From an uncultured Algibacter sp. (GTDB lineage Bacteria > Bacteroidota > Bacteroidia > Flavobacteriales > Flavobacteriaceae), in assembly GCF_963976535.1 (NCBI RefSeq), contig NZ_CAXBLF010000008.1, forward strand, positions 1,922-65,921: a stretch of 64,000 nt of DNA. Direction: 5' to 3'. A model generated the notes under the pieces. The model was not told where the DNA came from and made no database searches. It worked only from the letters and a program-made list of their open reading frames with translations. Position numbers and translations under genes: made by a program. Below are positions 1 to 64,000 of the stretch, in pieces (positions within the stretch are counted from its first letter, which is position 1; each line of letters starts with the position of its first letter).

Positions 1-750
1 GACAATAGTCAATTCTTTAGAAATTCAAATTCTAAAAAGAAGAGTACATCTTCAGCCAATAAACTATGGGTTAATTTAACATCAGATAATGGTGTGTTTA
101 ATCAAATATTATTAGGATACGCAGAAGGAGCTACTAATAACGATGATGGCGCTTATTATGATGCACGAAAGATTGTTGCACCAAAAGCCTTTGCCGCTCT
201 TTACTCAACTATTGAGAACACTGATAAAAAATTCGCTATTCAAGGAAAAGCAACTAACAGTTTAAATGAAGAAGAAATCATCAGTCTTGGTTTCAGTACG
301 AATATTGATGTAGCAACACTTTACAAATTATCTCTAGCACAAATTGAAGGTGAATTTTTAACAAGTAACACTGTTTACTTAAAAGATAATTTGCTTAATA
401 CGTTACATGATTTATCAGCTTCTGATTATACTTTTACTTCTGAAGTGGGAGAATTCAATGAGCGTTTTGAGATTGTATTTAACGCAAATGCTTTATCTAT
501 TGAAGATATTAGTACAAACGCTAACACTTTAAAAATTGTTGAATTAGAAGATGATCGTGTTCAGTTTACAACTTCTAGTAGCATAAAAACGGTTAGAATA
601 TTTGATTTATTAGGAAGACAATTATATGCATTTAAAGGGCAAAAAAATTCAGAAACTTATACCCTTTCAAATTTAAGTAGTACTATTTATATTGCTAAAG
701 TTGAACTTTCAAATGGAGCAACTATAACTAAAAAAGCTTTTAAGAAATAG
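1..750 (+). CDS. 3' part of a T9SS type A C-terminal sorting domain protein (starts before the window)
   Basis: Frame is open from base 1 (DNSQFFRNSNSK...KLWVNLTSDNG) and ends in a typical CTD (IFDLLGRQL...IYIAKV...TKKAFKK). Confidence 0.85.
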   Translation, partial: DNSQFFRNSNSKKKSTSSANKLWVNLTSDNGVFNQILLGYAEGATNNDDGAYYDARKIVAPKAFAALYSTIENTDKKFAIQGKATNSLNEEEIISLGFSTNIDVATLYKLSLAQIEGEFLTSNTVYLKDNLLNTLHDLSASDYTFTSEVGEFNERFEIVFNANALSIEDISTNANTLKIVELEDDRVQFTTSSSIKTVRIFDLLGRQLYAFKGQKNSETYTLSNLSSTIYIAKVELSNGATITKKAFKK

Positions 751-791
751 CGTTTTAAATAAGTTCTACATTTAATTAAAAAACACTGTAC

Positions 792-865
792 TGTCGCATT
801 GAGCGCAGTCGAAATGCATTTAAGCTACAAGTTATATAAGTTTTTCGACTGCGCTCAAAATGACA
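792..865. repeat. REP doublet of the GAGCGCAGTCGA family
   Basis: tgtcgcattgagcgcagtcgaaa (792-814) and inverted tttcgactgcgctcaaaatgaca (843-865); same family at 6551-6666, 18129-18201, 42552-42576 and 44132-44191. Confidence 0.9.
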
Positions 866-871
866 CTTAGG

Positions 872-958
872 GTCATTGTGAACATCGTGAAGCAATCTGT
901 TTAATTTTAACTGGGTTTCAGTAAGAAAGATTATCACGTCCTTCGTCCTCGTAATGTC
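872..958. repeat. Degenerate GTC-tagged REP doublet (gtcattg...gcaatct / agatt...cgtaatgtc)
   Basis: Arms at 872-898 and 928-958, between convergent gene ends. Confidence 0.65.
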
Positions 959-959
959 G

Positions 960-3371
960 TTATAAACTATATTTCAAAGATAAGATAAAGTTCCGTCCTG
1001 CCGCTGCTATACCTGAAGAATAGGTTTTATAACGCTGGTCGGTTATATTTTCAAGGCTGGTCGTTATTGTGATAGATGTATTGATTTGATATTGCGCTCT
1101 AAAATTAAGTGTAAACCAAGACGGGCTGTATGGATTTCCGTTTTCATCTAAAGCATACATATACTCTTTCTCAATTTCTGAAGGCGCTAATTGATTAAAG
1201 GATAAATCGCCATTATAATTAGCAAAAAAATCTAATTTTAAATCATTAGAAGTCCAAAGCAAATGTGTATTCCCAAAACTTGGTGCTACATGTCTAATAG
1301 GCACTTCAATATCGCCTGCCTCTTCTGTTCCTCCTATTATGGAATACTGTGAGGTTAAATCAACTTGTTTTGTAATTGGCATTTTCAACCCAACTTCAAA
1401 ACCATAAATCCATGCTTTTGATGCGTTTTGTATAGCCTGAACATTACTTAATTCACCATCATACATAATTTCAGTATTACCGTTTAAACGATAATCTCTT
1501 CTAACTAATGCATTATCCAAATAGGTATAATATGTACTCATATCCAGAATTAACTTGTCATCAAAATTTAATTTCAACCCTAGTTCGCCACCATAAGCAT
1601 ATTCTGGTCTTAAATCGTTGTTTGGCACGACCACAGAGCCAGGTTCTGAATCAAAAACCTTACCTATATCATCAATATTTGGTGCTCTAAATGCTGATGA
1701 TGCGTTTAATTTCCATTGTATAGTCGAGTTCGGCGACCAGCTAATACCAGCGGTTCCTGTTAATGCTTCAGATTCATTCTTTGCAGATTCAAACGGCAAA
1801 TTTAAATAGGCATTATTTTCAGTAAAATCAGCATCTGATGTTACATAATTAAAACGTAAACCTGACTGAAATACAAACTTTGGATTTGGTTTATACTTAA
1901 TACTAGAATACACTGCGGCAGATTGCCAACTTGAGCCATTAGGGTATCTGGAAACACTAGATACTTTAGTGTTATTTGATATATCTTCTTCTATTCCAAT
2001 AGACCACACTTTATTGTACACATACTCAGCCCCATAGAAAAACTGTGTTTTAGCAGAAAATCTTTTTTCCAAATCTAAATTAAATGAATAGGCATCAACA
2101 GCTTCTTCACGAACATATCGCATGGGTGATTGATAGTCTCTATCGCTTCTACTTTCTTTAAAATTTTGATACGCTATTGTGGCTTTTATTTTATCGTACA
2201 AATTTGATTTACTACTCAACTTTGTAACTTGTAAATTAGACATAAACCACTGTTGTGGGCCATAATTCCATTCGGTAGAACGCAAGGCACCATCTCTGTA
2301 ACGAATTAAACGGTCATATCGTGGAATATCCGATGTTGTTGTGTAATATATGCCTAAATCAAAACTTAAGTCTTCATAAGGTTCATAATGCGCTTTCTGC
2401 ATTAAGTTTAGTTGGTTATACCCAGAAAATTTTTGAACTAACGGATTATTATTTTGTATAATCACATCACCATTGGTTGTTGCTAACGCAAATTCAGGTC
2501 TTAAATATTCATTAGGACCATGGCTTCCCATCCTTAAATCGTCAAAATCAGTATATGTACCACTCGTTATAAAAGCCCATTTTTTATACCCCAAATTAAT
2601 ATCAAAATGCCCCGTTCTTTCATTACTAGCCGATGCATATCTAACCAAAGCATTACCGCTAAACATTAAAGAATCTGTATAGGATAGTTTTGGTTTTTGA
2701 GTGTAAAAACTCATAACACCTCCAATAGCATCGCTGCCATAAATTACTGAGCCTGAGCCTAAAGTAACTTCGGTATTTTGAATTGAAAAAGGATCGATTG
2801 AAATGACACTTTGAAGATTTCCACCTCTAAAAATAGCATTATTCATTCTTACACCATCCACAGTAATTAACAATCTATTTGTTGAAAAACCTCTAATCAT
2901 TGGGCTTCCGCCACCTAACTGGCTTTTTTGAATATAAACTTGCCCTGAATTTTCCAATAAATCAGCACTTGTTTGAGGATTTGTAAACAGAATATTTTTG
3001 GCATCTATACTAACTATTTTCTGCGGAATGTCTTTTCTGTTTTGCTGAAATTTAGATGCAGAAATCACAATTTCTTCTAAACCGTGTGTATTAGAAACCA
3101 AATACACTTTATTTGATTTCACAATTTCACGTTTTGTTAAGGCTTTTAATACATGGGACAAATGCTTGAAATAGATGATTTCAGTATCTGAAAATTTATC
3201 TAAATCTGCCTCCCCTCTAAAATTAGTTACAACACTTTTAGATTTATCTACATTATAAACGGCTACTCCAAAAATGGGGGCTTTAGTAATTTTATTAAGA
3301 ACTTTTACATTTTGTGCCTGAGAGGATATGGAAACAAGTATAAAGAAGAAAATAAAATAAAGCGCCTTCAT
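960..3371 (-). CDS. TonB-dependent outer membrane receptor
   Basis: Signal peptide from MKALYFIFF (start chosen at 3371, just after the recO stop), plug motifs (GGGSPMIRG, GSGSVIYGSDAIGGV), C-terminal NITDQRY...GRNF. Confidence 0.9.
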   Translation of the reverse strand: MKALYFIFFFILVSISSQAQNVKVLNKITKAPIFGVAVYNVDKSKSVVTNFRGEADLDKFSDTEIIYFKHLSHVLKALTKREIVKSNKVYLVSNTHGLEEIVISASKFQQNRKDIPQKIVSIDAKNILFTNPQTSADLLENSGQVYIQKSQLGGGSPMIRGFSTNRLLITVDGVRMNNAIFRGGNLQSVISIDPFSIQNTEVTLGSGSVIYGSDAIGGVMSFYTQKPKLSYTDSLMFSGNALVRYASASNERTGHFDINLGYKKWAFITSGTYTDFDDLRMGSHGPNEYLRPEFALATTNGDVIIQNNNPLVQKFSGYNQLNLMQKAHYEPYEDLSFDLGIYYTTTSDIPRYDRLIRYRDGALRSTEWNYGPQQWFMSNLQVTKLSSKSNLYDKIKATIAYQNFKESRSDRDYQSPMRYVREEAVDAYSFNLDLEKRFSAKTQFFYGAEYVYNKVWSIGIEEDISNNTKVSSVSRYPNGSSWQSAAVYSSIKYKPNPKFVFQSGLRFNYVTSDADFTENNAYLNLPFESAKNESEALTGTAGISWSPNSTIQWKLNASSAFRAPNIDDIGKVFDSEPGSVVVPNNDLRPEYAYGGELGLKLNFDDKLILDMSTYYTYLDNALVRRDYRLNGNTEIMYDGELSNVQAIQNASKAWIYGFEVGLKMPITKQVDLTSQYSIIGGTEEAGDIEVPIRHVAPSFGNTHLLWTSNDLKLDFFANYNGDLSFNQLAPSEIEKEYMYALDENGNPYSPSWFTLNFRAQYQINTSITITTSLENITDQRYKTYSSGIAAAGRNFILSLKYSL

Positions 3372-3375
3372 AGTT

Positions 3376-4095
3376 TTAGCTAAAAACTTCATTAAATACA
3401 TGTAAAGATTTAGGGGTTTTAAAGCTCCCCAAATGTAATTCAAAATATAGCAAAATCATACTTAAAAATGACTGCCTTTGCTTTGCATTAATTTTTATAC
3501 TTGGTAAACCATCAAATGTTGTGCCTAATAGCTTTTTTAGAAGTGTTAAATTTTCACCTGAAAGCGCATAATTATTGCTTGGTTTGATTTCAAACATCCC
3601 TTCTTGTAAATTAAAAAAAGGAAAATCTATAAGGGTTGTGTCTGGATAAAAACCTAAATATTTTGTTAGTTTTAATAGAAATAATAAGTGAAAATTCGCA
3701 TAATCAGACTGCGAATCAAGCCATAAAAATGTGCTTTCTAAATAACTATATAGTGTTTCGTTTTGTTCTTCTTCTTGCAATGTATTTGATAACACCTCAG
3801 ATAAAAACATAACAATTGACCCTTTTAAAACGTTAGAATGTAAACTCGTGTAAATATAATTTGACTTAGTTTCTTTAACGCTTTGTAATGACCTGCTATT
3901 TTTATGAGTAAATACTATTTGTAGTTGAGATAACACCTGGAAGTAGGCCGTTTTAGAGTTCCCTTTTTTACTTTTTAAAACACCTCTTAATAAAAAACTA
4001 ACAACACCTATTTCCTGAGTATAACATTTTACAATTAAGTCGTTGTCTTTGTATCTTAACTTAGAAAGCACAATGGCGTTTGTAGTAATAAGCAT
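3376..4095 (-). CDS. recO: DNA repair protein RecO
   Basis: MLITTNAIVLSKLRYKDNDLIVKCYT N-terminus and YLGFYP motif typical of Bacteroidota RecO. Confidence 0.93.
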   Translation of the reverse strand: MLITTNAIVLSKLRYKDNDLIVKCYTQEIGVVSFLLRGVLKSKKGNSKTAYFQVLSQLQIVFTHKNSRSLQSVKETKSNYIYTSLHSNVLKGSIVMFLSEVLSNTLQEEEQNETLYSYLESTFLWLDSQSDYANFHLLFLLKLTKYLGFYPDTTLIDFPFFNLQEGMFEIKPSNNYALSGENLTLLKKLLGTTFDGLPSIKINAKQRQSFLSMILLYFELHLGSFKTPKSLHVFNEVFS

Positions 4096-6443
4096 TATCT
4101 AACTACCATTAATTTTAAAACTTTAGTTTCAAACGTATCTAAATCTGAAAGCATCACCAAATAAACTCCAGATGCCACGACATTGTTTGCTAGATTTTTA
4201 CCATTCCAATAGGCTGTACCTCCATCAATCTCTAAATTATACCCTTGGTATCTTTGATTTATTCTAGATTGCGCCTCGGCAACTAAATTTCCTTCAATAT
4301 CAGTAATTTTGATATTTATATTTTCTGAAATATCCTTAATTTTTACTTTATCATCTATAATATTAAATCCAGGTCTTACTGGGTTTGGGTATGCAAAAGC
4401 ACTTGATAAATCTTCGGATGCGCTAGACCCACCAGAGTTGAAAGAGAGCAGTCCTTTACTTGTTGCAATGTAAACGACACCATTTATTTTATCTAGTGAC
4501 ACATCACTTATACTATTTGAGGGTAAGGGTGAATTATCTTTAGTAAAATGAAATATAGTATTTTGCCCGTTTGGAGAAAGGTAAAACAAGCCTGAATCTG
4601 AGGTGCCAATCCATTTATTATTCGAGCCATCTACTTCAATATCAGTTACATATTGCTCGAACAACAATTCTTTAGCGATACCATCTTCCTCTATAATAAT
4701 TTCATCAACTGTAATATTTTCTTCTGTAAAAAAATTGGATGTATTGTATAATACACGTAAGCCTCTAAAGGTCCCAATCCATAATTGATTTCTGTTATCT
4801 AATGCTACAGCTGTGGCTAATTCAGTAGGCATGTTCTGCTCATCTTTACTAATACTTTTTATTAATGGGCTGTTACCGTTTTCATTAAACCCAATAAGTC
4901 CATATTTATACGAAGCAATCCACTTTGTTTCATCATTACCGATAACAATACCAGCATACCCTAAATTTCCACCAGTAAAACCATCGATAATAACATCTGT
5001 AAAATCATAAGATTTCCATTGGTTTGTTGCCGGGTTATAAGATTTTAAAGGTTTATCTACAAGAGTACTTAAAGTCCAAAGCAGCCCATTTCTATCAAAT
5101 AGAGGGTTTAATACCCTTACACTTATAAAACTTGTGTTATTTGGAATTACCAAAGATTCTAAACCGCTATTATTTTGATCATATAAAATAGTTGGAATAT
5201 TTTCATTAACCTCTATTAATCCATTGTTGAATGAACTTATAAAAACTTGATTTGCACTAAATGGATTTATCGCTATACCATTTATATCTCTTGCTTGAAA
5301 TGCCTCTTGATACGACACGTTTACCCAGCTTTCATTATTTAAATGACTAAAACCTCGTCTTCTTCCAAATGGCACATAAAACAAACTATAGCCTCCAAAA
5401 GTTACCCAAACACCATTAGGCTCTGATTCTATTGAAAAAGGTGTATTAAACAATGGCCCTTCTGGATGTATCTCGTCAAAAACTGATGTATTATTTATAG
5501 CTGTTTTTAGTATTCCAAAATCTTTTGTACCAACATAAATATTATCTAAATCAATTATGGCTGATGTATATTGTGTATTAAAATCAGAATTAATAGGGAT
5601 TTGAGAAACAATTGTAAAATTTGAATCATATACAAAAACTTCATCTCTAGTTGTAACTATCAAATTTGAGCTAACAGATCTTAAATCTAGAGGCAACCTT
5701 GAGTATGTAAATAATTCACTTACTGAGTTTCCTATAATTTGGTATATTTTACTATTATTATTGATGGCATAAAGGTTATTTTCATTAGCTTCAATAGACT
5801 GCCAATTACCAGAACTAACTAATTGCCAATTTTGAAAATCGATTAAATTTAGGCTAGTAACTGGTGCTTTCCAAATACCATTACCGCTAAGACAAGAGGC
5901 ATAAATATAATCTTCGAAAATTGTAGTTTGAGTTACAGGAATTTGGCTTCCTCCATTTCCAATAAAATAAGTGTCTCCAAACTCAAGTCTTTCTAAATCA
6001 TAAACTGAAATCCCATAATTTGTTGATATATAGATAAGATTCTGATAAGGGTTAATATGATTAATTTTCTTATCTGTAGGTGATATTGTTGGCTTATCAA
6101 TAATATCTACAACAGTAAGAATTTCAGTATCATTATCAAACACAACTTCAATAAGTCCATTTTCATAACCAACAACTAATAACTCATAATCTTCACTGTA
6201 ATAAATGGTTGAAATACTTTCTCCAGATAACCCATTTACTGTAGTTATCTCTTTCATTTCATTAGTTTGGGTATCTAAACTAAAAATAGCATTATCCGCA
6301 GCGGCATAAATGATATTGCTTCCTTGAGTGACATCTTTAATCTCATTATAAGAAAAATATCCTTTCCAAAGCGCTGAAAAATCTTGAGAAAATTGATATA
6401 ATGGAAATAGAAAAATTATAATGACTATTACGCTTCTAAGCAT
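4095..6443 (-). CDS. porZ: T9SS component PorZ (beta-propeller plus CTD)
   Basis: W..YFSY N-terminus, repeated D..N.KWIGT propeller blades, AYPNPVRP CTD; conserved position upstream of recO. Confidence 0.85.
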   Translation of the reverse strand: MLRSVIVIIIFLFPLYQFSQDFSALWKGYFSYNEIKDVTQGSNIIYAAADNAIFSLDTQTNEMKEITTVNGLSGESISTIYYSEDYELLVVGYENGLIEVVFDNDTEILTVVDIIDKPTISPTDKKINHINPYQNLIYISTNYGISVYDLERLEFGDTYFIGNGGSQIPVTQTTIFEDYIYASCLSGNGIWKAPVTSLNLIDFQNWQLVSSGNWQSIEANENNLYAINNNSKIYQIIGNSVSELFTYSRLPLDLRSVSSNLIVTTRDEVFVYDSNFTIVSQIPINSDFNTQYTSAIIDLDNIYVGTKDFGILKTAINNTSVFDEIHPEGPLFNTPFSIESEPNGVWVTFGGYSLFYVPFGRRRGFSHLNNESWVNVSYQEAFQARDINGIAINPFSANQVFISSFNNGLIEVNENIPTILYDQNNSGLESLVIPNNTSFISVRVLNPLFDRNGLLWTLSTLVDKPLKSYNPATNQWKSYDFTDVIIDGFTGGNLGYAGIVIGNDETKWIASYKYGLIGFNENGNSPLIKSISKDEQNMPTELATAVALDNRNQLWIGTFRGLRVLYNTSNFFTEENITVDEIIIEEDGIAKELLFEQYVTDIEVDGSNNKWIGTSDSGLFYLSPNGQNTIFHFTKDNSPLPSNSISDVSLDKINGVVYIATSKGLLSFNSGGSSASEDLSSAFAYPNPVRPGFNIIDDKVKIKDISENINIKITDIEGNLVAEAQSRINQRYQGYNLEIDGGTAYWNGKNLANNVVASGVYLVMLSDLDTFETKVLKLMVVR

Positions 6444-6518
6444 AGGTGTTTTTTGAATGTTCAAATATATTTATAACTAACGAGTTTTACGTCAAAATAA
6501 TATATTTTAAACGAAAAA

Positions 6519-6691
6519 AGGCTGTCTGAAAAGTCAATTTTGGAGTAAATTGTCACATTGAGCATTGGTGAAATGAAAATATTTTTTCATTGAAAGCACC
6601 TTGCGAAGCAAACCGAAATACATTGAAAATCAAGATTATACGTTTTCGAATGCGCTCAAACTGACAACTCGAAAAACTTTTCAAACAGCCT
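6519..6691. repeat. Composite MITE-like element: 16-bp outer inverted repeat enclosing a GAGCGCAGTCGA-family REP doublet
   Basis: aggctgtctgaaaagt (6519-6534) pairs with acttttcaaacagcct (6676-6691), 1 mismatch; inner arms at 6551-6575 and 6641-6666. Confidence 0.75.
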
Positions 6692-6719
6692 CTTTTATAT
6701 CGAAATATTTTAAATTTCT

Positions 6720-8063
6720 CTAAACAACACCTTGTGCTAACATAGCATCAGCTACTTTTACAAAGCCCGCAATATTTGCGCCTTTTACATAATCAATATA
6801 ACCATCTTCATCTTTTCCATATTCTAAACATGATTTATGGATATCAGACATAATATCTTTAAGTTTGTTATCAACTTCTTCTCTTGACCATTTAAATCTT
6901 AAAGAGTTTTGAGTCATTTCTAAACCTGAAGTAGCCACACCACCAGCATTAGAGGCTTTTCCTGGTGCAAATAATATTTTTGCTTTATGGAAAGCTGTAA
7001 TAGCGTCTTTAGTTGAGGGCATGTTAGCACCTTCGCTAACACAAATACAACCATTATCTAAAAGCATTTTAGCATCAGCTTCATGAAGTTCATTTTGAGT
7101 TGCACATGGCAAAGCCACATCACATTTAACTTCCCAAGGTGTTTTTCCTTTTACAAATTTTGCTTTTGGATAAGCCTGTAGATATTCACTTATTCTGCCT
7201 CTCTTCACATTTTTAAGTTCCATAACGAAAGCTAATTTTTCTTCATCCATGCCTTCTTCATCATAAATATAACCTGAAGAATCTGAAAGTGTTAGCACTT
7301 TCCCACCTAACTGCAATACCTTTTCAGCAGCATATTGCGCCACGTTTCCCGATCCAGATACAACTACATTTTTACTTTTAATACTATCCCCTTTTGTTTC
7401 AAGCATTTTTTGTGCAAAATATACGTTACCATATCCTGTTGCTTCTGGTCTAATTAAAGAACCTCCCCAAGACATACCTTTACCTGTTAAAACTCCAGTA
7501 AATTCATTTCTTAATTTTTTGTACATGCCAAATAAGAAACCAATTTCTCTAGTACCTACACCAATATCTCCAGCAGGGACATCGGTATTTGGGCCTATGT
7601 ATCTAAACAGTTCACTCATAAAAGCATGACAAAAACGCATTATTTCATTATCAGATTTACCCTTTGGATCAAAATCACTACCACCTTTTCCGCCACCCAT
7701 GGGCAACGTTGTTAAAGAGTTTTTAAACACCTGCTCAAAAGCTAAAAACTTTAAAATACTCGCATTTACTGTTGGATGAAAGCGCAAACCACCTTTATAT
7801 GGTCCAATAGCGGAGTTCATTTGAACTCTATAACCCCTATTTACTTGTATTTCACCATTATCATCTACCCAAGAGATTCTAAAAGAAATCAATCGTTCAG
7901 GTTCAACCATTCTAAGCAGAATGTTTTTACCATAATAAATATCATGTTGAACAATGTAAGGAATTACAGTTTCTGCAACTTCCTCTACGGCTTGTAAAAA
8001 CTCTGGTTCGTGACCATTTCTTTCTTTTACAAGGTCTAAAAATGCTTCAATGTTATCTTTCAT
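6720..8063 (-). CDS. gdhA: NADP-specific glutamate dehydrogenase
   Basis: GPYKGGLRFHP, GGGKGGSDF, DVPAGDIGVG and GSGNVAQY motifs. Confidence 0.97.
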   Translation of the reverse strand: MKDNIEAFLDLVKERNGHEPEFLQAVEEVAETVIPYIVQHDIYYGKNILLRMVEPERLISFRISWVDDNGEIQVNRGYRVQMNSAIGPYKGGLRFHPTVNASILKFLAFEQVFKNSLTTLPMGGGKGGSDFDPKGKSDNEIMRFCHAFMSELFRYIGPNTDVPAGDIGVGTREIGFLFGMYKKLRNEFTGVLTGKGMSWGGSLIRPEATGYGNVYFAQKMLETKGDSIKSKNVVVSGSGNVAQYAAEKVLQLGGKVLTLSDSSGYIYDEEGMDEEKLAFVMELKNVKRGRISEYLQAYPKAKFVKGKTPWEVKCDVALPCATQNELHEADAKMLLDNGCICVSEGANMPSTKDAITAFHKAKILFAPGKASNAGGVATSGLEMTQNSLRFKWSREEVDNKLKDIMSDIHKSCLEYGKDEDGYIDYVKGANIAGFVKVADAMLAQGVV

Positions 8064-8264
8064 ATATACAATTATTACATTGTTATTTATTAAATATGTA
8101 ATTTATCGATACAAATATACGTTATCTTCAAAAAAATATTCATTTATTTTTGAATTTCGCAATAAATATTTTCAAGTTGTATTAGTACAATTTATTAATG
8201 TTTGTTTGTTTTACTAGTTTTTATATATTTGTTCATAATAATGCCCTCAAAAAAAAAACCTTTT

Positions 8265-9068
8265 ATGCTTAACTTGAAACATTTAGTTTCTACTTTTTGC
8301 TTGTTTCTTATAGTTCAAACGGCAAGTGCTCAACTAGGCTTTTCTCATGAAGTAGGCGTTATTGCTGGCCCTGTTCAATTTAGATCAGATTTTGGTAGTC
8401 GTGAAGATTCTAAAACAAATTTTGGTAATTCTGGTTATGGAATAGGAATTGTTCATTATTTAAATTTCGCATACAGAGCAGACTGTAATTGCTATACAAC
8501 AGATACTTTTTTTAATGACCATTTTAAGTTAAGGAATGAGCTTTCTTATAATAAAACAAATTTAGAACACCTTGGAAAATGGGTAAGTCCTGACCGCACA
8601 ACAATTGAGGCCAACCAACTTAGAGCACACAAAGGTGTTGCTAAAAACTTAGATATTGGTACTCAACTTGAGTTTTTCCCTTTAAGTATTCGCGATTTTC
8701 AAGGGTTTGCATACAGTTTTGCTCCTTTTGTAAGTTTTGGGGTTCATTACACCTCTTTTACTCCTGAGGTAAGCACCACATATGCTAATCCGGACCCAAC
8801 AGCTGTTGGTGATGTTACAGACCCAAGTAACTTTTACTCTGCTTGGGAACCAGGTTCTGTTGATGCCTCTCCAGGTAGTACTTGGTCTATTGTTTCTAGC
8901 GTTGGCGTTAGATATAAGCTTACTAAGGTTTCTGACCTCATGTTAGATCTAAGGTGGCAATACTATTTTAACGACCGTATTGACGGTTTAGACCACCAAT
9001 TAAGCTATAATAAGTACAACGACTGGTTAGTTTGGTTAAACTTTGGTTACATTTATTATCTAGATTAA
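8265..9068 (+). CDS. Outer-membrane beta-barrel protein (THC0290_0291-like)
   Basis: Signal peptide, alternating beta-strand pattern, C-terminal NFGYIYYLD; start chosen at MLNLKHL. Confidence 0.7.
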   Translation: MLNLKHLVSTFCLFLIVQTASAQLGFSHEVGVIAGPVQFRSDFGSREDSKTNFGNSGYGIGIVHYLNFAYRADCNCYTTDTFFNDHFKLRNELSYNKTNLEHLGKWVSPDRTTIEANQLRAHKGVAKNLDIGTQLEFFPLSIRDFQGFAYSFAPFVSFGVHYTSFTPEVSTTYANPDPTAVGDVTDPSNFYSAWEPGSVDASPGSTWSIVSSVGVRYKLTKVSDLMLDLRWQYYFNDRIDGLDHQLSYNKYNDWLVWLNFGYIYYLD

Positions 9069-9072
9069 TAAA

Positions 9073-10212
9073 CTATCCCAAAGCCTGCTTTAAATCGGCA
9101 ATTAAGTCATCTATATCTTCAATACCTACACTAAGTCTTATTAAAGAATCTACAACGCCTGTTTTTTCCCGTTCTTCTTTTGGTATACTAGCGTGTGTCA
9201 TACTTGCTGGATGTCCTGAAAGCGATTCAACACCACCTAAAGACTCAGCCAAAGTAAATACTTTTAGTTTTTCAACAATTTTAATAGCTTCCTCGAAATT
9301 ATTCCCTTTAGATGTAAAAGATATCATCCCACCAAAATCACTCATTTGGCTTTTAGCAATATCATGATTTGGATGATTTTCAAACCCTGGCCAATACACC
9401 TTTTCAATTTTAGGATGATTCGCTAAAAATTCAGCGACAGCCTTACCGTTTTCGCAGTGGCGTTGCATTCTAACATGTAATGTTTTTATACCTCTTAATA
9501 GTAAAAAACTATCTTGAGGACCACAAATAGCACCGCTGGCATTTTGAATAAAGTATAATTTATCGGCCAAATCTTTATCATTAACTACCAGAGCTCCCAT
9601 TACCACATCACTATGTCCTCCTAGATATTTTGTTGCCGAATGCATAACAATATCAGCACCTAAATCAAGGGGTTGTTGCAAATATGGCGTTGCAAACGTA
9701 TTATCTACAGCTAATAAAATATTATTGTTTTTTGCAATAGATGATACAGCCTTAACATCAATTATATGCATCATTGGGTTTGTTGGTGTTTCAACCCAAA
9801 TAAGCTTTGTATTCTTGTTTATATAAGCTTCAATATTGGATGCATTTTGCATGCCTATAAAGTGAAATTTTATTCCAAAATCTTGATAAATCTTAGTGAA
9901 TAACCTAAAAGAGCCTCCGTACAAATCATTTGTAGAAACGACTTCATCACCAGGTTTTAATAATTTAATAATGGCATCAATAGCTGCAAGACCAGAACTA
10001 AATGCAAGACCGTATTTTCCGTTTTCAATACTTGCAAACGCATTTTCCAAAGCATTTCGAGTAGGGTTATGTGTTCTTGAATATTCATAACCTTTATGAC
10101 CTCCAGGTGTGGTTTGAGCGTAGGTTGTTGTTTGATAAATTGGCGGCATAACGGCGCCATAAGCTTTGTCGTGTTCTTGACCTCCGTGAATGACTTTAGT
10201 ATTGAATTTCAT
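9073..10212 (-). CDS. Cystathionine gamma-synthase/lyase (PLP-dependent transsulfuration enzyme)
   Basis: MKFNTKVIHGG, YEYSRTHNPTR and HSATKYLGGHSD (PLP lysine); true start 10212. The longer ORF start only reads through a palindrome. Confidence 0.93.
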   Translation of the reverse strand: MKFNTKVIHGGQEHDKAYGAVMPPIYQTTTYAQTTPGGHKGYEYSRTHNPTRNALENAFASIENGKYGLAFSSGLAAIDAIIKLLKPGDEVVSTNDLYGGSFRLFTKIYQDFGIKFHFIGMQNASNIEAYINKNTKLIWVETPTNPMMHIIDVKAVSSIAKNNNILLAVDNTFATPYLQQPLDLGADIVMHSATKYLGGHSDVVMGALVVNDKDLADKLYFIQNASGAICGPQDSFLLLRGIKTLHVRMQRHCENGKAVAEFLANHPKIEKVYWPGFENHPNHDIAKSQMSDFGGMISFTSKGNNFEEAIKIVEKLKVFTLAESLGGVESLSGHPASMTHASIPKEEREKTGVVDSLIRLSVGIEDIDDLIADLKQALG

Positions 10213-10242
10213 GTGGTTGTATTTATTGTTTTTAAAATGACA

Positions 10243-10266
10243 CACTTGCCTACCGGAAGGCAGGTG
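10243..10266. repeat. CCTGCC...GGCAGG palindrome copy
   Basis: cacttgcctaccggaaggcaggtg; related copy inside tex at 38074-38089. Confidence 0.7.
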
Positions 10267-10340
10267 TAATATCCATGTAATCATTTTTTTAGCTGACTAA
10301 GTTTTTAGTCCTGATGTTTCATCAGTAAATATCTTTTGCA

Positions 10341-10348
10341 CAAATGTA
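10341..10348 (-). promoter_or_regulatory. Bacteroidota sigma70 -7 element (TACATTTG)
   Basis: Reverse complement of caaatgta matches TAnnTTTG, about 130 nt upstream of the 10212 start. Confidence 0.55.
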
Positions 10349-10454
10349 AGTTTTAATTCGGTTTAGTAAAGTGCATTTTTTAAATCATAAGTCTAGAATC
10401 TAATAAATATTGCTTTTCTGTAAAGCCGTTTTGATAGCACTGATGTCTTTACTA

Positions 10455-10480
10455 AGATTCCCGCTTTCGCGAGAATGACA
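10455..10480. repeat. Single REP arm agattcccgctttcgcgagaatgaca
   Basis: AGATT...AATGACA architecture shared with the arms at 30000, 30430, 30560 and 44267. Confidence 0.7.
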
Positions 10481-10570
10481 ATTTAAACGGAAACCTCGAT
10501 CTTTTTTATCGAGGAATTCTTTCTCAATTCAAATGCAATAATTATCTTTAAACTAGCTTTATATTAATAT

Positions 10571-11290
10571 ATGCGCCTTCATAAACATCTTATATCAATT
10601 TGTTGTTTTTTAGTTCTTTTCAATTGCGAAGAAGAACAGAAAACTGTTTTTTCAGATATCAATATCACTACAGATAATAATACTATTGTAGAAGTAAACA
10701 TTCCTCAAGCAAGTGGAGATAAAACGGTATCAATTCAAATAAATTCTGAACTACAAAAAACAATTATTACGGCATTGCATATTGGCAACCCAGATGAAAT
10801 CACCTCATCCAGCTTGGAGGAAAGTATTGCTTCTTTTAATGATGAATACAACGCGTTTAAATCTGACTTTCCAGAAACTGCACAAATATGGGAAGCTCAA
10901 ATTGATGGCGAAGTGATGCATCAATCTTCAGAAATAATAAGCATTGCAATAACGTCATATACCAATACCGGTGGGGCACATGGTATTTTGAATATTTCTT
11001 TTTTGAATTTTAATTCTAAAACAGGACAACGTATTCAAAACAATCAAATTTTTAATGATATTGAAGCTTTTAAAACAGTAGTTGAACCTTATTTTAAAGC
11101 GGCTACACAAGATAAAAGTTTACTTTCAGATTATACAGAATTTGAGTTACCCGAAAATATTGGATATAGTGAAGATGGTATTGTTTTACTTTATAATACT
11201 TATGAAATTGCGCCCTACTCTAGTGGTATTATAGAGTTTGTTATTCCTTTTGAAGACGCTGAGCCTTATTTAGTTTTTAACAGCCTTTAA
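10571..11290 (+). CDS. DUF3298/DUF4163-type (PdaC/RsiV-like) lipoprotein
   Basis: Lipobox-like LFNC, YTNTGGAHG and LLYNTYEIAPYSSG motifs. Confidence 0.8.
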   Translation: MRLHKHLISICCFLVLFNCEEEQKTVFSDINITTDNNTIVEVNIPQASGDKTVSIQINSELQKTIITALHIGNPDEITSSSLEESIASFNDEYNAFKSDFPETAQIWEAQIDGEVMHQSSEIISIAITSYTNTGGAHGILNISFLNFNSKTGQRIQNNQIFNDIEAFKTVVEPYFKAATQDKSLLSDYTEFELPENIGYSEDGIVLLYNTYEIAPYSSGIIEFVIPFEDAEPYLVFNSL

Positions 11291-11734
11291 AAGCGCTAAA
11301 ACGTACCCGTAATGTAAACCGTCATGAATCGCTACAAACTGCAAAGCCTCATCTATATTGTTTAAAGTATTTCCTGTTGTAGATACGGTATAACTGCTGT
11401 AATTTTCAAAAACATCATCATAGTAATCTTCAATCGTCTTTTCAATAGTAGTAGATAACAAATCTTTTATTTCATTAACTTCTATTTGAGTTAAACTTCC
11501 TTCAGGTTTAGTGCCTTTTCTAAATTTGTTAATCATTTCATCTGATAAGGTAGATTCTAAACCTGACAATTTATAAGCCAACAACTGCTCTGAAACAACA
11601 ACATGCCCAATATTCCAAATGATGTTATTATTGAATCCATTAGGTGTTTTGTTTAAATCCTTCAATGAGTTATTTTCTATTATTTTTTTGAATATCCCCC
11701 TCGTGTTATTAAGAACCTGAAATGTAAAACCCAT
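11270..11734 (-). CDS. DinB family protein
   Basis: NNIIWNIGH and HDGLHYG metal-binding histidines. Confidence 0.88.
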   Translation of the reverse strand: MGFTFQVLNNTRGIFKKIIENNSLKDLNKTPNGFNNNIIWNIGHVVVSEQLLAYKLSGLESTLSDEMINKFRKGTKPEGSLTQIEVNEIKDLLSTTIEKTIEDYYDDVFENYSSYTVSTTGNTLNNIDEALQFVAIHDGLHYGYVLALLKAVKN

Positions 11735-11917
11735 ATGATATAACCAATATTTATTATTAAATTCAAAATTATTTTATATAATGCCGATATAGTATGAAAA
11801 CTGCTCCAATTTATTGGACTTTATTGAATATATAATCGGCAATATTTAATTTTTTGATAAATGTAATATTTTTTTCATGACTGATTTTACTACCTTCCTA
11901 AAATTCTTTAGATTTCC

Positions 11918-11935
11918 TCCCGATAGCTATCGGGA
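11918..11935. repeat. 18-bp perfect palindrome TCCCGATAGCTATCGGGA
   Basis: Exact self-complementary 18-mer; also at 17988, 26595 and 38111, degenerate at 48247. Confidence 0.9.
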
Positions 11936-11962
11936 TTCAAGGAAATGAAAAAATAATTAATT

Positions 11963-12313
11963 ATGAAAAAAGTATATTATTTAAAAACCTGTAGCACCTG
12001 TATTAGAATTTTAAAAGCGCTGAATTTATCTTCAGAATTTGTTTTGCAAGACATTAAATCTGAAGCCATTACTGTAAAGCAAGTTGAATACATGAAAGCA
12101 CTGGCAGGAAGCTATGAAGTACTCTTCAGTAAACGTTCAAAATTATACAAAGAAATGGATTTGAAAAACCAAGACTTAACTGAACGTGATTATAAACACT
12201 ATATTCTAGACCACTATACCTTTTTAAGTAGGCCTGTTATTATAGTTGATAATCAAATTTTTGTTGGAAACTCTAAAAAAACTATTGAAGCTGCACAGGC
12301 TGCGCTAAATTAA
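11963..12313 (+). CDS. ArsC/Spx-like arsenate reductase family protein
   Basis: YYLKTCSTC (CxxC) and FLSRPVII motifs. Confidence 0.85.
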   Translation: MKKVYYLKTCSTCIRILKALNLSSEFVLQDIKSEAITVKQVEYMKALAGSYEVLFSKRSKLYKEMDLKNQDLTERDYKHYILDHYTFLSRPVIIVDNQIFVGNSKKTIEAAQAALN

Positions 12314-12339
12314 AACAGATTGATAGAACATATTAAAAA

Positions 12340-12367
12340 AAAAGTCCAACAGAAATGTTGGACTTTT
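12340..12367 (+). terminator. Intrinsic terminator (probably bidirectional)
   Basis: aaaagtccaaca-gaaa-tgttggactttt, 12-bp perfect stem. Confidence 0.8.
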
Positions 12368-12486
12368 AATTTGTTCCCTTTCGTGTATTACTATCGAACC
12401 AATTAAATTTGATTTTCAAAGAGTTAGACCTAAAACAAACCTTTCTTAGACATCGAACCAAATAGCTTATAATACAATATATTAGT

Positions 12487-12657
12487 TTATTCCTCCTTTT
12501 TTAAATCCTTCGGATACACCTTTACTATTTTACCGTTTTCCGAAAAAATTAAAGGTGTATTTTTTTACGCTTTGAACTTCAATAACTTCTCATAAGCTTT
12601 TTCTAAACCTATTGAGATTTTATCCTCTAATTCTTCTAGTTGTTCTTTAATTTCCAT
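12487..12657 (-). pseudogene. Small partner gene of the zeta-toxin-like ATPase, with a premature stop
   Basis: MEIKEQLEELEDKISIGLEKAYEKLLKFKA*KNTPLIFSENGKIVKVYPKDLKKEE; overlaps the end of the ATPase remnant. Confidence 0.7.
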
Positions 12658-13202
12658 AATGTTTTTCTTTTAATTTATTCCAAACTATCCTGTCTTTAAT
12701 GGTTAGTTTATCACGCGTACCTTCTGCTAAAATTTAAATCTTTTTTCTGAATTATCAGCAATTATCCATTTAACGACTAGTTGGATATATTTCTGAAACA
12801 AATTCTTTAATCCATTTTTATAGCGTCTTCTAATAACATCTACTGGGATATTATGTCCGCCTTCCAGTACTCTGGTTTTAACACGTTCAATTGCTAATTC
12901 TTCTGAGTCTAATTTTAAAAACAATAAAATGACTTCATAATCTTTTTGTTTAGCTTTTTTTATGAAACTAACATAGCTATTAGTTGATAACGTAGTTTCT
13001 AGGGCAAAAGTCTTGCCAGCTTCTACTAACTCATAATTCTAGTCAGCATTATTCTTCCGGCTTGAAAAGCAACTAAGTCTGGGTTAAAAGGCGAAATGCC
13101 TCTTGCTATTTCGTCTGCGTTTACAAACTCTTTACAATCAAATATTTCAGGCAAAACGGTAAATGAGGCTGTTGTTTTACCTGCTCCGTTAGGATCTCCA
13201 AT
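12647..13202 (-). pseudogene. Zeta-toxin-like / COG4185 P-loop ATPase broken by two frameshifts
   Basis: GDPNGAGKTT...NADEIARG; shifts near 13030 to ELVEAGKTFALETTLST...RVLEGGHNIP; shifts again near 12728 to AEGTRDKLTIKDRIVWNKLKEKHYGN*. Confidence 0.85.
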
Positions 13203-13400
13203 TAAAAGATTGTCCAAAAATCTAGTTTTACCATTTACTTCCAGTTTATATAATGAACTAGAAGAAGGTGTTATACCAATTCCAATGTTTCCTGTTAAGT
13301 TTGTACTCGCTGTACCATTTGCTGAAGTTCCGTTTTCGTCTGTAACTTGGGAGTAAGAAAATGTTACCGTAAGACCGATTAATAAAAATAATTTTTTCAT
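13026..13400 (-). CDS. Chimeric ORF: signal peptide plus GNIGIG...KLEVNG segment fused to the ATPase N-terminus
   Basis: First ~66 aa resemble secreted or tail-fibre-like GNIGIG repeats; the rest is a P-loop kinase start. Confidence 0.55.
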   Translation of the reverse strand: MKKLFLLIGLTVTFSYSQVTDENGTSANGTASTNLTGNIGIGITPSSSSLYKLEVNGKTRFLDNLLIGDPNGAGKTTASFTVLPEIFDCKEFVNADEIARGISPFNPDLVAFQAGRIMLTRIMS

Positions 13401-13884
13401 AATAAAATAGAATTATGATACACATTTTTAATCTAAGTAGAATACTCGATAAATTGTTAACAAATCTTTCTTTTTAGAGTATCCTGTTGAGGAAAACCCG
13501 TAATTTTATATTTAAAAATAATAATTTAAAAATTACAGATAGCATATTGTTAGGTTGAGTGTAATTGAAATAATATAGGAAGTCTTCTAAATCTTCGATT
13601 AGATAATGTATAGAACTTTCTGAATAAATATTTTACTATCATAAACTAAGTATTCTGCTATTAAAAAAATAAGCCAATTGCTTCTAAATCATTAAGTTTA
13701 GGCTGATGTCTTTAATAAGTTAAATTGTTGTACTCTATTATTTTTATAAAACTTACAATATACTTTCGTAACTTGCATTTAAGTTGTTCGTTATTATTGT
13801 TTTTAGGCTAAAACAATATGCTGATTACCAGCAAGATGAGCAATTTTTTTTATTTCAAATTAGTACGCTTAAGTGTATTATAAT

Positions 13885-15018
13885 ATGTATAAATCGTTTG
13901 ATTATGTTTTAGTGGGAGCAGGCTTTTTTTGCTCTGTTATTGCTGAGCGTATAGCAAATGATATGAACAAAAAGGTTTTAATCATTGAAAAAAGAAACCA
14001 TATAGGCGGTAATTGCTATTCTGAGATTGATAATAAAACCAGGATTGAATATCATAAATACGGTACACATATTTTTCATACTTCAGATAAAGAGGTTTGG
14101 GGTTACTTGTTGAAGTTTACTTCATTTAACAGCTATTATCATCAAGTACTCACCGTTTATAATGGTCAGGTGTATCAAATGCCTATAAATCTTGAAACCA
14201 TCAATTCTTTTTATAAAATTAACTTAAAACCTTATGAGGTTGATGCGTTTTTGAAGAAAGAAATTGAAACTGAAAGCTACGACGAGCCTAAAAATTTTGA
14301 AGAGCAAGCCATCAATATTATCGGGCGCCCATTGTATGATGCGTTTATAAAAGGATATACCAAAAAACAGTGGGGTAGAGACCCCAAAGAATTGCCAGCA
14401 CATATCATAAAACGGCTTCCTTTTCGTAAAAATTATTCAGAATCTTATTTTTTTGATACCTATCAAGGGATACCAACTGATGGCTATACCGAGATTTTTA
14501 ATAAACTATTGGCTTCTAAAAACATTATGCTTAAACTCGATACAGATTTTCATCAAATAAGAGATCAGTTTAGTTCAGGCACAAAAATTATTTATTCTGG
14601 TTCTATTGATAGTCTTTTAGATTATAAATATGGTGCTTTAGATTATCGTACCCTTTCTTTTGAAAAAGAAGTTGTAGAATATGAAGATTATCAAGGGACT
14701 TCGGTTATGAATTATGCTAATCAAGACATACCATATACAAGAATACACGAACCCAAACATTTACACCCAGAGCGCGATTATCCATCAGATAAAACACTCA
14801 TCATAAAGGAGTTTTCTGCTGAAGCAAACAGAGAAGATCCTTATTACCCTATTGGCGGCGAAAAGAATAGATTACTGTACAACAAGTATTTAAAAGAAAT
14901 AAAAAAAACTTGCCCAAACTTTATTGTTGGAGGTAGGTTAGGAGACTATAAATATTACGATATGCATCATGTTATAAGAGAGGCTTTAAACGTTTATTCT
15001 AAAGATATTCGAGGATGA
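13885..15018 (+). CDS. glf: UDP-galactopyranose mutase
   Basis: VGAGFF, EKRNHIGGNCY, KYGTHIFHT, GRLGDYKYYDM. Confidence 0.95.
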   Translation: MYKSFDYVLVGAGFFCSVIAERIANDMNKKVLIIEKRNHIGGNCYSEIDNKTRIEYHKYGTHIFHTSDKEVWGYLLKFTSFNSYYHQVLTVYNGQVYQMPINLETINSFYKINLKPYEVDAFLKKEIETESYDEPKNFEEQAINIIGRPLYDAFIKGYTKKQWGRDPKELPAHIIKRLPFRKNYSESYFFDTYQGIPTDGYTEIFNKLLASKNIMLKLDTDFHQIRDQFSSGTKIIYSGSIDSLLDYKYGALDYRTLSFEKEVVEYEDYQGTSVMNYANQDIPYTRIHEPKHLHPERDYPSDKTLIIKEFSAEANREDPYYPIGGEKNRLLYNKYLKEIKKTCPNFIVGGRLGDYKYYDMHHVIREALNVYSKDIRG

Positions 15019-15731
15019 AAACACGATTGCATGTCGTTATTCCTGTTTACAATGAAGCCGAAATCATTAATGTTGTTGTTGAAGATTGGATAACAGTTCT
15101 CAATAAACTCAATATCAATTATAAACTTAAACTTTATAATGATGGCTCAACCGATTCATCTTTAGAAGTACTCAATATAATGAAAAATCATTATCCAGAT
15201 TTTATTCAAATAATTGATAAGAAAAATTCTGGTCATGGTCCTACTATATTGAAAAGTTATAGAGAGAGTTTAGACGCTGAATGGATTTTTCAAGTAGATT
15301 CTGATAATGAAATTAAGGCGCATTGTTTTGCAGACTTTTGGAATATTAAAGACGGTTACGATTTAGTTATCGGTAAAAGAGTTAATCGTGATTCACCACT
15401 TTTCAGGAAAGTGATGACCTATTTCTCGTATTTAGTTGTTAGACTTTTCTATGGTAAAGGCATTAAAGACGTTAATTGCCCTTATAGACTTATGCGAACA
15501 AGCGCTTTTAAAGCTATTTTTACAAGTATTCCAGAAGATACCTTTGCGCCTAATATTATAGTTTCTGGAATGGCATCGAAGAAAAAGTTTAAAATAAAAT
15601 CATTTGATATACAATTTGATACGCGCTCTAGTGGTGTTAGCTCTTTAAGTTCAAATGTTCCTAAATTGCTAAAAATTAGCATCAATTCTTTTTTAGAAAT
15701 TATTAATTATGCAAGAAAAAGTAAGCTATAA
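15015..15731 (+). CDS. GT2 glycosyltransferase (DPM1/GtrB-like polyprenol-phosphate transferase)
   Basis: VVIPVYNE, NDGSTD, NSGHG, QVDSDNE, DVNCPYRLMR; ATGA overlap with glf. Confidence 0.88.
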   Translation: MKTRLHVVIPVYNEAEIINVVVEDWITVLNKLNINYKLKLYNDGSTDSSLEVLNIMKNHYPDFIQIIDKKNSGHGPTILKSYRESLDAEWIFQVDSDNEIKAHCFADFWNIKDGYDLVIGKRVNRDSPLFRKVMTYFSYLVVRLFYGKGIKDVNCPYRLMRTSAFKAIFTSIPEDTFAPNIIVSGMASKKKFKIKSFDIQFDTRSSGVSSLSSNVPKLLKISINSFLEIINYARKSKL

Positions 15732-17151
15732 GGAATACTTTATGTTTTTTATTTTGATTCTTGTTTATGGGATTTTTGCCATACGGTATTCTCCAATTTT
15801 TGAGCGTCTTGGTAGTGATAAAGAAGTATTTCAGTATATAGGAATGCTTATTAAAAATAATCAATTTCCATATTCTGATGCTTTTGATCATAAACCTCCA
15901 GTTATATATTTAGTTAATTATTTAGGTGTTATTTTAACGCCAAATAGTACTTGGGGTATATTTGTTATTTTAAATAGTTTAGGCTTTTTTAGCGCCTTGC
16001 TTATTTATAAATTGGCTGTAAATCAGTTTAAAAATGTTGTTTTAGCGCTTCTTTTATATGCGTCTTTTTTTTTTATAAATAATAGTAACTACATACTTGA
16101 AGAAGGGAATCTAACTAGACAACTAGCAGCGTTTTTAACTGTTGGTATTCTATTTATTGTTTTTACTGGTAAAAAAACGAATCTAAAAAATGCTTTAATT
16201 GGGGTTTTAATAGGGGTTATTTTTTTTACACAGCAGAATGAAATTTTAGGCGGATTAGTACTGTCTGGTTATTACCTATTATTTGAGAAAAAATTCAAAT
16301 TTCATACTTTAAAAACTATTATAAAAAACAGTGCGTTTTTTGCATTGGGGCTGTTAATTCCTTTTGTTGGTATCTTATTAATCATCAATCACTGGAATAA
16401 TTATAATGACTTTATTAATCAAGTATTTTTATTCAACTTTAGTAACTATATAGAAGACAAATCATTCCTAACTAAAATAGGCACTGTTATTTATGAGTTT
16501 GCTAAGATTGTATATGTAAATAAGGTGCTTTTAGTGATTTCGTTTTTCATAATCATCAACCTATTTTTAAACAGAAGAAACGAAAAAAAACGGAATATTG
16601 ATTCTAAATGGATAGTCATTTTTATAGCCTTAATATTTCAAATATTATCTACTTCAATATCTGGGAAAGGCTATGGGCATTACTTTCTTATGTTCATTCC
16701 TTATGTTGTCTGTTTGTTTGTTTTCTCATTCAACAGTAAAGAACCAAATTATACAAAACTCTTCTCAATTGTTTTAGTTGGCGCCTTATTGTTTCATTCT
16801 GTAAAAATTTTACCTTATCAGAAACCCGATAATTCACTATTAAAAGTAATAACAAAAGAAGTTGCTTCTGTTAAAGATAAAAAGGGCCAGTTTTATTCAT
16901 TAAATGGCCGATATCTTAGGGTTAATTTTAACTTGAATATTCCTTCGCCGTCTAAACATATTTATGCGCATTTTATGAACGAGGCAGTTGCAGAAGAGAT
17001 TATGAACGACTTGCAGTTTAACAAAACTAAATATGTGTTGTTTGACACTGGCGATGCCCAAATAATTCCTCAATCCTTAAAATCGTTTATAGCTTTAAAT
17101 TACGTAGAAGTATTAACTTATCAAGAGCATGTTTTGTTTGAACTAAATTAA
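15709..17151 (+). CDS. Polytopic membrane protein, GT-C (PMT/ArnT-like) glycosyltransferase
   Basis: About 11 TM helices, first-loop GSDKEVFQYIG...PYSDAFDHKPP motif, GHYFLMFIP. Confidence 0.7.
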   Translation: MQEKVSYKEYFMFFILILVYGIFAIRYSPIFERLGSDKEVFQYIGMLIKNNQFPYSDAFDHKPPVIYLVNYLGVILTPNSTWGIFVILNSLGFFSALLIYKLAVNQFKNVVLALLLYASFFFINNSNYILEEGNLTRQLAAFLTVGILFIVFTGKKTNLKNALIGVLIGVIFFTQQNEILGGLVLSGYYLLFEKKFKFHTLKTIIKNSAFFALGLLIPFVGILLIINHWNNYNDFINQVFLFNFSNYIEDKSFLTKIGTVIYEFAKIVYVNKVLLVISFFIIINLFLNRRNEKKRNIDSKWIVIFIALIFQILSTSISGKGYGHYFLMFIPYVVCLFVFSFNSKEPNYTKLFSIVLVGALLFHSVKILPYQKPDNSLLKVITKEVASVKDKKGQFYSLNGRYLRVNFNLNIPSPSKHIYAHFMNEAVAEEIMNDLQFNKTKYVLFDTGDAQIIPQSLKSFIALNYVEVLTYQEHVLFELN

Positions 17152-17536
17152 TTATTTGATAATCTGAAAGTTAGCTAATGCTTCTGCATAAGGTTTATAG
17201 GATTGATCCGGATGTTGCCTTTTTGCCAATAATTAAGCGATTAATGTTTAGACTCTATCTTATTGACTAAAGATTCTAATAAATACTAACAAATAAGCCG
17301 ACTCAAAATAGACTCTATTAACAATTGAAACCAAGAGTTTATGAAAATATTAAAGATTGGAAACGCTAATTTCAAAAATTTTGTTGGTTATAAACTGATG
17401 TTATATCGTCTGGGAGAATTAACAATTACTAACTAAAGCCACTGGAATTTAAAGGTTTTTTCCATTATTTAATGCCAAATAGCATTAAAAAAAAATTACG
17501 ACAAAAAATTGATAAATGTGCAAATTACGTGTAAAT

Positions 17537-17570
17537 AAAAAAAGCTTCAGGAGTGTAAACTCTCTGAAGC
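17537..17570 (-). terminator. Terminator downstream of tRNA-Asn
   Basis: gcttcag-gagt-gtaa-actc-t-ctgaagc stem followed by a T-run on the minus strand. Confidence 0.7.
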
Positions 17571-17584
17571 CTTATCATTACTTG

Positions 17585-17658
17585 CTCCTTCTCTTGGGCT
17601 CGAACCAAGGACCCTCTGATTAACAGTCAGATGCTCTAACCAACTGAGCTAAGAAGGA
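17585..17658 (-). tRNA. tRNA-Asn(GTT)
   Basis: Reverse complement folds to a 74-nt cloverleaf: TCCTTCT/AGAAGGA acceptor, TCTGA-CTGTTAA-TCAGA anticodon arm, GGTTCGAG T-loop; no encoded CCA. Confidence 0.97.
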
Positions 17659-17661
17659 GTG

Positions 17662-17946
17662 TTACTTATATTTATTTTTAAGCTTTTTAGTACTTTCAGG
17701 ATACTTTTTCAGATTCTGAATATTCGTTTTGCTTTTCATTTTTTTAATATGGGTTTCTATTTTTCTTGCTTGAATTCTATCATTACATTCAATAGTGTAA
17801 TATATTTTCCAGTCTTTTACCTGTTTGGTAAAAGAAGCTTCATAAAAACCAGAATTATGTTATTCAATTCTGTCTTGTAAATCCACAGTTTCACCAACAT
17901 AATATCTGTCAAGTGAATTAGAATACAAAATGTAAACAAAATTCAT
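17662..17946 (-). pseudogene. GIY-YIG nuclease with one in-frame TAA (17860-17862)
   Basis: Hand translation: MNFVYILYSNSLDRYYVGETVDLQDRIE*HNSGFYEASFTKQVKDWKIYYTIECNDRIQARKIETHIKKMKSKTNIQNLKKYPESTKKLKNKYK; the stop lies 3 nt before the tRNA 5' end. Confidence 0.9.
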
Positions 17947-17977
17947 TTTTACTAATTTTAAAAGAACTTACTCGCTT

Positions 17978-18022
17978 TGCTCTAACCTCCCGATAGCTAT
18001 CGGATGAGCTAAGAAGGAGTGT
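17978..18022 (-). repeat. Pseudo-tRNA-Asn 5' half with a TCCCGATAGCTATCGG palindrome in the D-loop
   Basis: Direct repeat of 17632-17662 except that aac is replaced by tcccgatagctatcgga (17988-18004). Confidence 0.88.
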
Positions 18023-18128
18023 GTTTTTTTACTAAGCGAGTGCAAATATATGTTGTTTTTTAATTACTGCAAATATTTTTTTAATAAATTTTACCTGAGT
18101 ACATGACAAAAATTGATAATATATCGGA

Positions 18129-18201
18129 TGTCAATCTGAGCGCAGTCGAAGACATTGGAAATATCGTATTCAAAAGCATTTCGACTGCGCTCAATGTGAC
18201 A
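18129..18201. repeat. REP doublet (GAGCGCAGTCGA family)
   Basis: tgtcaatctgagcgcagtcgaagac ... catttcgactgcgctcaatgtgaca. Confidence 0.9.
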
Positions 18202-18232
18202 CTTTTATATTTTTGTCATGTACTAAAAAATT

Positions 18233-19579
18233 TTATCCAAAAATAGCTTTATAAATATCATTCCCATTTGCGAATAAAACTAAAGCAATTAATAAAAAGA
18301 ACCCCACCATTTGAGCGTATTCCATAAACTTATCTCCTGGCTTTCTTCCAGAGACCATTTCATACAACAAAAACACCACATGGCCACCATCTAATGCCGG
18401 TATTGGCAGTAGGTTTAAAACAGCTAACATGATGGATAAAAATGCTGTGATCCTCCAAAACACTTGCCAGCTCCAAAAACTAGGAAAGATATCGTAAATG
18501 GCTTTAAAACCTCCTACGCCTTTATAAGCGCCTGTACTTGGAGAAAAAATAGCGCCTAATTGATCCCAATATGAAATTAATTTATCTTTAGCCTTATTTA
18601 ATCCAACAGGAAAAGATTCAAAAAATCCATAATCCTTAACATCATATTTATAATATCCTAAAGCTTCTAATGTTGCTGGTGTTGAGCCTGATGCATAAAC
18701 CAAACCTAATTTACCTTCATCACTAATTTTTAATGGTAACTTTATTTTAGACCCATTTCTTATCACATTAACCGTAACTTCTTGTCCTTTAAATTTTTCT
18801 AAACCTAACTTAACTTCATCTGCATATTTAGTTTCAAAATCATTTATACCACTAATAATATCCCCTTTTTTTATACCACTAGATTTATTGTATGATGTAT
18901 CTGGAACTTTAACAATAATAAATGGCTCTCTTAAATCTATAAGCCCTTTTTCCTTTGAGTCCAATAATTGAGCTAAAAAATCTTCTGGCATGGTCACTGT
19001 AGACTGACTCCCATTTCGTTCTATAAGAATTTCTTTTCCGAATAAAACCTTCTCAGAAATTTCAGAAAATGTTTCAATCTTATCACCATCTACCGCTAAT
19101 ATTTTATCACCGGTAAGAAGACCTGCTTTAATTGCTACGGTATTTTCAATAGCTAAACCATCTTTAATATTTTCATTTGGTAGAAACGTATCTCCATAAA
19201 AATAACTCATCCCTATGTAAATGAAAATGGCTAATAAAAAATTAACCGTAACTCCACCCAACATGATAATTAAACGTTGCCATGCCGGTTTAGAACGAAA
19301 CTCCCATGGTTGCGGTTCTTGTGCCATTTGCTCGGTATCCATGCTTTCATCAATCATACCTGCAATTTTCACATAACCACCTAATGGCAACCAGCCAATA
19401 CCGTAAACGGTTTCACCAATCTTCTTTTTAAATAATGAAAACTTTATATCAAAAAACAAGTAAAATTTTTCTACTCTTGTTTTAAAAAGCTTTGCAGGGA
19501 TAAAATGCCCTAATTCGTGCAATACAATTAGCAACGAAAGACTTAGTAAAAATTGAGATATTTTTATAACAAACTCCAT
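18233..19579 (-). CDS. rseP: RIP metalloprotease RseP
   Basis: HELGH, LPLGGYVKIAGM, PDZ region, NLLPIPALDGGH. Confidence 0.95.
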   Translation of the reverse strand: MEFVIKISQFLLSLSLLIVLHELGHFIPAKLFKTRVEKFYLFFDIKFSLFKKKIGETVYGIGWLPLGGYVKIAGMIDESMDTEQMAQEPQPWEFRSKPAWQRLIIMLGGVTVNFLLAIFIYIGMSYFYGDTFLPNENIKDGLAIENTVAIKAGLLTGDKILAVDGDKIETFSEISEKVLFGKEILIERNGSQSTVTMPEDFLAQLLDSKEKGLIDLREPFIIVKVPDTSYNKSSGIKKGDIISGINDFETKYADEVKLGLEKFKGQEVTVNVIRNGSKIKLPLKISDEGKLGLVYASGSTPATLEALGYYKYDVKDYGFFESFPVGLNKAKDKLISYWDQLGAIFSPSTGAYKGVGGFKAIYDIFPSFWSWQVFWRITAFLSIMLAVLNLLPIPALDGGHVVFLLYEMVSGRKPGDKFMEYAQMVGFFLLIALVLFANGNDIYKAIFG

Positions 19580-19984
19580 ATATGGCTTAACATTTTTTTA
19601 TAATCGTGCAAAAGTAAGCTTTTAAACCAAGTTTAAAAAGCCATTCGTCTAATGGTATCTGTTTTAACAATAATTTATACTAAATGAATTTCAAAATGAT
19701 TGATAATAAATTAAAATTATATTTTCTTTAGATAAGATAGAAAATATAAGCATAGCCTTAGTTACGGTTCTATTTTATATTAAAATATAAAGGAAATAGA
19801 AACTAATTTAATCGGTTATTTTGAAGTTTATTTGGTATTAGTTCGGTTTAAATTTATCTAATCTGAAAATCATTGTATTTTTGCCCCACCCAGATTTGTA
19901 AATACAAACCTGACCTCCCTGAAGGGGAAGTATAATTAGAAATTTATATGTTAAACCTCGGGTATTATTAAATTTTAAGTTTCA

Positions 19985-20653
19985 ATGCTATCATTTTTCA
20001 AAGCGTATAAAAAATTTGCCATTGTTTTTGGTGTGATATCGATAATAATAATTGCCATTATTTATAACACATTAAACGTTTACCAACCGCTTCCTATCTA
20101 CCAACCCGCAATGGTAAGCACAGAACTTGTTGACAGCACCATTCAGCATCAAAAAAAATATCATAAAATAGCCGATTTTAGTCTCACTAATCAAAATGGT
20201 AAAACGATTACTCAAAACAATTATAAAAATAAAATATTTGTTGCCGATTTCTTTTTTACAACCTGCCAAACTATTTGCCCTATTATGACAAATCATATGG
20301 TTGAAATTCAAAAAGAAATTGTGAATGACCCCGATGTTATGTTATTATCACACTCAGTAACTCCTGAAATTGATACAGTTGCTCAATTAAAACGTTATGC
20401 AGAGGAAAAAGGGGTTAATGATAAAAAATGGAATTTAGTTACTGGTAACAAAAAAGAAATCTACAAACTGGCGCGTAAAAGCTATTTAGCGGTAAAAGAC
20501 AATGGCGATGGTGGTCCTTTTGATATGGTGCATACCGAGAACTTTATGTTGATTGACAAGAAACGCCAAATAAGAGGGTTCTACGATGGTACAAATCCGA
20601 AGGATATTGATAGGCTTCTTGAAGATATTAGAATTTTGAAAGAAGAAAAATAA
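19985..20653 (+). CDS. SCO1/SenC family protein
   Basis: FFFTTCQTICP (CxxxC) and VHTENFMLID. Confidence 0.92.
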   Translation: MLSFFKAYKKFAIVFGVISIIIIAIIYNTLNVYQPLPIYQPAMVSTELVDSTIQHQKKYHKIADFSLTNQNGKTITQNNYKNKIFVADFFFTTCQTICPIMTNHMVEIQKEIVNDPDVMLLSHSVTPEIDTVAQLKRYAEEKGVNDKKWNLVTGNKKEIYKLARKSYLAVKDNGDGGPFDMVHTENFMLIDKKRQIRGFYDGTNPKDIDRLLEDIRILKEEK

Positions 20654-20749
20654 AAGAAGTTTTTGTTAAGTTGGTTGTTGTTAAATTGAAAACTCCGACT
20701 ATGACTGAAAACTGCAACTGAAAACTTTTTTACTTCTAAACTTTTACAC

Positions 20750-20781
20750 TACTTTTGCTTCTTTAAAATCAATCTAAATAA
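20750..20781 (+). promoter_or_regulatory. -7 element (TACTTTTG) followed by a Fur-like 23-bp operator
   Basis: ttctttaaaatcaatctaaataa (20759-20781); reverse complement differs at 2 of 23 positions from the 61473-61495 site; lies directly before feoA. Confidence 0.65.
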
Positions 20782-20783
20782 GC

Positions 20784-21020
20784 TTGCAAGATACTTTAGC
20801 ACATTTAAAACGCGGGGAACGCGCCATTATTACTGATGTTTCGTCTATTCATATCCCATTAAAATTACTTGAAATGGGTTGTTTACCTGGTAATTCAGTA
20901 GAGCTTGTTCAAGTAGCTCCTTTTCAAGACCCTATGTATTTAAACATAAATGGATCGCATTTAGCTATTAGAAAAGAAACGGCTTCTCATATTTTAATTG
21001 AAAAAGTAGCGCATGAGTAA
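20784..21020 (+). CDS. feoA: Ferrous iron transport protein A
   Basis: KLLEMGCLPG...APFQDP...LAIRKE; TTG start. Confidence 0.92.
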   Translation: MQDTLAHLKRGERAIITDVSSIHIPLKLLEMGCLPGNSVELVQVAPFQDPMYLNINGSHLAIRKETASHILIEKVAHE

Positions 21021-23112
21021 ACAGATAAATGTAGCGCTGATTGGCAACCCAAATACCGGAAAAACCTCTGTATTTAATGCGCTTACGGGTTTAAGCCAAA
21101 AAGTTGGAAACTATCCAGGTATTACCGTTGAAAAAAAACAGGGTATCTGCAAACTACCTCGTGGTGTAAAAGCACATATTATTGATTTACCAGGAACTTA
21201 TAGTTTAAACGCATCATCATTGGATGAAAATGTGGTTATTGAGCTTTTACTCAATAAGAATGATAAAGACTTTCCGGATATTGCTGTAGTTGTTACAGAT
21301 GTTGAAAATTTAAAACGAAATCTTTTACTCTTTACTCAAATTAAAGACTTAGAAATACCTACCATTTTGGTTATCAATATGTCTGACCGTATGGGTTACA
21401 AAGGTATTTCTTTAGATATTGATTATTTAGAAGATAAATTAAATACTAAAATAGCGCTTGTTAGTACTAGAAAAAATGAAGGTATTGATAAATTAAAACA
21501 GCTTATTTCAAATTATAAAGATGTCTCTGTTGCCCCTTGTATTGATACTACGCAAATAGATGTTGATTACTTCGGGAATTTAAAAAAGGCATTTCCAAAC
21601 CAATTATTATACAAACTTTGGTTAGTTATTACTCAAGATGTAAACTTTGGGAAAACCGATAGAAACGAAATTGACCCGGTTGCCGATTTTAAAACAAAAA
21701 GTAAAGCCGATTTAAAACGTTTACAGCAAAGGGAAACTATTAAGCGCTATCAGTTTATCAATAATGCGCTGGATAAAGGGCAAACTATAGACCTAAGTCA
21801 AGCTAAAGATTTACGCATAAGGCTTGATAGAATTTTAACGCATAAAGTGTGGGGCTATGTTATTTTCGGAATCATTTTGCTTACCATATTCCAAGCTATT
21901 TACGATTGGTCTAGCGTGCCCATGGATTTTATTGATGGCTTGTTTGCTTCCTTTAGCGAATGGACAAAAAACCAATTGCCACAAGGTGCATTTACTAGTC
22001 TTTTAGCCGAAGGCATTATACCTGGCTTAGGTGGTATTGTGATTTTTATTCCGCAAATTGCTTTTCTGTTTTTATTTATTGCTGTGCTTGAAGAAAGTGG
22101 TTATATGAGTCGTGTTGTCTTTTTAATGGATAGAATTATGAGACGTTTTGGCCTTAGTGGAAAAAGTGTTGTGCCTCTTATTTCTGGAACCGCTTGTGCC
22201 ATTCCAGCAATTATGGCAACTCGTAATATTGAAAGCTGGAAAGAACGATTAATCACCATTTTAGTAACGCCTTTTATAACCTGTTCTGCAAGATTGCCTG
22301 TATATCTTATTATCATTGCTTTGGTAATTCCAGAGGGGCGTATTTTAGGATTAAGTTACCAAGCGTTAACGTTAATGTTACTATACCTTATTGGGTTTGG
22401 AACCGCAATTGTTTCGGCTTATATTCTTAACAAGATTTTAAAAATAAAAAGTAAAACGTTTTTTGTAATTGAAATGCCTAATTATAAATTACCCCTTTTT
22501 AAAAATGTTGTCCTTACAGTAATAGAAAAAACAAAGGCTTTTATTTTTGGAGCTGGTAAAATAATTTTAGCCATATCTATTATTCTATGGTTTTTAGCAT
22601 CTTACGGTCCGGGAGAGCAATTTAATGATGCTGAAAATATTGTTAAAACGGAATATGCATCACAACATTTAAATGACGAAGAACTGCAACAAAAAATAGC
22701 ATCGTATAAACTAGAACATTCATTTATTGGTATTGCGGGTCATGCTATAGAGCCTGCTATAAGACCTTTGGGTTACGACTGGAAAATTGGTATTGCCATA
22801 GTAAGTAGTTTTGCTGCGCGTGAAGTTTTTGTGGGGACTCTAGCAACCATCTACAGTGTTGGTAGCGACCAAGAAGAAACCATAAAAAACAGAATGGCAG
22901 GTGAAGTTAACCCTGTTTTAGGGGGGCCGTTATTTACGTTCGCCTCTGGAATATCATTACTTTTATTTTATGCCTTTGCCATGCAATGTATGAGTACCCT
23001 AGCCATAGTAAAAAGAGAAACCAATTCATGGAAATGGCCTATCTTACAACTCGTTATAATGACAGGTTTTGCGTATATTGTTGCTTTAATTGCATTTCAA
23101 TTATTGAAATGA
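21013..23112 (+). CDS. feoB: Ferrous iron transport protein B
   Basis: GNPNTGKT, NYPGITVE, DLPGTYSL G-domain plus membrane domain. Confidence 0.97.
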   Translation: MSKQINVALIGNPNTGKTSVFNALTGLSQKVGNYPGITVEKKQGICKLPRGVKAHIIDLPGTYSLNASSLDENVVIELLLNKNDKDFPDIAVVVTDVENLKRNLLLFTQIKDLEIPTILVINMSDRMGYKGISLDIDYLEDKLNTKIALVSTRKNEGIDKLKQLISNYKDVSVAPCIDTTQIDVDYFGNLKKAFPNQLLYKLWLVITQDVNFGKTDRNEIDPVADFKTKSKADLKRLQQRETIKRYQFINNALDKGQTIDLSQAKDLRIRLDRILTHKVWGYVIFGIILLTIFQAIYDWSSVPMDFIDGLFASFSEWTKNQLPQGAFTSLLAEGIIPGLGGIVIFIPQIAFLFLFIAVLEESGYMSRVVFLMDRIMRRFGLSGKSVVPLISGTACAIPAIMATRNIESWKERLITILVTPFITCSARLPVYLIIIALVIPEGRILGLSYQALTLMLLYLIGFGTAIVSAYILNKILKIKSKTFFVIEMPNYKLPLFKNVVLTVIEKTKAFIFGAGKIILAISIILWFLASYGPGEQFNDAENIVKTEYASQHLNDEELQQKIASYKLEHSFIGIAGHAIEPAIRPLGYDWKIGIAIVSSFAAREVFVGTLATIYSVGSDQEETIKNRMAGEVNPVLGGPLFTFASGISLLLFYAFAMQCMSTLAIVKRETNSWKWPILQLVIMTGFAYIVALIAFQLLK

Positions 23113-23139
23113 TACTGAAATAGATTCGACTACTTAATT

Positions 23140-23277
23140 ATGAATAACATCATCCAAAACATACTAGCCATTACGGCAATTGCTTTAGCCATGGCTTTTT
23201 TGATTAAAAAATTCTTCTGGAAAAAATCAAAATCTAAAAAATCTTGTGGTGGAGATGATGGGTGTGGATGCTCTTAA
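23140..23277 (+). CDS. FeoB-associated Cys-rich membrane protein (45 aa)
   Basis: MNNIIQNILAITAIALAMAFLIKKFFWKKSKSKKSCGGDDGCGCS directly after feoB; below the ORF-track length cutoff. Confidence 0.88.
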   Translation: MNNIIQNILAITAIALAMAFLIKKFFWKKSKSKKSCGGDDGCGCS

Positions 23278-23699
23278 AACTTTGTATCCAACAGAAGATA
23301 ATATTCGTTAGATTTAGGTTTATTATTTGCATTAGGATAAGGCAAAACATTTAAAACAGACAAAGACAATTTCTCTGAAAAAAATAAGTTCCCAATTCTA
23401 TTTTACAGCTCTATTTTAGGATTTAAAGTAATTTTTTTTCGTTCAACTTTTTTACCATCCTCATACAAATCTACTAAAACAACAACCTCGCCTGCCCAAA
23501 TACAATTTACCCCTTTAGGGCAACGTGAATCTTGTAAAACATCAATGAATTCAATTTTAAAGTGCTCAACAACAATAGATTTCCCTAAATAGACTTTACT
23601 TGTTATTATTGGTGTTTCAACTTTTTTTCCTTTTGTAGAATCTTGCGAAAAAGAAAAACTAGTCATAAAAATTACTATTAATAAAATACTGCGGTTCAT
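23274..23699 (-). pseudogene. Exported DSRCP..V.C.WAG-motif protein interrupted by an in-frame TAA at 23403-23405
   Basis: Frame continues NRIGNLFFSEKLSLSVLNVLPYPNANNKPKSNEYYLLLDTKF* for 43 codons past the stop. Confidence 0.65.
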
Positions 23700-23866
23700 T
23701 GGCTTTGTTTATATATCTTATGCTTAAATCATGCCAAAACAGTAAATCCTTTAGTTATTTGAAATGAATATACTCAGAAAGTATCTCGTTTCTTAATTAA
23801 TTTTTATTCTACTCAATTAGTTTTTTTACTTTAAAACTAATGTTTTCTTTTTTTTAGCTACATTTG

Positions 23867-23897
23867 AAAAATATTTAAGCTTACTTAAAAATATTTT
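23867..23897. promoter_or_regulatory. Candidate DtxR/MntR-type operator
   Basis: aaaatatttaagcttacttaaaaatatttt imperfect palindrome (TTTAAG-N4-CTTAAA core) 12 nt before the regulator ATG. Confidence 0.55.
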
Positions 23898-23909
23898 AAA
23901 GCGCAACGT

Positions 23910-24569
23910 ATGTCGATAGCTGTAGAGAATTTTGTGAAAGCCATTTACAAAAATGGAAAACGCGATAATAATGATACCAAACCAGGTAACATTGCTAAAG
24001 AATTAGGAATATCAAATGCTGCAGCTACTGATATGGCTAAAAAATTAGCCGTCAAAGATTTATTGCACTATGAAAAATACCAAGAGCTAAAACTTACGGA
24101 TAAAGGCACCAAAATGGCATTGAATGTTGTTAGAAAACATCGCCTTTGGGAAGCTTTATTATTCAAACTTTTTGATTTATCACTTCATGACATTCATCGC
24201 GAAGCCGAATTATTAGAGCATCAAACGTCCGATTTAATAGCTAATAAAATAAGTGAATACCTAGGCAATCCAAAGTTTGACCCGCATGGTGACCCAATTC
24301 CAAATGCTGATGGAGAAATCACTACAATCGATACCTCTATTTCCTTATCAAACGCAGAAGAAGGTAAAACTTATATCATTTCCAGATTAATGAGTGATGA
24401 TAAAGAGTTTTTCGATTTCTGTGGGCAACATGGCTTAAAATATGGCAACACTGTTTTAGTATCAAAACAATTCAGTAAAAATAAAATGACTCAAATCTTA
24501 ATAAACAATAACACCATTCTTTTAAACGAAGATTTTACATCAATCATTTACGTTAATGAACAAGATTAA
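23910..24569 (+). CDS. DtxR/MntR family metal-dependent repressor
   Basis: ENFVKAIY, RKHRLWEALL, EAELLEH, DPHGDPIP, FeoA-like C-terminal domain. Confidence 0.93.
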   Translation: MSIAVENFVKAIYKNGKRDNNDTKPGNIAKELGISNAAATDMAKKLAVKDLLHYEKYQELKLTDKGTKMALNVVRKHRLWEALLFKLFDLSLHDIHREAELLEHQTSDLIANKISEYLGNPKFDPHGDPIPNADGEITTIDTSISLSNAEEGKTYIISRLMSDDKEFFDFCGQHGLKYGNTVLVSKQFSKNKMTQILINNNTILLNEDFTSIIYVNEQD

Positions 24570-25347
24570 ATACATAACTCCAGTATTGCTTTTCACAGCA
24601 TCACTTTCAAGTTTTTCGCAAGAAGATGACAATTCCTTGGGCGCTTTGATTACAGATAGACCAGACGCCACTGAATCGCCTTCTACTATCCCTGTTGGTT
24701 ATATTCAAGTGGAAACAGGTGCGTTTTATGAAAGTTTTGAAGATAATAATATTAAGAATGAAACCTACACTTATAATACTACACTTGTTAGATTAGGATT
24801 ATTAGACTACTTAGAACTTCGTATAGGCTGGGATTTTGTAGAAAGTAAATTTAATGGATTTGATGATGATTTAAGCGGTTTCAACCCACTCTTACTCGGT
24901 GCTAAAATTGCTATTTCAGAAGAAAAAGGTTGTATCCCAGAAATTGGTTTTTTAAGTCATCTTTACCTCCCATTCACTGCAGGAAACGACTATAAACCAG
25001 AAAACACAGCTGTTGATTTTCGTTTTTCATTTGCCCATACTTTAAATGAAAAATCTAGCTTATCATACAATTTGGGAGCACAGTTGGGAGATGATTCTCC
25101 AGAAGCTGCATATGTTTATACTTTATCTTACGGACATGGCATAACAGATAAACTAGGAGCCTATGTAGAATTATATGGCGACTTACCAGAAAACAATAAA
25201 GCCAACCATCTTTGGGATGCGGGTTTTACTTATTTGCTTTCTAATAATGTGCAATTAGATGCCACAATGGGTTCAAGCATCACAAAAGGACAAGATATTT
25301 TATTAAGCGGAGGCATTAGCTTCAGGTTACCTACTAAAAAGAATTAA
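24556..25347 (+). CDS. Outer-membrane beta-barrel 'transporter' (MetA-pathway/PF13557-like)
   Basis: Signal peptide, TDRPDATESP, NNVQLDATMG. Confidence 0.8.
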   Translation: MNKIKYITPVLLFTASLSSFSQEDDNSLGALITDRPDATESPSTIPVGYIQVETGAFYESFEDNNIKNETYTYNTTLVRLGLLDYLELRIGWDFVESKFNGFDDDLSGFNPLLLGAKIAISEEKGCIPEIGFLSHLYLPFTAGNDYKPENTAVDFRFSFAHTLNEKSSLSYNLGAQLGDDSPEAAYVYTLSYGHGITDKLGAYVELYGDLPENNKANHLWDAGFTYLLSNNVQLDATMGSSITKGQDILLSGGISFRLPTKKN

Positions 25348-25348
25348 A

Positions 25349-26254
25349 ATGAAAAAATCAATATTAATATTAATCATAACCTTAGCCTTTTTCAATTGTA
25401 AAAACGAAAAAAAGACTAATGGTAAATTAAACATAGTCACCACCACAACTATGATAACCGATTTGGTGAAAAACGTTGGTGGTGCGCATATCAACTTACA
25501 AGGCTTAATGGGTAGTGGCGTAGATCCACATTTATACAAAGCCAGTGAAGGTGATGTCACAAAATTATCAGACGCCGATATCATTTTTTACAACGGATTG
25601 CACTTAGAAGGCAAATTAGTTGAAGTTTTCGAAAAAATGAAGAACATAAAAACTATTGCAGTTTCTGATGCTTTGGATGAAAAGACCTTAATAGGTTCAG
25701 AATATTTTGCATCCAATTACGATCCGCATATTTGGTTTGATCTCGACTATTGGAAACTAGCTACACAGTTTGTGGTTAAAACACTTTCAGAAGCTATTCC
25801 AAATCAAAAAGCAACATTTCAAGCAAACGGTAAAACATATATCGAGCAACTAAATACGCTACAAACCAAATTAAAAACCACGATTAGCACCCTTCCAAAA
25901 GAACAACGTATTTTGGTAACAGCGCATGATGCTTTTAACTATTTTGGAAAAGCTTTCGATTTTGAAGTTGTTGGTTTGCAAGGGTTATCAACAGCCACAG
26001 AGGCTGGTGTTCAAGATGTTCAAAAATTAGCGGCTTTCATTATAGAAAACAATGTAAAAGCTATTTTTGTAGAAAGCTCAGTGCCAAAGCGTACCATAGA
26101 AGCATTGCAGGCCGCTGTAAAATCGAAAAACCACGACGTAATCATTGGCGGAACGTTATATTCAGATGCCCTTGGTAACGCAGGTAGTATAGAAGGGACA
26201 TATATTGGCATGTTCGAGTATAATGTGAATACCATTGTGAATGCTTTAAAATAA
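25349..26254 (+). CDS. Mn/Zn ABC transporter substrate-binding lipoprotein (TroA/MntA-like)
   Basis: Lipobox FFNC, VDPHLY, DPHIWFD, TAHDAFNY, SDALG. Confidence 0.93.
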   Translation: MKKSILILIITLAFFNCKNEKKTNGKLNIVTTTTMITDLVKNVGGAHINLQGLMGSGVDPHLYKASEGDVTKLSDADIIFYNGLHLEGKLVEVFEKMKNIKTIAVSDALDEKTLIGSEYFASNYDPHIWFDLDYWKLATQFVVKTLSEAIPNQKATFQANGKTYIEQLNTLQTKLKTTISTLPKEQRILVTAHDAFNYFGKAFDFEVVGLQGLSTATEAGVQDVQKLAAFIIENNVKAIFVESSVPKRTIEALQAAVKSKNHDVIIGGTLYSDALGNAGSIEGTYIGMFEYNVNTIVNALK

Positions 26255-26318
26255 GTTAGCAGTATGCAGTTGCAGTTTGCAGTGCTTACTCTTAAGAATA
26301 AAAAATGAAAGTAAAATG

Positions 26319-26466
26319 ATTTGAAGCTATTCCTGCTATCCGCTGTATCTTTCTTGTGCTGAACTTGTTTCAGTATCTCATCAAGTGATTTGAATACAAG
26401 ATAGTACAAGTTTTAAATAAAATTTTGGAGTTGGCACAAAAAAGTATGCCGCTTCTATCAGGGCTA
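26319..26466 (-). repeat. Dispersed structured repeat (GATAGAAGCGGCAT...AAAGATACAGCGGATAG family) with a nested gtgctgaacttgtttcagtat palindrome
   Basis: Reverse-complement arms match 48053-48070 and 48162-48178. Confidence 0.65.
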
Positions 26467-26516
26467 GATTATCAGCCAAGGTCAGGTTTAAAGCAGACAA
26501 TTAGTGATAAACCTGC

Positions 26517-26551
26517 GAATAGAGAATAGAGAATAGAGAATAGAGAATAGA
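26517..26551 (+). repeat. Heptamer tandem repeat (GAATAGA)x5
   Basis: Five exact copies. Confidence 0.95.
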
Positions 26552-26594
26552 GGAATTAAAAAAATCCTCGGCTTGAACTTGATTTTTTGGTTCG

Positions 26595-26612
26595 TCCCGA
26601 TAGCTATCGGGA
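26595..26612. repeat. 18-bp palindrome TCCCGATAGCTATCGGGA
   Basis: Exact copy of 11918-11935. Confidence 0.9.
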
Positions 26613-26633
26613 TGAACAAATAAAGAAATAGAT

Positions 26634-27413
26634 ATGACTATTAAAGTAAATAAAAACCCAGAAGAGATTCCTGCCTCCACAGGAAGAATCGCCGTTAAAG
26701 TAGACGATTTAACAGTAGCCTACAACTATAAACCAGTACTTTGGGATATCGATTTAGAAATTCCAGAAGGCGTACTTATGGCCATTGTAGGTCCAAATGG
26801 CGCTGGAAAATCAACCCTTATAAAATCCATCTTAGGTATATTAAAACCCATTGCAGGTAGCGTTACGATCTATGACAAACCTTATGAAAAACAACGCTCA
26901 TTGGTCGCCTATGTCCCACAAAAAGGAAGTGTGGACTGGGATTTCCCAACAACAGCATTAGATGTTGTAATGATGGGGACTTACGGTAGCTTAGGCTGGA
27001 TAAAACGCCCTGGGCAAAAAGAAAAGAAAGCAGCCTTAGAAGCTTTAGAGAAAGTAGGGATGCTTGCTTTTAAAGGCAGACAAATAAGTCAGTTATCTGG
27101 CGGGCAACAGCAGCGTATTTTCCTAGCACGAGCATTGGTACAAAACGCCTCAATTTATTTTATGGATGAACCTTTTCAAGGAGTTGACGCAACAACCGAA
27201 ATAGCCATAATCAACATTCTAAAAGAACTCAGAAAAGCAGGAAAAACAGTCATTGTAGTACATCACGATTTACAAACTGTTCCAGAGTATTTTGATTGGG
27301 TAACCTTTCTAAACGTAAAAAAGATTGCTACAGGACCGGTTAAAGATATCTTCAATGATGATAACTTAACAAAAACCTACGGTATTAACTATAAAGTAAG
27401 TGTCCAAGAGTAG
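26634..27413 (+). CDS. Mn/Zn ABC transporter ATP-binding protein
   Basis: [25 protein letters not shown]. Confidence 0.95.
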
Positions 27414-27619
27414 ATTGAGTTTACAGTTGCAGTCACAGTAAACAGTGCTTACTCGAACTCTTAAAAAAAAACATGAATAGAAACTAAATTTATAATTTAT
27501 AAAATTCCTTTCCTATTTTAGGAAAGGTAGGTTTCAATTTCTTAAGAAATTGAAAGTCGGAAAGGTGATATTTTATAAACATATCTTTTCTCAACCACAT
27601 AAAAACGAAAAAATAATTA

Positions 27620-28747
27620 ATGGGCATAACCGAATACTTTTCATTAGTTTTCAGCGACTACACCCTAAGAACCATAACACTTGGTACTGCAATTTTAGGT
27701 GCAGTAACTGGTATGTTAGGAAGTTTCGCTGTTTTGCGTAAACAAAGTTTATTAGGCGATGCTATTTCACATGCGGCCTTACCCGGAATTGCCATTGCTT
27801 TTTTAATTACTGGTGCAAAAGATAGTAATATTTTATTGTTAGGTGCATTAGTTAGTGGACTCATTGGCACATTTTGGATTAGAGGTATCATCAGTAAAAC
27901 GCATTTAAAATCAGATACCGCCTTAGGTTTAATATTGTCTTTATTTTTTGGATTTGGAATGCTATTACTCACATTCATTCAAAAGCAACCTAATGCAAAT
28001 CAGGCGGGATTAGATAAATATTTATTCGGACAAGCAGCAACTTTATTAGAGCGTGATGTTTGGATGATGACCACAGTAACAGGCATTTGTTTATTTGTTT
28101 TACTTCTTTTTTGGAAAGAGTTTAAAATCCTATTATTCGATGCAGATTACACCAAAACCTTAGGCTTCAATACTAAATTTATAGATATTCTAATCACCAC
28201 CTTTATTGTCCTTGCCATTGTTTTAGGGTTACAAACCGTTGGTGTTGTGCTTATGAGCGCCATGTTATTAGCTCCTGCTGCTGCTGCAAGACAATGGACC
28301 AATAGCCTAAGTGTTATGGTCTTTTTAGCTGCCATTTTCGGAGCTTTTTCTGGGGTTTTCGGGACTGCCATTAGTGCAAGTCAAAATAACCTATCTACAG
28401 GACCGGTAATAGTTATTGTTGCGGGAGTTTTTGTATTAATATCGTTTATATTCTCTCCAAGTCGAGGTCTGCTTTTTAAACAAATCAGATTTATAAAAAA
28501 TCGTCGTGATTTAGAATTACACAAAACATTGGCATTCATGTTTCGAATAGCTGAGACACACGAAAATATTTCACATCCACATACCATTAAAATATTAAAT
28601 AATTTTCAAGGGTACACTAAAAGCACACTTCAAAAGCTAGTGCGGAAAAATTATGTGAAATTAGATGGTAACAATTGGAGTTTAACTGAGGAAGGTTTTA
28701 AAACCGCTTCGAATTTGTATAACCAACAAAACGAAAATAATGAGTAG
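27620..28747 (+). CDS. Mn/Zn ABC permease with a C-terminal winged-helix-like extension
   Basis: GDAISHAALPG; soluble tail ending in WSLTEEG. Confidence 0.92.
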   Translation: MGITEYFSLVFSDYTLRTITLGTAILGAVTGMLGSFAVLRKQSLLGDAISHAALPGIAIAFLITGAKDSNILLLGALVSGLIGTFWIRGIISKTHLKSDTALGLILSLFFGFGMLLLTFIQKQPNANQAGLDKYLFGQAATLLERDVWMMTTVTGICLFVLLLFWKEFKILLFDADYTKTLGFNTKFIDILITTFIVLAIVLGLQTVGVVLMSAMLLAPAAAARQWTNSLSVMVFLAAIFGAFSGVFGTAISASQNNLSTGPVIVIVAGVFVLISFIFSPSRGLLFKQIRFIKNRRDLELHKTLAFMFRIAETHENISHPHTIKILNNFQGYTKSTLQKLVRKNYVKLDGNNWSLTEEGFKTASNLYNQQNENNE

Positions 28748-29900
28748 TGCCCAAATAGAAATACAACTCATTGCCAGTATAGTAGCAATTGCTTGTGCTA
28801 TTCCTGGTACGTTTTTAGTGCTCCGGAAAATGGCTATGATTAGTGACGCTATTAGTCATTCTATTTTGCCAGGTATTGTTATTGGTTTTTTTATTACACA
28901 AGATTTAAACTCACCATTGCTCATTCTACTTGCAGCCCTAACTGGAATTATTACTGTTGTTTTGGTTGAGTATATTCAAAAAACGGGCTTAGTAAAAGAA
29001 GATACCGCCATTGGTTTAGTATTCCCTATTTTGTTTAGTATTGGCGTTATCATGATCGCCAAAAACGCGAATGATGTCCATTTAGATGTGGATGCTGTTT
29101 TATTAGGCGAATTAGCTTTTGCGCCGTTTGATAGACTTATCGTTTCTGGAGTTGATATCGGACCAAAATCTCTATGGGTTATTGGAAGCATCTTGATTAT
29201 TACTATTGGTTTATTATTTGCTTTTTTCAAAGAATTAAAAATAAGCACATTTGATGCTGGTTTAGCAGCCTCTTTAGGGTTTTCGCCTGCTGTTATTCAT
29301 TACGGACTCATGACTGTATCATCTGTTACTACTGTAGGTGCTTTTGACGCTGTAGGAGCTATTTTAGTTGTCGCTTTAATGATATCACCAGCAGCCACAG
29401 CTTATTTACTTACTAACCAATTAAAACGTATGCTTATTTACGCCATTTGTTTTGGCGTTTTCAGTGCAATTTCGGGCTATTGGCTAGCCCATTGGTTAGA
29501 CGCTTCAATAGCCGGGTCTATAACCACCATGTTAGGGTTACTGTTTTTAGCAGTGTACTTATTTGCCCCAAGCAAAGGTGTTATAGCTGTAATGTATCGC
29601 GAAAAGCAACAACGTACAGAAGTCTCTTTACTAACCTTTTTATTACATTTAAAAAACCATACTGAAGAAAGTGAACGTCACGTTAATCACCTCAACGAAC
29701 ATATTAATTGGCAAAAAGTACGTTCTAAAACGGTTTTAGATTTAGCTTTAAAAAACAACATGATTCAAATTGATAAAAACATTGTGTCTTTAACTGAAAA
29801 AGGCGAAGATTTCACATCGCAAGCTATCGATTATATTATTACTAATGAAGACAGCAAAATTGAACACATAAAAGATGATTTCTTTTTATTTAGAGGGTAA
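28740..29900 (+). CDS. Mn/Zn ABC permease 2 with a C-terminal extension
   Basis: SDAISHSILPG, AFDAVGAILVVALMI; tail ending in VSLTEKG. Confidence 0.92.
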   Translation: MSSAQIEIQLIASIVAIACAIPGTFLVLRKMAMISDAISHSILPGIVIGFFITQDLNSPLLILLAALTGIITVVLVEYIQKTGLVKEDTAIGLVFPILFSIGVIMIAKNANDVHLDVDAVLLGELAFAPFDRLIVSGVDIGPKSLWVIGSILIITIGLLFAFFKELKISTFDAGLAASLGFSPAVIHYGLMTVSSVTTVGAFDAVGAILVVALMISPAATAYLLTNQLKRMLIYAICFGVFSAISGYWLAHWLDASIAGSITTMLGLLFLAVYLFAPSKGVIAVMYREKQQRTEVSLLTFLLHLKNHTEESERHVNHLNEHINWQKVRSKTVLDLALKNNMIQIDKNIVSLTEKGEDFTSQAIDYIITNEDSKIEHIKDDFFLFRG

Positions 29901-29901
29901 T

Positions 29902-30592
29902 TGTTATTCAGAGCATAACGAAGAATCTACTTTACAAAAATTTATCAAATTGCAAGTATAAAACAATAAGTGTATATATTTTTTGATGATGAGACTTTAA
30001 GATTCATTAGTCGTACCTCCATCTGAATGACATTCGATTTATTTTCCTTTGAATGACAATGTCATTCAGAGCGGAGCGAAGAACCTCTTTTATAAAAAGT
30101 TTATTAAATTAACAGTATGAAAACAATTGGCAATCATAATTATTACGTTTACATGCTTACTAATAAAAGTAAAACGGTTTTATATACTGGTGTGACTAAT
30201 AATTTGAAAGATCGTCTTTATTTTCATAAAAATCCACTTCCATTTTCTAAAGCATTTACATCGAAATATAAATGTTATTATTTAGTTTATTATGAGCATT
30301 TTTTTCAAATTGAAAACGCAATTAAAAGAGAGAAACAGATAAAAGGTAAGAGTAGAGCAAAAAAAGACGCTTTAATTTTCGATTTTAATCCTTCGTGGTC
30401 CTTTTTAAATGAAAATATATAATTTTTCAAGATTCTTCAGTCGTTCCTCCTTCTGAATGACATTACGGTTTCTTTTCTTTGAATAGCAATGTCATTCAGA
30501 GGGTAGCGAAGAATCTTTTTTAATAATATTTTACTAAATTCACATTATTAGAGCTAATAAGATTCTTCAGTCGTACCTCCTTCTGAATGACA
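29902..30592. mobile_element. Array of three palindrome-pair (REPIN-like) units, the middle one carrying a GIY-YIG gene
   Basis: A arms at 29902, 30060 and 30490 (TGTCATTCAGAG..GCGAAGAATCT); B arms at 30000, 30430 and 30560 (AGATTCTTCAGTCG..CCTCCTTCTGAATGACA). Confidence 0.8.
30117..30422 (+). CDS. Stand-alone GIY-YIG nuclease (UPF0213/YhbQ-like)
   Basis: YYVYML...LYTGVT...DRLYFH...LVYYE...AIKREKQIK...NPSW. Confidence 0.93.
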   Translation: MKTIGNHNYYVYMLTNKSKTVLYTGVTNNLKDRLYFHKNPLPFSKAFTSKYKCYYLVYYEHFFQIENAIKREKQIKGKSRAKKDALIFDFNPSWSFLNENI

Positions 30593-30611
30593 AAAAGCTT
30601 CATATCAAAAT

Positions 30612-30971
30612 ATGGCACAACACAACGAACTCGGTAAAAAAGGCGAACAATTAGCAGTTGATTTTCTTCTGAAAAACAACTACGATATTGTGGAGCGCAA
30701 TTACCGTTTTGATAAAGCCGAAGTAGATATCATAGCCAAAAAAGATAATATTCTAGCCATTATTGAAGTAAAAACACGTTCGACTACAGATTTTGGTGAT
30801 CCACAAGATTTTGTAAAGCCTAAACAAATTCAACGCTTAGTAAAGGCGGTTGATGAATATGTAACTGTAAATGATTTAGATGTAGAAGTGCGATTTGATA
30901 TTATTGCTATTGTAAAAGAAGGTAAAGCCTTTAATATTGAGCATCTAGAAAATGCTTTCTATCATTTTTAA
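30612..30971 (+). CDS. YraN family (UPF0102) protein
   Basis: GKKGEQLA, EVDIIAK, IEVKTRS, RFDIIAI. Confidence 0.93.
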   Translation: MAQHNELGKKGEQLAVDFLLKNNYDIVERNYRFDKAEVDIIAKKDNILAIIEVKTRSTTDFGDPQDFVKPKQIQRLVKAVDEYVTVNDLDVEVRFDIIAIVKEGKAFNIEHLENAFYHF

Positions 30972-30975
30972 TAGC

Positions 30976-32316
30976 CTATTCTTCTTTTTCTTCTTTCTCA
31001 AAATATTTTTTCAAGGCATCAAAATCTACGGGTTTTGAAATAATTTTTTTATCGGTATCCAATATGAAATAAGTTGGTGTTGATGTAACGCCGTAGGCAT
31101 CTCCAATTTCATTATCCCATTTCCCTTCTCCATAAACATGGATAAATTCTGGATAGCTATACGTTAAATCTTTCCATTTATAAGGCTCATCTTCTAAACC
31201 AATAGCCACCACTTTTACTTTATCTTTTTCCAGAGATTTGATGAATGTTTGTAGCTGAGGCACTTCATCCAAACAATGTGAACAGGTGCTACTCCAAAAT
31301 ACTATAATGTAGTTTTCTGCACCTTCTAATTGGGTTAACTTCTTTTCAACTAATTTGTCCTTTTCTTTTATTTCAATATTAAAATCTGGTGCTACATTCC
31401 CATTTGAAATGTTTTTACATAAGATTAAAGCATGTAAAAGTTCTTGATCATTTAAAGCCACAGCCACATCCATTAGATAATTTTCAGCAATATAATTTGC
31501 AATAGATTCGAAACCTAAATCAGACATTTGTTGCCATAAATCAAATAATAAAATACGCTGTACTTCTTTAGGAGCATCTTTCATGTAGCTATAAACCACA
31601 TCAATATTTTCTTTGTAATTTTCTAATTCATCTTTAGAATCAGAAGACATTCCAAAAACATAATTTAGCATACGTTCTTCTAAAAAATTAGAACTTTGAA
31701 GTATTGGATTATTAAAATTAACATGATCAAAATAATGCTTTTTTAAATTATTTATGTATGTTTTTACATCTTCAACTTCTTCGGGAATATATGGCTTGTT
31801 TGCTTTGATAAACTCTAGTGCTCTACTATCTTTAGCGACTTTTTCAAAATTTTCTTGGGTTTCTCTCTGCGTTTTAAAAATGGTTTTTAATGCTGTAGTA
31901 TCTTTACTTTCTTGACTAAAATAATTACCAATACTTTGGGTTACCATAGACATGCTATTGGTGTAAGAAGCTAATAATTTATTTTCGGTAGATTTTTTAA
32001 ATTCTACACCCGTTTCAGAATTAAACGTGAGTTCGATATCTTCCTTACCGTCATAAATAATATCAAAATTATAATCTTCTTGTGGCACCGCATAAACCAA
32101 ACGATACATCCCTTTTGTATTTGTTGAATCTAGTTTAAACTCAAAACTCCCATCTTCTTGTAATTCGGCGTTTGAAACATAGTCTGATATGGTAGGAGTC
32201 ACTTTATATAATAATGCAAAATTATAATCTTTTGCTGGAGAAAATGTTCCTTTTATGGTGTTTTGCGCTAGTAAGATACTAGGCCATAAAGCAATTAAAA
32301 AAAGTATATGTTTCAC
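30976..32316 (-). CDS. Exported TlpA/AhpC-TSA thioredoxin-domain protein
   Basis: Signal peptide; FWSSTCSHCLDEVP. Confidence 0.85.
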   Translation of the reverse strand: MKHILFLIALWPSILLAQNTIKGTFSPAKDYNFALLYKVTPTISDYVSNAELQEDGSFEFKLDSTNTKGMYRLVYAVPQEDYNFDIIYDGKEDIELTFNSETGVEFKKSTENKLLASYTNSMSMVTQSIGNYFSQESKDTTALKTIFKTQRETQENFEKVAKDSRALEFIKANKPYIPEEVEDVKTYINNLKKHYFDHVNFNNPILQSSNFLEERMLNYVFGMSSDSKDELENYKENIDVVYSYMKDAPKEVQRILLFDLWQQMSDLGFESIANYIAENYLMDVAVALNDQELLHALILCKNISNGNVAPDFNIEIKEKDKLVEKKLTQLEGAENYIIVFWSSTCSHCLDEVPQLQTFIKSLEKDKVKVVAIGLEDEPYKWKDLTYSYPEFIHVYGEGKWDNEIGDAYGVTSTPTYFILDTDKKIISKPVDFDALKKYFEKEEKEE

Positions 32317-32375
32317 AATAATAATTTATTTTAAATTTTCCCTTCAAGGGCATGGTAATTAGTCAAAAACAATAA

Positions 32376-35300
32376 TCAAGCCACAATAGGTTGTAAAGTC
32401 TCTAATGCTTGTTTTACAGATTTAATATTCTCAAAAGTTAGCATTAATCTTAAACCGCTTCGAGTTTGTTTCTCTTTCATTTTACAAGTGCTAGGATTAG
32501 TTTGTACAAATTGCAACACTTTGGTAAAATTAGCACTTTGATAAAACCTACTTTGTTGATCGTTTATAAAATAACCAATCAACTTACCTTGTTTCATAAT
32601 AATTTTTTCAAACCCAATTTTAGTAGCTAACCACTTTATTTGGACACTATTTAATAAATCGGTCACTTGTTTTGGTAATTCTCCAAAACGGTCGATTAAA
32701 TCCATTTCAAAGATATGCAATTCTTCTTCTGTTTTTAAGTTATTAAGCTGCGTGTATAAATTAAGTCGTTCAGCAATATTATTCACATAATTATCTGGAA
32801 ATAAAAGCTCAAAGTCAGTATCAATAGTTACATCTTTAACGTAAACTTTGTTAGCTTCATCTTCATTATATAAATCTTTAAACTCATTTTCTTTTAACTC
32901 CTCGATAGCTTCATTCAATATTTTTTGATAGGTATCAAAACCTATTTCATTTATAAAACCACTTTGTTCTCCGCCCAATAAATCGCCAGCACCACGAATT
33001 TCTAAATCTTTCATCGCGATATTGAATCCGCTTCCCAATTCCGTGAATTGCTCTAAAGCTGTAATACGTTTTCTAGCATCATCAGTCATGGCCGAATACT
33101 CTGGTGTAATAAAATAACAGAATGCTTTTTTGTTACTCCGACCTACTCTACCGCGCATTTGATGCAAATCGCTTAATCCAAAATTATTGGCATTATTGAT
33201 GAAAATGGTATTAGCATTTGGTACATCAAGTCCGCTTTCTACAATTGTCGTACTTACCAATACATCAAAACCGCCATCCATAAACGAAAGCATAAGTTGC
33301 TCTAATTTTTTACCTTCCATTTGCCCATGACCGATACCTATTTTTGCATCGGGCACCAAACGTTGAATCATACCTGCAACTTCTTTAATATTTTCAATAC
33401 GATTATGTATAAAGAAAATTTGCCCACCACGTTGTATTTCGTAGCTGATGGCATCACGAATAGTTTCTTCGCTAAAACGAATTACGTGACTTTCAATCGG
33501 GTATCGATTTGGAGGTGGTGTTGTAATGACTGATAAATCTCGAGCAGCCATTAAGCTAAATTGTAACGTTCTCGGGATTGGTGTAGCGGTTAACGTTAGC
33601 ACATCCACATTATCTTTTAAAGTCTTAAGTTTTTCTTTTACGGCTACGCCAAATTTTTGTTCTTCATCAACAATCAACAAGCCTAAATCTTTAAACTTAA
33701 CATTTTTATTAACGAGTTGATGTGTGCCAATAAGGATGTCCACTTTCCCCTGTTCTAAACCTTCTAAAGTTTCTCGTTTCTCTTTTGCTGTCCTAAAACG
33801 GTTGACGTAATCTACCGTAACAGGAAAATCTTTTAAACGCTCTCTAAACGTTCTAGAATGTTGATATGCTAAAATGGTAGTTGGCACCAAAATAGCAACT
33901 TGCTTCCCATTATCTACCGCCTTAAACGCTGCACGAATTGCTACTTCGGTTTTACCAAAACCTACATCGCCACAAATCAAACGATCCATGGGGCGTTCAC
34001 TTTCCATGTCTGCTTTTATATCAGCTGTTGCCGTAGTTTGGTCTGGAGTGTCTTCGTAAATAAAAGAGGCTTCCAATTCGTGTTGCATATAACTATCAGG
34101 ATTATACTGATAGCCTTTTTCGGTTTTACGTTTCGCGTAAAGTTTTATTAAGTTGAAAGCCACATGTTTTACACGTGCCTTTGTTTTTTGTTTTAGGGTT
34201 TTCCAAGCATTACTTCCCAATTTGTAAATCTTGGGTGGTTTGCCATCTTTACCATTAAACTTGGTGATTTTATGTAGCGAATGAATACTTAAATACAGCA
34301 CATCGCGCTCGCCATAAACCAATTTAATGGCTTCTTGTTTTTTACCTTCTACATCTATTTTTTGAAGTCCGCCAAATCGCCCAATACCATGATCGATGTG
34401 TGTTACGTAATCGCCAATATCTAAATTTGTGAGTTCCTTTAATGTTATGGCTTGCTTTTTAGCATACCCGTTTTTAAGATGAAATTTATGATAACGCTCG
34501 AAAATTTGATGATCGGTGTAACACACTATTTTATTATCGTGGTCTGTAAAACCTTGATGTAGGGATAAAATAATGGTTTGATATTCTTTGACATCGAGAT
34601 GTGAATCATCAAAAATATCATGAAAACGTTTTGCCTGTTGTTCGCTTACGCATGCAATGTAGTTTGTATAACCGTTTTCGCTATTGGTATTTAGATCTTC
34701 GATTAATAGATTGAATTGTTTATTGAATGCTGGTTGCGGTGTGGTGTGGTGTTCAATAGTTTGAGATTCTTCGCTTCGCTCTGAATGACAAAAGACACTC
34801 TGTGTCCCAAACTCTATAACTGAAAAGTCGAGTAACTGCCTTTTTAATACTGTTGAATTACAAAATAGTTCGTTAGGTTCGGCATGTTTAATATCTGTTG
34901 AAAGTGTTTTAAAAGCGTCTTGTGCTTTATCATAAAAATCATCAATTCTAGAAAAAAGTAAATCGGCATTTTTTAAACACACTACTGTTTTTTGAGCAAT
35001 ATATTTCAGAAAACTTTGTCGGTTTTCTTGTAATAATTTATTCGCTACATTAGGAATAATGCTGATTTTTTTAATCTGCTCGATGGAAAGCTGTGTTTCT
35101 ACATCAAAGGTTCTGATACTGTCCACTTCATCACCAAAAAACTCGATTCGATAAGGCTCGTCATGTGAAAATGAAAACACATCTACTATGCCGCCTCGCA
35201 CTGAAAACTCTCCAGGTTCTGTAACAAAATCGACACGCTTGAATTGATATTCAAACAAAACTTCGTTTACAAAATCAATAGACACCTTATCATTGACACC

Positions 35301-35735
35301 AATTTTTAGTGTGTGACGTTCTAGCTCTTTTCTAGTAACTACCTGTTCAAAAAGGGCATCGGGATAGGTAACAATAATTGCTGGTTTTTTTTGAGAATTT
35401 ATACGGTTTAAAACCTCGGCGCGTAATAACACATTGGCGTTATCGGTTTCTTCTATTTCATAAGGTCTGCGGTAACTGCCAGGATAGAACAGCACATCTT
35501 TGTCATTGCAAAGTTGTTCTAAATCGTTTAGGTAATGTGCCGCTTCTTCTTTATCGTTAAACACCAACAAAAATGGTTTTTCAGCTGCTTTAAAAACTGT
35601 TGAAATAACAAAAGAAAAAGAAGATCCTACAAGTCCTTTTAAATGTGTTTTTGTTCCAGTTTGGGCAATAGCATTCCGCAGATTTTGCGTTTGCAAAGTC
35701 TGTAAATAGGTTTTCGAGAGAATGGTTTTACTCAC
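32376..35735 (-). CDS. mfd: Transcription-repair coupling factor
   Basis: CarD-like HIDHGIGRF, CGDVGFGKT, DEEQKFG, TATPIPRT, QMRGRVGR. Confidence 0.97.
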   Translation of the reverse strand: MSKTILSKTYLQTLQTQNLRNAIAQTGTKTHLKGLVGSSFSFVISTVFKAAEKPFLLVFNDKEEAAHYLNDLEQLCNDKDVLFYPGSYRRPYEIEETDNANVLLRAEVLNRINSQKKPAIIVTYPDALFEQVVTRKELERHTLKIGVNDKVSIDFVNEVLFEYQFKRVDFVTEPGEFSVRGGIVDVFSFSHDEPYRIEFFGDEVDSIRTFDVETQLSIEQIKKISIIPNVANKLLQENRQSFLKYIAQKTVVCLKNADLLFSRIDDFYDKAQDAFKTLSTDIKHAEPNELFCNSTVLKRQLLDFSVIEFGTQSVFCHSERSEESQTIEHHTTPQPAFNKQFNLLIEDLNTNSENGYTNYIACVSEQQAKRFHDIFDDSHLDVKEYQTIILSLHQGFTDHDNKIVCYTDHQIFERYHKFHLKNGYAKKQAITLKELTNLDIGDYVTHIDHGIGRFGGLQKIDVEGKKQEAIKLVYGERDVLYLSIHSLHKITKFNGKDGKPPKIYKLGSNAWKTLKQKTKARVKHVAFNLIKLYAKRKTEKGYQYNPDSYMQHELEASFIYEDTPDQTTATADIKADMESERPMDRLICGDVGFGKTEVAIRAAFKAVDNGKQVAILVPTTILAYQHSRTFRERLKDFPVTVDYVNRFRTAKEKRETLEGLEQGKVDILIGTHQLVNKNVKFKDLGLLIVDEEQKFGVAVKEKLKTLKDNVDVLTLTATPIPRTLQFSLMAARDLSVITTPPPNRYPIESHVIRFSEETIRDAISYEIQRGGQIFFIHNRIENIKEVAGMIQRLVPDAKIGIGHGQMEGKKLEQLMLSFMDGGFDVLVSTTIVESGLDVPNANTIFINNANNFGLSDLHQMRGRVGRSNKKAFCYFITPEYSAMTDDARKRITALEQFTELGSGFNIAMKDLEIRGAGDLLGGEQSGFINEIGFDTYQKILNEAIEELKENEFKDLYNEDEANKVYVKDVTIDTDFELLFPDNYVNNIAERLNLYTQLNNLKTEEELHIFEMDLIDRFGELPKQVTDLLNSVQIKWLATKIGFEKIIMKQGKLIGYFINDQQSRFYQSANFTKVLQFVQTNPSTCKMKEKQTRSGLRLMLTFENIKSVKQALETLQPIVA
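34764..34790 (-). repeat. REP A-arm in frame inside mfd (CHSERSEES)
   Basis: Reverse complement tgtcattcagagcgaagcgaagaatct matches the 30060 and 30490 arms at 25/27. Confidence 0.9.
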
Positions 35736-35863
35736 GTAATTTTTGTTTTTACGGTTGCAAAGATACGGTTTAGAATTATTTTTGGGATGATTTGATTTGA
35801 ATTTGCTATTCTTAGAGTAATATTAATTTTCAGAACTAAAAAGGTGTGGTTTAGCTCTTCTCT

Positions 35864-35940
35864 CGCATTAGGGATTGAACGGTCTGTTTGATCCAGATGA
35901 TAATCGGGAGAGTGGTGCCCGACCCTTGTGGTAATGGCCA
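35864..35940 (+). ncRNA. Structured Flavobacterial repeat/ncRNA candidate (Flavo-1-like)
   Basis: gcattagggattgaacgg...gcccgacccttgtggtaatggcc shares both ends with 48045-48218; family assignment is from recall, not computed. Confidence 0.4.
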
Positions 35941-36011
35941 AAAAATTAAAATTTCGGATTAAATTCTTAAAAAAAATATGTAGGTTTGTAGCACTAAAAA
36001 AACAAAGATAT

Positions 36012-36443
36012 ATGTCGTTTTCAGATTTATTTGATAGTGGGTTTAAAAAGCGTAATGAGAACCATTTTGCAGCAATTGTTCGTGTGGCTATGGCCGATGG
36101 TGTAATTACTAATGATGAAAAGCAGTTTTTGGATAGGTTAGCGCGAAACTTAAACATTAGCGAAGGGGATTATAAAGTGATTTTGAAAGATTATCAGTCG
36201 CATCCTATAAACCCGCCTATATCCTACGACCATAGATTAGAGCGTTTATATGATTTAGTGCGTATGATACATGTTGATACCATAAAAGGTGACCCAGAAA
36301 TGCTGCTTTTAAAGAAAATTGGGGTTGGTCTTGGTTTTCATGCTGTAAACGTAAAGTATATTGTTGATAAGGCTTTAACACTAGTTGGTAACGGTGTGGA
36401 TTTAGACACTTTTATTGAAGAAATAAAGCATATGAATAGATAA
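36012..36443 (+). CDS. TerB family (tellurite-resistance-like) protein
   Basis: MSFSDLFDSG, AAIVRVAMADG.I...E...L; start chosen at 36012. Confidence 0.8.
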   Translation: MSFSDLFDSGFKKRNENHFAAIVRVAMADGVITNDEKQFLDRLARNLNISEGDYKVILKDYQSHPINPPISYDHRLERLYDLVRMIHVDTIKGDPEMLLLKKIGVGLGFHAVNVKYIVDKALTLVGNGVDLDTFIEEIKHMNR

Positions 36444-36466
36444 AAGGATCTGTTTTAAAACATTAT

Positions 36467-36654
36467 TGTCCGATAAAAGAATCAAGACCGCTGCGCTAAT
36501 AGAATATAGAATTAAGACTTGATTTTAACGCATTGATAATCAATCTACAATAGATTTATCATTTCAGAAAGCTTTTAATTTTTTACTTGTTGTAAAAGTA
36601 AGGGGCATATCTCAAAAAAAACTTTTAGACTATACCCAATCTATCGTTCGGACT
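36467..36654 (+). mobile_element. Degenerate MITE-like element, copy 1
   Basis: First 38 nt match 50733-50770 at 34/38; right end ttcggact. Confidence 0.5.
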
Positions 36655-36726
36655 ATCTTACAAATTTTAATCGAACACCATTGGATTTAAAACTATAAAA
36701 AATGCGAACTTGTTGGTTCGCATTTT

Positions 36727-38880
36727 TTATTTATGTAATTTTAATTGAATACGCTTACGTGGAATATCTACCTCTAACACTTTTACAATAATTTGTTGAT
36801 GCAAACTCACGTGTTCGTTTACATCTTTTACAAATGAATCAGATAAGTTTGATACATGAATTAATCCACTTTCTTTGATACCAACATCTACAAAACATCC
36901 AAAGTTTGTTATGTTATTGACGATTCCTGGAAGTAGCTGTCCTTCGCGTAAGTCGTTTATCGTTTTTATATTTTGATTGAAGGTGAATACTTTAGCTTGC
37001 TCTTTAATATCCAAACCAGGTTTTTCAAGTTCTTTAATGATATCTTCAAGCGTTAGCAGCCCAACTGAATCTGTGCAATATTTTTTTAAATCAATCTTTT
37101 GAAGTACATCTTTATTTCCAATTAAATCATGAACTGATTTACCCAAATCTTTAGCCATTTTAGTTACTATCCCATAACTTTCAGGATGTACTGCAGAATC
37201 ATCCAATGGGTTTTTAGCACCCTTAATTCTCAAAAATGCAGCGCCTTGCTCAAAGGCTTTTTCGCCTAAACGTGGTACATTTTTAATCTCTTTTCTAGAT
37301 GTGAATACGCCATTTTCATTTCTGTAATTGAAAATATTTTCGGCTAGTTTTGAACCAATACCTGAAACAGAGCTTAGCAACGGTTTACTTGCTGTATTGA
37401 TGTTTACACCAACAGCATTTACACAATTTTCTACCACAACATCCAATTGCTTTTGAAGTTTGGTTTGATCTACATCATGCTGGTATTGACCAACGCCAAT
37501 AGATTTTGCATCAATTTTTACCAATTCGGCTAGCGGATCTTGTAAACGACGCCCAATAGAAACTGAACCCCGAACCGTAACATCATAATTTGGAAATTCT
37601 TCTCTAGCAATTTTTGAAGCTGAATAAATACTAGCTCCTGCTTCACTCACCACAAACACTTTTACATCGTTTTTAAAATGCACTTTTCTAATCAAAGCTT
37701 CTGTTTCTCTTGAAGCGGTGCCATTTCCAATGGCTATGGCTTCAATTTTATAAGCATCGGCTAACGAGCCTATTTTTTTCATAGCTCCGATGCTATCGCT
37801 TTTTGGTGGATGCGGATAAATGGTTTCGTTATATTTTAATTGCCCTTGAGCGTCTAAACATACCACTTTGCAACCTGTTCTAAATCCTGGGTCTATGGCT
37901 AAAACGCGTTTTTCACCTAATGGCGACCCTAATAATAATTGTTTTAGGTTTTTAGCAAATACGATAATTGCAGATTCATCGGCTTTTTCTTTTGCAATTT
38001 GCAACGCTTCATTACTTAAGGACGGTAATAATAATCGTTTGTAAGCATCTTTAATGGCAAGTTCTATTTGTTCCCTGCCAGCAGGCAGGCTAGGCGCGCA
38101 AGCGTTATTACCCCGATAGCTATCGGGGCGAATCATTCTACTTTCAATTTTATCTAAAGCTTTATCATTATCTATCTCAATTTTAACACGAATAAACCCT
38201 TCACTTTCGGCTCTTAAAATAGCTAACAATCGGTGTGATGGAATTCTGCTTAAGCGCTCTTCCCAATCAAAATAATCTCTAAACTTTTGCGCTTTTTCAT
38301 CCGCTGCCTTTGTTTTTATCACTTTCGTGGAAATCATAGCGAAACGCTCTAATTGATGACGAATATTATTTCTTATATCGGTTCGTTCATTAATCCATTC
38401 GGCAATAATGTGTCGCGCCCCTTCTAAAGTGTCTTCAACTGAATTTATCTCGCCTTTCACATATTTAAATGCTATGGATTCGATATCGTTAACATTTTGG
38501 CTCATTATGATTTTAGCGAGTGGTTCTAATCCATTTTGGCGTGCTTTTTCTGCTTTGGTTTTTCTGCTTTTCTTGTATGGTAAGTATAAATCTTCAAGTG
38601 TGGTTATATCTTGAGTAGCTTCTATTTTTTGTTTTAATTCTGGAGTTAAAACAGCTTGTTCTTCTAAAGCTTTTAAAATGGCTTTTTTTCGTTTTTCTAA
38701 AGCTTCAAATTGCTCTTTAAGCTTAACGATTTCTCCTATTTGAACCTCATCTAAATTTCCCGTGCGTTCTTTTCTGTAACGCGAAATAAAAGGGATGGTG
38801 CAATCTTCATTAAGTAATTCAATCGTGTTTTTTACCGATTGTTTAGGTAGTTTCGTATTTGAAATTATATAATCTATCAT
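36727..38880 (-). CDS. tex: Tex family RNA-binding protein
   Basis: TIPFISRYRKE, DPGFRTGCK, GRRLQDPLAELVK, HhH and S1 domains. Confidence 0.95.
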   Translation of the reverse strand: MIDYIISNTKLPKQSVKNTIELLNEDCTIPFISRYRKERTGNLDEVQIGEIVKLKEQFEALEKRKKAILKALEEQAVLTPELKQKIEATQDITTLEDLYLPYKKSRKTKAEKARQNGLEPLAKIIMSQNVNDIESIAFKYVKGEINSVEDTLEGARHIIAEWINERTDIRNNIRHQLERFAMISTKVIKTKAADEKAQKFRDYFDWEERLSRIPSHRLLAILRAESEGFIRVKIEIDNDKALDKIESRMIRPDSYRGNNACAPSLPAGREQIELAIKDAYKRLLLPSLSNEALQIAKEKADESAIIVFAKNLKQLLLGSPLGEKRVLAIDPGFRTGCKVVCLDAQGQLKYNETIYPHPPKSDSIGAMKKIGSLADAYKIEAIAIGNGTASRETEALIRKVHFKNDVKVFVVSEAGASIYSASKIAREEFPNYDVTVRGSVSIGRRLQDPLAELVKIDAKSIGVGQYQHDVDQTKLQKQLDVVVENCVNAVGVNINTASKPLLSSVSGIGSKLAENIFNYRNENGVFTSRKEIKNVPRLGEKAFEQGAAFLRIKGAKNPLDDSAVHPESYGIVTKMAKDLGKSVHDLIGNKDVLQKIDLKKYCTDSVGLLTLEDIIKELEKPGLDIKEQAKVFTFNQNIKTINDLREGQLLPGIVNNITNFGCFVDVGIKESGLIHVSNLSDSFVKDVNEHVSLHQQIIVKVLEVDIPRKRIQLKLHK
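38074..38128 (-). repeat. Two palindromes in frame inside tex (RPDSYRG and SLPAGR)
   Basis: ccccgatagctatcgggg (38111-38128) and cctgccagcaggcagg (38074-38089). Confidence 0.88.
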
Positions 38881-38896
38881 TCTTTTTCAATTAAAA

Positions 38897-38929
38897 AGAC
38901 CTGTCAGGTTTTAAAAACCTGACAGGTCT
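38897..38929. repeat. Palindrome AGACCTGTCAGGTTTT-AAAACCTGACAGGTCT
   Basis: 16-bp arms; split halves recur at 60325-60344 and 60544-60563. Confidence 0.88.
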
Positions 38930-38960
38930 AATTTATAGCTTAATTTAACTTTACAAAAAC

Positions 38961-39122
38961 TTAAGCCACTTTTTTAACCAAATCAAAACAAGGGCATTTT
39001 TCACAACGCTTGTTCTCACCTTTTTTAAATTTTTTACAGCAACTGTCTTTTACTTTTTTAGGCAATTCAATACCTAATTTTCGTAATTTTTTAATTGCTT
39101 TCTTTTTCTTCTTTTTGCCCAA
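38961..39122 (-). CDS. 53-aa basic Cys-rich small protein (TTG start)
   Basis: MGKKKKKKAIKKLRKLGIELPKKVKDSCCKKFKKGENKRCEKCPCFDLVKKVA; has its own -7 element TATTTTTG at 39151-39158. Confidence 0.7.
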   Translation of the reverse strand: MGKKKKKKAIKKLRKLGIELPKKVKDSCCKKFKKGENKRCEKCPCFDLVKKVA

Positions 39123-39150
39123 AACAGAATGTAATATTCAAATCGTTGTG

Positions 39151-39183
39151 CAAAAATAGGTTATTTTTATTAAATCTAAATAA
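39151..39183 (-). promoter_or_regulatory. -7 element plus Fur-like operator
   Basis: Reverse complement of 39161-39183 is ttatttagatttaataaaaataa. Confidence 0.6.
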
Positions 39184-39198
39184 GCTTAAATGTTAAAA

Positions 39199-39717
39199 TT
39201 ATTGGGGCGTATTTGCAGCTGCCGTAGTTACTGTTAAATTTTCAATATCTCTATCAAATAAATATAGCCCGCCTTTATCATCACCAATCATATTTATTTT
39301 ATCAAGAATGGTTCGCGCTACAGCTTCTTCTTCAATTTGCTCTGCAACGTACCACTGTAAAAAGTTGTGCGATGCATAGTCTTTTTCTTGAAGACTGATG
39401 TGCACTAATTCGTTTATACTTTGAGACACATAAACTTCATGTTCAAACAGTTTTTCGAACATTTCTTTAATTGATTTGAATGTCACATTTGGTGCAGCTA
39501 ATTGCGAAATTTGCGCATGACCTCCGCGCTCGTTCACAAACTTTATTAATTTTAACATGTGTTCACGTTCTTCATCAGATTGTGCATACATAAAATTAGA
39601 AACGCCTTCTAAACCTTTAACCTCTGCCCAACATGCCATGGCTAAATAAATTTGAGAAGATTCTGCTTCTATTCGAATTTGATTATTTAGTGCGTCTTCT
39701 ATGATTTTTGATAACAT
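39199..39717 (-). CDS. ftnA: Non-haem ferritin
   Basis: Ferroxidase residues in EAESSQIY, EEREH and EQIEEEA; start MLSKIIE at 39717. Confidence 0.93.
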   Translation of the reverse strand: MLSKIIEDALNNQIRIEAESSQIYLAMACWAEVKGLEGVSNFMYAQSDEEREHMLKLIKFVNERGGHAQISQLAAPNVTFKSIKEMFEKLFEHEVYVSQSINELVHISLQEKDYASHNFLQWYVAEQIEEEAVARTILDKINMIGDDKGGLYLFDRDIENLTVTTAAANTPQ

Positions 39718-39861
39718 AATATACCTTTTTTGTAAAGTTACAGATTTCTTCAACTCCATAATAAGACATTCTCACTTTTTTAAAAACAAAATAGCATTTA
39801 AATGAAATTAACTGCTTTATATTGCGTTAACAATAAACTTATTATGTAAAATTTATTCAAT

Positions 39862-40185
39862 ATGAAAATTTTGTTTAACTGCTTATTCTTATTTTTTATT
39901 TGTAATGTGTCTTTTTCACAAGAACAGGTAGTGAAAAACAATCTTGAAGAAACAACAGTATTCAAATTTTATCCTAATCCAGTACAAGATGAGCTTTTTG
40001 TTTTAGGAACAAATAAGATTAAAAGTATTGAATTGATTAACGTTTTAGGCAAACGTGTCGCTATTTACCATTTTAATAAAAGTATTATAAAAATGGATGT
40101 TTCTGATTTAAAAAGTGGTATATATTTAATACAAGCTACAGATGAAAACAATAAGCAAGAAACTAAAAGGTTGGTTGTTAAATAG
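39862..40185 (+). CDS. Small protein consisting of a signal peptide and a T9SS CTD
   Basis: FYPNPVQD...NVLGKRV...LKSGIYLI...KRLVVK. Confidence 0.85.
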   Translation: MKILFNCLFLFFICNVSFSQEQVVKNNLEETTVFKFYPNPVQDELFVLGTNKIKSIELINVLGKRVAIYHFNKSIIKMDVSDLKSGIYLIQATDENNKQETKRLVVK

Positions 40186-40236
40186 AATTTTTAAATATGA
40201 TAGCACTTATCCAAGCAATATTATGTCTCAATAATT

Positions 40237-40803
40237 TTACAAATCTGTAATAATTTCAGTTTCAGAATTATTATCTATAACTGATGAATATATAATTGAT
40301 GTTAATTCTATTCTAATATCACGCCTCAAATTTTTATAAACTTTAGGTTTCTTGCCCAATGTTTTAGAATAATTTTCTTTAGTAATAATATCATCTTTAA
40401 GAGATATTTGAAAAGCACAATGTGAATACATACAAGGAACAGGACTATGTATTAGTTTAATATTTACAATAATATCTGGATCATCATCTGAAATAATTTC
40501 TTTCTCAAATGTATTATTTTGGCTTAAAGATTTTATAACTGAAATACTAATATCTTTATTTTCGATTTGTTCAATATCAGTGTTTTCATTAATATCAAAT
40601 AACACATCCTCTTTAGGATATAATTTTGAATCATTAAAATTCCGATTGTGTGAGACATCATAAAGGCTTATAGATAGATAAGGCTTGGAACATTGACCAA
40701 GTTTACATCTATAATATAATTCCTCTCCAATAAAAAATTCTTCTATAATATGTTTTCCAAATGAATGAAGCCTTTTAGGAATATATGGTAATTGACATTG
40801 CAT
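40237..40803 (-). CDS. Hypothetical protein, third gene of an AT-rich cassette
   Basis: Likely start MQCQLP at 40803, 17 nt after the gene-2 stop; HSPVPCMYSHC motif. Confidence 0.65.
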   Translation of the reverse strand: MQCQLPYIPKRLHSFGKHIIEEFFIGEELYYRCKLGQCSKPYLSISLYDVSHNRNFNDSKLYPKEDVLFDINENTDIEQIENKDISISVIKSLSQNNTFEKEIISDDDPDIIVNIKLIHSPVPCMYSHCAFQISLKDDIITKENYSKTLGKKPKVYKNLRRDIRIELTSIIYSSVIDNNSETEIITDL

Positions 40804-40819
40804 TAATTGCTTTGAAGAA

Positions 40820-41263
40820 TTACATAGAAATAAATTTATACAATAATTTTTCCATGTCAACATCTTGATTAAAAACGCCCTTAACTTTTTTTCCATTTTT
40901 CCCTACATAATTGTAAGCAATTTGACCAAATTCGTCAAAAGTAATCATAGATATACCTTTATCAGACTCTCTCCATAATAATAAATCAGAATCCTCAACG
41001 GAATCATCATTTATTTTTAATTTATTTGGGTCAATTTGACGCAGTACATAATTTAGTTTTATAACAAAATTTTGAAAACTTTTAATTTGAATTTCATTCA
41101 AAAAATCAAATTTAGTTAAAACACTATTAAACCAATCATCTAAATCAGAAATACTTAAGTCATTAAAAGTGTGAATATGTCCTGTCTCTTCATAATCTTC
41201 ACCAAAGAGTTCTGATTGTCTTAAGAATAAGTCATTGGTCAAGTTGTTTAATGAATTTTCCAT
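40820..41263 (-). CDS. Acidic hypothetical protein
   Basis: 147-aa ORF tightly spaced within the cassette. Confidence 0.65.
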   Translation of the reverse strand: MENSLNNLTNDLFLRQSELFGEDYEETGHIHTFNDLSISDLDDWFNSVLTKFDFLNEIQIKSFQNFVIKLNYVLRQIDPNKLKINDDSVEDSDLLLWRESDKGISMITFDEFGQIAYNYVGKNGKKVKGVFNQDVDMEKLLYKFISM

Positions 41264-41279
41264 AATTTAGTTTTTTAAT

Positions 41280-41978
41280 CTAGACGCTATATTTTAAAAG
41301 AGCTTTTGCGGTAATTGAATCAAAAAAGACTCTATTTTTTATTTCTCTCAAAGGTTTAAAACTTTCTGCTAAATCAATTTTAGTTTTCTTTATATTTTTA
41401 TTTACACTAATATCCAATAAAACTAAATTTTCTTTAGGTTGAGTAGACACCGCATTTATAATATATTCTGGTTCGTTCGTGTATGAGAACGTTACCGAGT
41501 TTTGAAACTTTACAATATTTCTGTTTTTTGATTGCTTAGGATATAACTGAATTAATTCAGATACTGGGTTTTCATTATTTACTTCAATAACATTTATATA
41601 TCTAACAGAAACATTATTTACTGTTAAATTATCTTTAGTTACTTTATCAAAAGTACTCCAAAGTTTTAATAAAATTTCTAAAATTTCATCAAAAGAACAA
41701 TATTCATGTAGGAAATGATAAGATAATGAACCTTTTCGCATTTGCAAAACTTCGTTATTATTCTTCAAATGAAATCCACTATTATCATTTGACATGTTAA
41801 TTCCTTTGTCAGTAATTTTGAATTGATTAGTAACAGAAGGCTTTATGTCTGAAAATCTATTTTTAATAAACTCTAAATTAACAAATTTTTCAAAACAATC
41901 TTTATCAACAATCTCGTCATATGAAATCGAAAATATAATTTCTTTTATTGGTGTATTTGGTAATACAGGATATCTCAT
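41280..41978 (-). CDS. TIGR04255-like sporadically distributed protein
   Basis: Y..L.N.PIKEIIFSI, Y..F.E, VRYINVI, LDISV, REIKNRVFF..IT. Confidence 0.75.
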   Translation of the reverse strand: MRYPVLPNTPIKEIIFSISYDEIVDKDCFEKFVNLEFIKNRFSDIKPSVTNQFKITDKGINMSNDNSGFHLKNNNEVLQMRKGSLSYHFLHEYCSFDEILEILLKLWSTFDKVTKDNLTVNNVSVRYINVIEVNNENPVSELIQLYPKQSKNRNIVKFQNSVTFSYTNEPEYIINAVSTQPKENLVLLDISVNKNIKKTKIDLAESFKPLREIKNRVFFDSITAKALLKYSV

Positions 41979-42047
41979 TTTAACTTACAGCAATTAAGCA
42001 TAAATGTAGTGTTTTTTGTGAAAGTGTTGGCGCAATATAACGAATTT

Positions 42048-44114
42048 TTAACTAATACTTAACCCATTGCCAACACTGGCATCATCAGGATTTACAAACA
42101 CTAATTTACCTTCTGCCGTTTCAGTCATTAAAATCATACCTTGGCTTTCAACACCTCGTAACGCTCTTGGAGCTAAATTCACTAATACAGTTACACGTTT
42201 TCCAACAACTTCTTCCGCATTAAAACTTTCAGCAATACCAGACACAATGGTTCTTGTATCAATACCTGTATCAATTTTAAGTTTTAATAGCTTTTTGGTT
42301 TTTGGCATTTTTTCGGCTTCTAAAATGGTGCCTACTCGAACATCTAACTTTGTGAAATCTTCAAAAGTGATGGTGTCTTTTTGAGGTTCTAATGTTTTGT
42401 TGGCCGCTTCGTTTGCCTTTTTACTTGCTTCTAATTTATCGAGTTGTTTTTGGATGGTTTCATCTTCAATTTTTGAGAATAATAATTCTGCTTTTCCTAT
42501 TTTGTGTCCTGCTGGCAATAAAGTTTCTTTTGTGCTTACTTCATTCCAAGACGTTTCGACTGCGCTCAACGTGACATTAAGAATACCTTTCAGTTTTGTT
42601 GATGTAAACGGTAAAAAAGGTTCACATAAAGTCGCTAATGCCGAAGCTATTTGAACCGACACATACATAATAGTTTGTGTTCTGGCTTCATCAACTTTAA
42701 TGACTTTCCAAGGCTCTTCATCTGCTAAATATTTATTACCCAAACGTGCTAAATTCATTAATTCTTGTCCCGCTTCTCTAAAACGATAACGCTCTATTGA
42801 ACTTGCAATGACATCTGGATACGCTTTTATTTTAGCTAAAATTTCGGCATCAACTTGGGTGAAATTACTCGGAGCCGGCACTATACCTTCATAATATTTG
42901 TTGGTAAGCACGACTACTCGGTTTATAAAGTTCCCGAAAATAGCTACTAACTCATTATTATTTCTAGCTTGAAAATCTTTCCAAGTAAAATCGGTATCCT
43001 TCGTTTCCGGCGCATTAGCATTTAATGCATAACGCAACACATCTTGCTGACCTGGAAATTCTTTTAAATACTCAGGTAACCAAACCGCCCAATTCTTAGA
43101 CGTGGATAATTTATTGCCTTCTAAATTTAAAAACTCATTTGCAGGCACATTTTCTGGAAGGATATAACTGCCTTCGGCTTTTAACATGGCTGGAAAAATA
43201 ATACAGTGAAATACAATATTATCTTTTCCTATAAAGTGAACTAGTTTAGTGTCTTTATCTTTCCAATACGGTTCCCAGTCTTTTCCAACGCGGTCTGCCC
43301 ATTCTTTGGTTGAAGAAATGTAACCAATAGGCGCATCAAACCAAACGTATAGCACTTTGCCTTCTCCTCCTTCTGCTGGCACAGGAATTCCCCAATCTAA
43401 ATCTCTGGTTACCGCTCGTGGACGTAGCCCATCATCAATCCAAGATTTACATTGTCCGTAAACATTGGGTTTCCAATCTTTTTTATGACCTTTAAGAATC
43501 CATTCTTTTAAAAACGCTTCATGTTTATCTAAAGGTAAAAACCAGTGTTTTGTTTGCTTTAAAGTCGGTACATTTCCTGTAATTGCCGATTTTGGATTAA
43601 TTAAATCTGTAGCATTATGGCTCGTTCCACAGTTTTCACATTGGTCGCCATAACTTTCTTCATTACCACATTTAGGGCAAGTTCCCACAACAAAACGATC
43701 TGCTAAAAACTGATTTGCTTCTTCATCATACAACTGTTCTGTAGTTTCTTCTATAAATTCACCTTTTTTATCTAAAGTTTTAAAAAAATCTGAAGCTGTT
43801 TTATGATGAATAGGCGCCGATGTACGTGAATAATTATCGAAAGTTATTCCAAAATCTTCAAACGATTTCTTAATAATCGCATGATATTTATCAACTACAT
43901 CTTGAGGCGATACACCTTCCTTTTTTGCCTTAATAGTAATTGGCACACCATGTTCGTCACTTCCACCAATAAATGCTACATCATTCCCTGTTAAGCGTAA
44001 ATAGCGTGCATAAATATCCGCAGGCACATAAACCCCTGCTAAATGCCCAATGTGAATAGGTCCGTTTGTATATGGAAGTGCTGTGGTGATTGTATATCGT
44101 TTTGGCTTGCTCAT
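42048..44114 (-). CDS. metG: Methionine--tRNA ligase
   Basis: [13 protein letters not shown], Zn knuckle, KLSTS, C-terminal tRNA-binding domain. Confidence 0.97.
42552..42576 (-). repeat. REP arm in frame inside metG (VTLSAVET)
   Basis: cgtttcgactgcgctcaacgtgaca matches 18177-18201 at 23/25. Confidence 0.88.
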
Positions 44115-44131
44115 TTTTTCTGTAAAACTGT

Positions 44132-44324
44132 TGTCTGGTCGAGCGCAGTCGAGACCTGATTAAAAACCTCTCGACTGCGCTCGAGGGGACAAAACATGCT
44201 AATTTCAAAGTCATTGCGAATGAGATTCGACTGTGGTAATCTCATGAATTGGGGTTCTCATTCAACAGATTCCCGTACTTCGACTGCGCTCAGTACAGGC
44301 AAACTCCGTTTCGGTCGGAATGAC
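44132..44324. repeat. REP cluster: GAGCGCAGTCGA doublet (44132-44191) plus a GTCATTGCG/AATGAC doublet (44210-44324) with a nested arm
   Basis: cttcgactgcgctcagtacaggc is inserted inside agattcccg...ggaatgac. Confidence 0.8.
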
Positions 44325-44590
44325 GGTTCATTTTGAAACCGTAAAAGTAAACAATTTGAGGGCTATTTAGAAAAAAAGTATTAAACATAAAGATTAAGAA
44401 ATTACTGCAATAAGTTCAGCTTAAAGTGCAATGCCTTACTTCAAGATATTGAACTGGTTTAAACTTTTTCAAATTCGGAATTTAATTATGAGATCCCGCT
44501 CTACAGCGGGATTAGTTCAGCTTGCTATTTTGAATGCGTCTTTCAGACTTTTCAAAATAGAGTTTCACTAAAAAAATGTACATTTACATT

Positions 44591-45607
44591 ATGTCGAAAA
44601 ACCTACTAATTTTAAGCTTGTTTTGTGTTGTTTTTTTCTTCGGAATAGAAAAATCAGCATCACAAAACATAGCTAATGAAAAACAAAACAATACATTGAA
44701 ACAACCACCATACTTAAAAACAGGCGATACGGTTGCTATTGTTGCGCCATCAGGAATTTTAAAAAATAGAACAGACGAAGTGCAACAAGCTCAAGCACTT
44801 TTAAAACGTTGGGGACTGCATTCTGTTGTTGGAAAACATGTGTTTAGTGAAGCAGATCATTTTGCCGGAACTGATGATGAGCGTTGTGAAGATCTACAAA
44901 ACGCTCTAGACAACCCAAAAATTAGTGCCATTTGGTGTGCACGTGGCGGTTACGGAACGGTTAGGATTTTAGATAAACTAGATTATTCAAAGTTTAAACA
45001 AAACCCAAAATGGCTTATTGGGTATTCTGATATAACAGCACTTCAAAATCAAATACATAATGAAGGTGTAGAAAGTTTGCATGCCATTATGTGCGTGAGT
45101 TTACCAAAAGATGAGTCTGAGATTGAAGCCAGTATTTCAACCTTAAAAAACACCCTTTTCGGCAACCCTTTAAGCTATACTTTAAAAGGTTCAAGCTATA
45201 ATAAAACTGGTACTACTTCTGGTCAATTGGTTGGCGGTAACTTAACAATGCTTCATACTATGTTAGGATCTAAAACAAGTATTGATACTTTTGGGAAAAT
45301 CTTGTTTATTGAAGAAATCGGCGAATACAAATATCATATTGACCGCATGTTACAAAGTCTAAAACGTGCGGGTTATTTTGATAATTGTAAAGGTGTTATT
45401 GTTGGTGATATGACTAAACTTAGAACAAATACGACACTTTGGGGAACTTCTGTAGAGCAACTTATTTTAGATGCTTTAGCGGATTATGATTTCCCTATTG
45501 CTTTTAATATGCCTGCGGGACATGAAAAAGATAATCGGGCTTTGATTTTAGGTAGAACTGTTAAGTTGACAGTTGATAGTAAGCAGTCTTCAGTTGTTTT
45601 TAAGTAA
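44591..45607 (+). CDS. LD-carboxypeptidase (peptidase S66)
   Basis: ARGGYG, GYSDIT, GGNL, IEEIGE, PAGH. Confidence 0.93.
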   Translation: MSKNLLILSLFCVVFFFGIEKSASQNIANEKQNNTLKQPPYLKTGDTVAIVAPSGILKNRTDEVQQAQALLKRWGLHSVVGKHVFSEADHFAGTDDERCEDLQNALDNPKISAIWCARGGYGTVRILDKLDYSKFKQNPKWLIGYSDITALQNQIHNEGVESLHAIMCVSLPKDESEIEASISTLKNTLFGNPLSYTLKGSSYNKTGTTSGQLVGGNLTMLHTMLGSKTSIDTFGKILFIEEIGEYKYHIDRMLQSLKRAGYFDNCKGVIVGDMTKLRTNTTLWGTSVEQLILDALADYDFPIAFNMPAGHEKDNRALILGRTVKLTVDSKQSSVVFK

Positions 45608-45796
45608 ATAAATTTAACTAAGACTTTAAAATACTCAAATTTACACCAGTCTTTTCACCGAATAAATACGCTTTTTGTAGGCTACATCGTTGATTGAACG
45701 AGCAATAAGGGGCAATCAACCATTTTTTTTAAGAATTATTAAAATTTGCCATAATCTTGTATGTAAATATTAATAATCCTTAAAACCCCTAACAAA

Positions 45797-46033
45797 ATGA
45801 AAAAATTACAATTATTATTCGTAGCCATGATACTTTTACTTTCAATTGATGTAAAGGCTGATGACATTGTCAATTCAAGTTTGAATTTAAGCAACCCTGA
45901 CGTGCGTAAATGTTTAGTGGAAGCTACAAAAAGTGAAGGCTGGAAATTAACAGCATTATATTACAACGCTGATGAGAAATTAGTTATGATTTTTGAAAAA
46001 GGTAATAACACTAAAACGTATATGAGTAAATAA
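45797..46033 (+). CDS. Small exported hypothetical protein
   Basis: Signal peptide MKKLQLLFVAMILLLSIDVKA. Confidence 0.65.
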   Translation: MKKLQLLFVAMILLLSIDVKADDIVNSSLNLSNPDVRKCLVEATKSEGWKLTALYYNADEKLVMIFEKGNNTKTYMSK

Positions 46034-46092
46034 TTACTATTTAATCAAAATATTTTAAACCAGTTATTCATTTTTGTCTAGCTGGTTTTTTA

Positions 46093-46545
46093 TTAAACTC
46101 CAAACTGATTTAGATGATGGTTTAAATGTTTGTAAAACATGTTATTCCATTCTTGTTTTGTTAATTTTCCAAAAGAATGTGATTCCATCCCATCAAAATG
46201 ATTTTCTCCTAAACTTTGTGACTTCTTTAAATAGTCTATTAATCTCGCTTTTTCTTCTACAAAATTTCTAGCATTTGTAATTAAAAATTGTGGTGCTGTT
46301 CTGCTATTCTTTTTATAAGGTTTGCTTCCTACAACCGTATTTTTAACAAATAGCTTTAGCATAAATTTTGTAAACCCATTTGGTTTTGCATGTTTGTCTT
46401 CAAAAGCCATTTCGTAAGTAACGTTGCAATGTGCTAACATTTGGTCTGCACTCATTTTTCCCCATAACGGTTTTGTTATTGGCTCTAGTTTATTAATTCT
46501 ATCAATAACTGTGTTGGTTTCTTTAGCGTCGAAAATATTTTTCAT
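46093..46545 (-). CDS. DUF1569 (DinB-like) protein
   Basis: PLWGKMSADQMLAHC, HSFGKLT, KHLNHHLNQFGV. Confidence 0.88.
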   Translation of the reverse strand: MKNIFDAKETNTVIDRINKLEPITKPLWGKMSADQMLAHCNVTYEMAFEDKHAKPNGFTKFMLKLFVKNTVVGSKPYKKNSRTAPQFLITNARNFVEEKARLIDYLKKSQSLGENHFDGMESHSFGKLTKQEWNNMFYKHLNHHLNQFGV

Positions 46546-46815
46546 GTCTTAAAAAATTTGATTGATATAGGTGAATTCACCTTGTCCTTTTCTATTTCCT
46601 AAAAAACGGCTGAAATTCGCCCATCTTTCGTCTATTTTTTTATGCGTAGCGATGCTATTCCTTTCAAAAACAGTCTCATCTGAACAGATTTCAGCTTATT
46701 TTCGGTTAAAAACAAAAAGTCAAAATGAATTCATTGATTTAAGAAATCGTATGCAATTTAATTATTTTAAGTGAAGTCTAATAAAATTTAATTCTAAGAT
46801 TAAAACCATTCTATT

Positions 46816-47139
46816 CTAACTCGCGCAATTGACACATAATAAACTTTGTGGGCGAATTAAAATTCTACCTATTGGGATAGGTTGTTTGCATTTTAAACAA
46901 ACACCAAAGTCTTGGGTTCCAAATTTTTCGAGTACACGCTTTAGGTTTCCCAATTTAATTTCGGCTTGACGCAAAGATGCTTCAGTGACACTTTTGTTAT
47001 TTATAGCATCCATTCTACTTACTCTACCAATAGAAACATCTGGAGCTATAGGTTTTGTCAATTCTTTATAGTCTAAAATTGCCTTTTCAGTCTTCGAAAT
47101 TTCTTCTATTATTTTTATTTTAATACCTTCTTGATCCAT
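46816..47139 (-). CDS. TraR/DksA C4-type zinc finger protein
   Basis: IGRVSRMDAINNK; CLKC...CVNC. Confidence 0.9.
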   Translation of the reverse strand: MDQEGIKIKIIEEISKTEKAILDYKELTKPIAPDVSIGRVSRMDAINNKSVTEASLRQAEIKLGNLKRVLEKFGTQDFGVCLKCKQPIPIGRILIRPQSLLCVNCAS

Positions 47140-47191
47140 TTAAAATATTACGTTTTTTGATGCAGATTTTGAGTTTATAGGATTTGTCCAA

Positions 47192-47968
47192 CTAAAACCC
47201 ACGCTCTTTCTGAATCTGCTCATAAGCCGCTTGTACTTGTCTAAATTTTTCTTCAGCGCCTTCTTGGTGTTCCTTACCTAAATGAATCACTTTATCTGGG
47301 TGGTATTTTTTAGCCATTTTTCGGTAGGCTTTTTTAATCTCATCTACAGAAGCACTTTTCGTTATTTCTAAAACCTTATAAGCATTATCACTACTGTTAT
47401 AAAACATGGCTTTAATACTTTCATAATCTCTAGAACTAATGCCTAAATAACCTGCCATAGTATATATTTGACGTTCTTCATCATTTGTGACTGTGCCATC
47501 AGCTTTTGCTATGCCAAATAAGAAATGCATGAGTTGCAAACGTGATGGGTGATCCATCATTTGGCGGATTTGCAGACACACTGGCCTTACTGAAACATGT
47601 TGCTTACTTATATTTTTAAACAATTTAAAAGCATGATTTGCACGGGCTTTTCCATACATGTTTGTAAACTGCTGACGCACAAAATCTAACTCGCGTTGGT
47701 CTTGTTTTCCATCGGCTTTAATAACTACAGAGGCTAAAACGAGTAGGCTCACTTCAAAATCGCCCGATTGGGTTTGAGGGCGTTGTCTGGGTTGTGTTCT
47801 GTAAGTTGTTCTCTGGCGACCTCTCGATTCCCTTTCTCCTAAAAGCGGGTTACCCCCACCATCTGCCATAGCATCTATAACACTTCCTATGGCTAATCCA
47901 ATAATTGCACCTATTGGACCACCAAACGACCATCCTAAAGCACCTCCTATCCATTTTGAAAAACTCAT
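47192..47968 (-). CDS. DjlA-like co-chaperone (TerB plus J domain)
   Basis: [13 protein letters not shown] motifs, HPD J-domain. Confidence 0.9.
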
Positions 47969-48044
47969 GTAATTTTTTTGTTTTTAATACGTCCAAATAT
48001 ACTATTGTTAGTTGAATTTTTTATCCTTTTGTTACAATTGTACT

Positions 48045-48218
48045 GCGTTAAGGATAGAAGTGGCATCCTTTATGCGAAGAATTGATACTATATATTTTCT
48101 TTATAAATAAAAATTATTTAATAGTTAGAGATCCCGAAGCAAGTTCGGGACTGCTTCGCAGAAAGATATAACGGATAGCCTGACCTTATAACGCCATAAG
48201 CGTTTTAAGGGAACGCCC
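48045..48218 (+). ncRNA. Structured Flavobacterial repeat/ncRNA candidate (Flavo-1-like) carrying internal inserts
   Basis: gcgttaaggatagaagtggcatcc...aaagatataacggatagcctgacc...gggaacgccc; nested atcccgaagcaagttcggga. Confidence 0.45.
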
Positions 48219-48388
48219 AGAAAAAGATTAACAATAATTTATGAGTTCCCCATAGACATCGGGATTAGTTCAACTATATCATTTTACGGCGTTGTAAAAA
48301 CAACTTATAAAATGATAGTCTCACTAAATTGCATGATTTTTGATTAACTTTGTACAATTATTAATTATAAAATAAAAAATTTAAAAAT

Positions 48389-48802
48389 ATGTATCCAGCA
48401 GAATTAGTAAAACCAATGCGTGAGGATTTAACCAAAGTTGGTTTTGAAGAATTACATACTGCCGAGGCGGTTGATGCGGCTATAGCAAAAGAAGGCACTA
48501 CGCTTGTTGTGGTAAATTCGGTTTGTGGTTGTGCAGCAGCGAATGCTCGCCCAGGCGCTAGAATGAGTTTACAAAACGCTAAAAAACCAGACCATATTGT
48601 AACTGTTTTTGCAGGTGTAGATAGAGAAGCCGTTGATGCAGCTCGTGGACATATGGTTCCGTTTCCTCCAAGTTCACCATGTATGGCGTTATTTAAAGAT
48701 GGAGAATTGGTGCACATGTTAGAGCGTCATCACATTGAAGGAAGACCTGCAGAATTAATTGCAGAAAACCTTGTTGATGCTTATAACGATCATTGTAAAT
48801 AG
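48389..48802 (+). CDS. BrxA/BrxB family bacilliredoxin
   Basis: VNSVCGCAAANARPG, PPSSP. Confidence 0.93.
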   Translation: MYPAELVKPMREDLTKVGFEELHTAEAVDAAIAKEGTTLVVVNSVCGCAAANARPGARMSLQNAKKPDHIVTVFAGVDREAVDAARGHMVPFPPSSPCMALFKDGELVHMLERHHIEGRPAELIAENLVDAYNDHCK

Positions 48803-48846
48803 CCTCTCTCCAAAGGAAAGAGGGAAATCAAACTGAATAAAATACT

Positions 48847-48873
48847 AAACCACGATTAAATTGTGGTTTTTTT
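48847..48873 (+). terminator. Intrinsic terminator
   Basis: aaaccacgat...ttgtggttt followed by a T-run. Confidence 0.65.
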
Positions 48874-48907
48874 ATGCCATTTTACTTCATTAAGTTAATT
48901 TTGCGGC

Positions 48908-49645
48908 ATGATTAAATTACTTTCATATCCATTATCCGTTATTTATTATGTGTTTTTTGGATTAGTACTAGTTGTGCTTCATCCTCTACAATGGCTATGT
49001 TTTAACCTTTTTGGCTATCAAGCTCATAAAAAAAGTGTAGATTTTTTACAACTTTGTTTAATGCAATGCGCTCATATTTTAGGCACACGTTTTTCATTCA
49101 ACAATCCTCATAACATTGATTTTAATCGCCCTTTAATTATTGTGGCAAATCATCAAAGTTTACATGATATATACCCGCTTACGTGGTATATGCGAAAACA
49201 TCATCCGAAATTTATTAGTAAAATTGAATTAGGTAAAGGCATCCCTAGTGTGTCGTACAATTTACGCCATGGAGGTGCCGCTTTAATCGATAGAAAAAAC
49301 CCTAGACAATCTTTACCGGCATTAATGAAATTTGGTGAGTATATTGAAAGCACAAAGCGTGCGGCTGTTATTTTTCCAGAAGGCACACGAAGTAAAAATG
49401 GTACACCCAAACCTTTTCAGACTAAAGGATTAGAGATTCTATTTAAAAAAGTGCCTTCAGCATTAATTGTTCCTATAACCGTAAACAACTCTTGGAAAAT
49501 GTTGCGCTATGGGAATTTCCCCATGGGCATAGGCAATCATCTTAAATTTACCGTACATAAACCTATAGAATTAGCTACCTTTGTTGATAAGCAAGAGCTT
49601 ATAAATAGTATTGAATCGACAATAAAAAATCATATTGAACATTAA
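48908..49645 (+). CDS. Lysophospholipid acyltransferase (PlsC family)
   Basis: ANHQSLHD, FPEGTRS. Confidence 0.92.
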   Translation: MIKLLSYPLSVIYYVFFGLVLVVLHPLQWLCFNLFGYQAHKKSVDFLQLCLMQCAHILGTRFSFNNPHNIDFNRPLIIVANHQSLHDIYPLTWYMRKHHPKFISKIELGKGIPSVSYNLRHGGAALIDRKNPRQSLPALMKFGEYIESTKRAAVIFPEGTRSKNGTPKPFQTKGLEILFKKVPSALIVPITVNNSWKMLRYGNFPMGIGNHLKFTVHKPIELATFVDKQELINSIESTIKNHIEH

Positions 49646-49656
49646 AAAAGTTACAA

Positions 49657-50655
49657 ATGTCTTTAAAGAATAAGAGATTAGAGGTGATGCAGTTTTTAGA
49701 AAAAGACGTTGATGCATTAATGGAGAAATATTTAATCCCAGTAGACAGTATTTGGCAACCTACAGATTTTTTGCCAAATTCTGAAACTACAGATAGTGCT
49801 TTTTTTGAAGAGGTTAGAGAGATTAGAGAATTAGCCAAAGATTTACCTTATGATTTTTGGGTAGTTTTAGTAGGTGATATGATTACTGAAGAAGCTTTAC
49901 CAACTTACGAATCTTGGTTGATGGATGTTGAAGGTGTAGACCAAGTAAATGGTGAAAATGGTTGGGGTAAATGGGTGCGTCAATGGACTGCTGAAGAAAA
50001 CAGACATGGCGATGTGCTTAATAAATACCTATATCTTTCTGGTAGAGTAAACATGAAAGAAATTGAAAAAACTACGCACCACCTAATTGCTGATGGTTTT
50101 GATATTGGAACAGACAGAGATCCATACAAAAACTTTGTATATACTAGTTTTCAAGAATTAGCTACTTATATTTCGCATAATAGAGTAGCAAAAATTGCAA
50201 AAGATAAAGGCAATAAACGTTTGTCAAAAATGTGTAAAATTATTTCTGGTGATGAAATGCGCCACCATCATGCGTATTCTGAGTTTGTAGAGCGTATTTT
50301 TAAAGTAGATCCTAGCCAAATGATGATGGCTTTTCATTATATGATGAAGCAAAAAATCACCATGCCCGCTCATTTTTTAAGAGAGTCTGGGGGTAAATTA
50401 AGTTCCGCTTTTGAGGAATTCTCAAATACGGCACAACGTATTGGCGTTTACACCTCTACGGATTATGTAGATATTCTTCAAAAGTTAATTGAACGTTGGG
50501 AAATTGATAAAATTACTAATCTTTCAGATGAAGCTGAAAAAGCTAGAGATTATTTAATGAAACTTCCTGCTAGAATGTATCGTATATCTGAGCGCATGAA
50601 GATTCCTGAAAACTCATTTCAATTTAAATGGGTAGAACCTGCAATTATAAAATAA
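49657..50655 (+). CDS. Acyl-ACP desaturase
   Basis: WQPTDFLP, ITEEALPTY, WTAEENRHG, DEMRH. Confidence 0.95.
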   Translation: MSLKNKRLEVMQFLEKDVDALMEKYLIPVDSIWQPTDFLPNSETTDSAFFEEVREIRELAKDLPYDFWVVLVGDMITEEALPTYESWLMDVEGVDQVNGENGWGKWVRQWTAEENRHGDVLNKYLYLSGRVNMKEIEKTTHHLIADGFDIGTDRDPYKNFVYTSFQELATYISHNRVAKIAKDKGNKRLSKMCKIISGDEMRHHHAYSEFVERIFKVDPSQMMMAFHYMMKQKITMPAHFLRESGGKLSSAFEEFSNTAQRIGVYTSTDYVDILQKLIERWEIDKITNLSDEAEKARDYLMKLPARMYRISERMKIPENSFQFKWVEPAIIK

Positions 50656-50732
50656 AATTCCAAAAAACAAAACTCTAAATTCCAAAAAAATAGTGTTTTT
50701 AAACATGGAATTTATTAGAAAAAAATTAGTAG

Positions 50733-50937
50733 TGTCCGATTAAAGAATCAAGACCGCTTCGCTGTTAGAACAAAGACTTGATTGTAACTAATTGATAAAC
50801 AGTAATTTTTAAATTCATAACTTTCTAAAAAATAAAATTTTTCAGTAATCGCAAAAAGCAAGCCCCTCTTTTTTATAAGCCCTGAAAACTTAGGGTTCGC
50901 AAAGGTTTTCTTTAAGCGAACTTTTTTTAGTCGGACA
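50733..50937 (+). mobile_element. 205-bp MITE-like element, copy 2
   Basis: Terminal inverted repeats tgtccgattaaa / tttagtcggaca; left end shared with 36467. Confidence 0.6.
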
Positions 50938-50953
50938 AAAATGAAAAAAATCA

Positions 50954-51292
50954 TTGATTAATTACAATAACAAAAGCTTTAGGCCTATTTCAAGTTCAGA
51001 AAATAGTGAAATAACTTCTGATACTATTTTTGTTTATAAACAAAAGGGGGATATTTTAACATCCACTTACAACGGTGCAAACATTATAGAAGGTCACCTT
51101 ATTGGCTTGGTTGATAACGACGGTACTATTAATATGAGATATCATCAAATTAATAAAAACGGCGAATTAATGACTGGTATTTGCATGTCTAAGCCCGAAA
51201 TTGATTCCAACGGAAAAATAAAACTTTATGAAAGTTGGATTTGGACTTCAGGTGATAGATCTAAAGGGACTTCAATACTAAAAGAAATTTAA
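50954..51292 (+). CDS. Conserved small beta-rich hypothetical protein
   Basis: INYNNKSF, F.YKQKG, G.LIG, W.WTSGD pattern. Confidence 0.75.
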   Translation: MINYNNKSFRPISSSENSEITSDTIFVYKQKGDILTSTYNGANIIEGHLIGLVDNDGTINMRYHQINKNGELMTGICMSKPEIDSNGKIKLYESWIWTSGDRSKGTSILKEI

Positions 51293-51297
51293 TCACC

Positions 51298-51951
51298 ATG
51301 TCTTCAGAAGAAATAATCAATAAGACCATAATTTTTGTAAAAGAGACTTTAGCTGATGCTGAAGGTGGACACGATTGGTTTCACACCCTAAGGGTGTTTA
51401 ATAATTCCTTACTCATCTCTAAAAATGAATCTGTTGATACATTTGTGGTTTCGCTAGGTGCGTTATTGCATGATATAGCAGACAGCAAATTTCATGATGG
51501 CGATGAAACAATTGGTCCAAGGATAGCAAGAAAGTTTCTATTTGACCTGAATGTAGATTCTACTGTTATTGAACATGTTGTAAATATTATAGAGAATATA
51601 TCTTTTAAAGGCGGTAATGAAATTCAAAAGTTTAAATCCATAGAGTTAGATGTGGTGCAAGATGCTGATAGACTTGATGCCATTGGCGCTATTGGTATTG
51701 CACGCTGCTTTAATTACGGTGGATTCAAAAATAGAGCACTATATAATCCTGAGATTGCTCCTAATCTAAATATGAGAAAGGCAGAATACAAGTCCTCAAT
51801 TGCTCCTACAATAAACCATTTTTACGAAAAATTGTTGCTTTTAAAGGATAAAATGAATACTAAAGCTGGGAAACGAATTGCTACTGAAAGACATGTATAT
51901 ATGTTAGGTTTCTTAGACCAGTTTTATAGTGAATGGCATGGAGAAAAGTAA
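51298..51951 (+). CDS. HD-domain phosphohydrolase
   Basis: GHDWFH, LLHDIAD, QDADRLDAIGAIG. Confidence 0.92.
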   Translation: MSSEEIINKTIIFVKETLADAEGGHDWFHTLRVFNNSLLISKNESVDTFVVSLGALLHDIADSKFHDGDETIGPRIARKFLFDLNVDSTVIEHVVNIIENISFKGGNEIQKFKSIELDVVQDADRLDAIGAIGIARCFNYGGFKNRALYNPEIAPNLNMRKAEYKSSIAPTINHFYEKLLLLKDKMNTKAGKRIATERHVYMLGFLDQFYSEWHGEK

Positions 51952-51978
51952 TAATCTTATTAAGGAAAGCTTGTCATG

Positions 51979-52152
51979 TTAATTCTCTAAAGCAACTTGT
52001 AATGCTGTAATTTTATATTCCAAAATCGAAAGCTCTTCTGCATTTTCAATAATTTCTTCAACGGTTAAATCGTCTTTACCGTTAATAAAATCCATAATGC
52101 CTTTCTTCTTATAAGCATAATATTTTAAAGCTTCATTAATTTTATCAGTCAT
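51979..52152 (-). CDS. 57-aa hypothetical protein (not in the ORF track)
   Basis: MTDKINEALKYYAYKKKGIMDFINGKDDLTVEEIIENAEELSILEYKITALQVALEN, 13 nt after the AraC stop. Confidence 0.7.
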   Translation of the reverse strand: MTDKINEALKYYAYKKKGIMDFINGKDDLTVEEIIENAEELSILEYKITALQVALEN

Positions 52153-52164
52153 AACCTTTAATTT

Positions 52165-53040
52165 TTATTGAATAATTAACTTAATTTCTTTTCTGTAATT
52201 TGAAGCACTCTTGCCAGTTATATCATTAAAGACTTTATTAAAATGGGAGAAATTATTAAATCCACATTCAAAACAAACATCAGCAATACTCATTTTACTT
52301 TCTTCAGATAATAGTTTTGTTGCATGAACCACGCGATATTCATTTACTACTTGAGTAAAGGTTTTTCCTGTAGCTTTTTTAAAATATCTACAAAAAGCAG
52401 GTACTGTCATACTTACCTCATCGGCTATTTCATCTAATGTAATATGCTGTTGAAAATTTTTGTTCACATATTTAAATATGGCTCCAATCTTAGCGCTGTC
52501 TTGAGCTTCCGCTTCAAAGGCAAAACCATCAGCATTTAAAAGTGAATAATCTTCGGTTTTTGCTAAATAATTGAGAATTTCCAAGAACTTTAGGGTACGA
52601 TCTAATCCGACACTCTCCAAAAGTTTATCAATTTTAGGCCCTATATATGCTTTGGTTTCCACATGAAAGCGAATACCTTTCTTAGCTCTTTCAAATAAGG
52701 CGTTAATATCTGCCATTTCAGGAATTTTAATAAAATCATTTCCTAAAAAATTAGATTTAAATTGTACTGTAGTTTCAGACCCATTGGCTGTAAGCCTATC
52801 TGCAAAGCCATTATGTGGAAGGTTAGATCCTATTAATATAAGCTGACTATTATTAAAATACGATAGGTGATTTCCAATATGTGTTTTACCCTGTCCTTTG
52901 TTTACATATACAAGTTCAAGTTCTGGGTGAAAATGCCAGTAAGCATTAAACTTATCTTCTTTTTCTAAATGCTGCTTTACAAGTATAGAACTTCCAAAAC
53001 TCGGGGAAAGCTTTTCTAAAGTAGGTTTTTTCTTAATCAT
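52165..53040 (-). CDS. AraC family regulator (cupin sensor)
   Basis: WHFHPELEL; FCRYFKK and CGFNNFSHFN double HTH. Confidence 0.93.
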   Translation of the reverse strand: MIKKKPTLEKLSPSFGSSILVKQHLEKEDKFNAYWHFHPELELVYVNKGQGKTHIGNHLSYFNNSQLILIGSNLPHNGFADRLTANGSETTVQFKSNFLGNDFIKIPEMADINALFERAKKGIRFHVETKAYIGPKIDKLLESVGLDRTLKFLEILNYLAKTEDYSLLNADGFAFEAEAQDSAKIGAIFKYVNKNFQQHITLDEIADEVSMTVPAFCRYFKKATGKTFTQVVNEYRVVHATKLLSEESKMSIADVCFECGFNNFSHFNKVFNDITGKSASNYRKEIKLIIQ

Positions 53041-53158
53041 AGCAAGATTAATTTATAGCAAATTTACTATTTATTATGCATACATTGTATATTTAATTAC
53101 CCTAAATGTGTGTTATATTAACTTAACAATGAGTTAACATTAATTTAACAGATAATAT

Positions 53159-53215
53159 AGCACACAAACTGGTCAAAATTGATGTTTTTGTAGCTGGTGT
53201 TTGTTCTTAGTTTTG
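53159..53215 (+). promoter_or_regulatory. Conserved promoter, copy 1 of 3
   Basis: agcacacaaactggtcaaaattgatgtttt, then TAGTTTTG at 53208. Confidence 0.6.
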
Positions 53216-53244
53216 TGGTGTAATAATTTTTAAATTAATTTATT

Positions 53245-53472
53245 ATGTATTTAACTGAAAAAAGTAATAAAACGGATTATACACTTTTTACAAGTTTAGT
53301 ATTAAGAGAAAATAAGACACAGCATAAAACTAGAAGCATTAATTTTTCTATATCAGGTTTTTTTAAAGCATATTGGAAATACTATAATTTATATGACGTA
53401 TATATTACACACCCAAACCAAATGGTTTACACCAATATGGATAGAAGTGAAAAAGCGAGATTTAAAAAATAA
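53245..53472 (+). CDS. 75-aa hypothetical protein
   Basis: ORF bracketed by its own promoter and terminator. Confidence 0.55.
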   Translation: MYLTEKSNKTDYTLFTSLVLRENKTQHKTRSINFSISGFFKAYWKYYNLYDVYITHPNQMVYTNMDRSEKARFKK

Positions 53473-53559
53473 TTTAAAAACAAAAAACAACTCTTAAAAC
53501 AGAGTAACAGTATTCATTAATAGTTAGTTTAATGTCTTATTTAGTTTAGTTTAGTTGGT

Positions 53560-53586
53560 AAAAGTGGGCTGTGGTAGCCCACTTTT
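53560..53586 (+). terminator. Terminator, copy 1 of 3
   Basis: aaaagtgggct-gtggt-agcccactttt. Confidence 0.8.
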
Positions 53587-53732
53587 CTTTTTACCCTATC
53601 TACAAAACTTGCTATCCGTCTCATACAAAAATTTTTCTTGTAGCTTTTTATATCATGCATTATTTTTTAAAATATAGTTGATTATATTCTATGTTAATTT
53701 AACCTAAAATGATGTAATAATAATAGATAATT

Positions 53733-53790
53733 TAGGCTATAAATTAATCAATATCAATGTTTTACAAAACACATTTGCTCTTTACATTTG
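53733..53790 (+). promoter_or_regulatory. Conserved promoter, copy 2 of 3
   Basis: tcaatatcaatgtttt, then TACATTTG at 53783. Confidence 0.6.
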
Positions 53791-53818
53791 TAGTGTTGAA
53801 CGTTATAAAAACCAAATC

Positions 53819-54418
53819 ATGAAAAACGCAATTAAACACACAAAAAAAGGAATCTTAATGGTAACCATGTTTGCTACCATATTAAGTTTCGCAAATGAAG
53901 CTACATTATTTAATATTAAAAATGAAGCTAAAAGAACCTCTCTTACTTTACACAATGTAAAGAAAGGAAACCTACTATCTGTAAAAGATACAAATGGTGT
54001 AATTTTGTTCAAAGAGTATATACAAGAATCTGGTTCTTATACCAAAGGTTTTGACTTAACAGCATTGCCAAATGGTGCGTACATTTTTGAACTCGACAAA
54101 GATTTAGAAATAAATACAATACCTTTTACCGTAAAGTCTAATATTGTTCTTTTCGAAAAAGAAAATGAAAAAACTATCTTCAAGCCTTTGGTACGAGTTA
54201 ATGACGACAAATTATATGTCTCAAAACTTTCCTTAAATGAAGAACCTTTAGAAATTGAGATTTACTTTGAAGGTTTAGACGGTTATGAACTTATGCATTC
54301 TGAAACCGTTGATAGCACTAAAACTATTGAAAGAGTTTACAGGTTAGATGGATTAAACTTAGGCTCTTACAAAATCGTATGTTTTACAGAAGGTAGAAAA
54401 TTTATCAAAAACATTTAA
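53819..54418 (+). CDS. Secreted protein with two small beta-sandwich (DUF3244/CTD-like) domains, paralog 1
   Basis: Signal peptide; YTKGFDLTALPNGAYIFEL. Confidence 0.8.
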   Translation: MKNAIKHTKKGILMVTMFATILSFANEATLFNIKNEAKRTSLTLHNVKKGNLLSVKDTNGVILFKEYIQESGSYTKGFDLTALPNGAYIFELDKDLEINTIPFTVKSNIVLFEKENEKTIFKPLVRVNDDKLYVSKLSLNEEPLEIEIYFEGLDGYELMHSETVDSTKTIERVYRLDGLNLGSYKIVCFTEGRKFIKNI

Positions 54419-54451
54419 TTAAATTTAAATACCTTATTTAGAAACGTTGTT

Positions 54452-54478
54452 AAAAGTGAGCTGTAATGGCTCACTTTT
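54452..54478 (+). terminator. Terminator, copy 2 of 3
   Basis: aaaagtgagc-tgtaatg-gctcactttt. Confidence 0.8.
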
Positions 54479-54622
54479 TTTTTAAAATTTCACAACAAAG
54501 CAATTTTATAAAGGCCTTAATAAATTCTCTTGAAGTAATATCCTAGGTTATTGTATTCATTTAACCTACATATATTCTATTTTAATCTAACTTAAAATTA
54601 ATGAATTAACAACAAACAATTT

Positions 54623-54679
54623 AGCACATAAATAGGTCAATATCAGTGTTTTAAGAAGCTAATTTGTGTTATATATTTG
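54623..54679 (+). promoter_or_regulatory. Conserved promoter, copy 3 of 3
   Basis: agcacataaataggtcaatatcagtgtttt, then TATATTTG at 54672. Confidence 0.6.
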
Positions 54680-54707
54680 TAGTGTTGAACGTTATAAAAC
54701 CCAAATT

Positions 54708-55298
54708 ATGAAAAACACAAAAAAAGGAATCTTAATGGTAACTATGTTTGCTACCTTGTTAAGTTTCGCAAATGAAGCTACATTATTTAATATTAAAAAT
54801 GATGCTGAAAGAACCGCTCTTACTTTATATAATGTAAAGCAAGGAAACCTTCTATCTGTAAAAGATATTAATGGTGTGATTTTGTTCAAAGAATATATTC
54901 AAGAATCTGGTACTTATACCAAAGGTTTTGACTTAACAGCATTACCAAATGGTGCTTATATTTTCGAACTTGATAAAGATTTAGAGATAAATACTATCCC
55001 TTTTACTGTAAAGTCTAATATTGTTCTTTTCGAAAAAGAAAATGAAAAAACTATCTTCAAGCCTATGGTGCGCGTAGAGGGGGATAAAGTATATGTTTCA
55101 AAACTTGCTTTAAACGAAGAACCTTTAGAAATCAAGATTTACTTTGAAGGATTGAATGGTTCTGAACTCATGTTTACTGAAACCATTGAAAACACTAAAA
55201 TTATTGAAAGAATCTATAGACTAGACGGTTTAAATACAGGGTCTTACAAAATTGTGTTTTATACCGAAGGAAGGGAATTTATTAAAACTATTAATTAA
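54708..55298 (+). CDS. Secreted beta-sandwich protein, paralog 2
   Basis: Highly similar to 53819-54418; start MKNTKKG at 54708. Confidence 0.8.
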   Translation: MKNTKKGILMVTMFATLLSFANEATLFNIKNDAERTALTLYNVKQGNLLSVKDINGVILFKEYIQESGTYTKGFDLTALPNGAYIFELDKDLEINTIPFTVKSNIVLFEKENEKTIFKPMVRVEGDKVYVSKLALNEEPLEIKIYFEGLNGSELMFTETIENTKIIERIYRLDGLNTGSYKIVFYTEGREFIKTIN

Positions 55299-55330
55299 AT
55301 ACTAAATACCTTATTTTAGAATCAGTTGTT

Positions 55331-55357
55331 AAAAGTGAGCTATTATGGCTCACTTTT
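55331..55357 (+). terminator. Terminator, copy 3 of 3
   Basis: aaaagtgagc-tattatg-gctcactttt. Confidence 0.8.
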
Positions 55358-55486
55358 TTTTTAGAATAATTTTAATTGTCCATTTTTAAATGGTTCATGT
55401 AAATCACAATCGAACTAGGCATTGAATTGTCTTTAAAACACTCTTTTCTAAATAGTTTTACGAGATTATTTATTTGTTTTGCAATT

Positions 55487-56269
55487 TTACCTCCCAGGAA
55501 AATCAGCCTTTCGTTTTTCTAAAAAAGCTGTAGTGCCTTCTTCAAAATCTTCAGTACCAAAACAATCTCCAAATCCCTGTATTTCAATATCAAAACCATT
55601 TACACCATCTTTAAAATTGGCATTTATGGCGCTAATGGCTGCTCCAATGGCTACAGACGAATTTCTAGAAATTTTGGTTGCTATTTTTTCGCAAAGGGTC
55701 AATAATTGATCTTGAGTTGTTACGTAATTAACTAAGCCATAGTTTAAAGCTTGATTTGCATCAATCATACCCGCCGTCATTATCATTTCCATGGCACGAC
55801 CTTTTCCAACAAGTTGTGGTAAGCGTTGTGTGCCACCATATCCTGGAATAACTCCTAAAGACACCTCGGGTAAGCCCATTTTTGCATTATCGCTAGCTAC
55901 TCTAAAATGACAAGACATGGCTAATTCTAATCCACCACCGAGTGCAAAACCATTTACTGCTGCTATAACTGGTGTTGATAGATTTTCAACAAAATCAAAT
56001 AATAATTCTTGTCCTTTTGCAGCTAATTTTTTACCTTCACTCACATCATAATCTGCAAATTCACTTATATCTGCACCAGCTACAAAGGCTTTTTCTCCGC
56101 TACCAGTAACTATAATAACTTTGGTGCTTTTATCTTTATTAGCCGCATCAAATGCTTCGTGCAATTCTTCAATAGTGTCTCTATTTAATGCGTTTAATTT
56201 TTTTGGACGGTTAATGATTATGGTTGTTATTCCATTACTTTCTTCAGAAAGAATATTATTATATCTCAT
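55487..56269 (-). CDS. Enoyl-CoA hydratase/isomerase
   Basis: AFVAGADI, ALGGGLEL, PEVSLGVIPGYGG. Confidence 0.94.
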   Translation of the reverse strand: MRYNNILSEESNGITTIIINRPKKLNALNRDTIEELHEAFDAANKDKSTKVIIVTGSGEKAFVAGADISEFADYDVSEGKKLAAKGQELLFDFVENLSTPVIAAVNGFALGGGLELAMSCHFRVASDNAKMGLPEVSLGVIPGYGGTQRLPQLVGKGRAMEMIMTAGMIDANQALNYGLVNYVTTQDQLLTLCEKIATKISRNSSVAIGAAISAINANFKDGVNGFDIEIQGFGDCFGTEDFEEGTTAFLEKRKADFPGR

Positions 56270-56281
56270 AAATTTTTAATT

Positions 56282-56737
56282 TTAATTTTTTTCTTTAAAT
56301 AGCTCCAACCCTTTAATTGCAAATGCTTCAGATTCATAAAACCGCAATGATGTTTTAATAATTTTATCTGATTTATCTCGTGGAGATTTGCTCTTTATTT
56401 TTGCTTTTGAATTATTTAAATTTATAGTAAATTCATCATTCAAACTAGAAGATTCACAATAAAAATAAATTAATTGTCCTTCAGATTCCCATGTTCCCTT
56501 ACCATAAAAATTTTCTTCTGGATTTGCTTCTCCTGATATATCTCTAAAAAAATGATACAGAAATGTTCCATCAATATTTAGTGAAAGTGTCCATTTTATT
56601 TCAGTTCCATCAACACTTTTAGGTTCTCTTGAATACATGCCAGATTGTGCAAGTGTATTTAAAATGACACATAGAAATATTATGATCGTGATAATGTATT
56701 TGTTTTTTATATCAAAAAAAATACGATTATAATTCAT
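56282..56737 (-). CDS. Exported hypothetical protein
   Basis: Hydrophobic N-terminus; LSLNIDGTF.Y...GKGTW beta-rich pattern. Confidence 0.6.
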   Translation of the reverse strand: MNYNRIFFDIKNKYIITIIIFLCVILNTLAQSGMYSREPKSVDGTEIKWTLSLNIDGTFLYHFFRDISGEANPEENFYGKGTWESEGQLIYFYCESSSLNDEFTINLNNSKAKIKSKSPRDKSDKIIKTSLRFYESEAFAIKGLELFKEKN

Positions 56738-56750
56738 AGCTTCATTTTTT

Positions 56751-56773
56751 GAGATTCCTGCCTGCGCAGGAAT
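56751..56773. repeat. REP arm gagattcctgcctgcgcaggaat
   Basis: attcctg...caggaat hairpin next to the kinase stop codon. Confidence 0.7.
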
Positions 56774-56776
56774 ATG

Positions 56777-58267
56777 TTATTCTTTAGGAAATGTCACTTT
56801 AAATGTTGTGCCTTTATCTTTTTCTGAAACAAACGAAATGTTTCCTTTATAGGTTTCTACTATATTTTTAACCATAGCTAAACCAAGCCCCATACCACTG
56901 GTTTTAGTTGTAAATTTAGGTTCAAAAACTTTGTCTATATTCTCTTCTGCGACACCTGAGCCATTATCTGCAACCGAAATAATGACATCGCCATTACTTT
57001 GTTCAACATTAATTACAATTTTTGGTGTTTGGTCGCCAGAGATTGCTTGAGTCGCATTTTTAACCAAATTGGTTACCACTCTAATAAGTTGTGTTCTATC
57101 AAATTTTGCTATAATTTCTTCTGAATCGGCAGTAAAAAAAATGTAATCTTCGTTAAAAATATCTAGGGCAAGCTTTACAATTTTTACCACATTTAAGGTT
57201 TCATTTTGTTGCGCTGGCATTTTTGCAAAGTTTGAAAATGCCGATGCAATAGAGCTCATGGTATCAATTTGCTGAATTAAAGTTTTACTGTATTCATCAA
57301 CTTTTGAATGGATCTTTTCATCTTCAGGGTTAAACTTACGCTGAAAATTTTGCACCGTTAAACGCATAGGCGTCAATGGGTTTTTAATTTCATGAGCTAC
57401 CTGTTTTGCCATTTCTCTCCAGGCTTGTTCGCGTTCGCTTCTTGCTAATTGTACGGCGCTTTCTTCAAGCTCATCAATCATACTATTATAAGCGTTTACC
57501 AAAGCCGAAATTTCCTCGCTAGTATCATCTACTTCAATTCTTTCATTTCTTTTTTCAAGCCTTGTTGTATTGATTTTATCACTGATAGTCTTTAAAGATT
57601 TAGTGATGTATTTTGATAATAGAAAGGCTATAGCAATGGCTGTTAATAATACCAACATAAAGGCGAAGCCTATACGCTGTAAAAATTCTTGTAGTTCTTT
57701 GGATAGGAAATCGTCTTTTTCTAAATACGGGATATTTAATATCGCTATTGGCTTAGATCTATTATCTGTGATGTAAGTGTAAGAAGATTGAAAGGTTTCA
57801 CCATTTTCCTTATGCTTATCAACATATCTGTGTAGCGCTATTTCTGAGGCATTATTAAACTCTACGTATTGGGTTAATGCATTCATAATTTCTGCATCAA
57901 GACATTTATCTGCATTAGTATCTTGCAAACCTGCTTTTGAGGAAATTAAGAGTCCGCCATCTAAATCGTATAAATTAATTTGAAGTTTATGGATATCTGC
58001 AACATTATATATTTCATCTTTGAATATAAAAGGGATGTTTTCTGTTTTAATTTCCCAAGTATTTTGCCTACCGTTTAAAACACGTTTTAGATGCGTTTGA
58101 ATACTGCCTTCTTTACGTTCTAAACGCCCCTTATGATAATCTTGACTTTGTTCTTTGTATTGGTATATGGCTACCGCCGAAATAAGTACAGATGCCAATA
58201 ACACCAGCAATATCATGGCTAGAAATATACGGGTACGTAAAGCGAGTTTTTTTAGTTTCATCTGCAC
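56777..58267 (-). CDS. Membrane sensor histidine kinase (NtrY-like)
   Basis: Two TM segments, HAMP, AHEIKNPLTPM, N/G1/F/G2 boxes; no cognate regulator in the window. Confidence 0.93.
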   Translation of the reverse strand: MQMKLKKLALRTRIFLAMILLVLLASVLISAVAIYQYKEQSQDYHKGRLERKEGSIQTHLKRVLNGRQNTWEIKTENIPFIFKDEIYNVADIHKLQINLYDLDGGLLISSKAGLQDTNADKCLDAEIMNALTQYVEFNNASEIALHRYVDKHKENGETFQSSYTYITDNRSKPIAILNIPYLEKDDFLSKELQEFLQRIGFAFMLVLLTAIAIAFLLSKYITKSLKTISDKINTTRLEKRNERIEVDDTSEEISALVNAYNSMIDELEESAVQLARSEREQAWREMAKQVAHEIKNPLTPMRLTVQNFQRKFNPEDEKIHSKVDEYSKTLIQQIDTMSSIASAFSNFAKMPAQQNETLNVVKIVKLALDIFNEDYIFFTADSEEIIAKFDRTQLIRVVTNLVKNATQAISGDQTPKIVINVEQSNGDVIISVADNGSGVAEENIDKVFEPKFTTKTSGMGLGLAMVKNIVETYKGNISFVSEKDKGTTFKVTFPKE

Positions 58268-58487
58268 ATTGTCATTGCTTTTTATCCATCAGATGCAACA
58301 TCTTAAAATAAAATATGCCTTTTTTGATTTAACTTTTAAATTAGATGTTTCATCTATAAATTATGATTCCATAAATATAGCAATAATCAAACCAAAAAAT
58401 CCTTCGGATAAAATTCAAAAAAATCAAACACCAAATTCAACAGAGTTCGTTTTGAAGTTTGGGATTTGAATATTGGTATTTTAATTT

Positions 58488-59036
58488 TTAAGCATCTGGG
58501 TTTTTGTCTCGAATATTCTTATAAACTTTAAACCCTAACATGATGAGAATTCCCAGGATGATAATGCCAATGATTCCCCAAACCCAATTGATGGCGCTTT
58601 GTAAAATAACTAGAAAAACAACTGCGAATAGGATGAATGTGGCGCCTTCGTTCCAGATGCGCATAAAACTGGATGTTTTTTTTACGACATCGTTTTGCAA
58701 TTGCTTGTAATATTGATGTGTTTTTAGGTGATAGATGAAGAGTAAAAGCACGAAACCGAGTTTTACTTGCATCCATGGTAGCTGCAGCCAATAAGGTTGT
58801 AAAATGAGTAACCAAATGGCGAATAGAGTTGCCAGAATAGCTGATGGCCATGTGATGATGTACCACAAACGTTTTGACATAAGCTTAAGTTGTTTACCAA
58901 GAATTTCTTTATCTGGTGATGGCTTATGATAGGCTTCTATTTGGTATACAAACAGACGAGGAATGTAAAATAAGCCCGCAAACCATGTGATTACAAAAAT
59001 GAGATGAAAGGCTTTTATGTAATTGTAATATTCCAT
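58488..59036 (-). CDS. hemJ: Protoporphyrinogen oxidase HemJ (CopD family)
   Basis: KAFHLIFVITWFAGLFY, RIWNEGAT. Confidence 0.9.
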   Translation of the reverse strand: MEYYNYIKAFHLIFVITWFAGLFYIPRLFVYQIEAYHKPSPDKEILGKQLKLMSKRLWYIITWPSAILATLFAIWLLILQPYWLQLPWMQVKLGFVLLLFIYHLKTHQYYKQLQNDVVKKTSSFMRIWNEGATFILFAVVFLVILQSAINWVWGIIGIIILGILIMLGFKVYKNIRDKNPDA

Positions 59037-59037
59037 T

Positions 59038-60072
59038 TTAACTTACTGCTTCTGGTGTTTTTACCCAATTATTAATCCATTTAGATAACAAGTCTACAAA
59101 TGCTGCATCGTCATTTAAGCATGGTACTACTGTAAACTCTTTTCCGCCTACTTCATGGAAAATGTCGCCGCCTTCCATAGCTATTTCTTCTAGTGTTTCT
59201 AAACAATCGCTAACAAATGCCGGAGTTACAATAGCCATATTTTTAATGCCTTGTTTGCCTAAGCGCTCTATAGTTCTATCTGTATATGGCTGTAACCATG
59301 GGTCAAAGCCCAAACGGGATTGAAAGGATGTTGAATAAGTACCTTCTTTAAATTGAAGTTTTTCTGCAACTAATCGGGTAACTTCTAAACATTGATGTTT
59401 ATAACAAAACTCGTGTGCCTTACTTGCTGTAACGCAACAACTTTTATCTATTTTACAATGCGATTTTGTTACATCGCTTTTTCTGATATGACGCTCTGGA
59501 ACTCCATGATATGAGAATAATAAATGCTCATAATCATTTCCTTTTAAATGATTTTTTATGGCGTTTGAAAGCACTTCTATATAATCTGGCTTATTATAAA
59601 AGGCTGGTACTGATTCTATTTTTAAATTTGGGAAATATTGCTGACGAAGTTCTTCAGTTAATACTGTAATGGTTTCTGTAGTTGCCATAGCAAACTGTGG
59701 ATATAAAGGAAACAACAATACCTCATCAACGCCTTTATCAACCAATTCTTGAAGGCTTTTTTTAATGGTCATACTACCATATCGCATAGCTAATGCAACA
59801 GGTTGTTCTACCTGTTTTTGTATTTTATTTTGAAGGCGTTCTGATAGTACAATTAATGGCGACCCTTCATCCCACCATATTTTTTTATAGGCTGCTGCAG
59901 ATTGTTTTGGTCGTGTATTTAATATAATACCCTTAACTAGTGCTGTTCTCGCAAGAAGTGGGATATCAATTACGCGTTCGTCCATTAAAAACTCACCCAA
60001 ATATTTTTTTACATCTTTTGGTTCTGGGCTATCTGGAGAACCAAGATTTACTAATAAGATTCCTTTTTTCAT
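59038..60072 (-). CDS. hemH: Ferrochelatase
   Basis: GILLVNLGSP, PLYPQF, SYHGVP, FVSDCLETLEE; start 60072. Confidence 0.95.
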   Translation of the reverse strand: MKKGILLVNLGSPDSPEPKDVKKYLGEFLMDERVIDIPLLARTALVKGIILNTRPKQSAAAYKKIWWDEGSPLIVLSERLQNKIQKQVEQPVALAMRYGSMTIKKSLQELVDKGVDEVLLFPLYPQFAMATTETITVLTEELRQQYFPNLKIESVPAFYNKPDYIEVLSNAIKNHLKGNDYEHLLFSYHGVPERHIRKSDVTKSHCKIDKSCCVTASKAHEFCYKHQCLEVTRLVAEKLQFKEGTYSTSFQSRLGFDPWLQPYTDRTIERLGKQGIKNMAIVTPAFVSDCLETLEEIAMEGGDIFHEVGGKEFTVVPCLNDDAAFVDLLSKWINNWVKTPEAVS

Positions 60073-60132
60073 GTTGCAAAAATACGATACAAATTGCAAT
60101 CATAATATTTAGCTGCAAATAATTCCATCCGA

Positions 60133-60303
60133 TTATTTCTTGGTAGTTTCTTTCTCTTCCAATTTTTGATGATAATATAACTTAGGTCTTTCAGCTTTAT
60201 AATCACAATCTTGAAAAATACCGCAAGATGTACTGGAACGCGCTAATGATTTAGTGATTATGTTTTTTGATAGTGCTGCTATTTCTGGGGTTAAATATTT
60301 CAT
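60133..60303 (-). CDS. 56-aa hypothetical protein
   Basis: MKYLTPEIAALSKNII...CGIFQDCDY; start chosen at 60303. Confidence 0.5.
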   Translation of the reverse strand: MKYLTPEIAALSKNIITKSLARSSTSCGIFQDCDYKAERPKLYYHQKLEEKETTKK

Positions 60304-60419
60304 ATTATTAAGTTTATATTTTGAGACTGTCAGGTTTTTGAAACACAAGTGTTCGGAAGACAATTAAAATACGATTATTTTTAAATAATGTGAAGATTAA
60401 AATGTAAAACGTTTTAAAA

Positions 60420-60501
60420 AACACCCCTAAAGTCCCCTCAAGGGGACAATTCACTCAGTTGAATAGAACGATTGTCCCCTTGAGGGGACTTTAGGGGTGT
60501 T
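60420..60501. repeat. Perfect 31-bp inverted repeat with a 20-nt spacer; each arm contains a GTCCCC..GGGGAC hairpin
   Basis: aacacccctaaagtcccctcaaggggacaat / attgtccccttgaggggactttaggggtgtt. Confidence 0.92.
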
Positions 60502-60566
60502 AATATATAATAGCAACGGCTAAAACTCTACCGAACACCAATATTTTGAAACCTGACAGGTCTAAT

Positions 60567-61466
60567 TTAACTCAAAGACATCACATATTTCTTAGGCGTT
60601 GTGCCATATTTCTTTTTAAATGCAGCTATAAAATGGCTTGATGTGCTATATCCTACTTTATGTCCAACTTCATTTACATTGTCATTACCAGCCTCTAATA
60701 ATTTACGCGCCACTTCCATTTTGTAGTCAAACAAAAAACTAAAAACCGAATCGCCATAAATTTGTTTAAAGCCTTCTTTTAACTTTTTAAGGCTCAATCC
60801 AATTTCATCAGCTAATTCTTGTAAGCTTGGTGGTTCAGCCATTCTTGACACAATAATGTCTTTCGCTTTTCTAATTTTAATGACGTTGGTTTCATCAACT
60901 AAAAACGGGCATTGCTCAATATCGGCATCCTCACTTCTATTAAAATACAAACTCAACAACTCATAAGCCTTCCCTTTAAAATACAAGGTCTTAATAGATT
61001 GATTAAGATTGTAATTTATTAATTGATTCAATACTATCGCCATGGAAGGTGAAATAACACCATCTTTATAATATTTTTTATCCTTATTATCTTCGCTCAA
61101 AAAAGTAATATAATCTGCTTCTTGCGAAAATAAAGCGTGAAAATTTTTAATTGATATTAATACTGAAACCATCCAAGAATGCGGATTAATTTCTAAATTT
61201 ATTGGAAGGTTACGCTGCGGATTATAAAGCAATAATGAGTTTTCCTCAAGAATATTTAGTCGATATCGCCCCTCATTAAAAACAAATTGACTAGAACCCT
61301 TAACACAAAAATGAAATTGAATAAAATCGCTATCTATTTCTTTATCAAGAGATTGTATTTCGCCTGATTCGTTTTTATAAGCCAACACTAAAACACCTGC
61401 ATCAACCTTCGTTTCTTCAAAAGTACTTTTAGCGACACTTTTATTAGCTTTAAATTCTTGATTCAT
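60567..61466 (-). CDS. AraC family regulator (PchR-like)
   Basis: PPSLQELA, LKEGFKQIYG, VGYSTSSHFIAAFKKKYG. Confidence 0.93.
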   Translation of the reverse strand: MNQEFKANKSVAKSTFEETKVDAGVLVLAYKNESGEIQSLDKEIDSDFIQFHFCVKGSSQFVFNEGRYRLNILEENSLLLYNPQRNLPINLEINPHSWMVSVLISIKNFHALFSQEADYITFLSEDNKDKKYYKDGVISPSMAIVLNQLINYNLNQSIKTLYFKGKAYELLSLYFNRSEDADIEQCPFLVDETNVIKIRKAKDIIVSRMAEPPSLQELADEIGLSLKKLKEGFKQIYGDSVFSFLFDYKMEVARKLLEAGNDNVNEVGHKVGYSTSSHFIAAFKKKYGTTPKKYVMSLS

Positions 61467-61472
61467 ATTTTT

Positions 61473-61495
61473 TTATTTAGATTGATTATAAATAA
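61473..61495. promoter_or_regulatory. Fur-like 23-bp palindromic operator between the AraC gene and hemA
   Basis: ttatttagattgattataaataa. Confidence 0.65.
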
Positions 61496-61654
61496 AACAC
61501 CTAAAACATGCCTAATACAATGCGAAAATATGACTTTTATCATGTAATAATAAAAAATAACGTTAAAAAACCACAAACGATACTAAAAGTTCTTTGAGCG
61601 TTACTTTTTTTTAAAGCATCCCTATATTTTTGCTTCACATTATCAGGTATAGCA

Positions 61655-62926
61655 ATGCAAAAATACAATATTAGTAGAAGTAGTTCCTTTTATTCCATTG
61701 GTTTGAGTTATAAAAAAGCCGATGCAGATATAAGAGGTCGTTTTAGTTTGGATGAAGAATCTAAACTAGCATTGCTAAATCAAGCTAAAGAAAATGATAT
61801 TGAAAGTTTGGTTGTAACTTCTACCTGCAATAGAACCGAAATATATGGTTTTGCTCAACATCCCTTTCAATTAATCCAACTTCTTTGTGATAACACTCGT
61901 GGAACGGTTGAAGAATTTCAAGAAGTTGCCTACATTTACAAAAACAAAGATGCTATTGCACACATGTTTCGGGTGGGTTCTGGTTTAGATAGTCAAATTC
62001 TTGGAGATTTTGAAATTATAAGTCAGTTAAAAATCAGTACAAAATTATCTAGAAAACACGGATTATTAAACCATTTTACTGAGCGTTTAGTAAATGCTGT
62101 TATTCAAGCTAGTAAACGTATTAAAACAGAAACTGATATTTCTTCAGGCGCAACATCCGTATCTTTTGCTTCAGTACAATATATTTTCAAAAATATTGAA
62201 AACGTTTCTGATAAGAATATATTATTATTCGGAACAGGAAAAATTGGTAGAAACACTTGTGAAAACTTAGTAAAACATACCCAAAATAAGAATATAACTT
62301 TAATAAACAGAACAAAAACCAAAGCAGAACAAATTGCTGGAAAGTTTAATTTATTGGTTAAAGACTATGCCAATTTACAAGAAGAGATTAACGAATCTGA
62401 TATTCTAATTGTAGCTACAGGTGCGCAACGCCCTACTATTGACAAGCACATCATTCAATCAGAAAAACCCCTCTTAATTTTAGATTTATCAATTCCGAAG
62501 AATGTTAACCAAAATGTTCAAGAATTGGAAAATGTATCGCTTGTTCATCTAGATCATTTATCTCAAATTACTGATGAAACTTTAGAGGCTCGAAAAGCTC
62601 ATATTCCTTCCGCCGAAGTAATTATAGAAGAAATAAAAGCCGAATTTAACAGTTGGTTAGAAACCAGAAAGTTTGCCCCAACTATTAAAGCTTTAAAACA
62701 TAAATTATCTGATTTCGCTACTGCGGAATTAGATACACAACGCAAAAAACATGCTGATTTTAATGAGGAACAAGCCGAATTAATTAGCAATAACATCATT
62801 CAAAAAATTACTAACCACTTTGCGCATCATTTAAAAGATGATGACGTATCTACTGATGATAGTCTTGAACTTATTAAAAAAGTATTTCAGTTAGAAACTT
62901 CCACAAAAAATGTTGATACTGCTTAA
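61655..62926 (+). CDS. hemA: Glutamyl-tRNA reductase
   Basis: STCNRTEIY, GLDSQILGDFEI, GTGKIG, DLSIPKNV. Confidence 0.95.
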   Translation: MQKYNISRSSSFYSIGLSYKKADADIRGRFSLDEESKLALLNQAKENDIESLVVTSTCNRTEIYGFAQHPFQLIQLLCDNTRGTVEEFQEVAYIYKNKDAIAHMFRVGSGLDSQILGDFEIISQLKISTKLSRKHGLLNHFTERLVNAVIQASKRIKTETDISSGATSVSFASVQYIFKNIENVSDKNILLFGTGKIGRNTCENLVKHTQNKNITLINRTKTKAEQIAGKFNLLVKDYANLQEEINESDILIVATGAQRPTIDKHIIQSEKPLLILDLSIPKNVNQNVQELENVSLVHLDHLSQITDETLEARKAHIPSAEVIIEEIKAEFNSWLETRKFAPTIKALKHKLSDFATAELDTQRKKHADFNEEQAELISNNIIQKITNHFAHHLKDDDVSTDDSLELIKKVFQLETSTKNVDTA

Positions 62927-63059
62927 ACTCCAAAAATGACGAATATAAATTGTTCCTTTTTTGCTTACTTATCGTTCAAAAAAATAACCGTAACTAGGCT
63001 ATGCTAATTTTTTCCGCCTCAATTAATCTAAAAATAATTCAATTTATCCATCCATCATT

Positions 63060-64000
63060 TTGAAATCTAATCAGTATAAAACCATAAGAATTGGTACGCG
63101 CGATAGTGAATTAGCACTATGGCAAGCCAAAATAGTACAAAGTTTACTTGAAGATGCAGGTCATAAAACAGAACTAGTGCCTGTAAAATCTACGGGCGAT
63201 TTAGTTTTAGATAAACCGCTTTACGAATTAGGCATTACAGGTATTTTTACGCGAACTTTAGATATCGCGATGTTAAATCATGACATCGATATTGCGGTAC
63301 ATTCTTTAAAAGATGTGCCAACAGTTTTGCCAAATGGTATTGTGCAAGCAGCGGTTTTAAAACGTGGTAACGTAAATGACACGCTTGTTTTTAAAGACAA
63401 TGAGGAATTTTTAGGGGCTAAAGAAGCTGTTATTGCAACTGGTAGTTTACGCAGAAGAGCGCAGTGGCTAAGTCGCTTCCCAACACATACTATTACCGAT
63501 TTACGTGGTAATGTCAATTCCCGTTTACAAAAACTTGAAGATAGCGATTGGAACGGTGCCATATTTGCAGCTGCAGGTATTGGTCGCATCGGTATCAGAC
63601 CTGAAGAAGCCATCAATTTAGATTGGATGATTCCTGCTCCAGCTCAAGGCGCCATTATGATTACTGCCTTAGAAGAAGATGAATTTGTAAAAGCAGCATG
63701 TGCTGAACTAAACCACGAAGAAACAGAAATTTGCACCACTATTGAACGCGAATTTTTAAATAAATTAGAAGGTGGTTGCACAGCGCCTATTGGTGCTTTA
63801 GCCTATATAAAAGATGAGGAAATCAACTTTAAAGGGGTTTTATTAAGTCCTGATGGCACAAAAAGAATTGATGTTACCCGAGTTAAAAAACTTGGCGAAC
63901 ATCATGATATGGCTCAGTATTGTGCCGATTTTGTTATAGAACGTGGTGGTAAACGTTTAATGGACAAGATCAAAAATTCCACTAAAAAAACGAATGTATT
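63060..64000 (+). CDS. hemC: Hydroxymethylbilane synthase, 3' end beyond the window
   Basis: Hand translation from TTG 63060: KTIRIGTRDSELALWQA...GIFT...HSLKD...GSLRR...GNVNSRL...APAQG...LEGGCTAPIG; no stop before 64000. Confidence 0.93.
   Translation, partial: MKSNQYKTIRIGTRDSELALWQAKIVQSLLEDAGHKTELVPVKSTGDLVLDKPLYELGITGIFTRTLDIAMLNHDIDIAVHSLKDVPTVLPNGIVQAAVLKRGNVNDTLVFKDNEEFLGAKEAVIATGSLRRRAQWLSRFPTHTITDLRGNVNSRLQKLEDSDWNGAIFAAAGIGRIGIRPEEAINLDWMIPAPAQGAIMITALEEDEFVKAACAELNHEETEICTTIEREFLNKLEGGCTAPIGALAYIKDEEINFKGVLLSPDGTKRIDVTRVKKLGEHHDMAQYCADFVIERGGKRLMDKIKNSTKKTNV

Follow-up and report, generated by a model that had tools for sequence, protein, structure and literature searches.

In fungal mitochondria, the PstI palindromes of Neurospora have an 18-nt core and flank tRNA genes; yeast has GC clusters, and in Allomyces, double-hairpin elements adjoin mobile endonuclease ORFs. 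Rickettsia contain palindromic elements of 100-150 bp that lie in frame inside protein genes. In Nostoc and other cyanobacteria, Elhai et al. are said to have described, in 2008, dispersed repeats of 21-27 nt as "very small mobile repeated elements." We know of no mobiliser that has been identified for these cyanobacterial repeats, or of any role that is currently assigned to the stand-alone GIY-YIG (UPF0213-like) proteins that are widespread in Bacteroidota. Palindromic repeats are also found in the mitochondria of Fusarium (PMC7218506). REP and REPIN sequences are short, GC-rich, and mostly intergenic palindromes, and the RAYT transposase that goes with them is encoded by a single repeat-flanked nuclease gene (PMC2817692, PMC3116915). 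Finally, phage T4 has a free-standing GIY-YIG homing endonuclease, SegB, whose gene lies in a tRNA gene cluster (PMC2330249; also PMC13096335), and Seg-type cuts leave 3' overhangs (PMC2330249).

Here we describe a perfect palindrome of 18 bp, TCCCGATAGCTATCGGGA (PAL), in a window of 64 kb (the whole stretch of DNA that we analysed) from a marine flavobacterium. We argue, with a probability of roughly 60%, that a widespread selfish unit of Bacteroidota, about 400 bp long and mobilised by a GIY-YIG protein, has PAL as its cis element. As we picture it, the unit would consist of a gene for a 94-aa stand-alone GIY-YIG protein, placed in a tRNA transcription unit, and a partial tRNA that is interrupted by PAL, with an intact tRNA adjoining. 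A search of a literature library found no description of a unit of PAL, GIY-YIG gene, and tRNA, and this selfish unit appears to be previously undescribed.

PAL copies in the window

The window has four copies of PAL: three are solitary, and one is in a unit at 17584-18020. Two of the solitary copies are exact 18-mers (11918-11935 and 26595-26612) and the third is a variant, CCCCGATAGCTATCGGGG (CCCC..GGGG), at 38111-38128 inside tex. All of these had been reported in a preliminary description of this DNA, which also stated, correctly, that the four strong copies have unrelated flanks. It listed a further copy at 48247-48264. That hairpin, TCCCCATAGACATCGGGA, does match PAL at 15 of 18 positions (3 mismatches), but it is a doubtful member: it lies within a 54-nt repeat (44486-44539 versus 48239-48292, 72% identity) and belongs to that repeat rather than securely to PAL, because the paralogous copy at 44486-44539 bears a different hairpin.

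In 100 dinucleotide shuffles of the window, there were no matches to PAL even at up to 3 mismatches. The exact 18-mer occurs in at least 120 genome stretches, as against about 9 expected in 596 Gb, and every named one is from Bacteroidota. PAL spans hundreds of independent assemblies, both isolates and MAGs, from this one phylum only, and independent metagenome contigs of DNA and of RNA bear it. The idea that PAL reflects matches by chance, or adaptor hairpins or some other sequencing or assembly artefact, is already refuted. Covariance models from Rfam 15 matched only tRNA and Flavo-1 in the window.

The copy at 11918-11935 lies 28 nt before the start codon (ATG) of a gene of the ArsC family (11963-12313), at the tip of an outer stem, ATTTCC/GGAAAT (11912-11946). 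It is found in 10 of 10 metagenome strains of the species, with a G>A variant in two of them. The copy at 26595-26612 lies 22 nt before the ATG where a gene for a znuC-like ABC ATPase starts (26634-27413). The znuC-like gene is preceded by a conserved hairpin whose apex, of about 20 nt, was swapped for PAL, and the basal stem GGTTCG/TGAAC (26589-26617) is retained around it. In relatives, PAL is missing upstream of the znuC-like gene, so in the znuA-znuC spacer it is a gain; likewise, related genomes have a spacer of 57-80 nt upstream of the arsC-like gene, without PAL.

The variant in tex (36727-38880, minus strand) translates as R-P-D-S-Y. It is present in 10 of 10 strains of the species and in none of 12 related Tex genes. 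It had been suggested that 18 nt, or 6 codons, could be tolerated in frame. The insertion is indeed in frame, but the net gain is 15 nt, or 5 codons, because target bases were replaced. A second, independent insertion in tex (38075-38095, minus strand) adds 21 nt in frame (PSLPAGR) and is a hairpin of another family, CCTGCC-N4-GGCAGG.

PAL had also been said to lie often within another hairpin. This is true of three cases in the window, namely the stems at 11912-11946 and 26589-26617 and the D-loop of a 5' fragment of tRNA-Asn (17978-18020, minus strand). It is not the majority state: outer stems of 5 bp or more surround 12% of 129 copies, versus 4% of control positions, so nesting is enriched but in the minority.

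Could PAL instead be a selected cis site that does not move and is retained wherever it is of use, either as the operator of a regulator that binds as a dimer or as a hairpin in RNA that affects termination or the stability or processing of mRNA? In the window, the two intergenic copies are 22-28 nt before start codons, the copies are fixed in all of the strains that were sampled, the conserved hairpin at 26595 keeps its stem while PAL takes its tip, two-fold symmetry is what a protein that binds as a dimer would need, and the unit is transcribed. Nevertheless, we consider this quite improbable. The positions are not conserved between genera, and copies are found in coding sequence (about 20% are within long open frames), in tandem repeats, in one another, and in tRNA fragments. 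The symmetry of the central 4 nt would be useless to an RNA hairpin, and replacement of 3 nt is the signature of an insertion event. An operator for a transcription factor was rejected given the copies in coding sequence and tRNA fragments, and given that in relatives neither the arsC-like nor the znuC-like gene has PAL upstream of it. We also rejected an intrinsic terminator: PAL is a GC-rich hairpin, but no T run follows the copies in the window. (Some copies elsewhere are inside the loop of a terminator, as at L310 and L325.) We conclude from these comparisons that PAL is no conserved regulatory site.

The tRNA-Asn unit

The order of the unit is a tRNA fragment with PAL, the GIY-YIG gene, and the intact tRNA, all on the minus strand. 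The fragment (17978-18020) is an orphan copy of tRNA-Asn, positions -2 to 28, that reads ACTCCTTCTTAGCTCA, PAL, GGTTAGAGCA, with PAL in place of the GTT of the D-loop. As first described, this PAL has just 17 nt (17988-18004), with one base of a G/C run absent; scored as an 18-mer (17988-18005), it has 2 mismatches. Contigs of DNA and RNA from other strains have an extra G, which makes a perfect 18-mer. The native tRNA promoter box, TATATTTG, is at 18036-18050. The GIY-YIG gene (17662-17946) has 94 codons and belongs to the PAL-linked, stand-alone family, but it is inactivated by an in-frame change of CAA to TAA at codon 29 (17860-17862). Its stop codon is 3 nt before the intact tRNA-Asn(GTT) at 17584-17658, which completes the unit. 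RNA contigs cover the tRNA, the gene, and the PAL-bearing fragment.

Tamlana, Algibacter, and other relatives have an empty site at tRNA-Asn, so filled and empty alleles both exist. The A14|PAL|G18 junction is seen again in 16 or more loci of other genera. Many genera have PAL at this same position of the tRNA-Asn D-loop, since it moves along with the unit. The preliminary description had set fixed positions across species against a mobile insert, and they are found for this unit-borne copy only.

The window has a second GIY-YIG gene (30117-30422, plus strand), which is intact and from another subfamily. It is flanked by direct repeats of 123 nt (29996-30118 and 30426-30548) that are built from a different hairpin family. 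This is a parallel case of a GIY-YIG gene that is paired with its own palindromic repeat.

A survey of related loci

We chose 80 loci with similarity to the stand-alone GIY-YIG protein of 94 aa as the sole criterion. PAL, with up to 2 mismatches, is within 400 nt of the gene at 74 of them, and the other 6 have more diverged PAL-like copies, most of which are perfectly palindromic. Among the 80 units, none is without PAL or a variant; the unit always has PAL or a symmetric variant of it. A tRNA is within 500 nt at 72 of the 80, at stereotyped distances, and the PAL of a unit is always in a partial tRNA copy that adjoins an intact tRNA. At loci that were selected for PAL instead, all 6 of the GIY-YIG genes that we found are within 450 nt of it. 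Both the link between PAL and the tRNA/GIY-YIG element and the proposed co-occurrence across genomes hold up.

Intact relatives contain the PF01541 domain (Pfam, E about 1e-13), and Y5, Y16, R26, H30, E64, and N78 are invariant catalytic residues. The proteins are 82-117 aa long (mostly 93-96 aa) and consist of the catalytic domain and a short C-terminal helix motif, with no separate DNA-binding domain. The nearest solved structures are the UPF0213 proteins 1zg2 and 1ywl.

Partial tRNA copies flank the gene, that is, a tRNA segment is duplicated at the junctions. At least 14 of the 80 loci have the arrangement PAL-gene-PAL, and the PALs that flank one gene have the same rare symmetric variant. 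There are also tandem arrays, with a period of 391-431 nt, in which the GIY-YIG gene is the sole ORF of the repeating unit. An integrase-type tRNA element shares the duplication of the tRNA, but we rejected this class: the unit has no tyrosine or serine recombinase gene.

The PAL-gene-PAL loci and the tandem arrays raise another idea, that solitary PALs are footprints, much like solo LTRs, of whole PAL-flanked units that can insert at any site and are later lost when their two PALs recombine. This seems very improbable to us. Units are tied to tRNA genes (besides the proximity to tRNA, the units that we examined closely bear tRNA fragments), no unit was seen at the types of site where solitary PALs are found, and the solitary sites do not have tRNA-like flanks.

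The insertion signature

We mapped 64 insertions onto the adjacent intact tRNA. All 64 are in a loop (D, anticodon, variable, or T) or at a loop junction, and in 52 of them PAL takes the place of exactly 3 nt. Self-nested copies and heptamer tracts show this loss of 3 nt too, and in 82% of copies the palindrome does not extend past 18 bp. Judging from these alignments with tRNAs and relatives, PAL enters DNA as a sharply bounded block of 18 bp that replaces 3 nt, and there is no target duplication. The copy at 26595 is an exception, with about 20 nt replaced. The targets include tRNA loops, other hairpins, the center of PAL itself, tandem heptamer tracts, and coding sequence (in frame). The earlier proposal that PAL inserts at hairpin loops fits every one of the mapped tRNA cases, but the insertion is not a plain one, as 3 nt are replaced, and just a minority of solitary copies have a recognizable outer hairpin.

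Variants with two changes are symmetric in 27 cases and asymmetric in 8, where about 2% would be expected to be symmetric. The symmetric variants include central AATT and GGCC. Because symmetry is kept even at the center, PAL seems to be recognized as duplex DNA.

We rejected MITEs or solo transposon ends, as the target loses 3 nt rather than being duplicated and half-sites never pair. We found 50 isolated half-sites in 4.27 Mb, and none were paired as the ends of a longer element; they are mostly mutated or nested PALs, with a few chance 9-mers.

The distribution of PAL

Solitary PALs exceed unit-borne ones by about 20 to 1. Copies in the wider set have unrelated flanks and some are self-nested, and solitary copies are missing at the orthologous places in related genera. 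Within the species of the window, the sites are fixed rather than polymorphic in the strains that were sampled. These absences, the in-frame gain in tex, and the self-nesting agree with the original suggestion of a mobile insert, and the solitary PALs are lineage-specific gains. The density of PAL is uneven: there are 8 copies in 1.40 Mb around rseP and none in 1.44 Mb around tex, as compared to 4 in the 64 kb of the window. Five of the 8 copies near rseP are in fragments of tRNA-Asn that are, or formerly were, next to a GIY-YIG gene. The exact 18-mer is also in 46 viral stretches, none of which has a gene of the PAL-linked GIY-YIG family.

It is conceivable, but we think unlikely, that PAL is moved by some other enzyme of the host or of a phage and that the GIY-YIG/tRNA units merely collect it, because dead copies of tRNAs are tolerant stem-loop targets. 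The great excess of solitary copies would fit, as would PAL on viruses without the gene, variants of PAL that do not follow the clades of the protein, and the dead GIY-YIG gene in the window. The last three of these also count against our preferred explanation, as does the swap of about 20 nt at 26595. On the other hand, all 80 units bear PAL or a variant, at stereotyped positions, and they do so even where PAL is rare, as the counts for tex and rseP illustrate. If units merely collected PAL, then young units without it should exist, yet there are none among the 80. Nor would this explain why the same rare symmetric variant is on both sides of one gene.

A possible mechanism

The association strongly supports the preliminary suggestion that the GIY-YIG family mobilises PAL, together with insertion at loops; that the protein catalyses the movement is what we infer from the association. 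The GIY-YIG protein, probably dimeric on a duplex of two-fold symmetry, would recognize PAL and make breaks. A staggered cut could leave 3-nt 3' overhangs that are lost, and PAL would then be pasted or copied in, giving 18 nt in and 3 nt out. GIY-YIG enzymes typically leave 3' overhangs, but the described lengths are 1-2 nt, so an overhang of 3 nt is an assumption. The layout of the unit is circularly permuted relative to the tRNA, which, along with the tandem periods of 391-431 nt, fits integration of a small circle. Such a circle may integrate by a single crossover (or by homing) via the PAL-interrupted tRNA segment, on the side where the tRNA stays intact. Because the PAL-linked gene in the window is dead and yet solitary copies are many, we assume that there is an intact copy elsewhere or that the activity was in the past.

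A further difficulty is that the same loops are unharmed in the intact tRNA that adjoins the unit; our model has no account of this other than selection.

Comparison with known systems

Like REP/REPIN sequences and their RAYTs, PAL repeats are short, GC-rich palindromes that are mainly intergenic, they flank a single small nuclease gene, and they are non-autonomous and far outnumber that gene. However, RAYTs are HUH/Y1 transposases, while the gene that is consistently beside PAL encodes a GIY-YIG nuclease (PF01541). REPs are imperfect palindromes of 20-40 nt with a GTAG/CGTC end tag; PAL is a perfect 18-mer that does not form REPIN doublets, and there is no conserved tetranucleotide in its flanks. 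Also unlike REP/RAYT, the PAL-linked gene is placed in tRNA genes and accompanied by a partial copy of the tRNA, 3 nt are replaced, and there are in-frame coding copies. Given the lack of a tag and the different nuclease, we reject membership in this class.

The similarity to SegB is that tRNA genes have a GIY-YIG gene between or within them, and that this gene spreads along with tRNA sequence from its flanks. All of the conserved residues of the domain (Tyr, Tyr, Arg, His, Glu, and Asn) are present, as in Seg proteins and I-TevI. But Seg proteins are encoded by phages, have a separate DNA-binding domain, and lack a palindrome or mini-element, whereas here there is a bare UPF0213-type catalytic domain of 94 aa. 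With no linker-joined DNA-binding domain, it departs from the Seg/I-TevI type in this respect.

Like the small repeats of Nostoc, PALs are lineage-specific inserts that nest in each other and lie in hairpins and genes, but PAL is from another phylum and has a different sequence, a nuclease gene is consistently linked to it, and the signature at its targets is defined. The fungal GC clusters are also short GC-rich palindromes in AT-rich genomes, near tRNA genes and endonuclease ORFs and sometimes in frame. Unlike PAL, they are organellar and unrelated in sequence, and no rule of 18 nt in and 3 nt out has been described for them. Rickettsia palindromic elements resemble PAL in being tolerated in frame in protein genes, but they are longer, are from a different phylum, and have no linked nuclease gene.

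Implications

Tentatively, and at slightly less than even odds, we would go further. The bare GIY-YIG protein may act like a transposase for a new class of bacterial mobile DNA, in which the unit of about 400 bp is autonomous and lives in tRNA genes thanks to its PAL-interrupted tRNA segment, the 18-bp PAL is its non-autonomous form (and the smallest mobile DNA known), and insertion into hairpin loops proceeds by a cut with a deletion of 3 nt. Likewise, other GIY-YIG subfamilies, such as that of the gene at 30117-30422, would drive other hairpin repeats of Bacteroidota, and the whole would be a counterpart of REPIN/RAYT that is built on a different nuclease fold.

PAL is a simple annotation marker for units and for recent insertions, and a nuclease with a symmetric site of 18 bp would interest tool developers. 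If our explanation is correct, then it would add a new mode of DNA mobility, with a unit of 18 bp, a target loss of 3 nt, and targeting of loops. It would explain the origin of short GC-rich hairpins in the intergenic regions, structured RNAs, and some proteins of Bacteroidota, and it would give a role to their orphan stand-alone GIY-YIG (UPF0213-like) proteins. Because PAL remodels 5' leaders (the tip of the znuC hairpin was lost) and adds peptide loops to conserved proteins such as Tex, it is also a source of regulatory and protein variation.

Results

Copies of the palindrome in the window

The exact 18-bp palindrome (PAL), TCCCGATAGCTATCGGGA, occurs twice in the window, at 11918-11935 (site 1) and 26595-26612 (site 3), as the preliminary description reported. 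It was also right about a defective copy at 17988-18004 (site 2) and about a copy in tex at 38111-38128 (site 4), which is PAL with two outer changes (CCCC..GGGG). We do not count its fifth copy, a 15/18 match at 48247-48264, which is part of a different 54-nt repeat; the paralogue of this repeat at 44486 has another hairpin. The window has a G+C content of about 32%, and PAL is the only GC-rich hairpin sequence in it with verbatim repeats. There were no matches to PAL at 3 or fewer mismatches in 100 dinucleotide-preserving shuffles.

Site 1 caps an outer stem and is 28 nt upstream of an ArsC-family gene; site 3 is 22 nt upstream of the gene for a znuC-like ABC ATPase; and site 4 lies within tex, where it is translated as RPDSY. 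Site 2 is on the minus strand, where the first 28 nt of tRNA-Asn are duplicated (ACTCCTTCTTAGCTCA-PAL-GGTTAGAGCA) and PAL replaces the D-loop triplet GTT. This fragment is followed by a 94-codon GIY-YIG gene, which has an in-frame nonsense codon at codon 29, and then by the intact tRNA-Asn. In DNA and RNA contigs from other strains, an extra G makes site 2 a perfect 18-mer, and the RNA contigs cover the tRNA, the gene, and the fragment. The nearest named relatives by similarity of RseP and Tex are Tamlana, Litoribaculum, and Algibacter (84-88% amino-acid identity), and exact proteins of the window are also present in TARA and other marine metagenomes, which identifies the source as an uncultured flavobacterium of the family Flavobacteriaceae from the sea.

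The window also contains two Flavo-1 RNA motifs, at 26325-26469 (minus strand) and 48042-48189 (plus strand), both of them 60-130 nt from PAL or PAL-like hairpins. At four loci from other genomes (L002, L041, L094, and L100), a hairpin inside Flavo-1-like elements is replaced by PAL. The spacer between znuA and znuC has five tandem copies of the heptamer AATAGAG (around 26520-26555), and similar tracts are often targets of PAL in other genomes.

A unit with a GIY-YIG gene and a tRNA

PAL is an integral part of a unit of about 400 bp that combines a tRNA fragment, which has PAL in one of its loops, a small GIY-YIG gene, and an intact tRNA; this architecture is repeated for several tRNAs. Among loci that were selected for PAL, all 6 GIY-YIG genes of the PAL-linked kind were within 450 nt of a PAL. 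For the reverse test, we scanned for loci with an alignment of five proteins, using peptide patterns only and blind to PAL, and obtained 80 loci across the Bacteroidota. The expected co-occurrence of PAL with tRNA-linked GIY-YIG genes was borne out: 74 of these loci have a PAL (2 or fewer mismatches) no more than 400 nt from the gene, and 72 have a tRNA no more than 500 nt away. In the other 6 loci, the copies are decayed or are PAL-like but more diverged (for example, CCCCGAAAGCTTTCGGGG or CTCCGATAGCTATCGGAG). We saw 110 non-redundant copies next to GIY-YIG genes, versus fewer than 1 expected at the background of about 3 per Mb. The main rival explanation is that another enzyme moves PAL and that the dead tRNA copies are merely tolerant targets; it is weakened because every unit has a PAL, even where PAL is otherwise rare.

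In the 5' type of unit, a fragment (1-14)-PAL-(18-28) is followed by the gene and by an intact tRNA that begins 1-8 nt past the stop codon. In the 3' type, an intact tRNA and its terminator are followed by the gene, the fragment with PAL, and a second terminator. Units also form tandem arrays with a period of 391-431 nt.

The PAL-linked protein is a bare GIY-YIG domain (PF01541) in which the catalytic residues are all conserved, with the C-terminal motif IExHIKxMKSKxYIxNLKKYPE. NCBIfam has no specific family or model for it, and among solved structures it is nearest to two uncharacterised UPF0213 proteins, BH0048 and EF2693.

Replacement at loops

The entry of PAL into DNA follows a stereotyped pattern in which it replaces nucleotides in loops. 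We mapped both flanks of PAL exactly onto the neighbouring intact tRNA in 64 non-redundant cases, with sites in the D loop, both T-loop junctions, the variable loop, and the anticodon loop. The preliminary description had proposed insertion into hairpin loops; the location holds, but PAL replaces nucleotides rather than simply adding to them. The number of nucleotides replaced is 3 in 52 of the 64 cases, 4 in 2, 5 in 8, and 6 in 2; GTT is the triplet lost in 29 cases. The same "18 in, 3 out" signature fits the net gain of 15 nt in tex as well as nested copies: where PAL lies within PAL (loci L327, L330, and L029), it occupies a central or near-central position in the outer copy, which has lost 3 nt. 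In heptamer tracts whose phase we read by eye, 3 nt are missing at three further loci (L010, L018, and L027). Automated phase analysis of tandem repeats found 3 nt missing in 3 of 6, there being few usable cases. Site 3 is an exception, with about 20 nt replaced.

Solitary copies are gains

Solitary copies of PAL are about 20 times as numerous as unit-borne ones, and they are lineage-specific gains. The alternative was a site conserved at fixed positions across species, and relatives lack PAL at the tex, znuC-upstream, and tRNA-Asn loci. In tex, 12 related genes read ..AT-AAAAAG-TAATAAC.. where the window has ..AT-TCG-CCCCGATAGCTATCGGGG-TAATAAC... The copy is in frame, as had been suggested, but the net gain is 15 nt, not 18. 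The hairpin GGTTCG-TTTTTTGGACAAGCAAAAAA-TGAAC stands upstream of znuC in relatives; the window retains its basal stem but has PAL in place of the apex. This hairpin (26571-26622 in the window; loci L428-L547 elsewhere) follows the pattern TTTTTTGGTTCG-T(5-8)-loop-A(5-8)-TGAACAAA, and its loop pairs with the 4-5 nt immediately upstream, a pseudoknot-like complementarity. It is a widespread motif, present in at least 120 metagenome stretches, so a conserved structure was destroyed at site 3. Rfam has no family for this hairpin or for PAL. The tRNA-Asn locus in close relatives is plain, without the fragment, PAL, or the gene.

There were 8 copies of PAL in 1.40 Mb of rseP-syntenic loci from 80 Flavobacteriaceae and none in 1.44 Mb of tex loci; the 64-kb window has 4. 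Polymorphic insertion within the species, as the preliminary description envisaged, did not hold up: sites 1 and 4 are present in all strains sampled (10 for each), and apparent length differences at these sites were scaffold gaps. (An exact-protein look-up of RseP for further strains returned one 1.5-kb contig only.) Because the sites are fixed in the species, the gains are older than the species and younger than the genus.

The tex gene of the window has a second gain, an unrelated hairpin (CCTGCC-N4-GGCAGG) in a 21-nt in-frame insertion 15 nt from PAL. This insertion (38075-38095) is independent of PAL and encodes PSLPAGR, and pseudo-tRNAs in other genomes contain related hairpins (L033 and L074). 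At the terminator after tex (about 36704-36721), the loop is inverted: GCGAAC-CAACAAG-TTCGC in the window versus GCGAAC-TTGTTGG-TTCGC in 10 other strains.

Distribution and symmetry of PAL

The exact 18-mer is present in at least 120 stretches of a species-representative genome collection, versus about 9 matches expected by chance in all 596 Gb. Among the matches listed, the named carriers are all Bacteroidota (Flavobacteriales, Chitinophagales, Cytophagales, Sphingobacteriales, Bacteroidales, and Saprospiraceae). Viral contigs contributed a further 46 stretches with the 18-mer, and several copies occur in some of these. Besides tRNA fragments, PAL is found in Flavo-1-like elements, terminator loops, and heptamer tandem repeats.

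The flanks of the copies are unrelated to one another, and PAL is a sharp 18-bp unit: 82% of 129 non-redundant copies lack even a 1-bp extension of the palindrome, and extension directly into the flanks was not enriched. Outer stems of at least 5 bp surround 12% of these copies (4% of control positions), direct repeats of at least 3 nt flank 12% (4% of controls), and about 20% lie inside open frames of at least 150 codons (80% of controls). The flanks have no target consensus except that T is avoided at -1 and A at +1, with a weak Y/R bias at ±3. We considered whether half-sites might be the ends of a larger transposon and rejected this: isolated half-sites are mostly mutated or nested PALs, with a few chance 9-mers, and none delimits a longer element.

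The 110 copies next to GIY-YIG genes comprise 57 canonical copies, 18 with one change, and 35 with two changes. Among the last group, 27 are again perfect palindromes, versus about 2% expected by chance, and these symmetric variants include central AGCT>AATT and AGCT>GGCC. Base pairing cannot explain the symmetry of the central 4 bases, which would be unpaired in the loop if PAL folded into a hairpin. This symmetry points either to recognition of PAL as duplex DNA with two-fold symmetry, for example by a homodimer, or to copying of one arm from the other as PAL is made. Variants showed no clear covariation with protein clades, and the same variants appear in separate clades.

Other repeats in the window

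A third hairpin family, GAGCGCAGTCGA...TCGACTGCGCTC, is at 792-865, 6633-6666, 18129-18201, 42543-42576, and 44132-44191, and its depth in a marine metagenome is 12,000-34,000, versus about 250 in the flanks. In one DNA contig, 18116 is joined directly to 18209 and the hairpin is absent, so this copy varies in presence and absence. Also, 53554-55367 consists of about three tandem units of about 880 nt each, with two paralogous ORFs (53819-54418 and 54666-55298) and three copies of an associated terminator-like hairpin.

Discussion

From its association with PAL, we infer that the GIY-YIG protein probably both recognises PAL and cuts the DNA. Short 3' overhangs are typical of GIY-YIG enzymes, and such ends are not fillable. 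Loss of an assumed 3-nt overhang before the 18-bp block was joined would therefore produce the "18 in, 3 out" signature. SegB, a GIY-YIG enzyme, leaves 2-nt 3' ends (PMC2330249). Relative to the tRNA, the layout of the unit is a circular permutation. A putative 400-bp circle with a PAL-interrupted tRNA segment could produce this arrangement through integration by a single crossover on the side of PAL that leaves the tRNA intact, and repeated integration would give tandem arrays. Alternatively, the layout might arise by homing between alleles.

The PAL system is functionally like REPIN/RAYT systems, the small dispersed repeats of cyanobacteria, the GC-rich palindromes beside tRNA genes and mobile endonuclease ORFs in fungal mitochondria, and free-standing GIY-YIG homing genes such as T4 segB, but it lacks the defining features of each. 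We rate it as belonging with short palindromic mobile repeats that have a dedicated nuclease gene. In the literature that we searched, no paper contains the 14-mer core of PAL, and none describes its sequence or its association with GIY-YIG genes and tRNAs. There is a substantial chance that the mechanism of its movement is new.

The window has a second, intact GIY-YIG gene (30117-30422, in the region 29903-30592). On either side of it is one copy of a 123-nt direct repeat (29996-30118 and 30426-30548; 80% identity), and each copy is built as an inverted doublet from another hairpin family (AGATTCTTCAGTCG..CTGAATGACA / TGTCATTCAGAG..AGCGAAGAATCT). This arrangement is reminiscent of REPIN/RAYT, except that the gene at its centre is a GIY-YIG gene. 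A perfect copy of the GTCATTCAGAG..CGAAGAATCT repeat at 34764-34789, inside a 1119-codon ORF (32376-35735), may be another in-frame hairpin insertion. Because this second gene has its own, different hairpin repeats, our results suggest that, in the Bacteroidota, small GIY-YIG genes are generally paired with palindromic repeats of their own.

Follow-up and report, generated by a model that had tools for sequence, protein, structure and literature searches.

The window, the whole 64-kb stretch of DNA from an uncultured Algibacter sp. that was analyzed, contains a single tRNA gene according to ARAGORN and Rfam, an intact tRNA-Asn(GTT) at 17584..17658 (called by ARAGORN; Rfam tRNA score 68.9 bits). 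This gene and the features around it lie on the minus strand unless otherwise given. The native tRNA-Asn promoter, of the Bacteroidota type, was found at 18043..18073 (TTTGCA at 18073-18068, a 17-nt spacer and TATATTTG at 18050-18043) as a match of the promoter-like scan. The initial annotation had recognized the TATATTTG box, but its position (18041-18048) was off by two. About 20 nt separate the promoter from the displaced original 5' part of the tRNA-Asn (17978..18022), which comprises nt -4..14 and 18..27 split by a palindrome and forms copy 1 of a direct repeat. Read from 18022 to 17978, this fragment is ACAC-TCCTTCTTAGCTCA-[TCCGATAGCTATCGGGA]-GGTTAGAGCA, in which the GTT of the D-loop (G15-T17) has been swapped for a 17-nt palindrome, TCCGATAGCTATCGGGA (17988..18004, without strand). 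This 17-mer (PAL') is a degenerate copy of the family palindrome TCCCGATAGCTATCGGGA (PAL). No tRNA was called in the upstream partial copy by ARAGORN or Rfam. The fragment is followed by a leader of 31 nt, X (17947..17977), with a GTTCTTT motif conserved in the alignment of 28 loci of the same layout, and by a GIY-YIG nuclease pseudogene of 94 codons (17662..17946; ATG at 17946, stop codon TAA at 17664-17662) interrupted in frame by a TAA at 17862-17860 (consensus CAA, Gln29) and carrying a Y75N substitution. Only the 3-nt gap CAC lies between its stop codon and the tRNA. The working tRNA takes its 5' part from copy 2 of the direct repeat (17632..17662, tRNA nt -4..27), which overlaps the ORF stop codon by one base, the last of the codon being the first of the repeat. 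The tRNA 5' copy with its palindrome, the leader, the 94-codon ORF interrupted by one TAA and the complete tRNA 3 nt further on were thus confirmed as originally described. A terminator-like hairpin, GCTTCAG..CTGAAGC followed by T7, was read from the sequence 3' of the tRNA (17537..17570); it was absent from the terminator scan because its loop exceeds 8 nt, and counterpart hairpins stand 3' of the tRNA in relatives.

The insert measures 0.36 kb, and the neighbors of the cassette are rseP, encoding an M50 protease, and a PMT_2 glycosyltransferase gene. In agreement with the proposal that the element is integrase-free, no second ORF was found in the window between rseP and the tRNA, and no site-specific recombinase in the insert. 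The read-through product matched the Pfam family GIY-YIG (PF01541, E=1.9e-13, residues 1-73), and its Pfam matches were GIY-YIG and T5orf172 only. The ORF is probably read from the tRNA promoter, as first suggested, since the 31-nt leader has no room for a promoter; the position supports this use, and the promoter/leader block was conserved in 24 of the 28 aligned loci. The fold of the leader RNA was barely more stable than that of shuffled sequences (z=-1.9), and the only RNA structure claimed is the palindrome hairpin. Additionally, the interval from the rseP stop codon to the tRNA promoter was observed to hold an element of 127 nt (18098-18224); it is bounded by perfect terminal inverted repeats of 16 nt (AGTACATGACAAAAAT) and has an inner inverted repeat of 22 nt. 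Given that two relatives (L003 and L175) have only ~25 nt in this interval, the element resembles a MITE-type insertion.

The repaired protein was used as a query and 93 homologs of ~94 aa were retrieved, with identities of up to 77%; their named sources were Flavobacteriaceae and other Bacteroidota. Residues Y5, Y16, R26, H30 and E64 were invariant in sets of 25 and 43 homologs, and G18 was invariant in the set of 25 and present in at least 90% of the set of 43. The window copy retains the catalytic residues despite the stop at codon 29. Since the homologs carry Gln at that position, a change from CAA to TAA took place in the window; Tyr75, nearly invariant in the homologs, is replaced by Asn, and the palindrome is one C short of the 18-mer. 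These changes bear out the earlier view that the element is decaying here: the nuclease of the window is dead and its palindrome is damaged. In the remaining ortholog pairs dN/dS was between 0.06 and 0.22 in 10 of the 11 that could be computed, the other being L049/L054, with a value of 0.92 and almost no substitutions. Pairs involving the window and the pair L009/L010 were left out of this analysis and of the synonymous comparison below because a stop codon or an indel disturbs the codon alignment. Judging from these ratios, the intact orthologs are under purifying selection and the protein is functional elsewhere.

The AF2 model predicted a confident single domain (pLDDT 94.7), with the three-stranded sheet plus helices of the GIY-YIG fold and two short helices in the last 30 residues. 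The top PDB matches of the model were 1ZG2 (UPF0213 BH0048), the nuclease domain of Slx1 and I-TevI, with Foldseek E values from 3e-3 to 8e-2. GIY-YIG is the only domain in the 94 aa, which are without a DNA-binding or other second domain. PADLOC yielded only weak partial matches of the family to PDC-S14 and UzuA, and no match for it was found in PHROGs or NCBIfam.

The relatives scan, with one genome per species, gave at least 427 loci, and the best 80 were analyzed. A co-oriented intact tRNA or tmRNA gene lay within 250 nt in 67 of these best 80 of at least 427 loci, upstream of the ORF in 36 and downstream in 31. Bacterial genomes hold roughly one tRNA per 90 kb, so this adjacency is far beyond chance, and the enrichment of homologs at tRNA genes anticipated by the initial annotation was obtained. 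The occupied genes comprised ten tRNA anticodon types (Asn, Met, Thr, Val, Leu, Phe and Arg isotypes) and one tmRNA. Two architectures were distinguished. Type (a), the layout of the window, runs from the promoter through a 5' fragment with PAL and the ORF to the intact tRNA, while type (b) starts with the intact tRNA and its terminator, followed by the ORF and a 3' fragment with PAL, often with a copy of the terminator too; the ORF stop codon of type (b) sometimes falls within the tRNA-derived sequence. The direct repeats varied in extent across loci, from 30 to 125 nt. Tandem arrays of two to four units were present at 10 of the best 80 of at least 427 loci, and at five loci units stood beside 5'-truncated tRNAs, away from intact ones. 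The window architecture recurred in 28 related loci, all of Flavobacteriaceae; since the layout is common to at least 28 lineages of this family, the insertion in the window is not a recent, private one. Several of the contigs stop within ~500 nt past the cassette, those of L004, L008, L024, L026, L028, L042 and L070 after 40-290 nt, which would fit short-read assemblies that broke at the duplicated sequence of tRNA and terminator.

The family palindrome, TCCCGATAGCTATCGGGA, is a perfect palindrome of 18 nt, and therefore forms the same hairpin on either strand. In 79 of the 80 loci, it or a variant of it was found no more than 300 nt from the ORF, and at the position of the 17-mer of the window all 28 type-(a) loci of Flavobacteriaceae carried either TCCCGATAGCTATCGGGA itself or a variant close to it. 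As single-stranded DNA, the hairpin of PAL' had a predicted energy of -3.6 kcal/mol, against -5.9 for the consensus. The variants, including CCCCGAAAGCTTTCGGGG and TTCCGATGGCCATCGGAA, preserve two-fold symmetry and track the protein clades, which in turn track the identity of the tRNA. In the tRNA copies PAL takes the place of 3-7 nt at the apex of the D-, anticodon-, variable- or T-loop; these copies derive from the neighboring (cognate) tRNA and are partial, at times full-length. Other copies sat in terminator loops or were nested within further PALs. Altogether, 110 PALs were counted within 700 nt of the gene, against none in 309 kb of farther flank. The palindrome that stands in place of GTT is thus a phylum-wide hallmark of the family and not local noise.

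When the window was searched with the 18-nt consensus, allowing up to 3 mismatches, five matches were obtained, against none in 100 shuffled sequences. Two of them are exact, solitary and intergenic, away from tRNA and GIY-YIG genes (11918-11935 and 26595-26612). A third, the symmetric variant CCCCGATAGCTATCGGGG (38111-38128), lies in frame in a tex-like ORF (36727-38880, minus strand), where it encodes RPDSYRG; compared with solved Tex structures, the region bearing it is variable. None of these exact and symmetric-variant solitary copies is expected by chance. A further PAL-like site with 3 mismatches (48247-48264) is doubtful. Moreover, 46 stretches with exact PAL were found in IMG/VR contigs; no gene of the family was present within 1 kb of them, and no tRNA within 1 kb save in two. 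A flanking stem of at least 5 bp was observed at ~20% of the solitary PALs, compared with 6.5% in shuffled controls. Two matches to the Flavo-1 RNA (RF01705) above the gathering score were also observed in the window, at 26325-26469 (minus strand) and 48042-48189 (plus strand); both are about twice the length of the model and lie 60-130 nt from a solitary PAL or PAL-like site. Other short palindromes, GAGAAGCC[TGTGCCGCGTTTTTCGCGGTA]AGCCCAAGAGGAGGAGC and GCCTGCC..GGCAGGC, occur in or near tRNA-Asn 3' fragments and PAL (L016 3430-3490, L017 3430-3560 and window 38060-38110), a hint of further hairpin-inserting repeat families in these genomes.

In the window and in the 28 type-(a) loci, rseP is located upstream of the cassette, the closest relative of the window gene being that of Pseudotamlana agarivorans (RseP 83% identical). 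The metagenomes were scanned for the promoter followed directly by an intact tRNA-Asn, and 39 loci were obtained with rseP immediately upstream and the same promoter and leader, without the type-(a) insert, against 28 that are occupied. Both the ORF and PAL were absent in 35 of these 39 rseP-tRNA-Asn metagenome loci, as judged from the sequence examined. The promoter conserved in the type-(a) relatives stands right before the intact tRNA in the empty sites. Compared with them, what the window has in addition beyond nt 27 of the tRNA is the 31-nt leader X, the ORF and a second copy of nt -4..27, which keeps the tRNA complete after the insert. Since the promoter and leader of the empty sites align upstream of the fragment, the latter is the original 5' end in its native place, at the native distance from the promoter, and the same alignment sets the insertion point after nt 27. 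The empty-site relatives that the initial annotation had called for therefore exist, and they support its account of an insertion after the D-arm with duplication of the 5' part.

The same rseP-tRNA-Asn locus is occupied by the type-(b) arrangement in two genomes (L053 and L057) and three metagenomes (L129, L146 and L158), the latter three with 2-3 tandem tRNA-Asn genes. The type-(a) repeats reach 1-8 nt into the native leader, and both these leader bases and polymorphisms of the acceptor stem are the same in fragment and tRNA within a locus and differ between loci. Synonymous divergence of the nuclease gene was lower than that of the adjacent rseP in all ten usable genome pairs, markedly in four, for example 0.063 vs 0.47 in L016/L017 and 0.021 vs 0.158 in L049/L054. 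This comparison of sequences suggests a later exchange between lineages for the cassette than for its flank, and the low values could be partly due to constraint or to hitch-hiking with the invariant tRNA. When L016 and L017 were compared for presence or absence of PAL only, strong divergence was seen downstream of the tRNA.

The closest parallel is provided by the Ssn proteins, small single-domain GIY-YIG nucleases whose own gene is flanked by a hairpin repeat; they bind this repeat and cut the ssDNA adjoining it (Chenal et al., 2025; PMC11893778). As with Ssn and its NTS repeat, a hairpin repeat lies beside the gene and is scattered in the genome, its variants co-vary with the lineage of the protein, the order repeat-gene-repeat recalls an insertion sequence and the protein is a single domain of ~100 aa (here 94 aa). 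Unlike the NTS, PAL is without an oriented GTCWY 5' flank, and PAL and its flanks do not conform to the SRM consensus HGTCWY..; in addition, PAL stands here inside partial tRNA copies, and the cassette lies in tRNA and tmRNA genes with target duplication. Since PAL fails the published consensus, only an Ssn-like way of working is claimed for the family, by analogy, and membership of cd10448 is not. The text of the Ssn paper (PMC11893778) makes no mention of tRNA or Bacteroidota. SegB, a free-standing GIY-YIG homing endonuclease of T-even phages that drives HR-dependent segmental amplification (PMC13096335), shares a gene statistically tied to tRNA genes, the cutting of tRNA-gene DNA and tandem units of nuclease plus tRNA. 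However, it is a larger, multi-domain phage protein without a cognate palindrome, whereas the protein described here has 94 aa, is chromosomal and is accompanied by partial duplications and PAL. Occupied and empty alleles are also shared with the Seg and I-TevI homing endonucleases, whose joined DNA-binding domain is absent here.

The REP/REPIN-RAYT systems similarly consist of short palindromic repeats tied to one nuclease-like gene, found in hairpin and terminator contexts and persisting for long, mostly by vertical descent. RAYT is nevertheless an HUH Y1 transposase and not a GIY-YIG nuclease, and REPs, of which there are hundreds, are arranged around RAYT in inverted pairs, whereas PAL is concentrated within 700 nt of its gene. 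Islands and phages that integrate in tRNA genes likewise carry a duplicate that restores the gene and leave the displaced fragment as a direct repeat. They rely on a tyrosine or serine recombinase, are kilobases long and in almost all cases copy the 3' end, whereas the insert described here measures only 0.36 kb and has no recombinase, either the 5' or the 3' part may be duplicated and the repeats span 30-125 nt. The likeness to UPF0213/BH0048 (PDB 1ZG2) and to Slx1, which is structure-specific for branched and hairpin DNA, is confined to the fold, and we know of no link of either to repeats or tRNAs. A literature search that included the PAL sequence returned no description of the palindrome, of the tRNA association of the family or of the cassette, with Ssn and SegB appearing only as analogs, and a 2006 phylogenomic survey of GIY-YIG proteins mentions tRNA only for a TrmH fusion. 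We regard the system as one of a known kind, a GIY-YIG nuclease with its cognate hairpin repeat; there is a substantial chance that its mode of spread is new.

Taking the above together, we lean, with confidence a little better than even, toward reading the feature in the window as a decaying copy of a minimal GIY-YIG cassette that resides in tRNA genes, has no integrase and spreads by hairpin cleavage and repair. The tRNA promoter would transcribe the ORF, and cleavage of the downstream tRNA by RNase P would free the ORF from it. The nuclease would be a single-domain GIY-YIG enzyme of the Ssn kind and PAL its cognate hairpin, for which it is the obvious candidate given the linkage of the two and the analogy with Ssn. 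Breaks made at or near PAL and other exposed hairpins, such as the arms of tRNA genes and terminators, would be mended by recombination, and this repair would account for the partial tRNA duplications and tandem arrays as well as for the PAL copies at the apices of loops. A SegB-like cutting of tRNA genes is, by analogy, a plausible origin of the repeats and arrays. PAL would build up in non-functional fragments near the gene because insertions in working tRNAs would be purged, and recombination at the conserved tRNA would carry the cassette between related genomes. The tandem arrays, the two configurations at one locus and the nested and solitary PALs indicate mobility. Against this model, a hydrolytic nuclease by itself does not account for new PAL copies in other loops or for repeats of variable length (30-125 nt); solitary PALs on a stem of at least 5 bp are enriched over controls but are a minority; and purifying selection, together with synteny that has long been conserved, is also compatible with a function domesticated by the host.

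The alternatives were ranked in the order domesticated host nuclease, classical homing, remnant of a tandem gene and RNA-level element. An Ssn-like nuclease domesticated by the host would be immobile and might, for example, limit recombination or transformation of PAL-marked DNA; its gene would be parked on the tRNA unit for expression, with PAL and the tRNA fragment as recognition or processing signals in cis. The rseP-psi-GIY-tRNA-Asn synteny, kept in 28 loci from many genera of Flavobacteriaceae, and the dN/dS of 0.06-0.22 in 10 of the 11 computable pairs are what this would predict; for Ssn itself, domestication and a role in modulating transformation have been proposed (PMC11893778), and the RAYT/REPIN literature describes those systems as single-copy and vertically inherited. 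We regard this explanation as unlikely, although deserving of serious consideration, in view of the occupation of ten anticodon types and tmRNA, the two architectures at one locus, the tandem arrays, orphan units and nested and solitary PALs, the empty sites in many close relatives, a cassette younger than its flank at synonymous sites and the decay of the window copy. Classical homing of the SegB kind, in which a cassette-free tRNA allele is cut and the cassette copied in by double-strand-break repair with PAL as a protective scar, is judged improbable. A GIY-YIG enzyme, strict adjacency to tRNA genes and the existence of both occupied and empty alleles speak for it, as does the fact that the GTT of the D- or T-loop is often what PAL replaces, SegB being associated with tRNAs and cutting tRNA genes at a T-loop motif (PMC13096335). 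However, the 94-aa protein is without a DNA-binding domain, and since every occupied locus keeps an intact tRNA, that tRNA would still be open to cutting. An 18-nt sequence conserved across the phylum with symmetric variants is also unlike a scar, particularly as it is found far from tRNAs and nested in itself, and one PAL is common to protein clades on different tRNAs.

The duplication might also not have been made by the element at all; in that case the ORF would have overwritten the 3' part of an older tandem tRNA-Asn gene, and the fragment would be what was left of it. The three metagenome loci with 2-3 tandem tRNA-Asn genes (L129, L146 and L158) would offer such a starting point. This reading is very improbable, because the 1-8 leader bases of the repeat match within a locus and differ between loci; besides, where tandem genes do exist the end of the inter-tRNA spacer is unlike the end of the leader, and the mirrored logic, with a 3' fragment and a copied terminator, recurs at other tRNAs. 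An RNA-level element, either a group I intron or a split tRNA joined after transcription, has next to no probability. Group I introns of bacterial tRNA genes do hold GIY-YIG ORFs according to PMC3984707, yet only 31 nt are non-coding here, with no ribozyme, the downstream tRNA is already complete and the repeats include leader and terminator DNA. A group I intron is refuted by the anatomy, given that the junction lies at nt 27 and not in the anticodon loop, and no intron or ribozyme was detected at the locus by Rfam searches at a permissive E-value over 16-20 kb and at the gathering threshold over the window.

If the mobile-cassette explanation is true, the tRNA genes of a major phylum host an integrase-free parasite or passenger of 0.36 kb, and a bare nuclease together with host repair can direct an insertion to a site and restore the target. 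A bolder proposal, advanced tentatively and with less than even confidence, is that PAL and the 94-aa nuclease represent an unrecognised form of bacterial mobile DNA, in which a hairpin-specific nuclease would copy the palindrome into the apices of DNA hairpins, whether in tRNA-gene arms, terminators or PAL itself, without a recombinase or transposase while the gene would colonize tRNA and tmRNA genes through duplications made by repair. The 18-nt PAL would then be among the smallest mobile units known, and target duplications induced by the nuclease would keep the tRNA or tmRNA gene of the host working. The system would also offer a natural setting for testing the link between Ssn-type nucleases and the spread of repeats, and a strand-symmetric pair of palindrome and enzyme would join a family that is being developed as ssDNA tools. 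For annotation, the cassette results in tRNA pseudo-fragments and missed ORFs.

Additionally, a second small GIY-YIG ORF was observed in the window (30117-30422, plus strand; region 29996-30548), flanked by direct repeats of 123 nt that are 80% identical and 430 nt apart. As previously pointed out, its product is of a different subtype, with 33% identity over 70 aa to the tRNA-associated protein and flanking repeats unlike those of the latter. No match to the strict SRM pattern was found at these repeats. They consist of hairpin units, GTCATTC...GAATC, that resemble the NTS repeat of the Neisseria Ssn nucleases, and gene and repeats together have the look of a true Ssn/SRM pair. At ~10479 (minus strand) there is a near-NTS copy, TGTCATTCTCGCGAAAGCGGGAATC, and a further site was observed at 34789 (minus strand).

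Follow-up and report, generated by a model that had tools for sequence, protein, structure and literature searches.

The three tandem, repeat-bounded units found at 29902-30592 of the window, which is the whole 64-kb stretch of DNA analysed here, very probably represent a member of the Ssn/SRM system, with an Ssn-family GIY-YIG nuclease encoded in the middle unit and the A and B arms around it as the cognate SRMs. The partnership between such a nuclease and a tagged palindrome is already known, having been published in 2025 by Chenal et al. (Nat Commun 16:2388; PMC11893778). What the locus adds to that work are the states of a single insertion site in close relatives, internal-deletion derivatives of the cassette, a dimorphism of A and B arms, an SRM variant that is missed by the published pattern and a hotspot for the repeat within mfd.

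Ssn proteins are single-domain GIY-YIG nucleases that cut ssDNA site-specifically, and their genes are typically flanked by dispersed hairpin repeats, termed NTS or SRM ("Ssn-related motifs") (PMC11893778). SsnA of N. meningitidis, a single-domain GIY-YIG protein of 94 aa (CDD cd10448), binds the NTS (CGTCATTCCCGCGMAVGCGGGAATCYRG) as ssDNA only and cuts it a few nt upstream; for cleavage it is mainly the three nt 5' of the palindrome that matter, and for binding most of all the C directly after it, with neither dsDNA nor RNA being a substrate (PMC11893778). Homologues from three further species each cleave their own repeat, and in Neisseria SsnA reduces the integration of transforming DNA that bears the NTS (PMC11893778). 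The discussion of that paper likened the NTS-ssnA-NTS arrangement to insertion sequences, IS200/IS605, RAYT, REP and BIMEs, and proposed domestication (PMC11893778). Besides this paper, our literature search found none that links GIY-YIG proteins with REP, REPIN or RAYT.

Organisation of the repeat units

Three arms in the plus orientation (A) and three in the minus orientation (B) are found between 29902 and 30592, and pair into three A..B units, the middle one of which (unit 2) holds the intact GIY-YIG gene. A and B are one motif, TGTCATTCAGA...GAAGAATCT, in two orientations, with both termini in common when each arm is read 5' to 3' on its own strand. The A arm takes the form TGTCATTCAGAG-(6 nt)-GAAGAATCT, 27 nt long with a centre of 6 nt, and the B arm the form TGTCATTCAGAAGGAGGWACGACTGAAGAATCT, 33 nt long with a centre of 12 nt. 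All of the arms claimed in the preliminary description can be read from the sequence as described there, and the 11-mer TGTCATTCAGA, with up to one mismatch, occurs nine times in the window against a mean of 1.15 and a maximum of 4 in 100 shuffles. The ATTC..GAAT-type ends and the C that follows 3' are present in all six arms, and the GTC tag in five of the six, with A1 carrying GTT.

Arm A1 (29902-29928, plus strand), an SRM-type repeat with the sequence TGTTATTCAGAGCATAACGAAGAATCT, begins directly after the permease stop codon (TAA-T). The gene-less interior of unit 1 that follows (29929..29998, plus strand) is made up of the ssn leader, a remnant of the start-codon region (agtat-aaaacaat, where unit 2 has agtATGaaaacaat) and a remnant of the 3' end of the gene, and is orthologous to the lone gene-less unit of an Algibacter MAG (L085). 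It is closed by arm B1 (29999-30032, minus strand), of the 33-nt subtype. A linker of 27 nt (30033..30059), in which a half-site, CTTTGAATGACA, is palindromic with the start of A2, leads to arm A2 (30060-30086, plus strand; TGTCATTCAGAGCGGAGCGAAGAACCT), which lies directly upstream of the leader of the ssn-like gene (30117-30422, plus strand). Arm B2 (30429-30462, minus strand) begins 6 nt past the stop codon of this gene. The B2-A3 linker (30463..30489) is again 27 nt long and is identical to the first at 18 of 27 positions, so that the two linkers are similar in the way they had been said to be. Unit 3 consists of an A-type arm, A3 (30490-30516, plus strand), a gene-less interior (30517..30558, plus strand) that keeps the leader to about the start codon with the remainder deleted, and a B-type arm, B3 (30559-30592, minus strand). 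Between B3 and the start of yraN there is a tail of 19 nt (30593..30611) which is missing from the empty sites of relatives and is therefore part of the inserted segment.

Approximately 35 nt of gene leader, following the A arm, are common to all three units, and a block of 123 nt comprising B, linker, A and leader is present on both sides of the gene with 80% identity. Units 1 and 3 are internal-deletion derivatives of the full cassette, an origin that had been suggested previously and is borne out by the common leader and, in unit 1, by the retained start region and 3'-end remnant. A reading of the 27-nt linkers as duplicated permease 3' ends, i.e. a long target duplication, was considered and set aside, the similarity being approximately 18/25, T-rich and unconvincing. 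The 3' half of the linker resembles the terminus of the B arm more than it does the permease 3' end.

The GIY-YIG nuclease

The ORF at 30117-30422 is intact and encodes a protein of 101 aa with a GIY-YIG domain (PF01541, E 3.8e-15, residues 8-82), in agreement with the earlier reading of unit 2. Searches of Pfam and NCBIfam revealed no domain besides PF01541, and NCBIfam has no family for the protein; a PDB sequence search returned no GIY-YIG structure, and its match to RalGAP (E 0.002) was discarded as spurious. Close relatives number in the thousands, are 70-90% identical, come from many genera of Flavobacteriaceae, are all approximately 101 aa long and are annotated solely as "GIY-YIG nuclease family protein".

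The orthologue from N. gonorrhoeae (L161:1501-1770) was used as a reference, standing in for SsnA of N. meningitidis (CAX49033.1); the locus was found by tblastn against PLSDB, where two chromosomes of this species are filed as plasmids. Its orthology to the meningococcal protein is inferred from a frame of 94 codons, from Y6, Y17 and E64 at the positions mutated in the published work (PMC11893778) and from the canonical NTS copies around it. The window protein is 43% identical to this orthologue over 87 aa (E 2e-19, 86% of the window protein), values which lie within the BLAST thresholds used in that paper (E < 1e-10, at least 75% coverage). The catalytic residues Y6, Y17 and E64 align with Y12, Y23 and E72 of the window protein, which are conserved in its close homologues.

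Values of dN/dS against relatives are between 0.05 and 0.13. An identical protein is encoded on 22 contigs that come from several marine metagenomes, with the same permease/yraN context and the same spacing every time, whilst no second close copy of the gene was found in the 64-kb window. Purifying selection on the gene is strong, and in its population the gene is fixed at one locus.

Repeats around homologous genes

The preliminary description had cast the GIY-YIG protein as the partner of the repeats, which it nicks or spreads, and homologous genes were accordingly expected to be flanked by tagged repeats. A set of 80 homologous loci was assembled from Flavobacteriaceae, Chryseobacterium, Bacteroidales, Calditrichota, Chlorobiota, Clostridia, Deferribacter and Elusimicrobia, 70 of which have enough flanking sequence. 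Nearly all of the 80 have the same layout, with TGTCAT...ATCT upstream on the strand of the gene and its reverse complement downstream. Using a detector that looks for a GTCAT tag, a stem of at least 4 bp from the AT and then a C, a tagged hairpin was found within 300 bp of the gene at 67 of the 70 loci, and on both sides at 57. The density of these hairpins is 7.4 per kb near the gene and falls to 0.27 per kb beyond a distance of 1 kb, a 27-fold difference across the 70 loci, and their orientation is usually plus upstream and minus downstream. The partnership is thus supported; the idea that the enzyme spreads the repeats did not fare so well, given that no target-site duplication is seen and that the exact protein is found in a single context on 22 contigs.

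The stems at these loci vary under constant tags, with ATTC/GAAT, ATCC/GGAT, ATTGC/GCAAT, ATGC/GCAT and ATGTT/AACAT all represented. Such change of the stem under fixed tags is suggestive of covariation, and no more than suggestive as the detector itself demands pairing and the list is therefore not an unbiased test.

The published SRM pattern, HGTCWYN(0-2)YYVSBRHN(0-5)WNVSBRGN(0-2)RNCYNB, which does match the NTS consensus and was applied with repeats in both 500-bp flanks as the criterion, failed to match anywhere in the window and at all of the 70 homologue loci. Its stem has to be GC-rich, and the AT-rich repeats of Bacteroidota therefore fall outside the published operational definition; it follows that the membership of the arms rests on shared tags and position rather than on that definition. 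It also follows that the reported figures for the association of ssn genes with repeats are probably underestimates.

The permease-yraN interval in relatives

Comparison of 80 loci around yraN homologues revealed that the permease and yraN are separated by 5-13 bp in 13 relatives, as against about 706-711 bp in the window. The relatives with an empty site, which had been sought as a check on the earlier proposal, include Algibacter luteus, A. marinivivus, A. aquimarinus and Algibacter sp. R77976, and an identical empty junction, TAATT-ATG, is common to several genera. The segment from the permease stop codon to yraN is an insertion relative to these close relatives. In the window it starts directly after TAA-T and ends 19 nt past B3, and it is made up of a complete SRM-ssn-SRM cassette together with two gene-less copies shortened by internal deletion.

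The nearest relative by permease DNA (L085; 86.5%) has a single gene-less A..B unit at this position, orthologous to unit 1, which retains the start region of the gene and its 3' end (as may be compared with L150). Of the next nearest relatives, two (L083 and L086) are empty and one (L001) has the gene just past the permease stop, as do two others (L002 and L010). A full cassette occupies the same interval in L155, whilst decayed remnants of the gene or the arms are found there in L102, L150 and L101. In L012 the homologue lies on the other side of yraN, and further homologues are found in unrelated contexts. In a neighbour-joining tree of the permease the nearest relatives with an occupied site are mixed with those that have an empty one; the tree is star-like and poorly resolved and was used solely to show this interleaving. 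There is no target-site duplication at the junctions of the window or of L085. The B arm of L001 is followed by 15 nt that copy the permease 3' end.

The cassette has behaved as a discrete unit that can be inserted or deleted, under either repeated insertion or repeated clean loss.

Dispersed copies of the repeat

Further copies of the motif had been claimed elsewhere in the window. The one in mfd is present as an A-type SRM at 34764-34790 on the minus strand, identical to A2 at 25 of 27 positions and lying in frame in the interdomain linker of the protein (CHSERSEES; ..FCHSERSEESQ..). Two intergenic copies are also genuine tagged hairpins, namely 10455-10480 (minus strand; TGTCATTCTCGCGAAAGCGGGAATCT), a near-canonical Neisseria NTS with a folding energy of -5.6 kcal/mol (z -3.0), and 44267..44324 (minus strand; GTCATTCCGACC...GTACGGGAATC), which has a long loop. 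The site at 928 proved to be a degenerate look-alike that has GAC for GTC. The copy at 10455-10480 misses the published SRM pattern at the last letter only.

Across genomes at least four SRM types occur at one codon position of the mfd linker, which on sequence comparison is an in-frame hotspot for SRM repeats. In a search of genome contigs the exact motif was found in many phyla among the matches listed, which show its distribution and not how many copies each genome has. In 2 of the 120 matches listed a GIY-YIG homologue lies within 300 bp, with the other 118 not adjoining one, and several are plus/minus doublets, akin to unit 3, with spacers of roughly 10-60 nt.

Folding of the arms

Using DNA nearest-neighbour energies, the values predicted for single A or B arms lie between 0 and -2.1 kcal/mol and are no better than those of shuffles (z about 0), and the statement that each arm is itself a hairpin is therefore poorly supported. 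It is only as A/B pairs that they fold strongly: the two B-linker-A doublets that flank the gene have energies of -13.7 and -18.5 kcal/mol (z -3.6 and -5.9) and the A/B pair of unit 3 one of -21.3 kcal/mol, with z ranging from -3.6 to -7.7 across A/B pairs. For comparison, the folding energy of the Neisseria NTS is -9.8 kcal/mol.

Proposed mechanism and mobility

By analogy with the homologues from Neisseria and Wolbachia, the enzyme would bind an arm only in single-stranded DNA, would read the short ATTC/GAAT palindrome together with the C immediately 3' of it, and would hydrolyse the strand a few nt 5' of the GTC tag. With top-strand A arms and bottom-strand B arms, the predicted cuts would fall just outside each A..B unit and on opposite strands; in the B-linker-A doublets both of the predicted nicks would be inside the linker. 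Arm A1, with its GTT tag, should be bound but cut poorly, as predicted from the Neisseria mutational map. The ssDNA substrate could be supplied by incoming transforming DNA or by replication or repair intermediates. GIY-YIG nucleases are hydrolytic and do not form the HUH-type covalent intermediate that serves strand transfer, and any movement of the cassette would therefore need host replication or repair.

The reading that best fits the observations is that of a once-mobile cassette which is now kept, in the manner of a RAYT, as a single-copy nuclease acting on dispersed ssDNA hairpins. An identical protein at one locus with dN/dS of about 0.1 looks like such a domesticated, RAYT-like state. 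It is conceivable, if somewhat doubtful, that SRM-ssn-SRM cassettes are mobile at present or have been recently, in which case they would form a new mechanistic class that couples a hydrolytic GIY-YIG ssDNA nuclease to host replication and repair. Were this so, movement of a hairpin-ended unit would give rise to MITE-like gene-less copies, REPIN-like doublets and even in-frame insertions within essential genes, mfd among them, and the permease-yraN and mfd-linker hotspots of Flavobacteriaceae would document such movement in nature for the first time.

It would seem rather unlikely that the GIY-YIG protein is a transposase and the A..B unit its active, autonomous transposon with MITE-like derivatives, which would make the unit a GIY-YIG counterpart of IS200/IS605. 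The inverted arms do bracket the gene and gene-less internal-deletion copies adjoin it, the nearest relatives have clean empty sites and a solo gene-less unit at the same position, homologues are found in many unrelated contexts, short-spacer inverted doublets are dispersed in other genomes and at least four types of SRM are seen at the one codon position of mfd. However, the identical protein is found in one context on 22 of 22 contigs, no second copy was found in the window and its junctions have no target-site duplication. The 19-23 nt or so past the B arm are also missing from the empty sites, so that the boundaries of the insert do not match the predicted cut sites. Furthermore, the predicted cuts are on opposite strands, as opposed to one strand in IS608, GIY-YIG enzymes hydrolyse DNA and to our knowledge are not known to rejoin it, and low dN/dS together with a fixed locus has the look of domestication.

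Less likely still is a homing-type selfish gene that enters the permease-yraN interval by homologous recombination of the flanks, for example during natural transformation, and not by transposition. The same site is occupied in Algibacter, Oceanihabitans, Psychroserpens and Tamlana whilst congeners are empty, the flanking genes are 87-99% identical in protein and so offer ample homology, and GIY-YIG is a classic homing-endonuclease fold. Against this, SsnA cuts ssDNA that bears an SRM and lowers its integration, which is the opposite of homing (PMC11893778), and the window protein does not have a DNA-binding domain with which to recognise an empty-site target. Identity of the GIY-YIG gene also roughly tracks that of its neighbours (88% with 93-99%, and 77% with 92%), which is compatible with vertical descent plus loss, and the permease tree is poorly resolved.

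Finally, it is highly improbable that the arms are plain mRNA hairpins with a cis-regulatory or terminator role and that the GIY-YIG protein is a housekeeping repair nuclease unrelated to them: arm A does lie within the 5' leader, arm B directly past the stop codon and a T-rich linker after B, but a terminator scan found no terminator-like site, for which reason the terminator reading was dropped, promoter-like sites occur at chance frequency, an Rfam scan at a permissive threshold gave no family and only sub-gathering matches resembling miRNA precursors (17-24 bits against cut-offs of 72-139), which are an artefact of long inverted repeats, the motif also occurs away from such genes, within mfd and across many phyla, and RNA is not bound by the characterised homologues (PMC11893778).

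Significance

That one site is empty, gene-less, decayed or full in close relatives provides evidence for gain or loss of NTS-ssn-NTS cassettes that goes beyond the published account (PMC11893778). The mfd linker illustrates that SRM repeats can occupy the reading frame within a conserved gene and turn over there. Furthermore, the two arm types, A1 with its GTT tag and the doublets are concrete substrates with which the specificity of Ssn proteins, and any mobilisation by them, can be addressed in Bacteroidota.

Comparison with known systems

The closest likeness is to the Ssn/NTS system itself. In both a single-domain GIY-YIG protein of approximately 100 aa, here 43% identical to the Neisseria orthologue and with the catalytic Tyr/Tyr/Glu kept, is flanked by repeats that have a GTC tag, a palindrome beginning AT and then a C, and in both further copies of these repeats are scattered through the genome; the arms of the window have GTCATTC...GAATC in common with the NTS. 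The window differs in that the stems of its arms are rich in AT, contain an internal loop of purines and have hardly any predicted stability, that there are two arm subtypes whose places are fixed, the 27-nt A upstream and the 33-nt B inverted downstream, that the loop of the B arm is conserved (GGAGGWACGAC) and that gene-less deletion copies stand in tandem with the full cassette. The nearest downstream NTS in Neisseria is direct whereas the B arm of the window is inverted, and the architecture of the two loci is therefore not the same. Activity has been shown biochemically for the Neisseria system, and for the member from Bacteroidota it is predicted by analogy.

As in RAYT/REPIN systems, a nuclease gene at a single locus is under purifying selection with its own short palindromic repeats alongside, the repeats are dispersed both singly and as inverted doublets, with B-linker-A doublets flanking the gene of the window, and the enzyme acts on ssDNA hairpins, which for the window enzyme is presumed by analogy with its homologues. 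The RAYT enzyme is however of the HUH/Y1 type (Y1_Tnp, IS200/IS605 TnpA-like), whereas the enzyme associated with the arms here is a hydrolytic GIY-YIG protein, and the tag is GTAG in the one and (T)GTC in the other. The predicted cuts of the window system are on opposite strands.

Hairpin-forming ends, an ssDNA substrate (predicted for the window), the lack of a target-site duplication, internally deleted non-autonomous derivatives and a presence/absence polymorphism with clean empty sites are all shared with IS200/IS605 elements and MITEs. Unlike these, the gene of the window is not multi-copy and there is no transposase of a known class; IS200/IS605 elements have distinct left and right ends on one strand, in contrast to the inverted copies of one motif seen here, and insertion sequences in general are found as several near-identical gene-bearing copies in different contexts, whereas the window gene is found in one.

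Free-standing GIY-YIG homing endonucleases such as I-TevI and the Seg proteins of T4 share the catalytic domain and the habit of a small, selfish-looking gene that is patchily distributed at one conserved intergenic site. The window protein has no DNA-binding domain and no link to a phage or an intron, and whilst homing endonucleases cut the dsDNA of the empty allele, its relatives cut ssDNA beside the repeat.

Repeat types in mfd and elsewhere in the window

In the window and in the loci around yraN homologues (L081-L160) tagged hairpin repeats sit in frame in the interdomain linker of Mfd, which makes this linker a hotspot. In the window the linker with its tagged repeat is found at 34731-34790 (mfd codons ~316-335), between ..IEFG and TTPQP... 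Across the relatives in L081-L160 the segment varies in length from 42 to 123 nt, the shortest alleles, of 42-48 nt, being those without a tagged repeat, and at least four repeat types occur at this one position. The first is the A-type repeat, read as CHSERSEES, the second is GTCATGTCGAGCGCAGTCGAGACATC, read as VMSSAVETS, the third is GTCATTGCGAG..TCGCAATC with an inverted partner, read as VIASETSQS...SQAPRND, and the fourth comprises longer composites.

Two GTCAT-tagged hairpins are intergenic, one at 10455-10480 (minus strand) that is nearly a canonical Neisseria NTS and one at 44267-44324 (minus strand) that has a long loop with CTGAGCGCAGTCGAAG; the stem types of both differ from that of the arms of ssn, the GIY-YIG nuclease gene. 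Several SRM types are found together in this genome, but the window holds only one intact ssn gene. Next to a tRNA-Asn (17584-17658, minus strand) lies another small frame that resembles a GIY-YIG gene (MNFVYILYSNSLDRYYVGETVDLQDRIE*HNSGF..., 17662-17946, minus strand), with only 33% identity to the ssn protein; as this frame is broken by a TAA at codon 29 it is probably a pseudogene. Just upstream of the frame is a partial tRNA-like duplicate holding the hairpin TCCGATAGCTATCGGGA (about 18020-17975), and at 18130-18200 two GTCA..TGAGCGCAGTCGAA.. repeats form an inverted doublet.

The permease-yraN site in relatives

In Algibacter sp. 2305UL17-15 (L001, 3304-3390) the B arm is followed by the 15 nt TTGTTTAGGGGGTAA, a second exact copy of the permease 3' end, which resembles a scar left by recombination or a long duplication of the target; yraN lies ~7 kb beyond this cassette (locus L093). 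In four other relatives (L087, L111, L112 and L117) the permease-yraN gap contains a palindrome different from the arms, (G)ACCTGWCAGGTTTTAAAAACCTGWCAGGT(C), which either belongs to a further repeat family or is a terminator at the same spot.

Paralogues and the known Ssn systems

Some genomes have two ssn homologues, as tandem or separate paralogues (L033, 3001-3832; L066, 2340-3267; L054 and L058, from one MAG, CBDUIO01). The CBDUIO01 paralogues, with 65% and 76% identity to the query, carry different flanking stem types, ATTCC/GGAAT and ATTTC/GAAAT in L054 and ATTC/GAAT in L058, which hints that protein and repeat co-vary.

The ssnA locus of Neisseria gonorrhoeae (L161) was taken from NZ_CP119142.1 (1880219-1883464), which despite its PLSDB label of 'plasmid' is a chromosome of 2.17 Mb. 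The orthologue in this strain may be frameshifted, as it lacks an ATG in its own frame, the frame opened by the upstream ATG runs for 10 codons before a stop, and no ORF is longer than one of 71 aa that starts at a TTG. The published degenerate SRM string of the Ssn family had no matches in the window or in any of the 70 homologue loci tested (among L001-L080), because the pattern requires a GC-rich stem and so misses loci of the Bacteroidota type; the published percentages of Ssn-SRM association therefore probably undercount this phylum.

Follow-up and report, generated by a model that had tools for sequence, protein, structure and literature searches.

A solo CGTC-type repeat unit in frame in mfd, at an apparent hot spot for such repeats across Flavobacteriaceae

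Described repeats and the unit in mfd

Ssn-related motifs (SRM) is the later name (Chenal 2025, PMC11893778) for the CGTC/TGTC-tagged REPs (Di Nocera 2013, PMC3733652). The CGTC-REPs have TGTC tags and stems beginning with A-T, form HH and TT dimers, and have been found as in-frame CGTC-type copies in uvrABCD, recBCD, polA and dnaE2; RPE-4 and RPE-6 are of the same type (PMC3733652). SRM flank small GIY-YIG single-strand DNA nucleases (PMC11893778). The Neisseria unit, NTS, is CGTCATTCCCGCGMAVGCGGGAATCYRG, is laid out as NTS-ssnA-NTS and is cut upstream of its head, and for SsnA the key positions are the three bases that precede the palindrome and the C that follows it (PMC11893778). The published criterion for an Ssn nuclease is a blastp E <1e-10 to N. 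meningitidis SsnA, together with family cd10448.

About 12 units of four variants were found in the window, the whole 64-kb stretch of DNA analysed here, 2 of them in frame inside genes, whereas intragenic NTS are rare (2%, N. meningitidis). The features at mfd were:

32376-35735, - strand: mfd (transcription-repair coupling factor), intact, 1119 aa, with Pfam matches UvrB_inter, CarD_TRCF_RID, DEAD, Helicase_C and TRCF and PDB Mfd matches
34764-34790, - strand: solo R-type repeat unit TGTCATTCAGAGCGAAGCGAAGAATCT, sense on the mfd coding strand, read as CHSERSEES (Mfd residues 316-324)

The peptide CHSERSEES stood directly N-terminal of QTIEHHTTPQP. The 27-nt unit was identical at 25/27 positions to each of two units that flank the GIY-YIG gene (30117-30422; direct comparison), and its 25-nt core GTCATTCAGAGCGAAGCGAAGAATC occurred at three sites in the window at <=3 mismatches, exactly at 34765-34789 (-) and with 2 mismatches each at 30061-30085 (+) and 30491-30515 (+). 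The core had 0 matches in 100 dinucleotide-preserving shuffles. No further GTCATTCAGA-like head was found in mfd or within ~4 kb of 34764-34790. The original prediction, that an arm copy of the nuclease-flanking repeat is translated in frame in the Mfd linker and is a lone arm with no partner nearby, was borne out in both parts by this identity, by the peptide and intact reading frame, and by the lack of other such heads around it. The unit was stop-free in all frames of its sense orientation, and its length of 27 nt kept the mfd frame. Six metagenome contigs of the same species likewise encoded an Mfd of 1119 aa, and contigs from four runs crossed the unit without an indel; these are assembler contigs, in which rare variants are not visible.

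The Mfd unit is a member of the CGTC/TGTC-tagged REP/SRM class. It consisted of an unpaired TGTC head at one end, as in the tag of the CGTC-tagged REPs, a short palindrome ATTC...GAAT enclosing a mini-hairpin core, GCGAAGC, and a C immediately after the palindrome. The SRM head HGTCWY was present before the palindrome as TGTCAT (34790-34785, - strand) and was also present in all six orthologous carriers, and both the GTC and the terminal C (...GAAT-C), the latter key for SsnA binding, were kept in 6/6 carriers. The unit resembled the Neisseria NTS (dRS3; PMC11893778) in its head, (C/T)GTCAT, in a palindrome from ATTC to GAAT followed by C, and in a near-equal length from GTC to the closing C (25 nt, and 24 nt in the NTS core). 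It differed in the inner stem, which is CCGCG/GCGGG in NTS but AGAGCG/CGAAG, with A.A and G.A mismatches, in the Mfd unit. Because of these mismatches the unit misses the published pattern, HGTCWYN(0-2)YYVSBRHN(0-5)WNVSBRGN(0-2)RNCYNB, which had 0 matches in the whole window while the same script detected the Neisseria NTS, and forms a weak hairpin alone. The solo unit folded with a dG of -2.0 kcal/mol and a z of +0.3, no better than shuffles, compared with a z of -5.5 for NTS, under nearest-neighbour DNA parameters, a folding energy model that takes no account of sheared G.A pairs or of the GCGAAGC mini-hairpin. Given this weak solo hairpin, the Mfd unit is only a candidate as a self-sufficient Ssn site.

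In the four CGTC-REP families the stem is perfect and 8-9 bp long, its first two pairs being A-T, and the loop has 4-5 nt (PMC3733652). The stem of the Mfd unit, ATTCAGAGC/GCGAAGAAT, had 9 positions, of which three are non-Watson-Crick pairs, and closed a loop of 3 nt, so that stem and loop both misfit; positions 1-2 paired (AT/AT). The repeats seen here were otherwise like CGTC-REPs (PMC3733652) in the TGTC tag, the A-T pairs at stem positions 1-2, the dimers, the in-frame copies in DNA repair proteins and tRNA synthetases, and the lack of a linked tyrosine transposase, none being seen in 29000-40000; Mfd, however, is absent from the targets listed there. They were like the Rickettsia palindromic elements (RPE; PMC3733652) in being short palindromic repeats that housekeeping proteins tolerate in frame at their surface, but the Mfd unit is far shorter (9 aa) and its hosts are free-living and marine, whereas Rickettsia is obligately intracellular. 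They shared with REPIN/RAYT systems, in which an IS200-like tyrosine transposase mobilises REP doublets, the head-out or inverted doublets forming long hairpins, the solo-unit remnants, a repeat-bracketed single-copy enzyme gene and a single-stranded-DNA biology. In contrast to REPIN/RAYT, the tag was TGTC, within (C/T)GTC, and not GTAG, the flanked gene encoded a GIY-YIG nuclease and not an IS200-like HUH tyrosine transposase, and mobility by Ssn is hypothetical. No Rfam family covered the repeat, at the gathering threshold in the whole window or at E up to 1 in 24000-50000; the two Rfam Flavo-1 matches are a different element.

Since both the repeat class and in-frame REPs in repair genes are published, the Mfd copy is a further case of a known phenomenon. 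The tie between a GIY-YIG gene and this repeat is not new, the Ssn/SRM system having been described already (PMC11893778) and in-frame REPs in repair genes in 2013 (PMC3733652).

The nuclease gene and the repeats around 30 kb

The features of this region, from left to right, were:

29903-30032: second head-out pair, with a degenerate R unit at 29903-29927 (+) and an L unit at 29999-30032 (-)
30046-30059: partial head
30059-30085, + strand: R-type unit, left end of a head-out cassette (30059-30462) enclosing the nuclease gene
30117-30422, + strand: Ssn-like single-domain GIY-YIG nuclease gene, 101 aa (PF01541, E 3.8e-15, residues 8-82)
30429-30462, - strand: L-type unit, TGTCATTCAGAAGGAGGAACGACTGAAGAATCTT on the - strand, right end of the same cassette
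30489-30592: gene-free head-out R/L dimer forming one long hairpin, R at 30489-30515 (+) and L at 30559-30592 (-)

The units at 30059-30085 and 30429-30462 bracketed the nuclease reading frame within 500 bp, with more units on both sides. The 27-nt R-type and the 33-nt L-type unit together made a long hairpin in this genome: the gene-free dimer folded with a dG of -22 kcal/mol (z -6.4), and the segment 29990-30100 with a dG of -15.5 (z -3.1). Units with heads outward that bracket a single-domain GIY-YIG gene of ~100 aa, present across phyla, are also the arrangement of NTS/SsnA (PMC11893778); in contrast to NTS, the paired arms here are two dissimilar units, of 27 and 33 nt, and the host is one of the Flavobacteriaceae. 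A near-canonical NTS unit was also present in the window at 10456-10479.

The 101-aa protein is a single GIY-YIG domain of <150 aa, as in the Ssn nuclease family (cd10448). It had no NCBIfam match, and its one PDB match (21.8 bits) was to an unrelated protein. It matched a Sphingorhabdus gene (L339) by tblastn (E 1e-12, 38% identity over 87 aa), and that homologue was bracketed by canonical NTS, on the + strand upstream and on the - strand downstream. Nuclease homologues adjoined the exact 25-mer in L066, L072, L081, L020, L059 and L035, and in other phyla 8/10 exact 25-mers lay <=300 nt from a nuclease homologue, where a homologue was present. The NTS scan contained one N. lactamica locus, from which the ssnA gene was absent.

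The Mfd loop among orthologs

In the AF2 model, the unit sits in a probably disordered surface loop that joins two beta-strands shortly ahead of the next Mfd domain: residues 310-324 were coil, with strands 305-309 and 325-328 on either side, and pLDDT was <50 at residues 319-322. The position was taken from this model because sequence alignment to E. coli Mfd skips the region, phmmer and a 20-sequence profile both aligning only to residue ~231 and again from ~394-419. The unit is most likely without function for Mfd.

The linker was compared in 133 Flavobacteriaceae orthologs. Its length ranged from 31 to 65 residues, with a mode of 34-35 aa and 41 in the window, and the repeat variants in it numbered at least 4, occurring singly or as head-out dimers and in all three sense frames. 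The variant of the window occurred at the identical junction, ..TTY|TGTCAT...AATCT|, in five other lineages, giving six carriers with the window; the unit was also present in Mfd orthologs from isolates, among them Formosa maritima and Hyunsoonleella flava, and Gilvirhabdus luticola is a further carrier. Unit identity among the six carriers was 22-27/27 (81-100%), and their fourfold-degenerate sites were saturated (36% identity, 30-45%). In L407, the closest relative found (89% nt identity), the place was taken by a different repeat dimer. Near-identical units despite saturated silent sites, together with the different dimer in L407, point to rapid turnover, targeted insertion or homogenisation, and not to neutral inheritance. 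Non-carrier linkers were too diverged for a target-site duplication or a clean empty site to be recovered.

Units were enriched at this place. Among units with a TCGAG core, 7/18 fell in the 140-nt linker zone, which made up 0.73% of the 1.54 Mb searched, and CHSER-type units fell in the linker in 4/4 cases (80 loci with 10-kb flanks). A canonical-hairpin rule (GTC, stem >=6, loop, C) was rejected as a census tool, as it found few of the loop inserts and gave ~8 matches per shuffled window. From these sequence comparisons, the Mfd loop is a strong hot spot, apparently one where such repeats land or are retained recurrently in the Flavobacteriaceae. What the ortholog comparison adds is this one Mfd spot, filled again and again by such repeats in related marine bacteria. 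The only same-site events among CGTC-REPs in PMC3733652 are in recB of two Xanthomonas species, whereas the Mfd loop, in a protein of an essential pathway, carries repeats in dozens of species.

An ssn homologue within 10 kb of mfd was found only in the window and in L267, apart from two weak matches, and local hopping of the repeat out of a neighbouring ssn locus was rejected on this count as a general cause. Identity of the loop variant with the ssn-flanking variant was likewise rejected as a rule, being true in the window and false in L267, where the two differ. The original prediction had read the Mfd copy as dispersal of the repeat into a core repair gene; this was supported by the different dimer in L407 and by the match between the window's loop variant and its own nuclease-flanking variant, but the dispersal is not peculiar to this genome. 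Conservation in genomes lacking the repeat, which had been named as the evidence to look for against it, may apply to some carriers: the same unit was present in five other lineages, four of which had no second copy of the variant within ~10 kb of mfd, a count whose scope is these flanks.

Spread, persistence and alternative origins

With a probability of roughly 0.8, the Mfd sequence is a solo SRM/CGTC-REP end unit that was spread by a single-strand-DNA process and is tolerated in the loop. By putative homology with the Neisseria enzyme, the nuclease at 30117-30422 is predicted to bind hairpins of this kind when the DNA is single-stranded and to make its cut upstream of the head, a few bases away. 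The Mfd copy would be recent, placed or refreshed by the repeat-spreading process, either through transposition of the unit or through copying from another unit induced by an Ssn nick. Its persistence is explained by the frame-keeping length of 27 nt, the stop-free sense orientation and the disordered loop. The coding (non-template) strand of mfd would gain a putative Ssn site, in which the positions required for binding and cutting are retained. Ssn as the mover of these repeats is a hypothesis; to our knowledge, no mobilising enzyme has yet been demonstrated for CGTC-REP/SRM elements.

Chance resemblance or an assembly artefact had a negligible probability and was refuted by the shuffles, by the 1119-aa product in six independent metagenome contigs, by the gap-free contigs of four runs across the unit and by the same unit in orthologs of F. 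maritima and H. flava. Selection of the segment for a role in mfd, as an acidic serine-rich linker peptide or as an mRNA or DNA hairpin tuning expression, would agree with the synonymous nature of 5/8 unit substitutions among the six carriers and with conservation of the unit but not of the neighbouring linker codons. It was nonetheless considered improbable, as most orthologs had no such peptide or unrelated ones, the L407 insert differed, substitutions fell at loop positions that also varied among intergenic copies, no significant terminator- or promoter-like signal was found, the solo hairpin was weak as RNA or DNA, and the loop was of low confidence in the AF2 model.

An early repeat in the Mfd loop of this Flavobacteriaceae clade, overwritten repeatedly by nick-induced copying from units elsewhere in the genome and left as decayed remnants in lineages that lost the system, was a possible but less favoured origin; on this reading the variant in each lineage is the one current there. 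The identical junction in six lineages, a unit identity far above that of neutral sites, decayed look-alikes at the same place (L143 AATCATTTAGAAGAAAACAAAGCTCCT, L134/L228 GTCATGACGAACGCAGGCGAAACATCT and P0128 GHSGQGEES) and the downstream CAAACWATYGA that L134/L228 share with the window were all consistent with it. Against it, the heads of the variants did not share a starting codon and used all three frames, many close relatives had a minimal linker without a trace of the unit, and the loop variant of L267 was unlike its ssn-flanking variant.

Random dispersal with tolerance, for its part, fails to account for one variant at one nucleotide junction in six lineages. A tentative extension of the solo-unit reading, doubtful as it stands, is that the Mfd loop between strands 305-309 and 325-328 serves Ssn-associated repeats throughout Flavobacteriaceae as a specific target or as a site of active maintenance, by repeated insertion at nearly the same nucleotide or by continual rewriting of an old copy, with a second site in MetRS. 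Turnover at the loop was faster than 11% nt divergence, yet unit identity was 81-100% across genera with saturated silent sites, a pattern that is hard to obtain from random insertion and drift and that bears on the spread and uniformity of CGTC-type REPs/SRM and on a possible role of Ssn. If the site were targeted or maintained, the filled, empty, decayed and swapped states in close relatives would be a natural series for reading the mechanism of mobility or conversion and for testing Ssn. For annotation, peptides in Bacteroidota proteins such as CHSERSEES, VIASEAKQS, VTSSAVEMS and HPELVSGS derive from repeats.

Repeat units in mfd and around the GIY-YIG gene

The original prediction held that a 27-nt copy of the repeat flanking a GIY-YIG nuclease gene is read in frame within Mfd as CHSERSEES, and this was confirmed as written. 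Allowing up to 3 mismatches, a search of the window with the 25-nt core of the unit found it three times (the Mfd copy, 30061-30085(+) and 30491-30515(+)), against no match in 100 shuffles. Over the full unit, each of the two copies flanking the nuclease gene was 25/27 identical to the Mfd unit.

32376-35735, minus strand: mfd ORF, 1119 aa, full Mfd domain set (UvrB_inter, CarD_TRCF_RID, DEAD, Helicase_C, TRCF)
34764-34790, minus strand: Mfd unit, TGTCATTCAGAGCGAAGCGAAGAATCT, translated C-H-S-E-R-S-E-E-S, then QTIEHHTTPQP
30117-30422, plus strand: single-domain GIY-YIG protein, 101 aa (PF01541, E 3.8e-15)
Around the nuclease gene, plus strand: R-type unit, 27 nt, TGTCATTCAGAGSGNAGCGAAGAAYCT
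Around the nuclease gene, minus strand: L-type unit, 33 nt, TGTCATTCAGAAGGAGGWACGACTGAAGAATCTT
29903-30032: head-out element 1, degenerate R unit and L unit
30059-30462: head-out element 2, R unit, GIY-YIG gene, L unit
30489-30592: head-out element 3, R and L units, gene-less

The R-type and L-type units had a common start (TGTCATTCAGA), a common end (GAAGAATCT) and unlike middles; the three consecutive head-out elements were laid out from the positions of the heads (the unpaired TGTC ends). As single-stranded DNA, the gene-less R/L pair formed a single long hairpin (dG -22 kcal/mol, z -6.4, 0/200 shuffles as good). Folding of the solo R unit did not surpass that of shuffles (dG -2.0, z +0.3, from an energy model that credits neither a GCGAAGC mini-hairpin nor sheared G.A pairs), and z was -5.5 for the Neisseria NTS, the member bound by SsnA. 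GCGAAGC, within the R unit, is a very stable DNA mini-hairpin, and flanking positions could form sheared G.A pairs. No second head was found within mfd or up to about 4 kb from the Mfd unit, and with its shuffle-like fold the unit is fairly labelled a lone arm without a partner.

The Mfd product was 1119 aa long in 6 metagenome contigs of the same species, contigs from 4 marine metagenome runs crossed the unit without an indel, and loose contig ends at 34748-34793 came from other copies of the repeat. The 6 contigs also had the same gene order (ABC-3, ABC-3, ssn, UPF0102, thioredoxin-like, mfd), in which the Ssn-like gene and its repeats are followed directly by a gene for a UPF0102/YraN-like nuclease (PF02021, E 1.9e-25; 30612-30971(+)). 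Just upstream of the Mfd unit, a palindrome (GGGACAC-AGA-GTGTCTT, 34792-34808(-), coding G-T-Q-S-V-F) had a counterpart in locus L252 with the middle pair changed on both sides (ACGC...GCGT); it scored as 1 terminator-like site against 0.5 expected, and the TQSV codons alone may account for it.

Relation to published repeats and nucleases

CGTC-tagged REPs, as defined by Di Nocera et al. 2013, often carry TGTC as the tag, have A-T pairs opening their stems, form dimers, are known from phyla that include Bacteroidetes, lack a transposase of their own ('no dedicated transposase') and lie in frame in uvrA/B/C/D, recBCD, polA, dnaE2 and tRNA synthetases, with Mfd unnamed (PMC3733652). The GIY-YIG protein SsnA (94 aa) binds the Neisseria NTS (CGTCATTCCCGCGMAVGCGGGAATCYRG; dRS3/CGTC-1 REP) in single-stranded DNA and cleaves a few nt upstream of the motif; the 3 bases preceding the palindrome are important for cleavage, and the C that follows the palindrome for binding (Chenal et al. 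2025, PMC11893778). Homologues of SsnA (cd10448) number thousands and are flanked by Ssn-related motifs, and the NTS-ssnA-NTS layout resembles an insertion sequence (PMC11893778).

The Mfd unit followed the NTS near base-for-base (TGTC-ATTC-AGAGCG-AA-GCGAAG-AAT-C vs CGTC-ATTC-CCGCG-MAV-GCGGG-AAT-C). Of the Ssn-related features, the head and terminal C of the unit and the repeats flanking a GIY-YIG gene were present; the published degenerate motif pattern had no match in the window (the same script recovers the NTS), and the perfect 8-9 bp stem of CGTC families was absent from the Mfd unit. Because of this literature and the match to the NTS, the nuclease-repeat association is real but not new (PMC3733652, PMC11893778). 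A near-canonical NTS unit, 1 base from the Neisseria core, was intergenic at 10456-10479(-) in this Flavobacteriaceae genome (GTCATTCTCGCGAAAGCGGGAATC / TGTCATTCTCGCGAAAGCGGGAATC).

As an indirect comparison with SsnA-type proteins, genomes were scanned for the canonical NTS, and 120 loci were compared with the window GIY-YIG protein. The one matching gene, from a Sphingorhabdus MAG (E 1e-12, 38% identity across 87 aa), had NTS(+) on its upstream and NTS(-) on its downstream side, the same head-out layout as the window cassette. More than 120 stretches from species-representative genomes carried the Mfd unit's exact 25-mer (GTCATTCAGAGCGAAGCGAAGAATC, AT-rich), with isolates of Tannerella, Hymenobacter, Pedobacter, Bacteroides, Flavivirga and Mesonia among the carriers. 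The 25-mer was also found (loci L001-L120) in Clostridia, Chloroflexota, Binatia, Lentisphaeria, Verrucomicrobiota, Acidobacteriota and delta-proteobacteria, every case outside Bacteroidota being a MAG, with contamination possible. At many loci two copies formed a head-out homodimer with a spacing of 45-70 nt. Six of the 25-mer loci also had a homologue of the window protein, and in these 8/10 copies lay within 300 nt of it.

Recurrent occupancy and turnover of the Mfd linker

Comparison of 133 distinct Flavobacteriaceae Mfd sequences placed such units at the same linker in many members of the family, so that they are not peculiar to the window genome. This linker, between the conserved ..EFG.. 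strand and I.FNT.PQP.FNKQF, was length-variable: from P..LF to PQP the mode was 34-35 residues (54/133), with 41 in the window and 42-65 in 34 orthologs, the additional residues being in-frame repeat units.

Repeat units in the Mfd linker (L, loci or contigs of other genomes; P, ortholog proteins)
CHSERSEES-type unit: window, L125 Hyunsoonleella flava, L227, L240, L252 Formosa maritima, L236 Gilvirhabdus
Related HSERSEK forms: Tenacibaculum
VIASE..KQS...SQAPRND dimers: L121, L123, L130, L207, L261, P0121, P0124
HPELVSGS...ILKQVQN dimers: L122, L193, L199, L209-like forms
VTSSAVEM...LDCARDD: L151, L238, L251
VTERSRS: Flagellimonas, some Winogradskyella

As DNA, these units were palindromes with GTCAT or GTCAC heads, the dimers head-out. 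Several independent events are needed, because the heads began at differing codons and all 3 sense frames were in use. Carriers and non-carriers were interleaved among close relatives (L240 vs L248, L125 vs L220, L121 vs L212), and Winogradskyella alone had 4 linker types.

In 1.54 Mb around mfd from 80 species, 18 GTCWY...GAGCGNAGNCGAR units were found (0 in shuffles), 7/18 of them in the 140-nt linker zone (0.73% of this sequence). All 4 copies of the CHSER-type variant (up to 4 substitutions) in these loci were in the linker. Enrichment was about 50-fold, for lineages partly non-independent and a site picked because of the finding.

The unit keeps the frame at 27 nt; its sense frames were open (3/3), and 2/3 antisense frames had TGA. 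An AlphaFold2 model (residues 1-512, 54-sequence alignment, mean pLDDT 70, pTM 0.68) gave strand 305-309, coil 310-324 (pLDDT <50 at 319-322), strands 325-328 and 331-333, and helix 341-353, a layout by which peptide 316-324 is predicted at a beta-hairpin loop tip between the UvrB-like module and the next domain. Alignment by sequence with E. coli Mfd left the stretch from about residue 232 to 394-418 unaligned.

The junction ..TTY/TGTCAT...AATCT/ (boundaries as slashes) was common to all 6 CHSER-type carriers. Their units were 22-27/27 identical (mean 0.91; L240 vs window 27/27), far more alike than the saturated fourfold-degenerate sites of 270 upstream codons (0.30-0.45, mean 0.36). GTC and the final C were invariant, and changes fell at central positions that also vary in intergenic copies. 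The closest relative found (P0121/P0122, 93% aa; contig L407, 89% nt; fourfold sites identical 56/74) had a different head-out dimer, CGTCATTGCTAGTGAAACGTCGCAATC ... (reverse complement) CGTCATTACGAGAAGCTTGCGATGT, its head displaced by 3 codons into the linker (preceded by 8 additional nt). Decayed look-alikes occurred in L143, L134, L228 and P0128. Loop content therefore turns over rapidly; units, where present, stay near the family consensus. In P0131, the repeat-derived peptide PFDFAQDRP was nested within a decayed CHSER-type unit; a Gelidibacter MAG (L232) had AGTCAT-A-AATCT at the junction, as if the unit interior were deleted with head and tail remaining.

Unit identity despite saturated sites, and the different dimer in the closest relative, excluded neutral vertical descent of an old insert. 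This leaves three readings: units inserting repeatedly at nearly one and the same nucleotide, an old copy being rewritten continually from other units, and selection on the DNA sequence. The Mfd copy is probably (about 0.8) a solo unit of an Ssn-associated repeat, recently placed or refreshed and neutral for Mfd. Within the solo-unit reading, repeated near-site-specific insertion has a little under an even chance. Conversion at an old site is rather unlikely. A selected role of the unit in mfd is very improbable.

By analogy with the Neisseria work, the 30117 protein would bind the unit in single-stranded DNA and cut 5' of the head, and the Mfd coding (non-template) strand would present the recognised orientation. 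Ssn nicks might drive insertion or copying. The head-out dimers and head-out gene cassette with common ends would fit a non-autonomous/autonomous pair, as REPIN/RAYT likewise are. The original observation was correct, and its reading as dispersal into a core repair gene largely so, with both halves already described: in-frame CGTC-REPs in repair genes, and repeats flanking Ssn GIY-YIG nucleases. What merits pursuit is that, family-wide, one Mfd loop and one MetRS loop are recurrently occupied by repeats that turn over fast and are conserved in sequence.

Sites beyond Mfd

42550-42575, minus strand: second in-frame unit, GTCACGTTGAGCGCAGTCGAAACGTC, read VTLSAVETS, in MetRS ORF 42048-44114 (NF001100, E 2.8e-261)

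In aligned MetRS relatives that loop was shorter or was filled by VTSSAVE(M/T)S, by CHSERDSEA, by ILRFALND... (the 25-mer read antisense) or by longer dimers; it is a second site of the same kind and looks like another hot spot. The exact 25-mer was also in frame in a MurB-like protein (L118, around 2675: ..DSSCHSERSEESFPP..) and in an alpha-2-macroglobulin-like protein of a Winogradskyella MAG (L049, around 2094: ..GNVIQSEAKNLED..). Intergenic GAGCGCAGTCGAA-core units lay at 844-864(-) (GTCATTTTGAGCGCAGTCGAA) and, just downstream of ORF 18233-19579, at 18180-18200(-) (GTCACATTGAGCGCAGTCGAA). Flavo-1 RNA (RF01705) matched at 26325-26469(-) (56.3 bits) and 48042-48189(+) (43.0 bits; gathering threshold 42), each with 65-70 nt inserted in the model's terminal loop.
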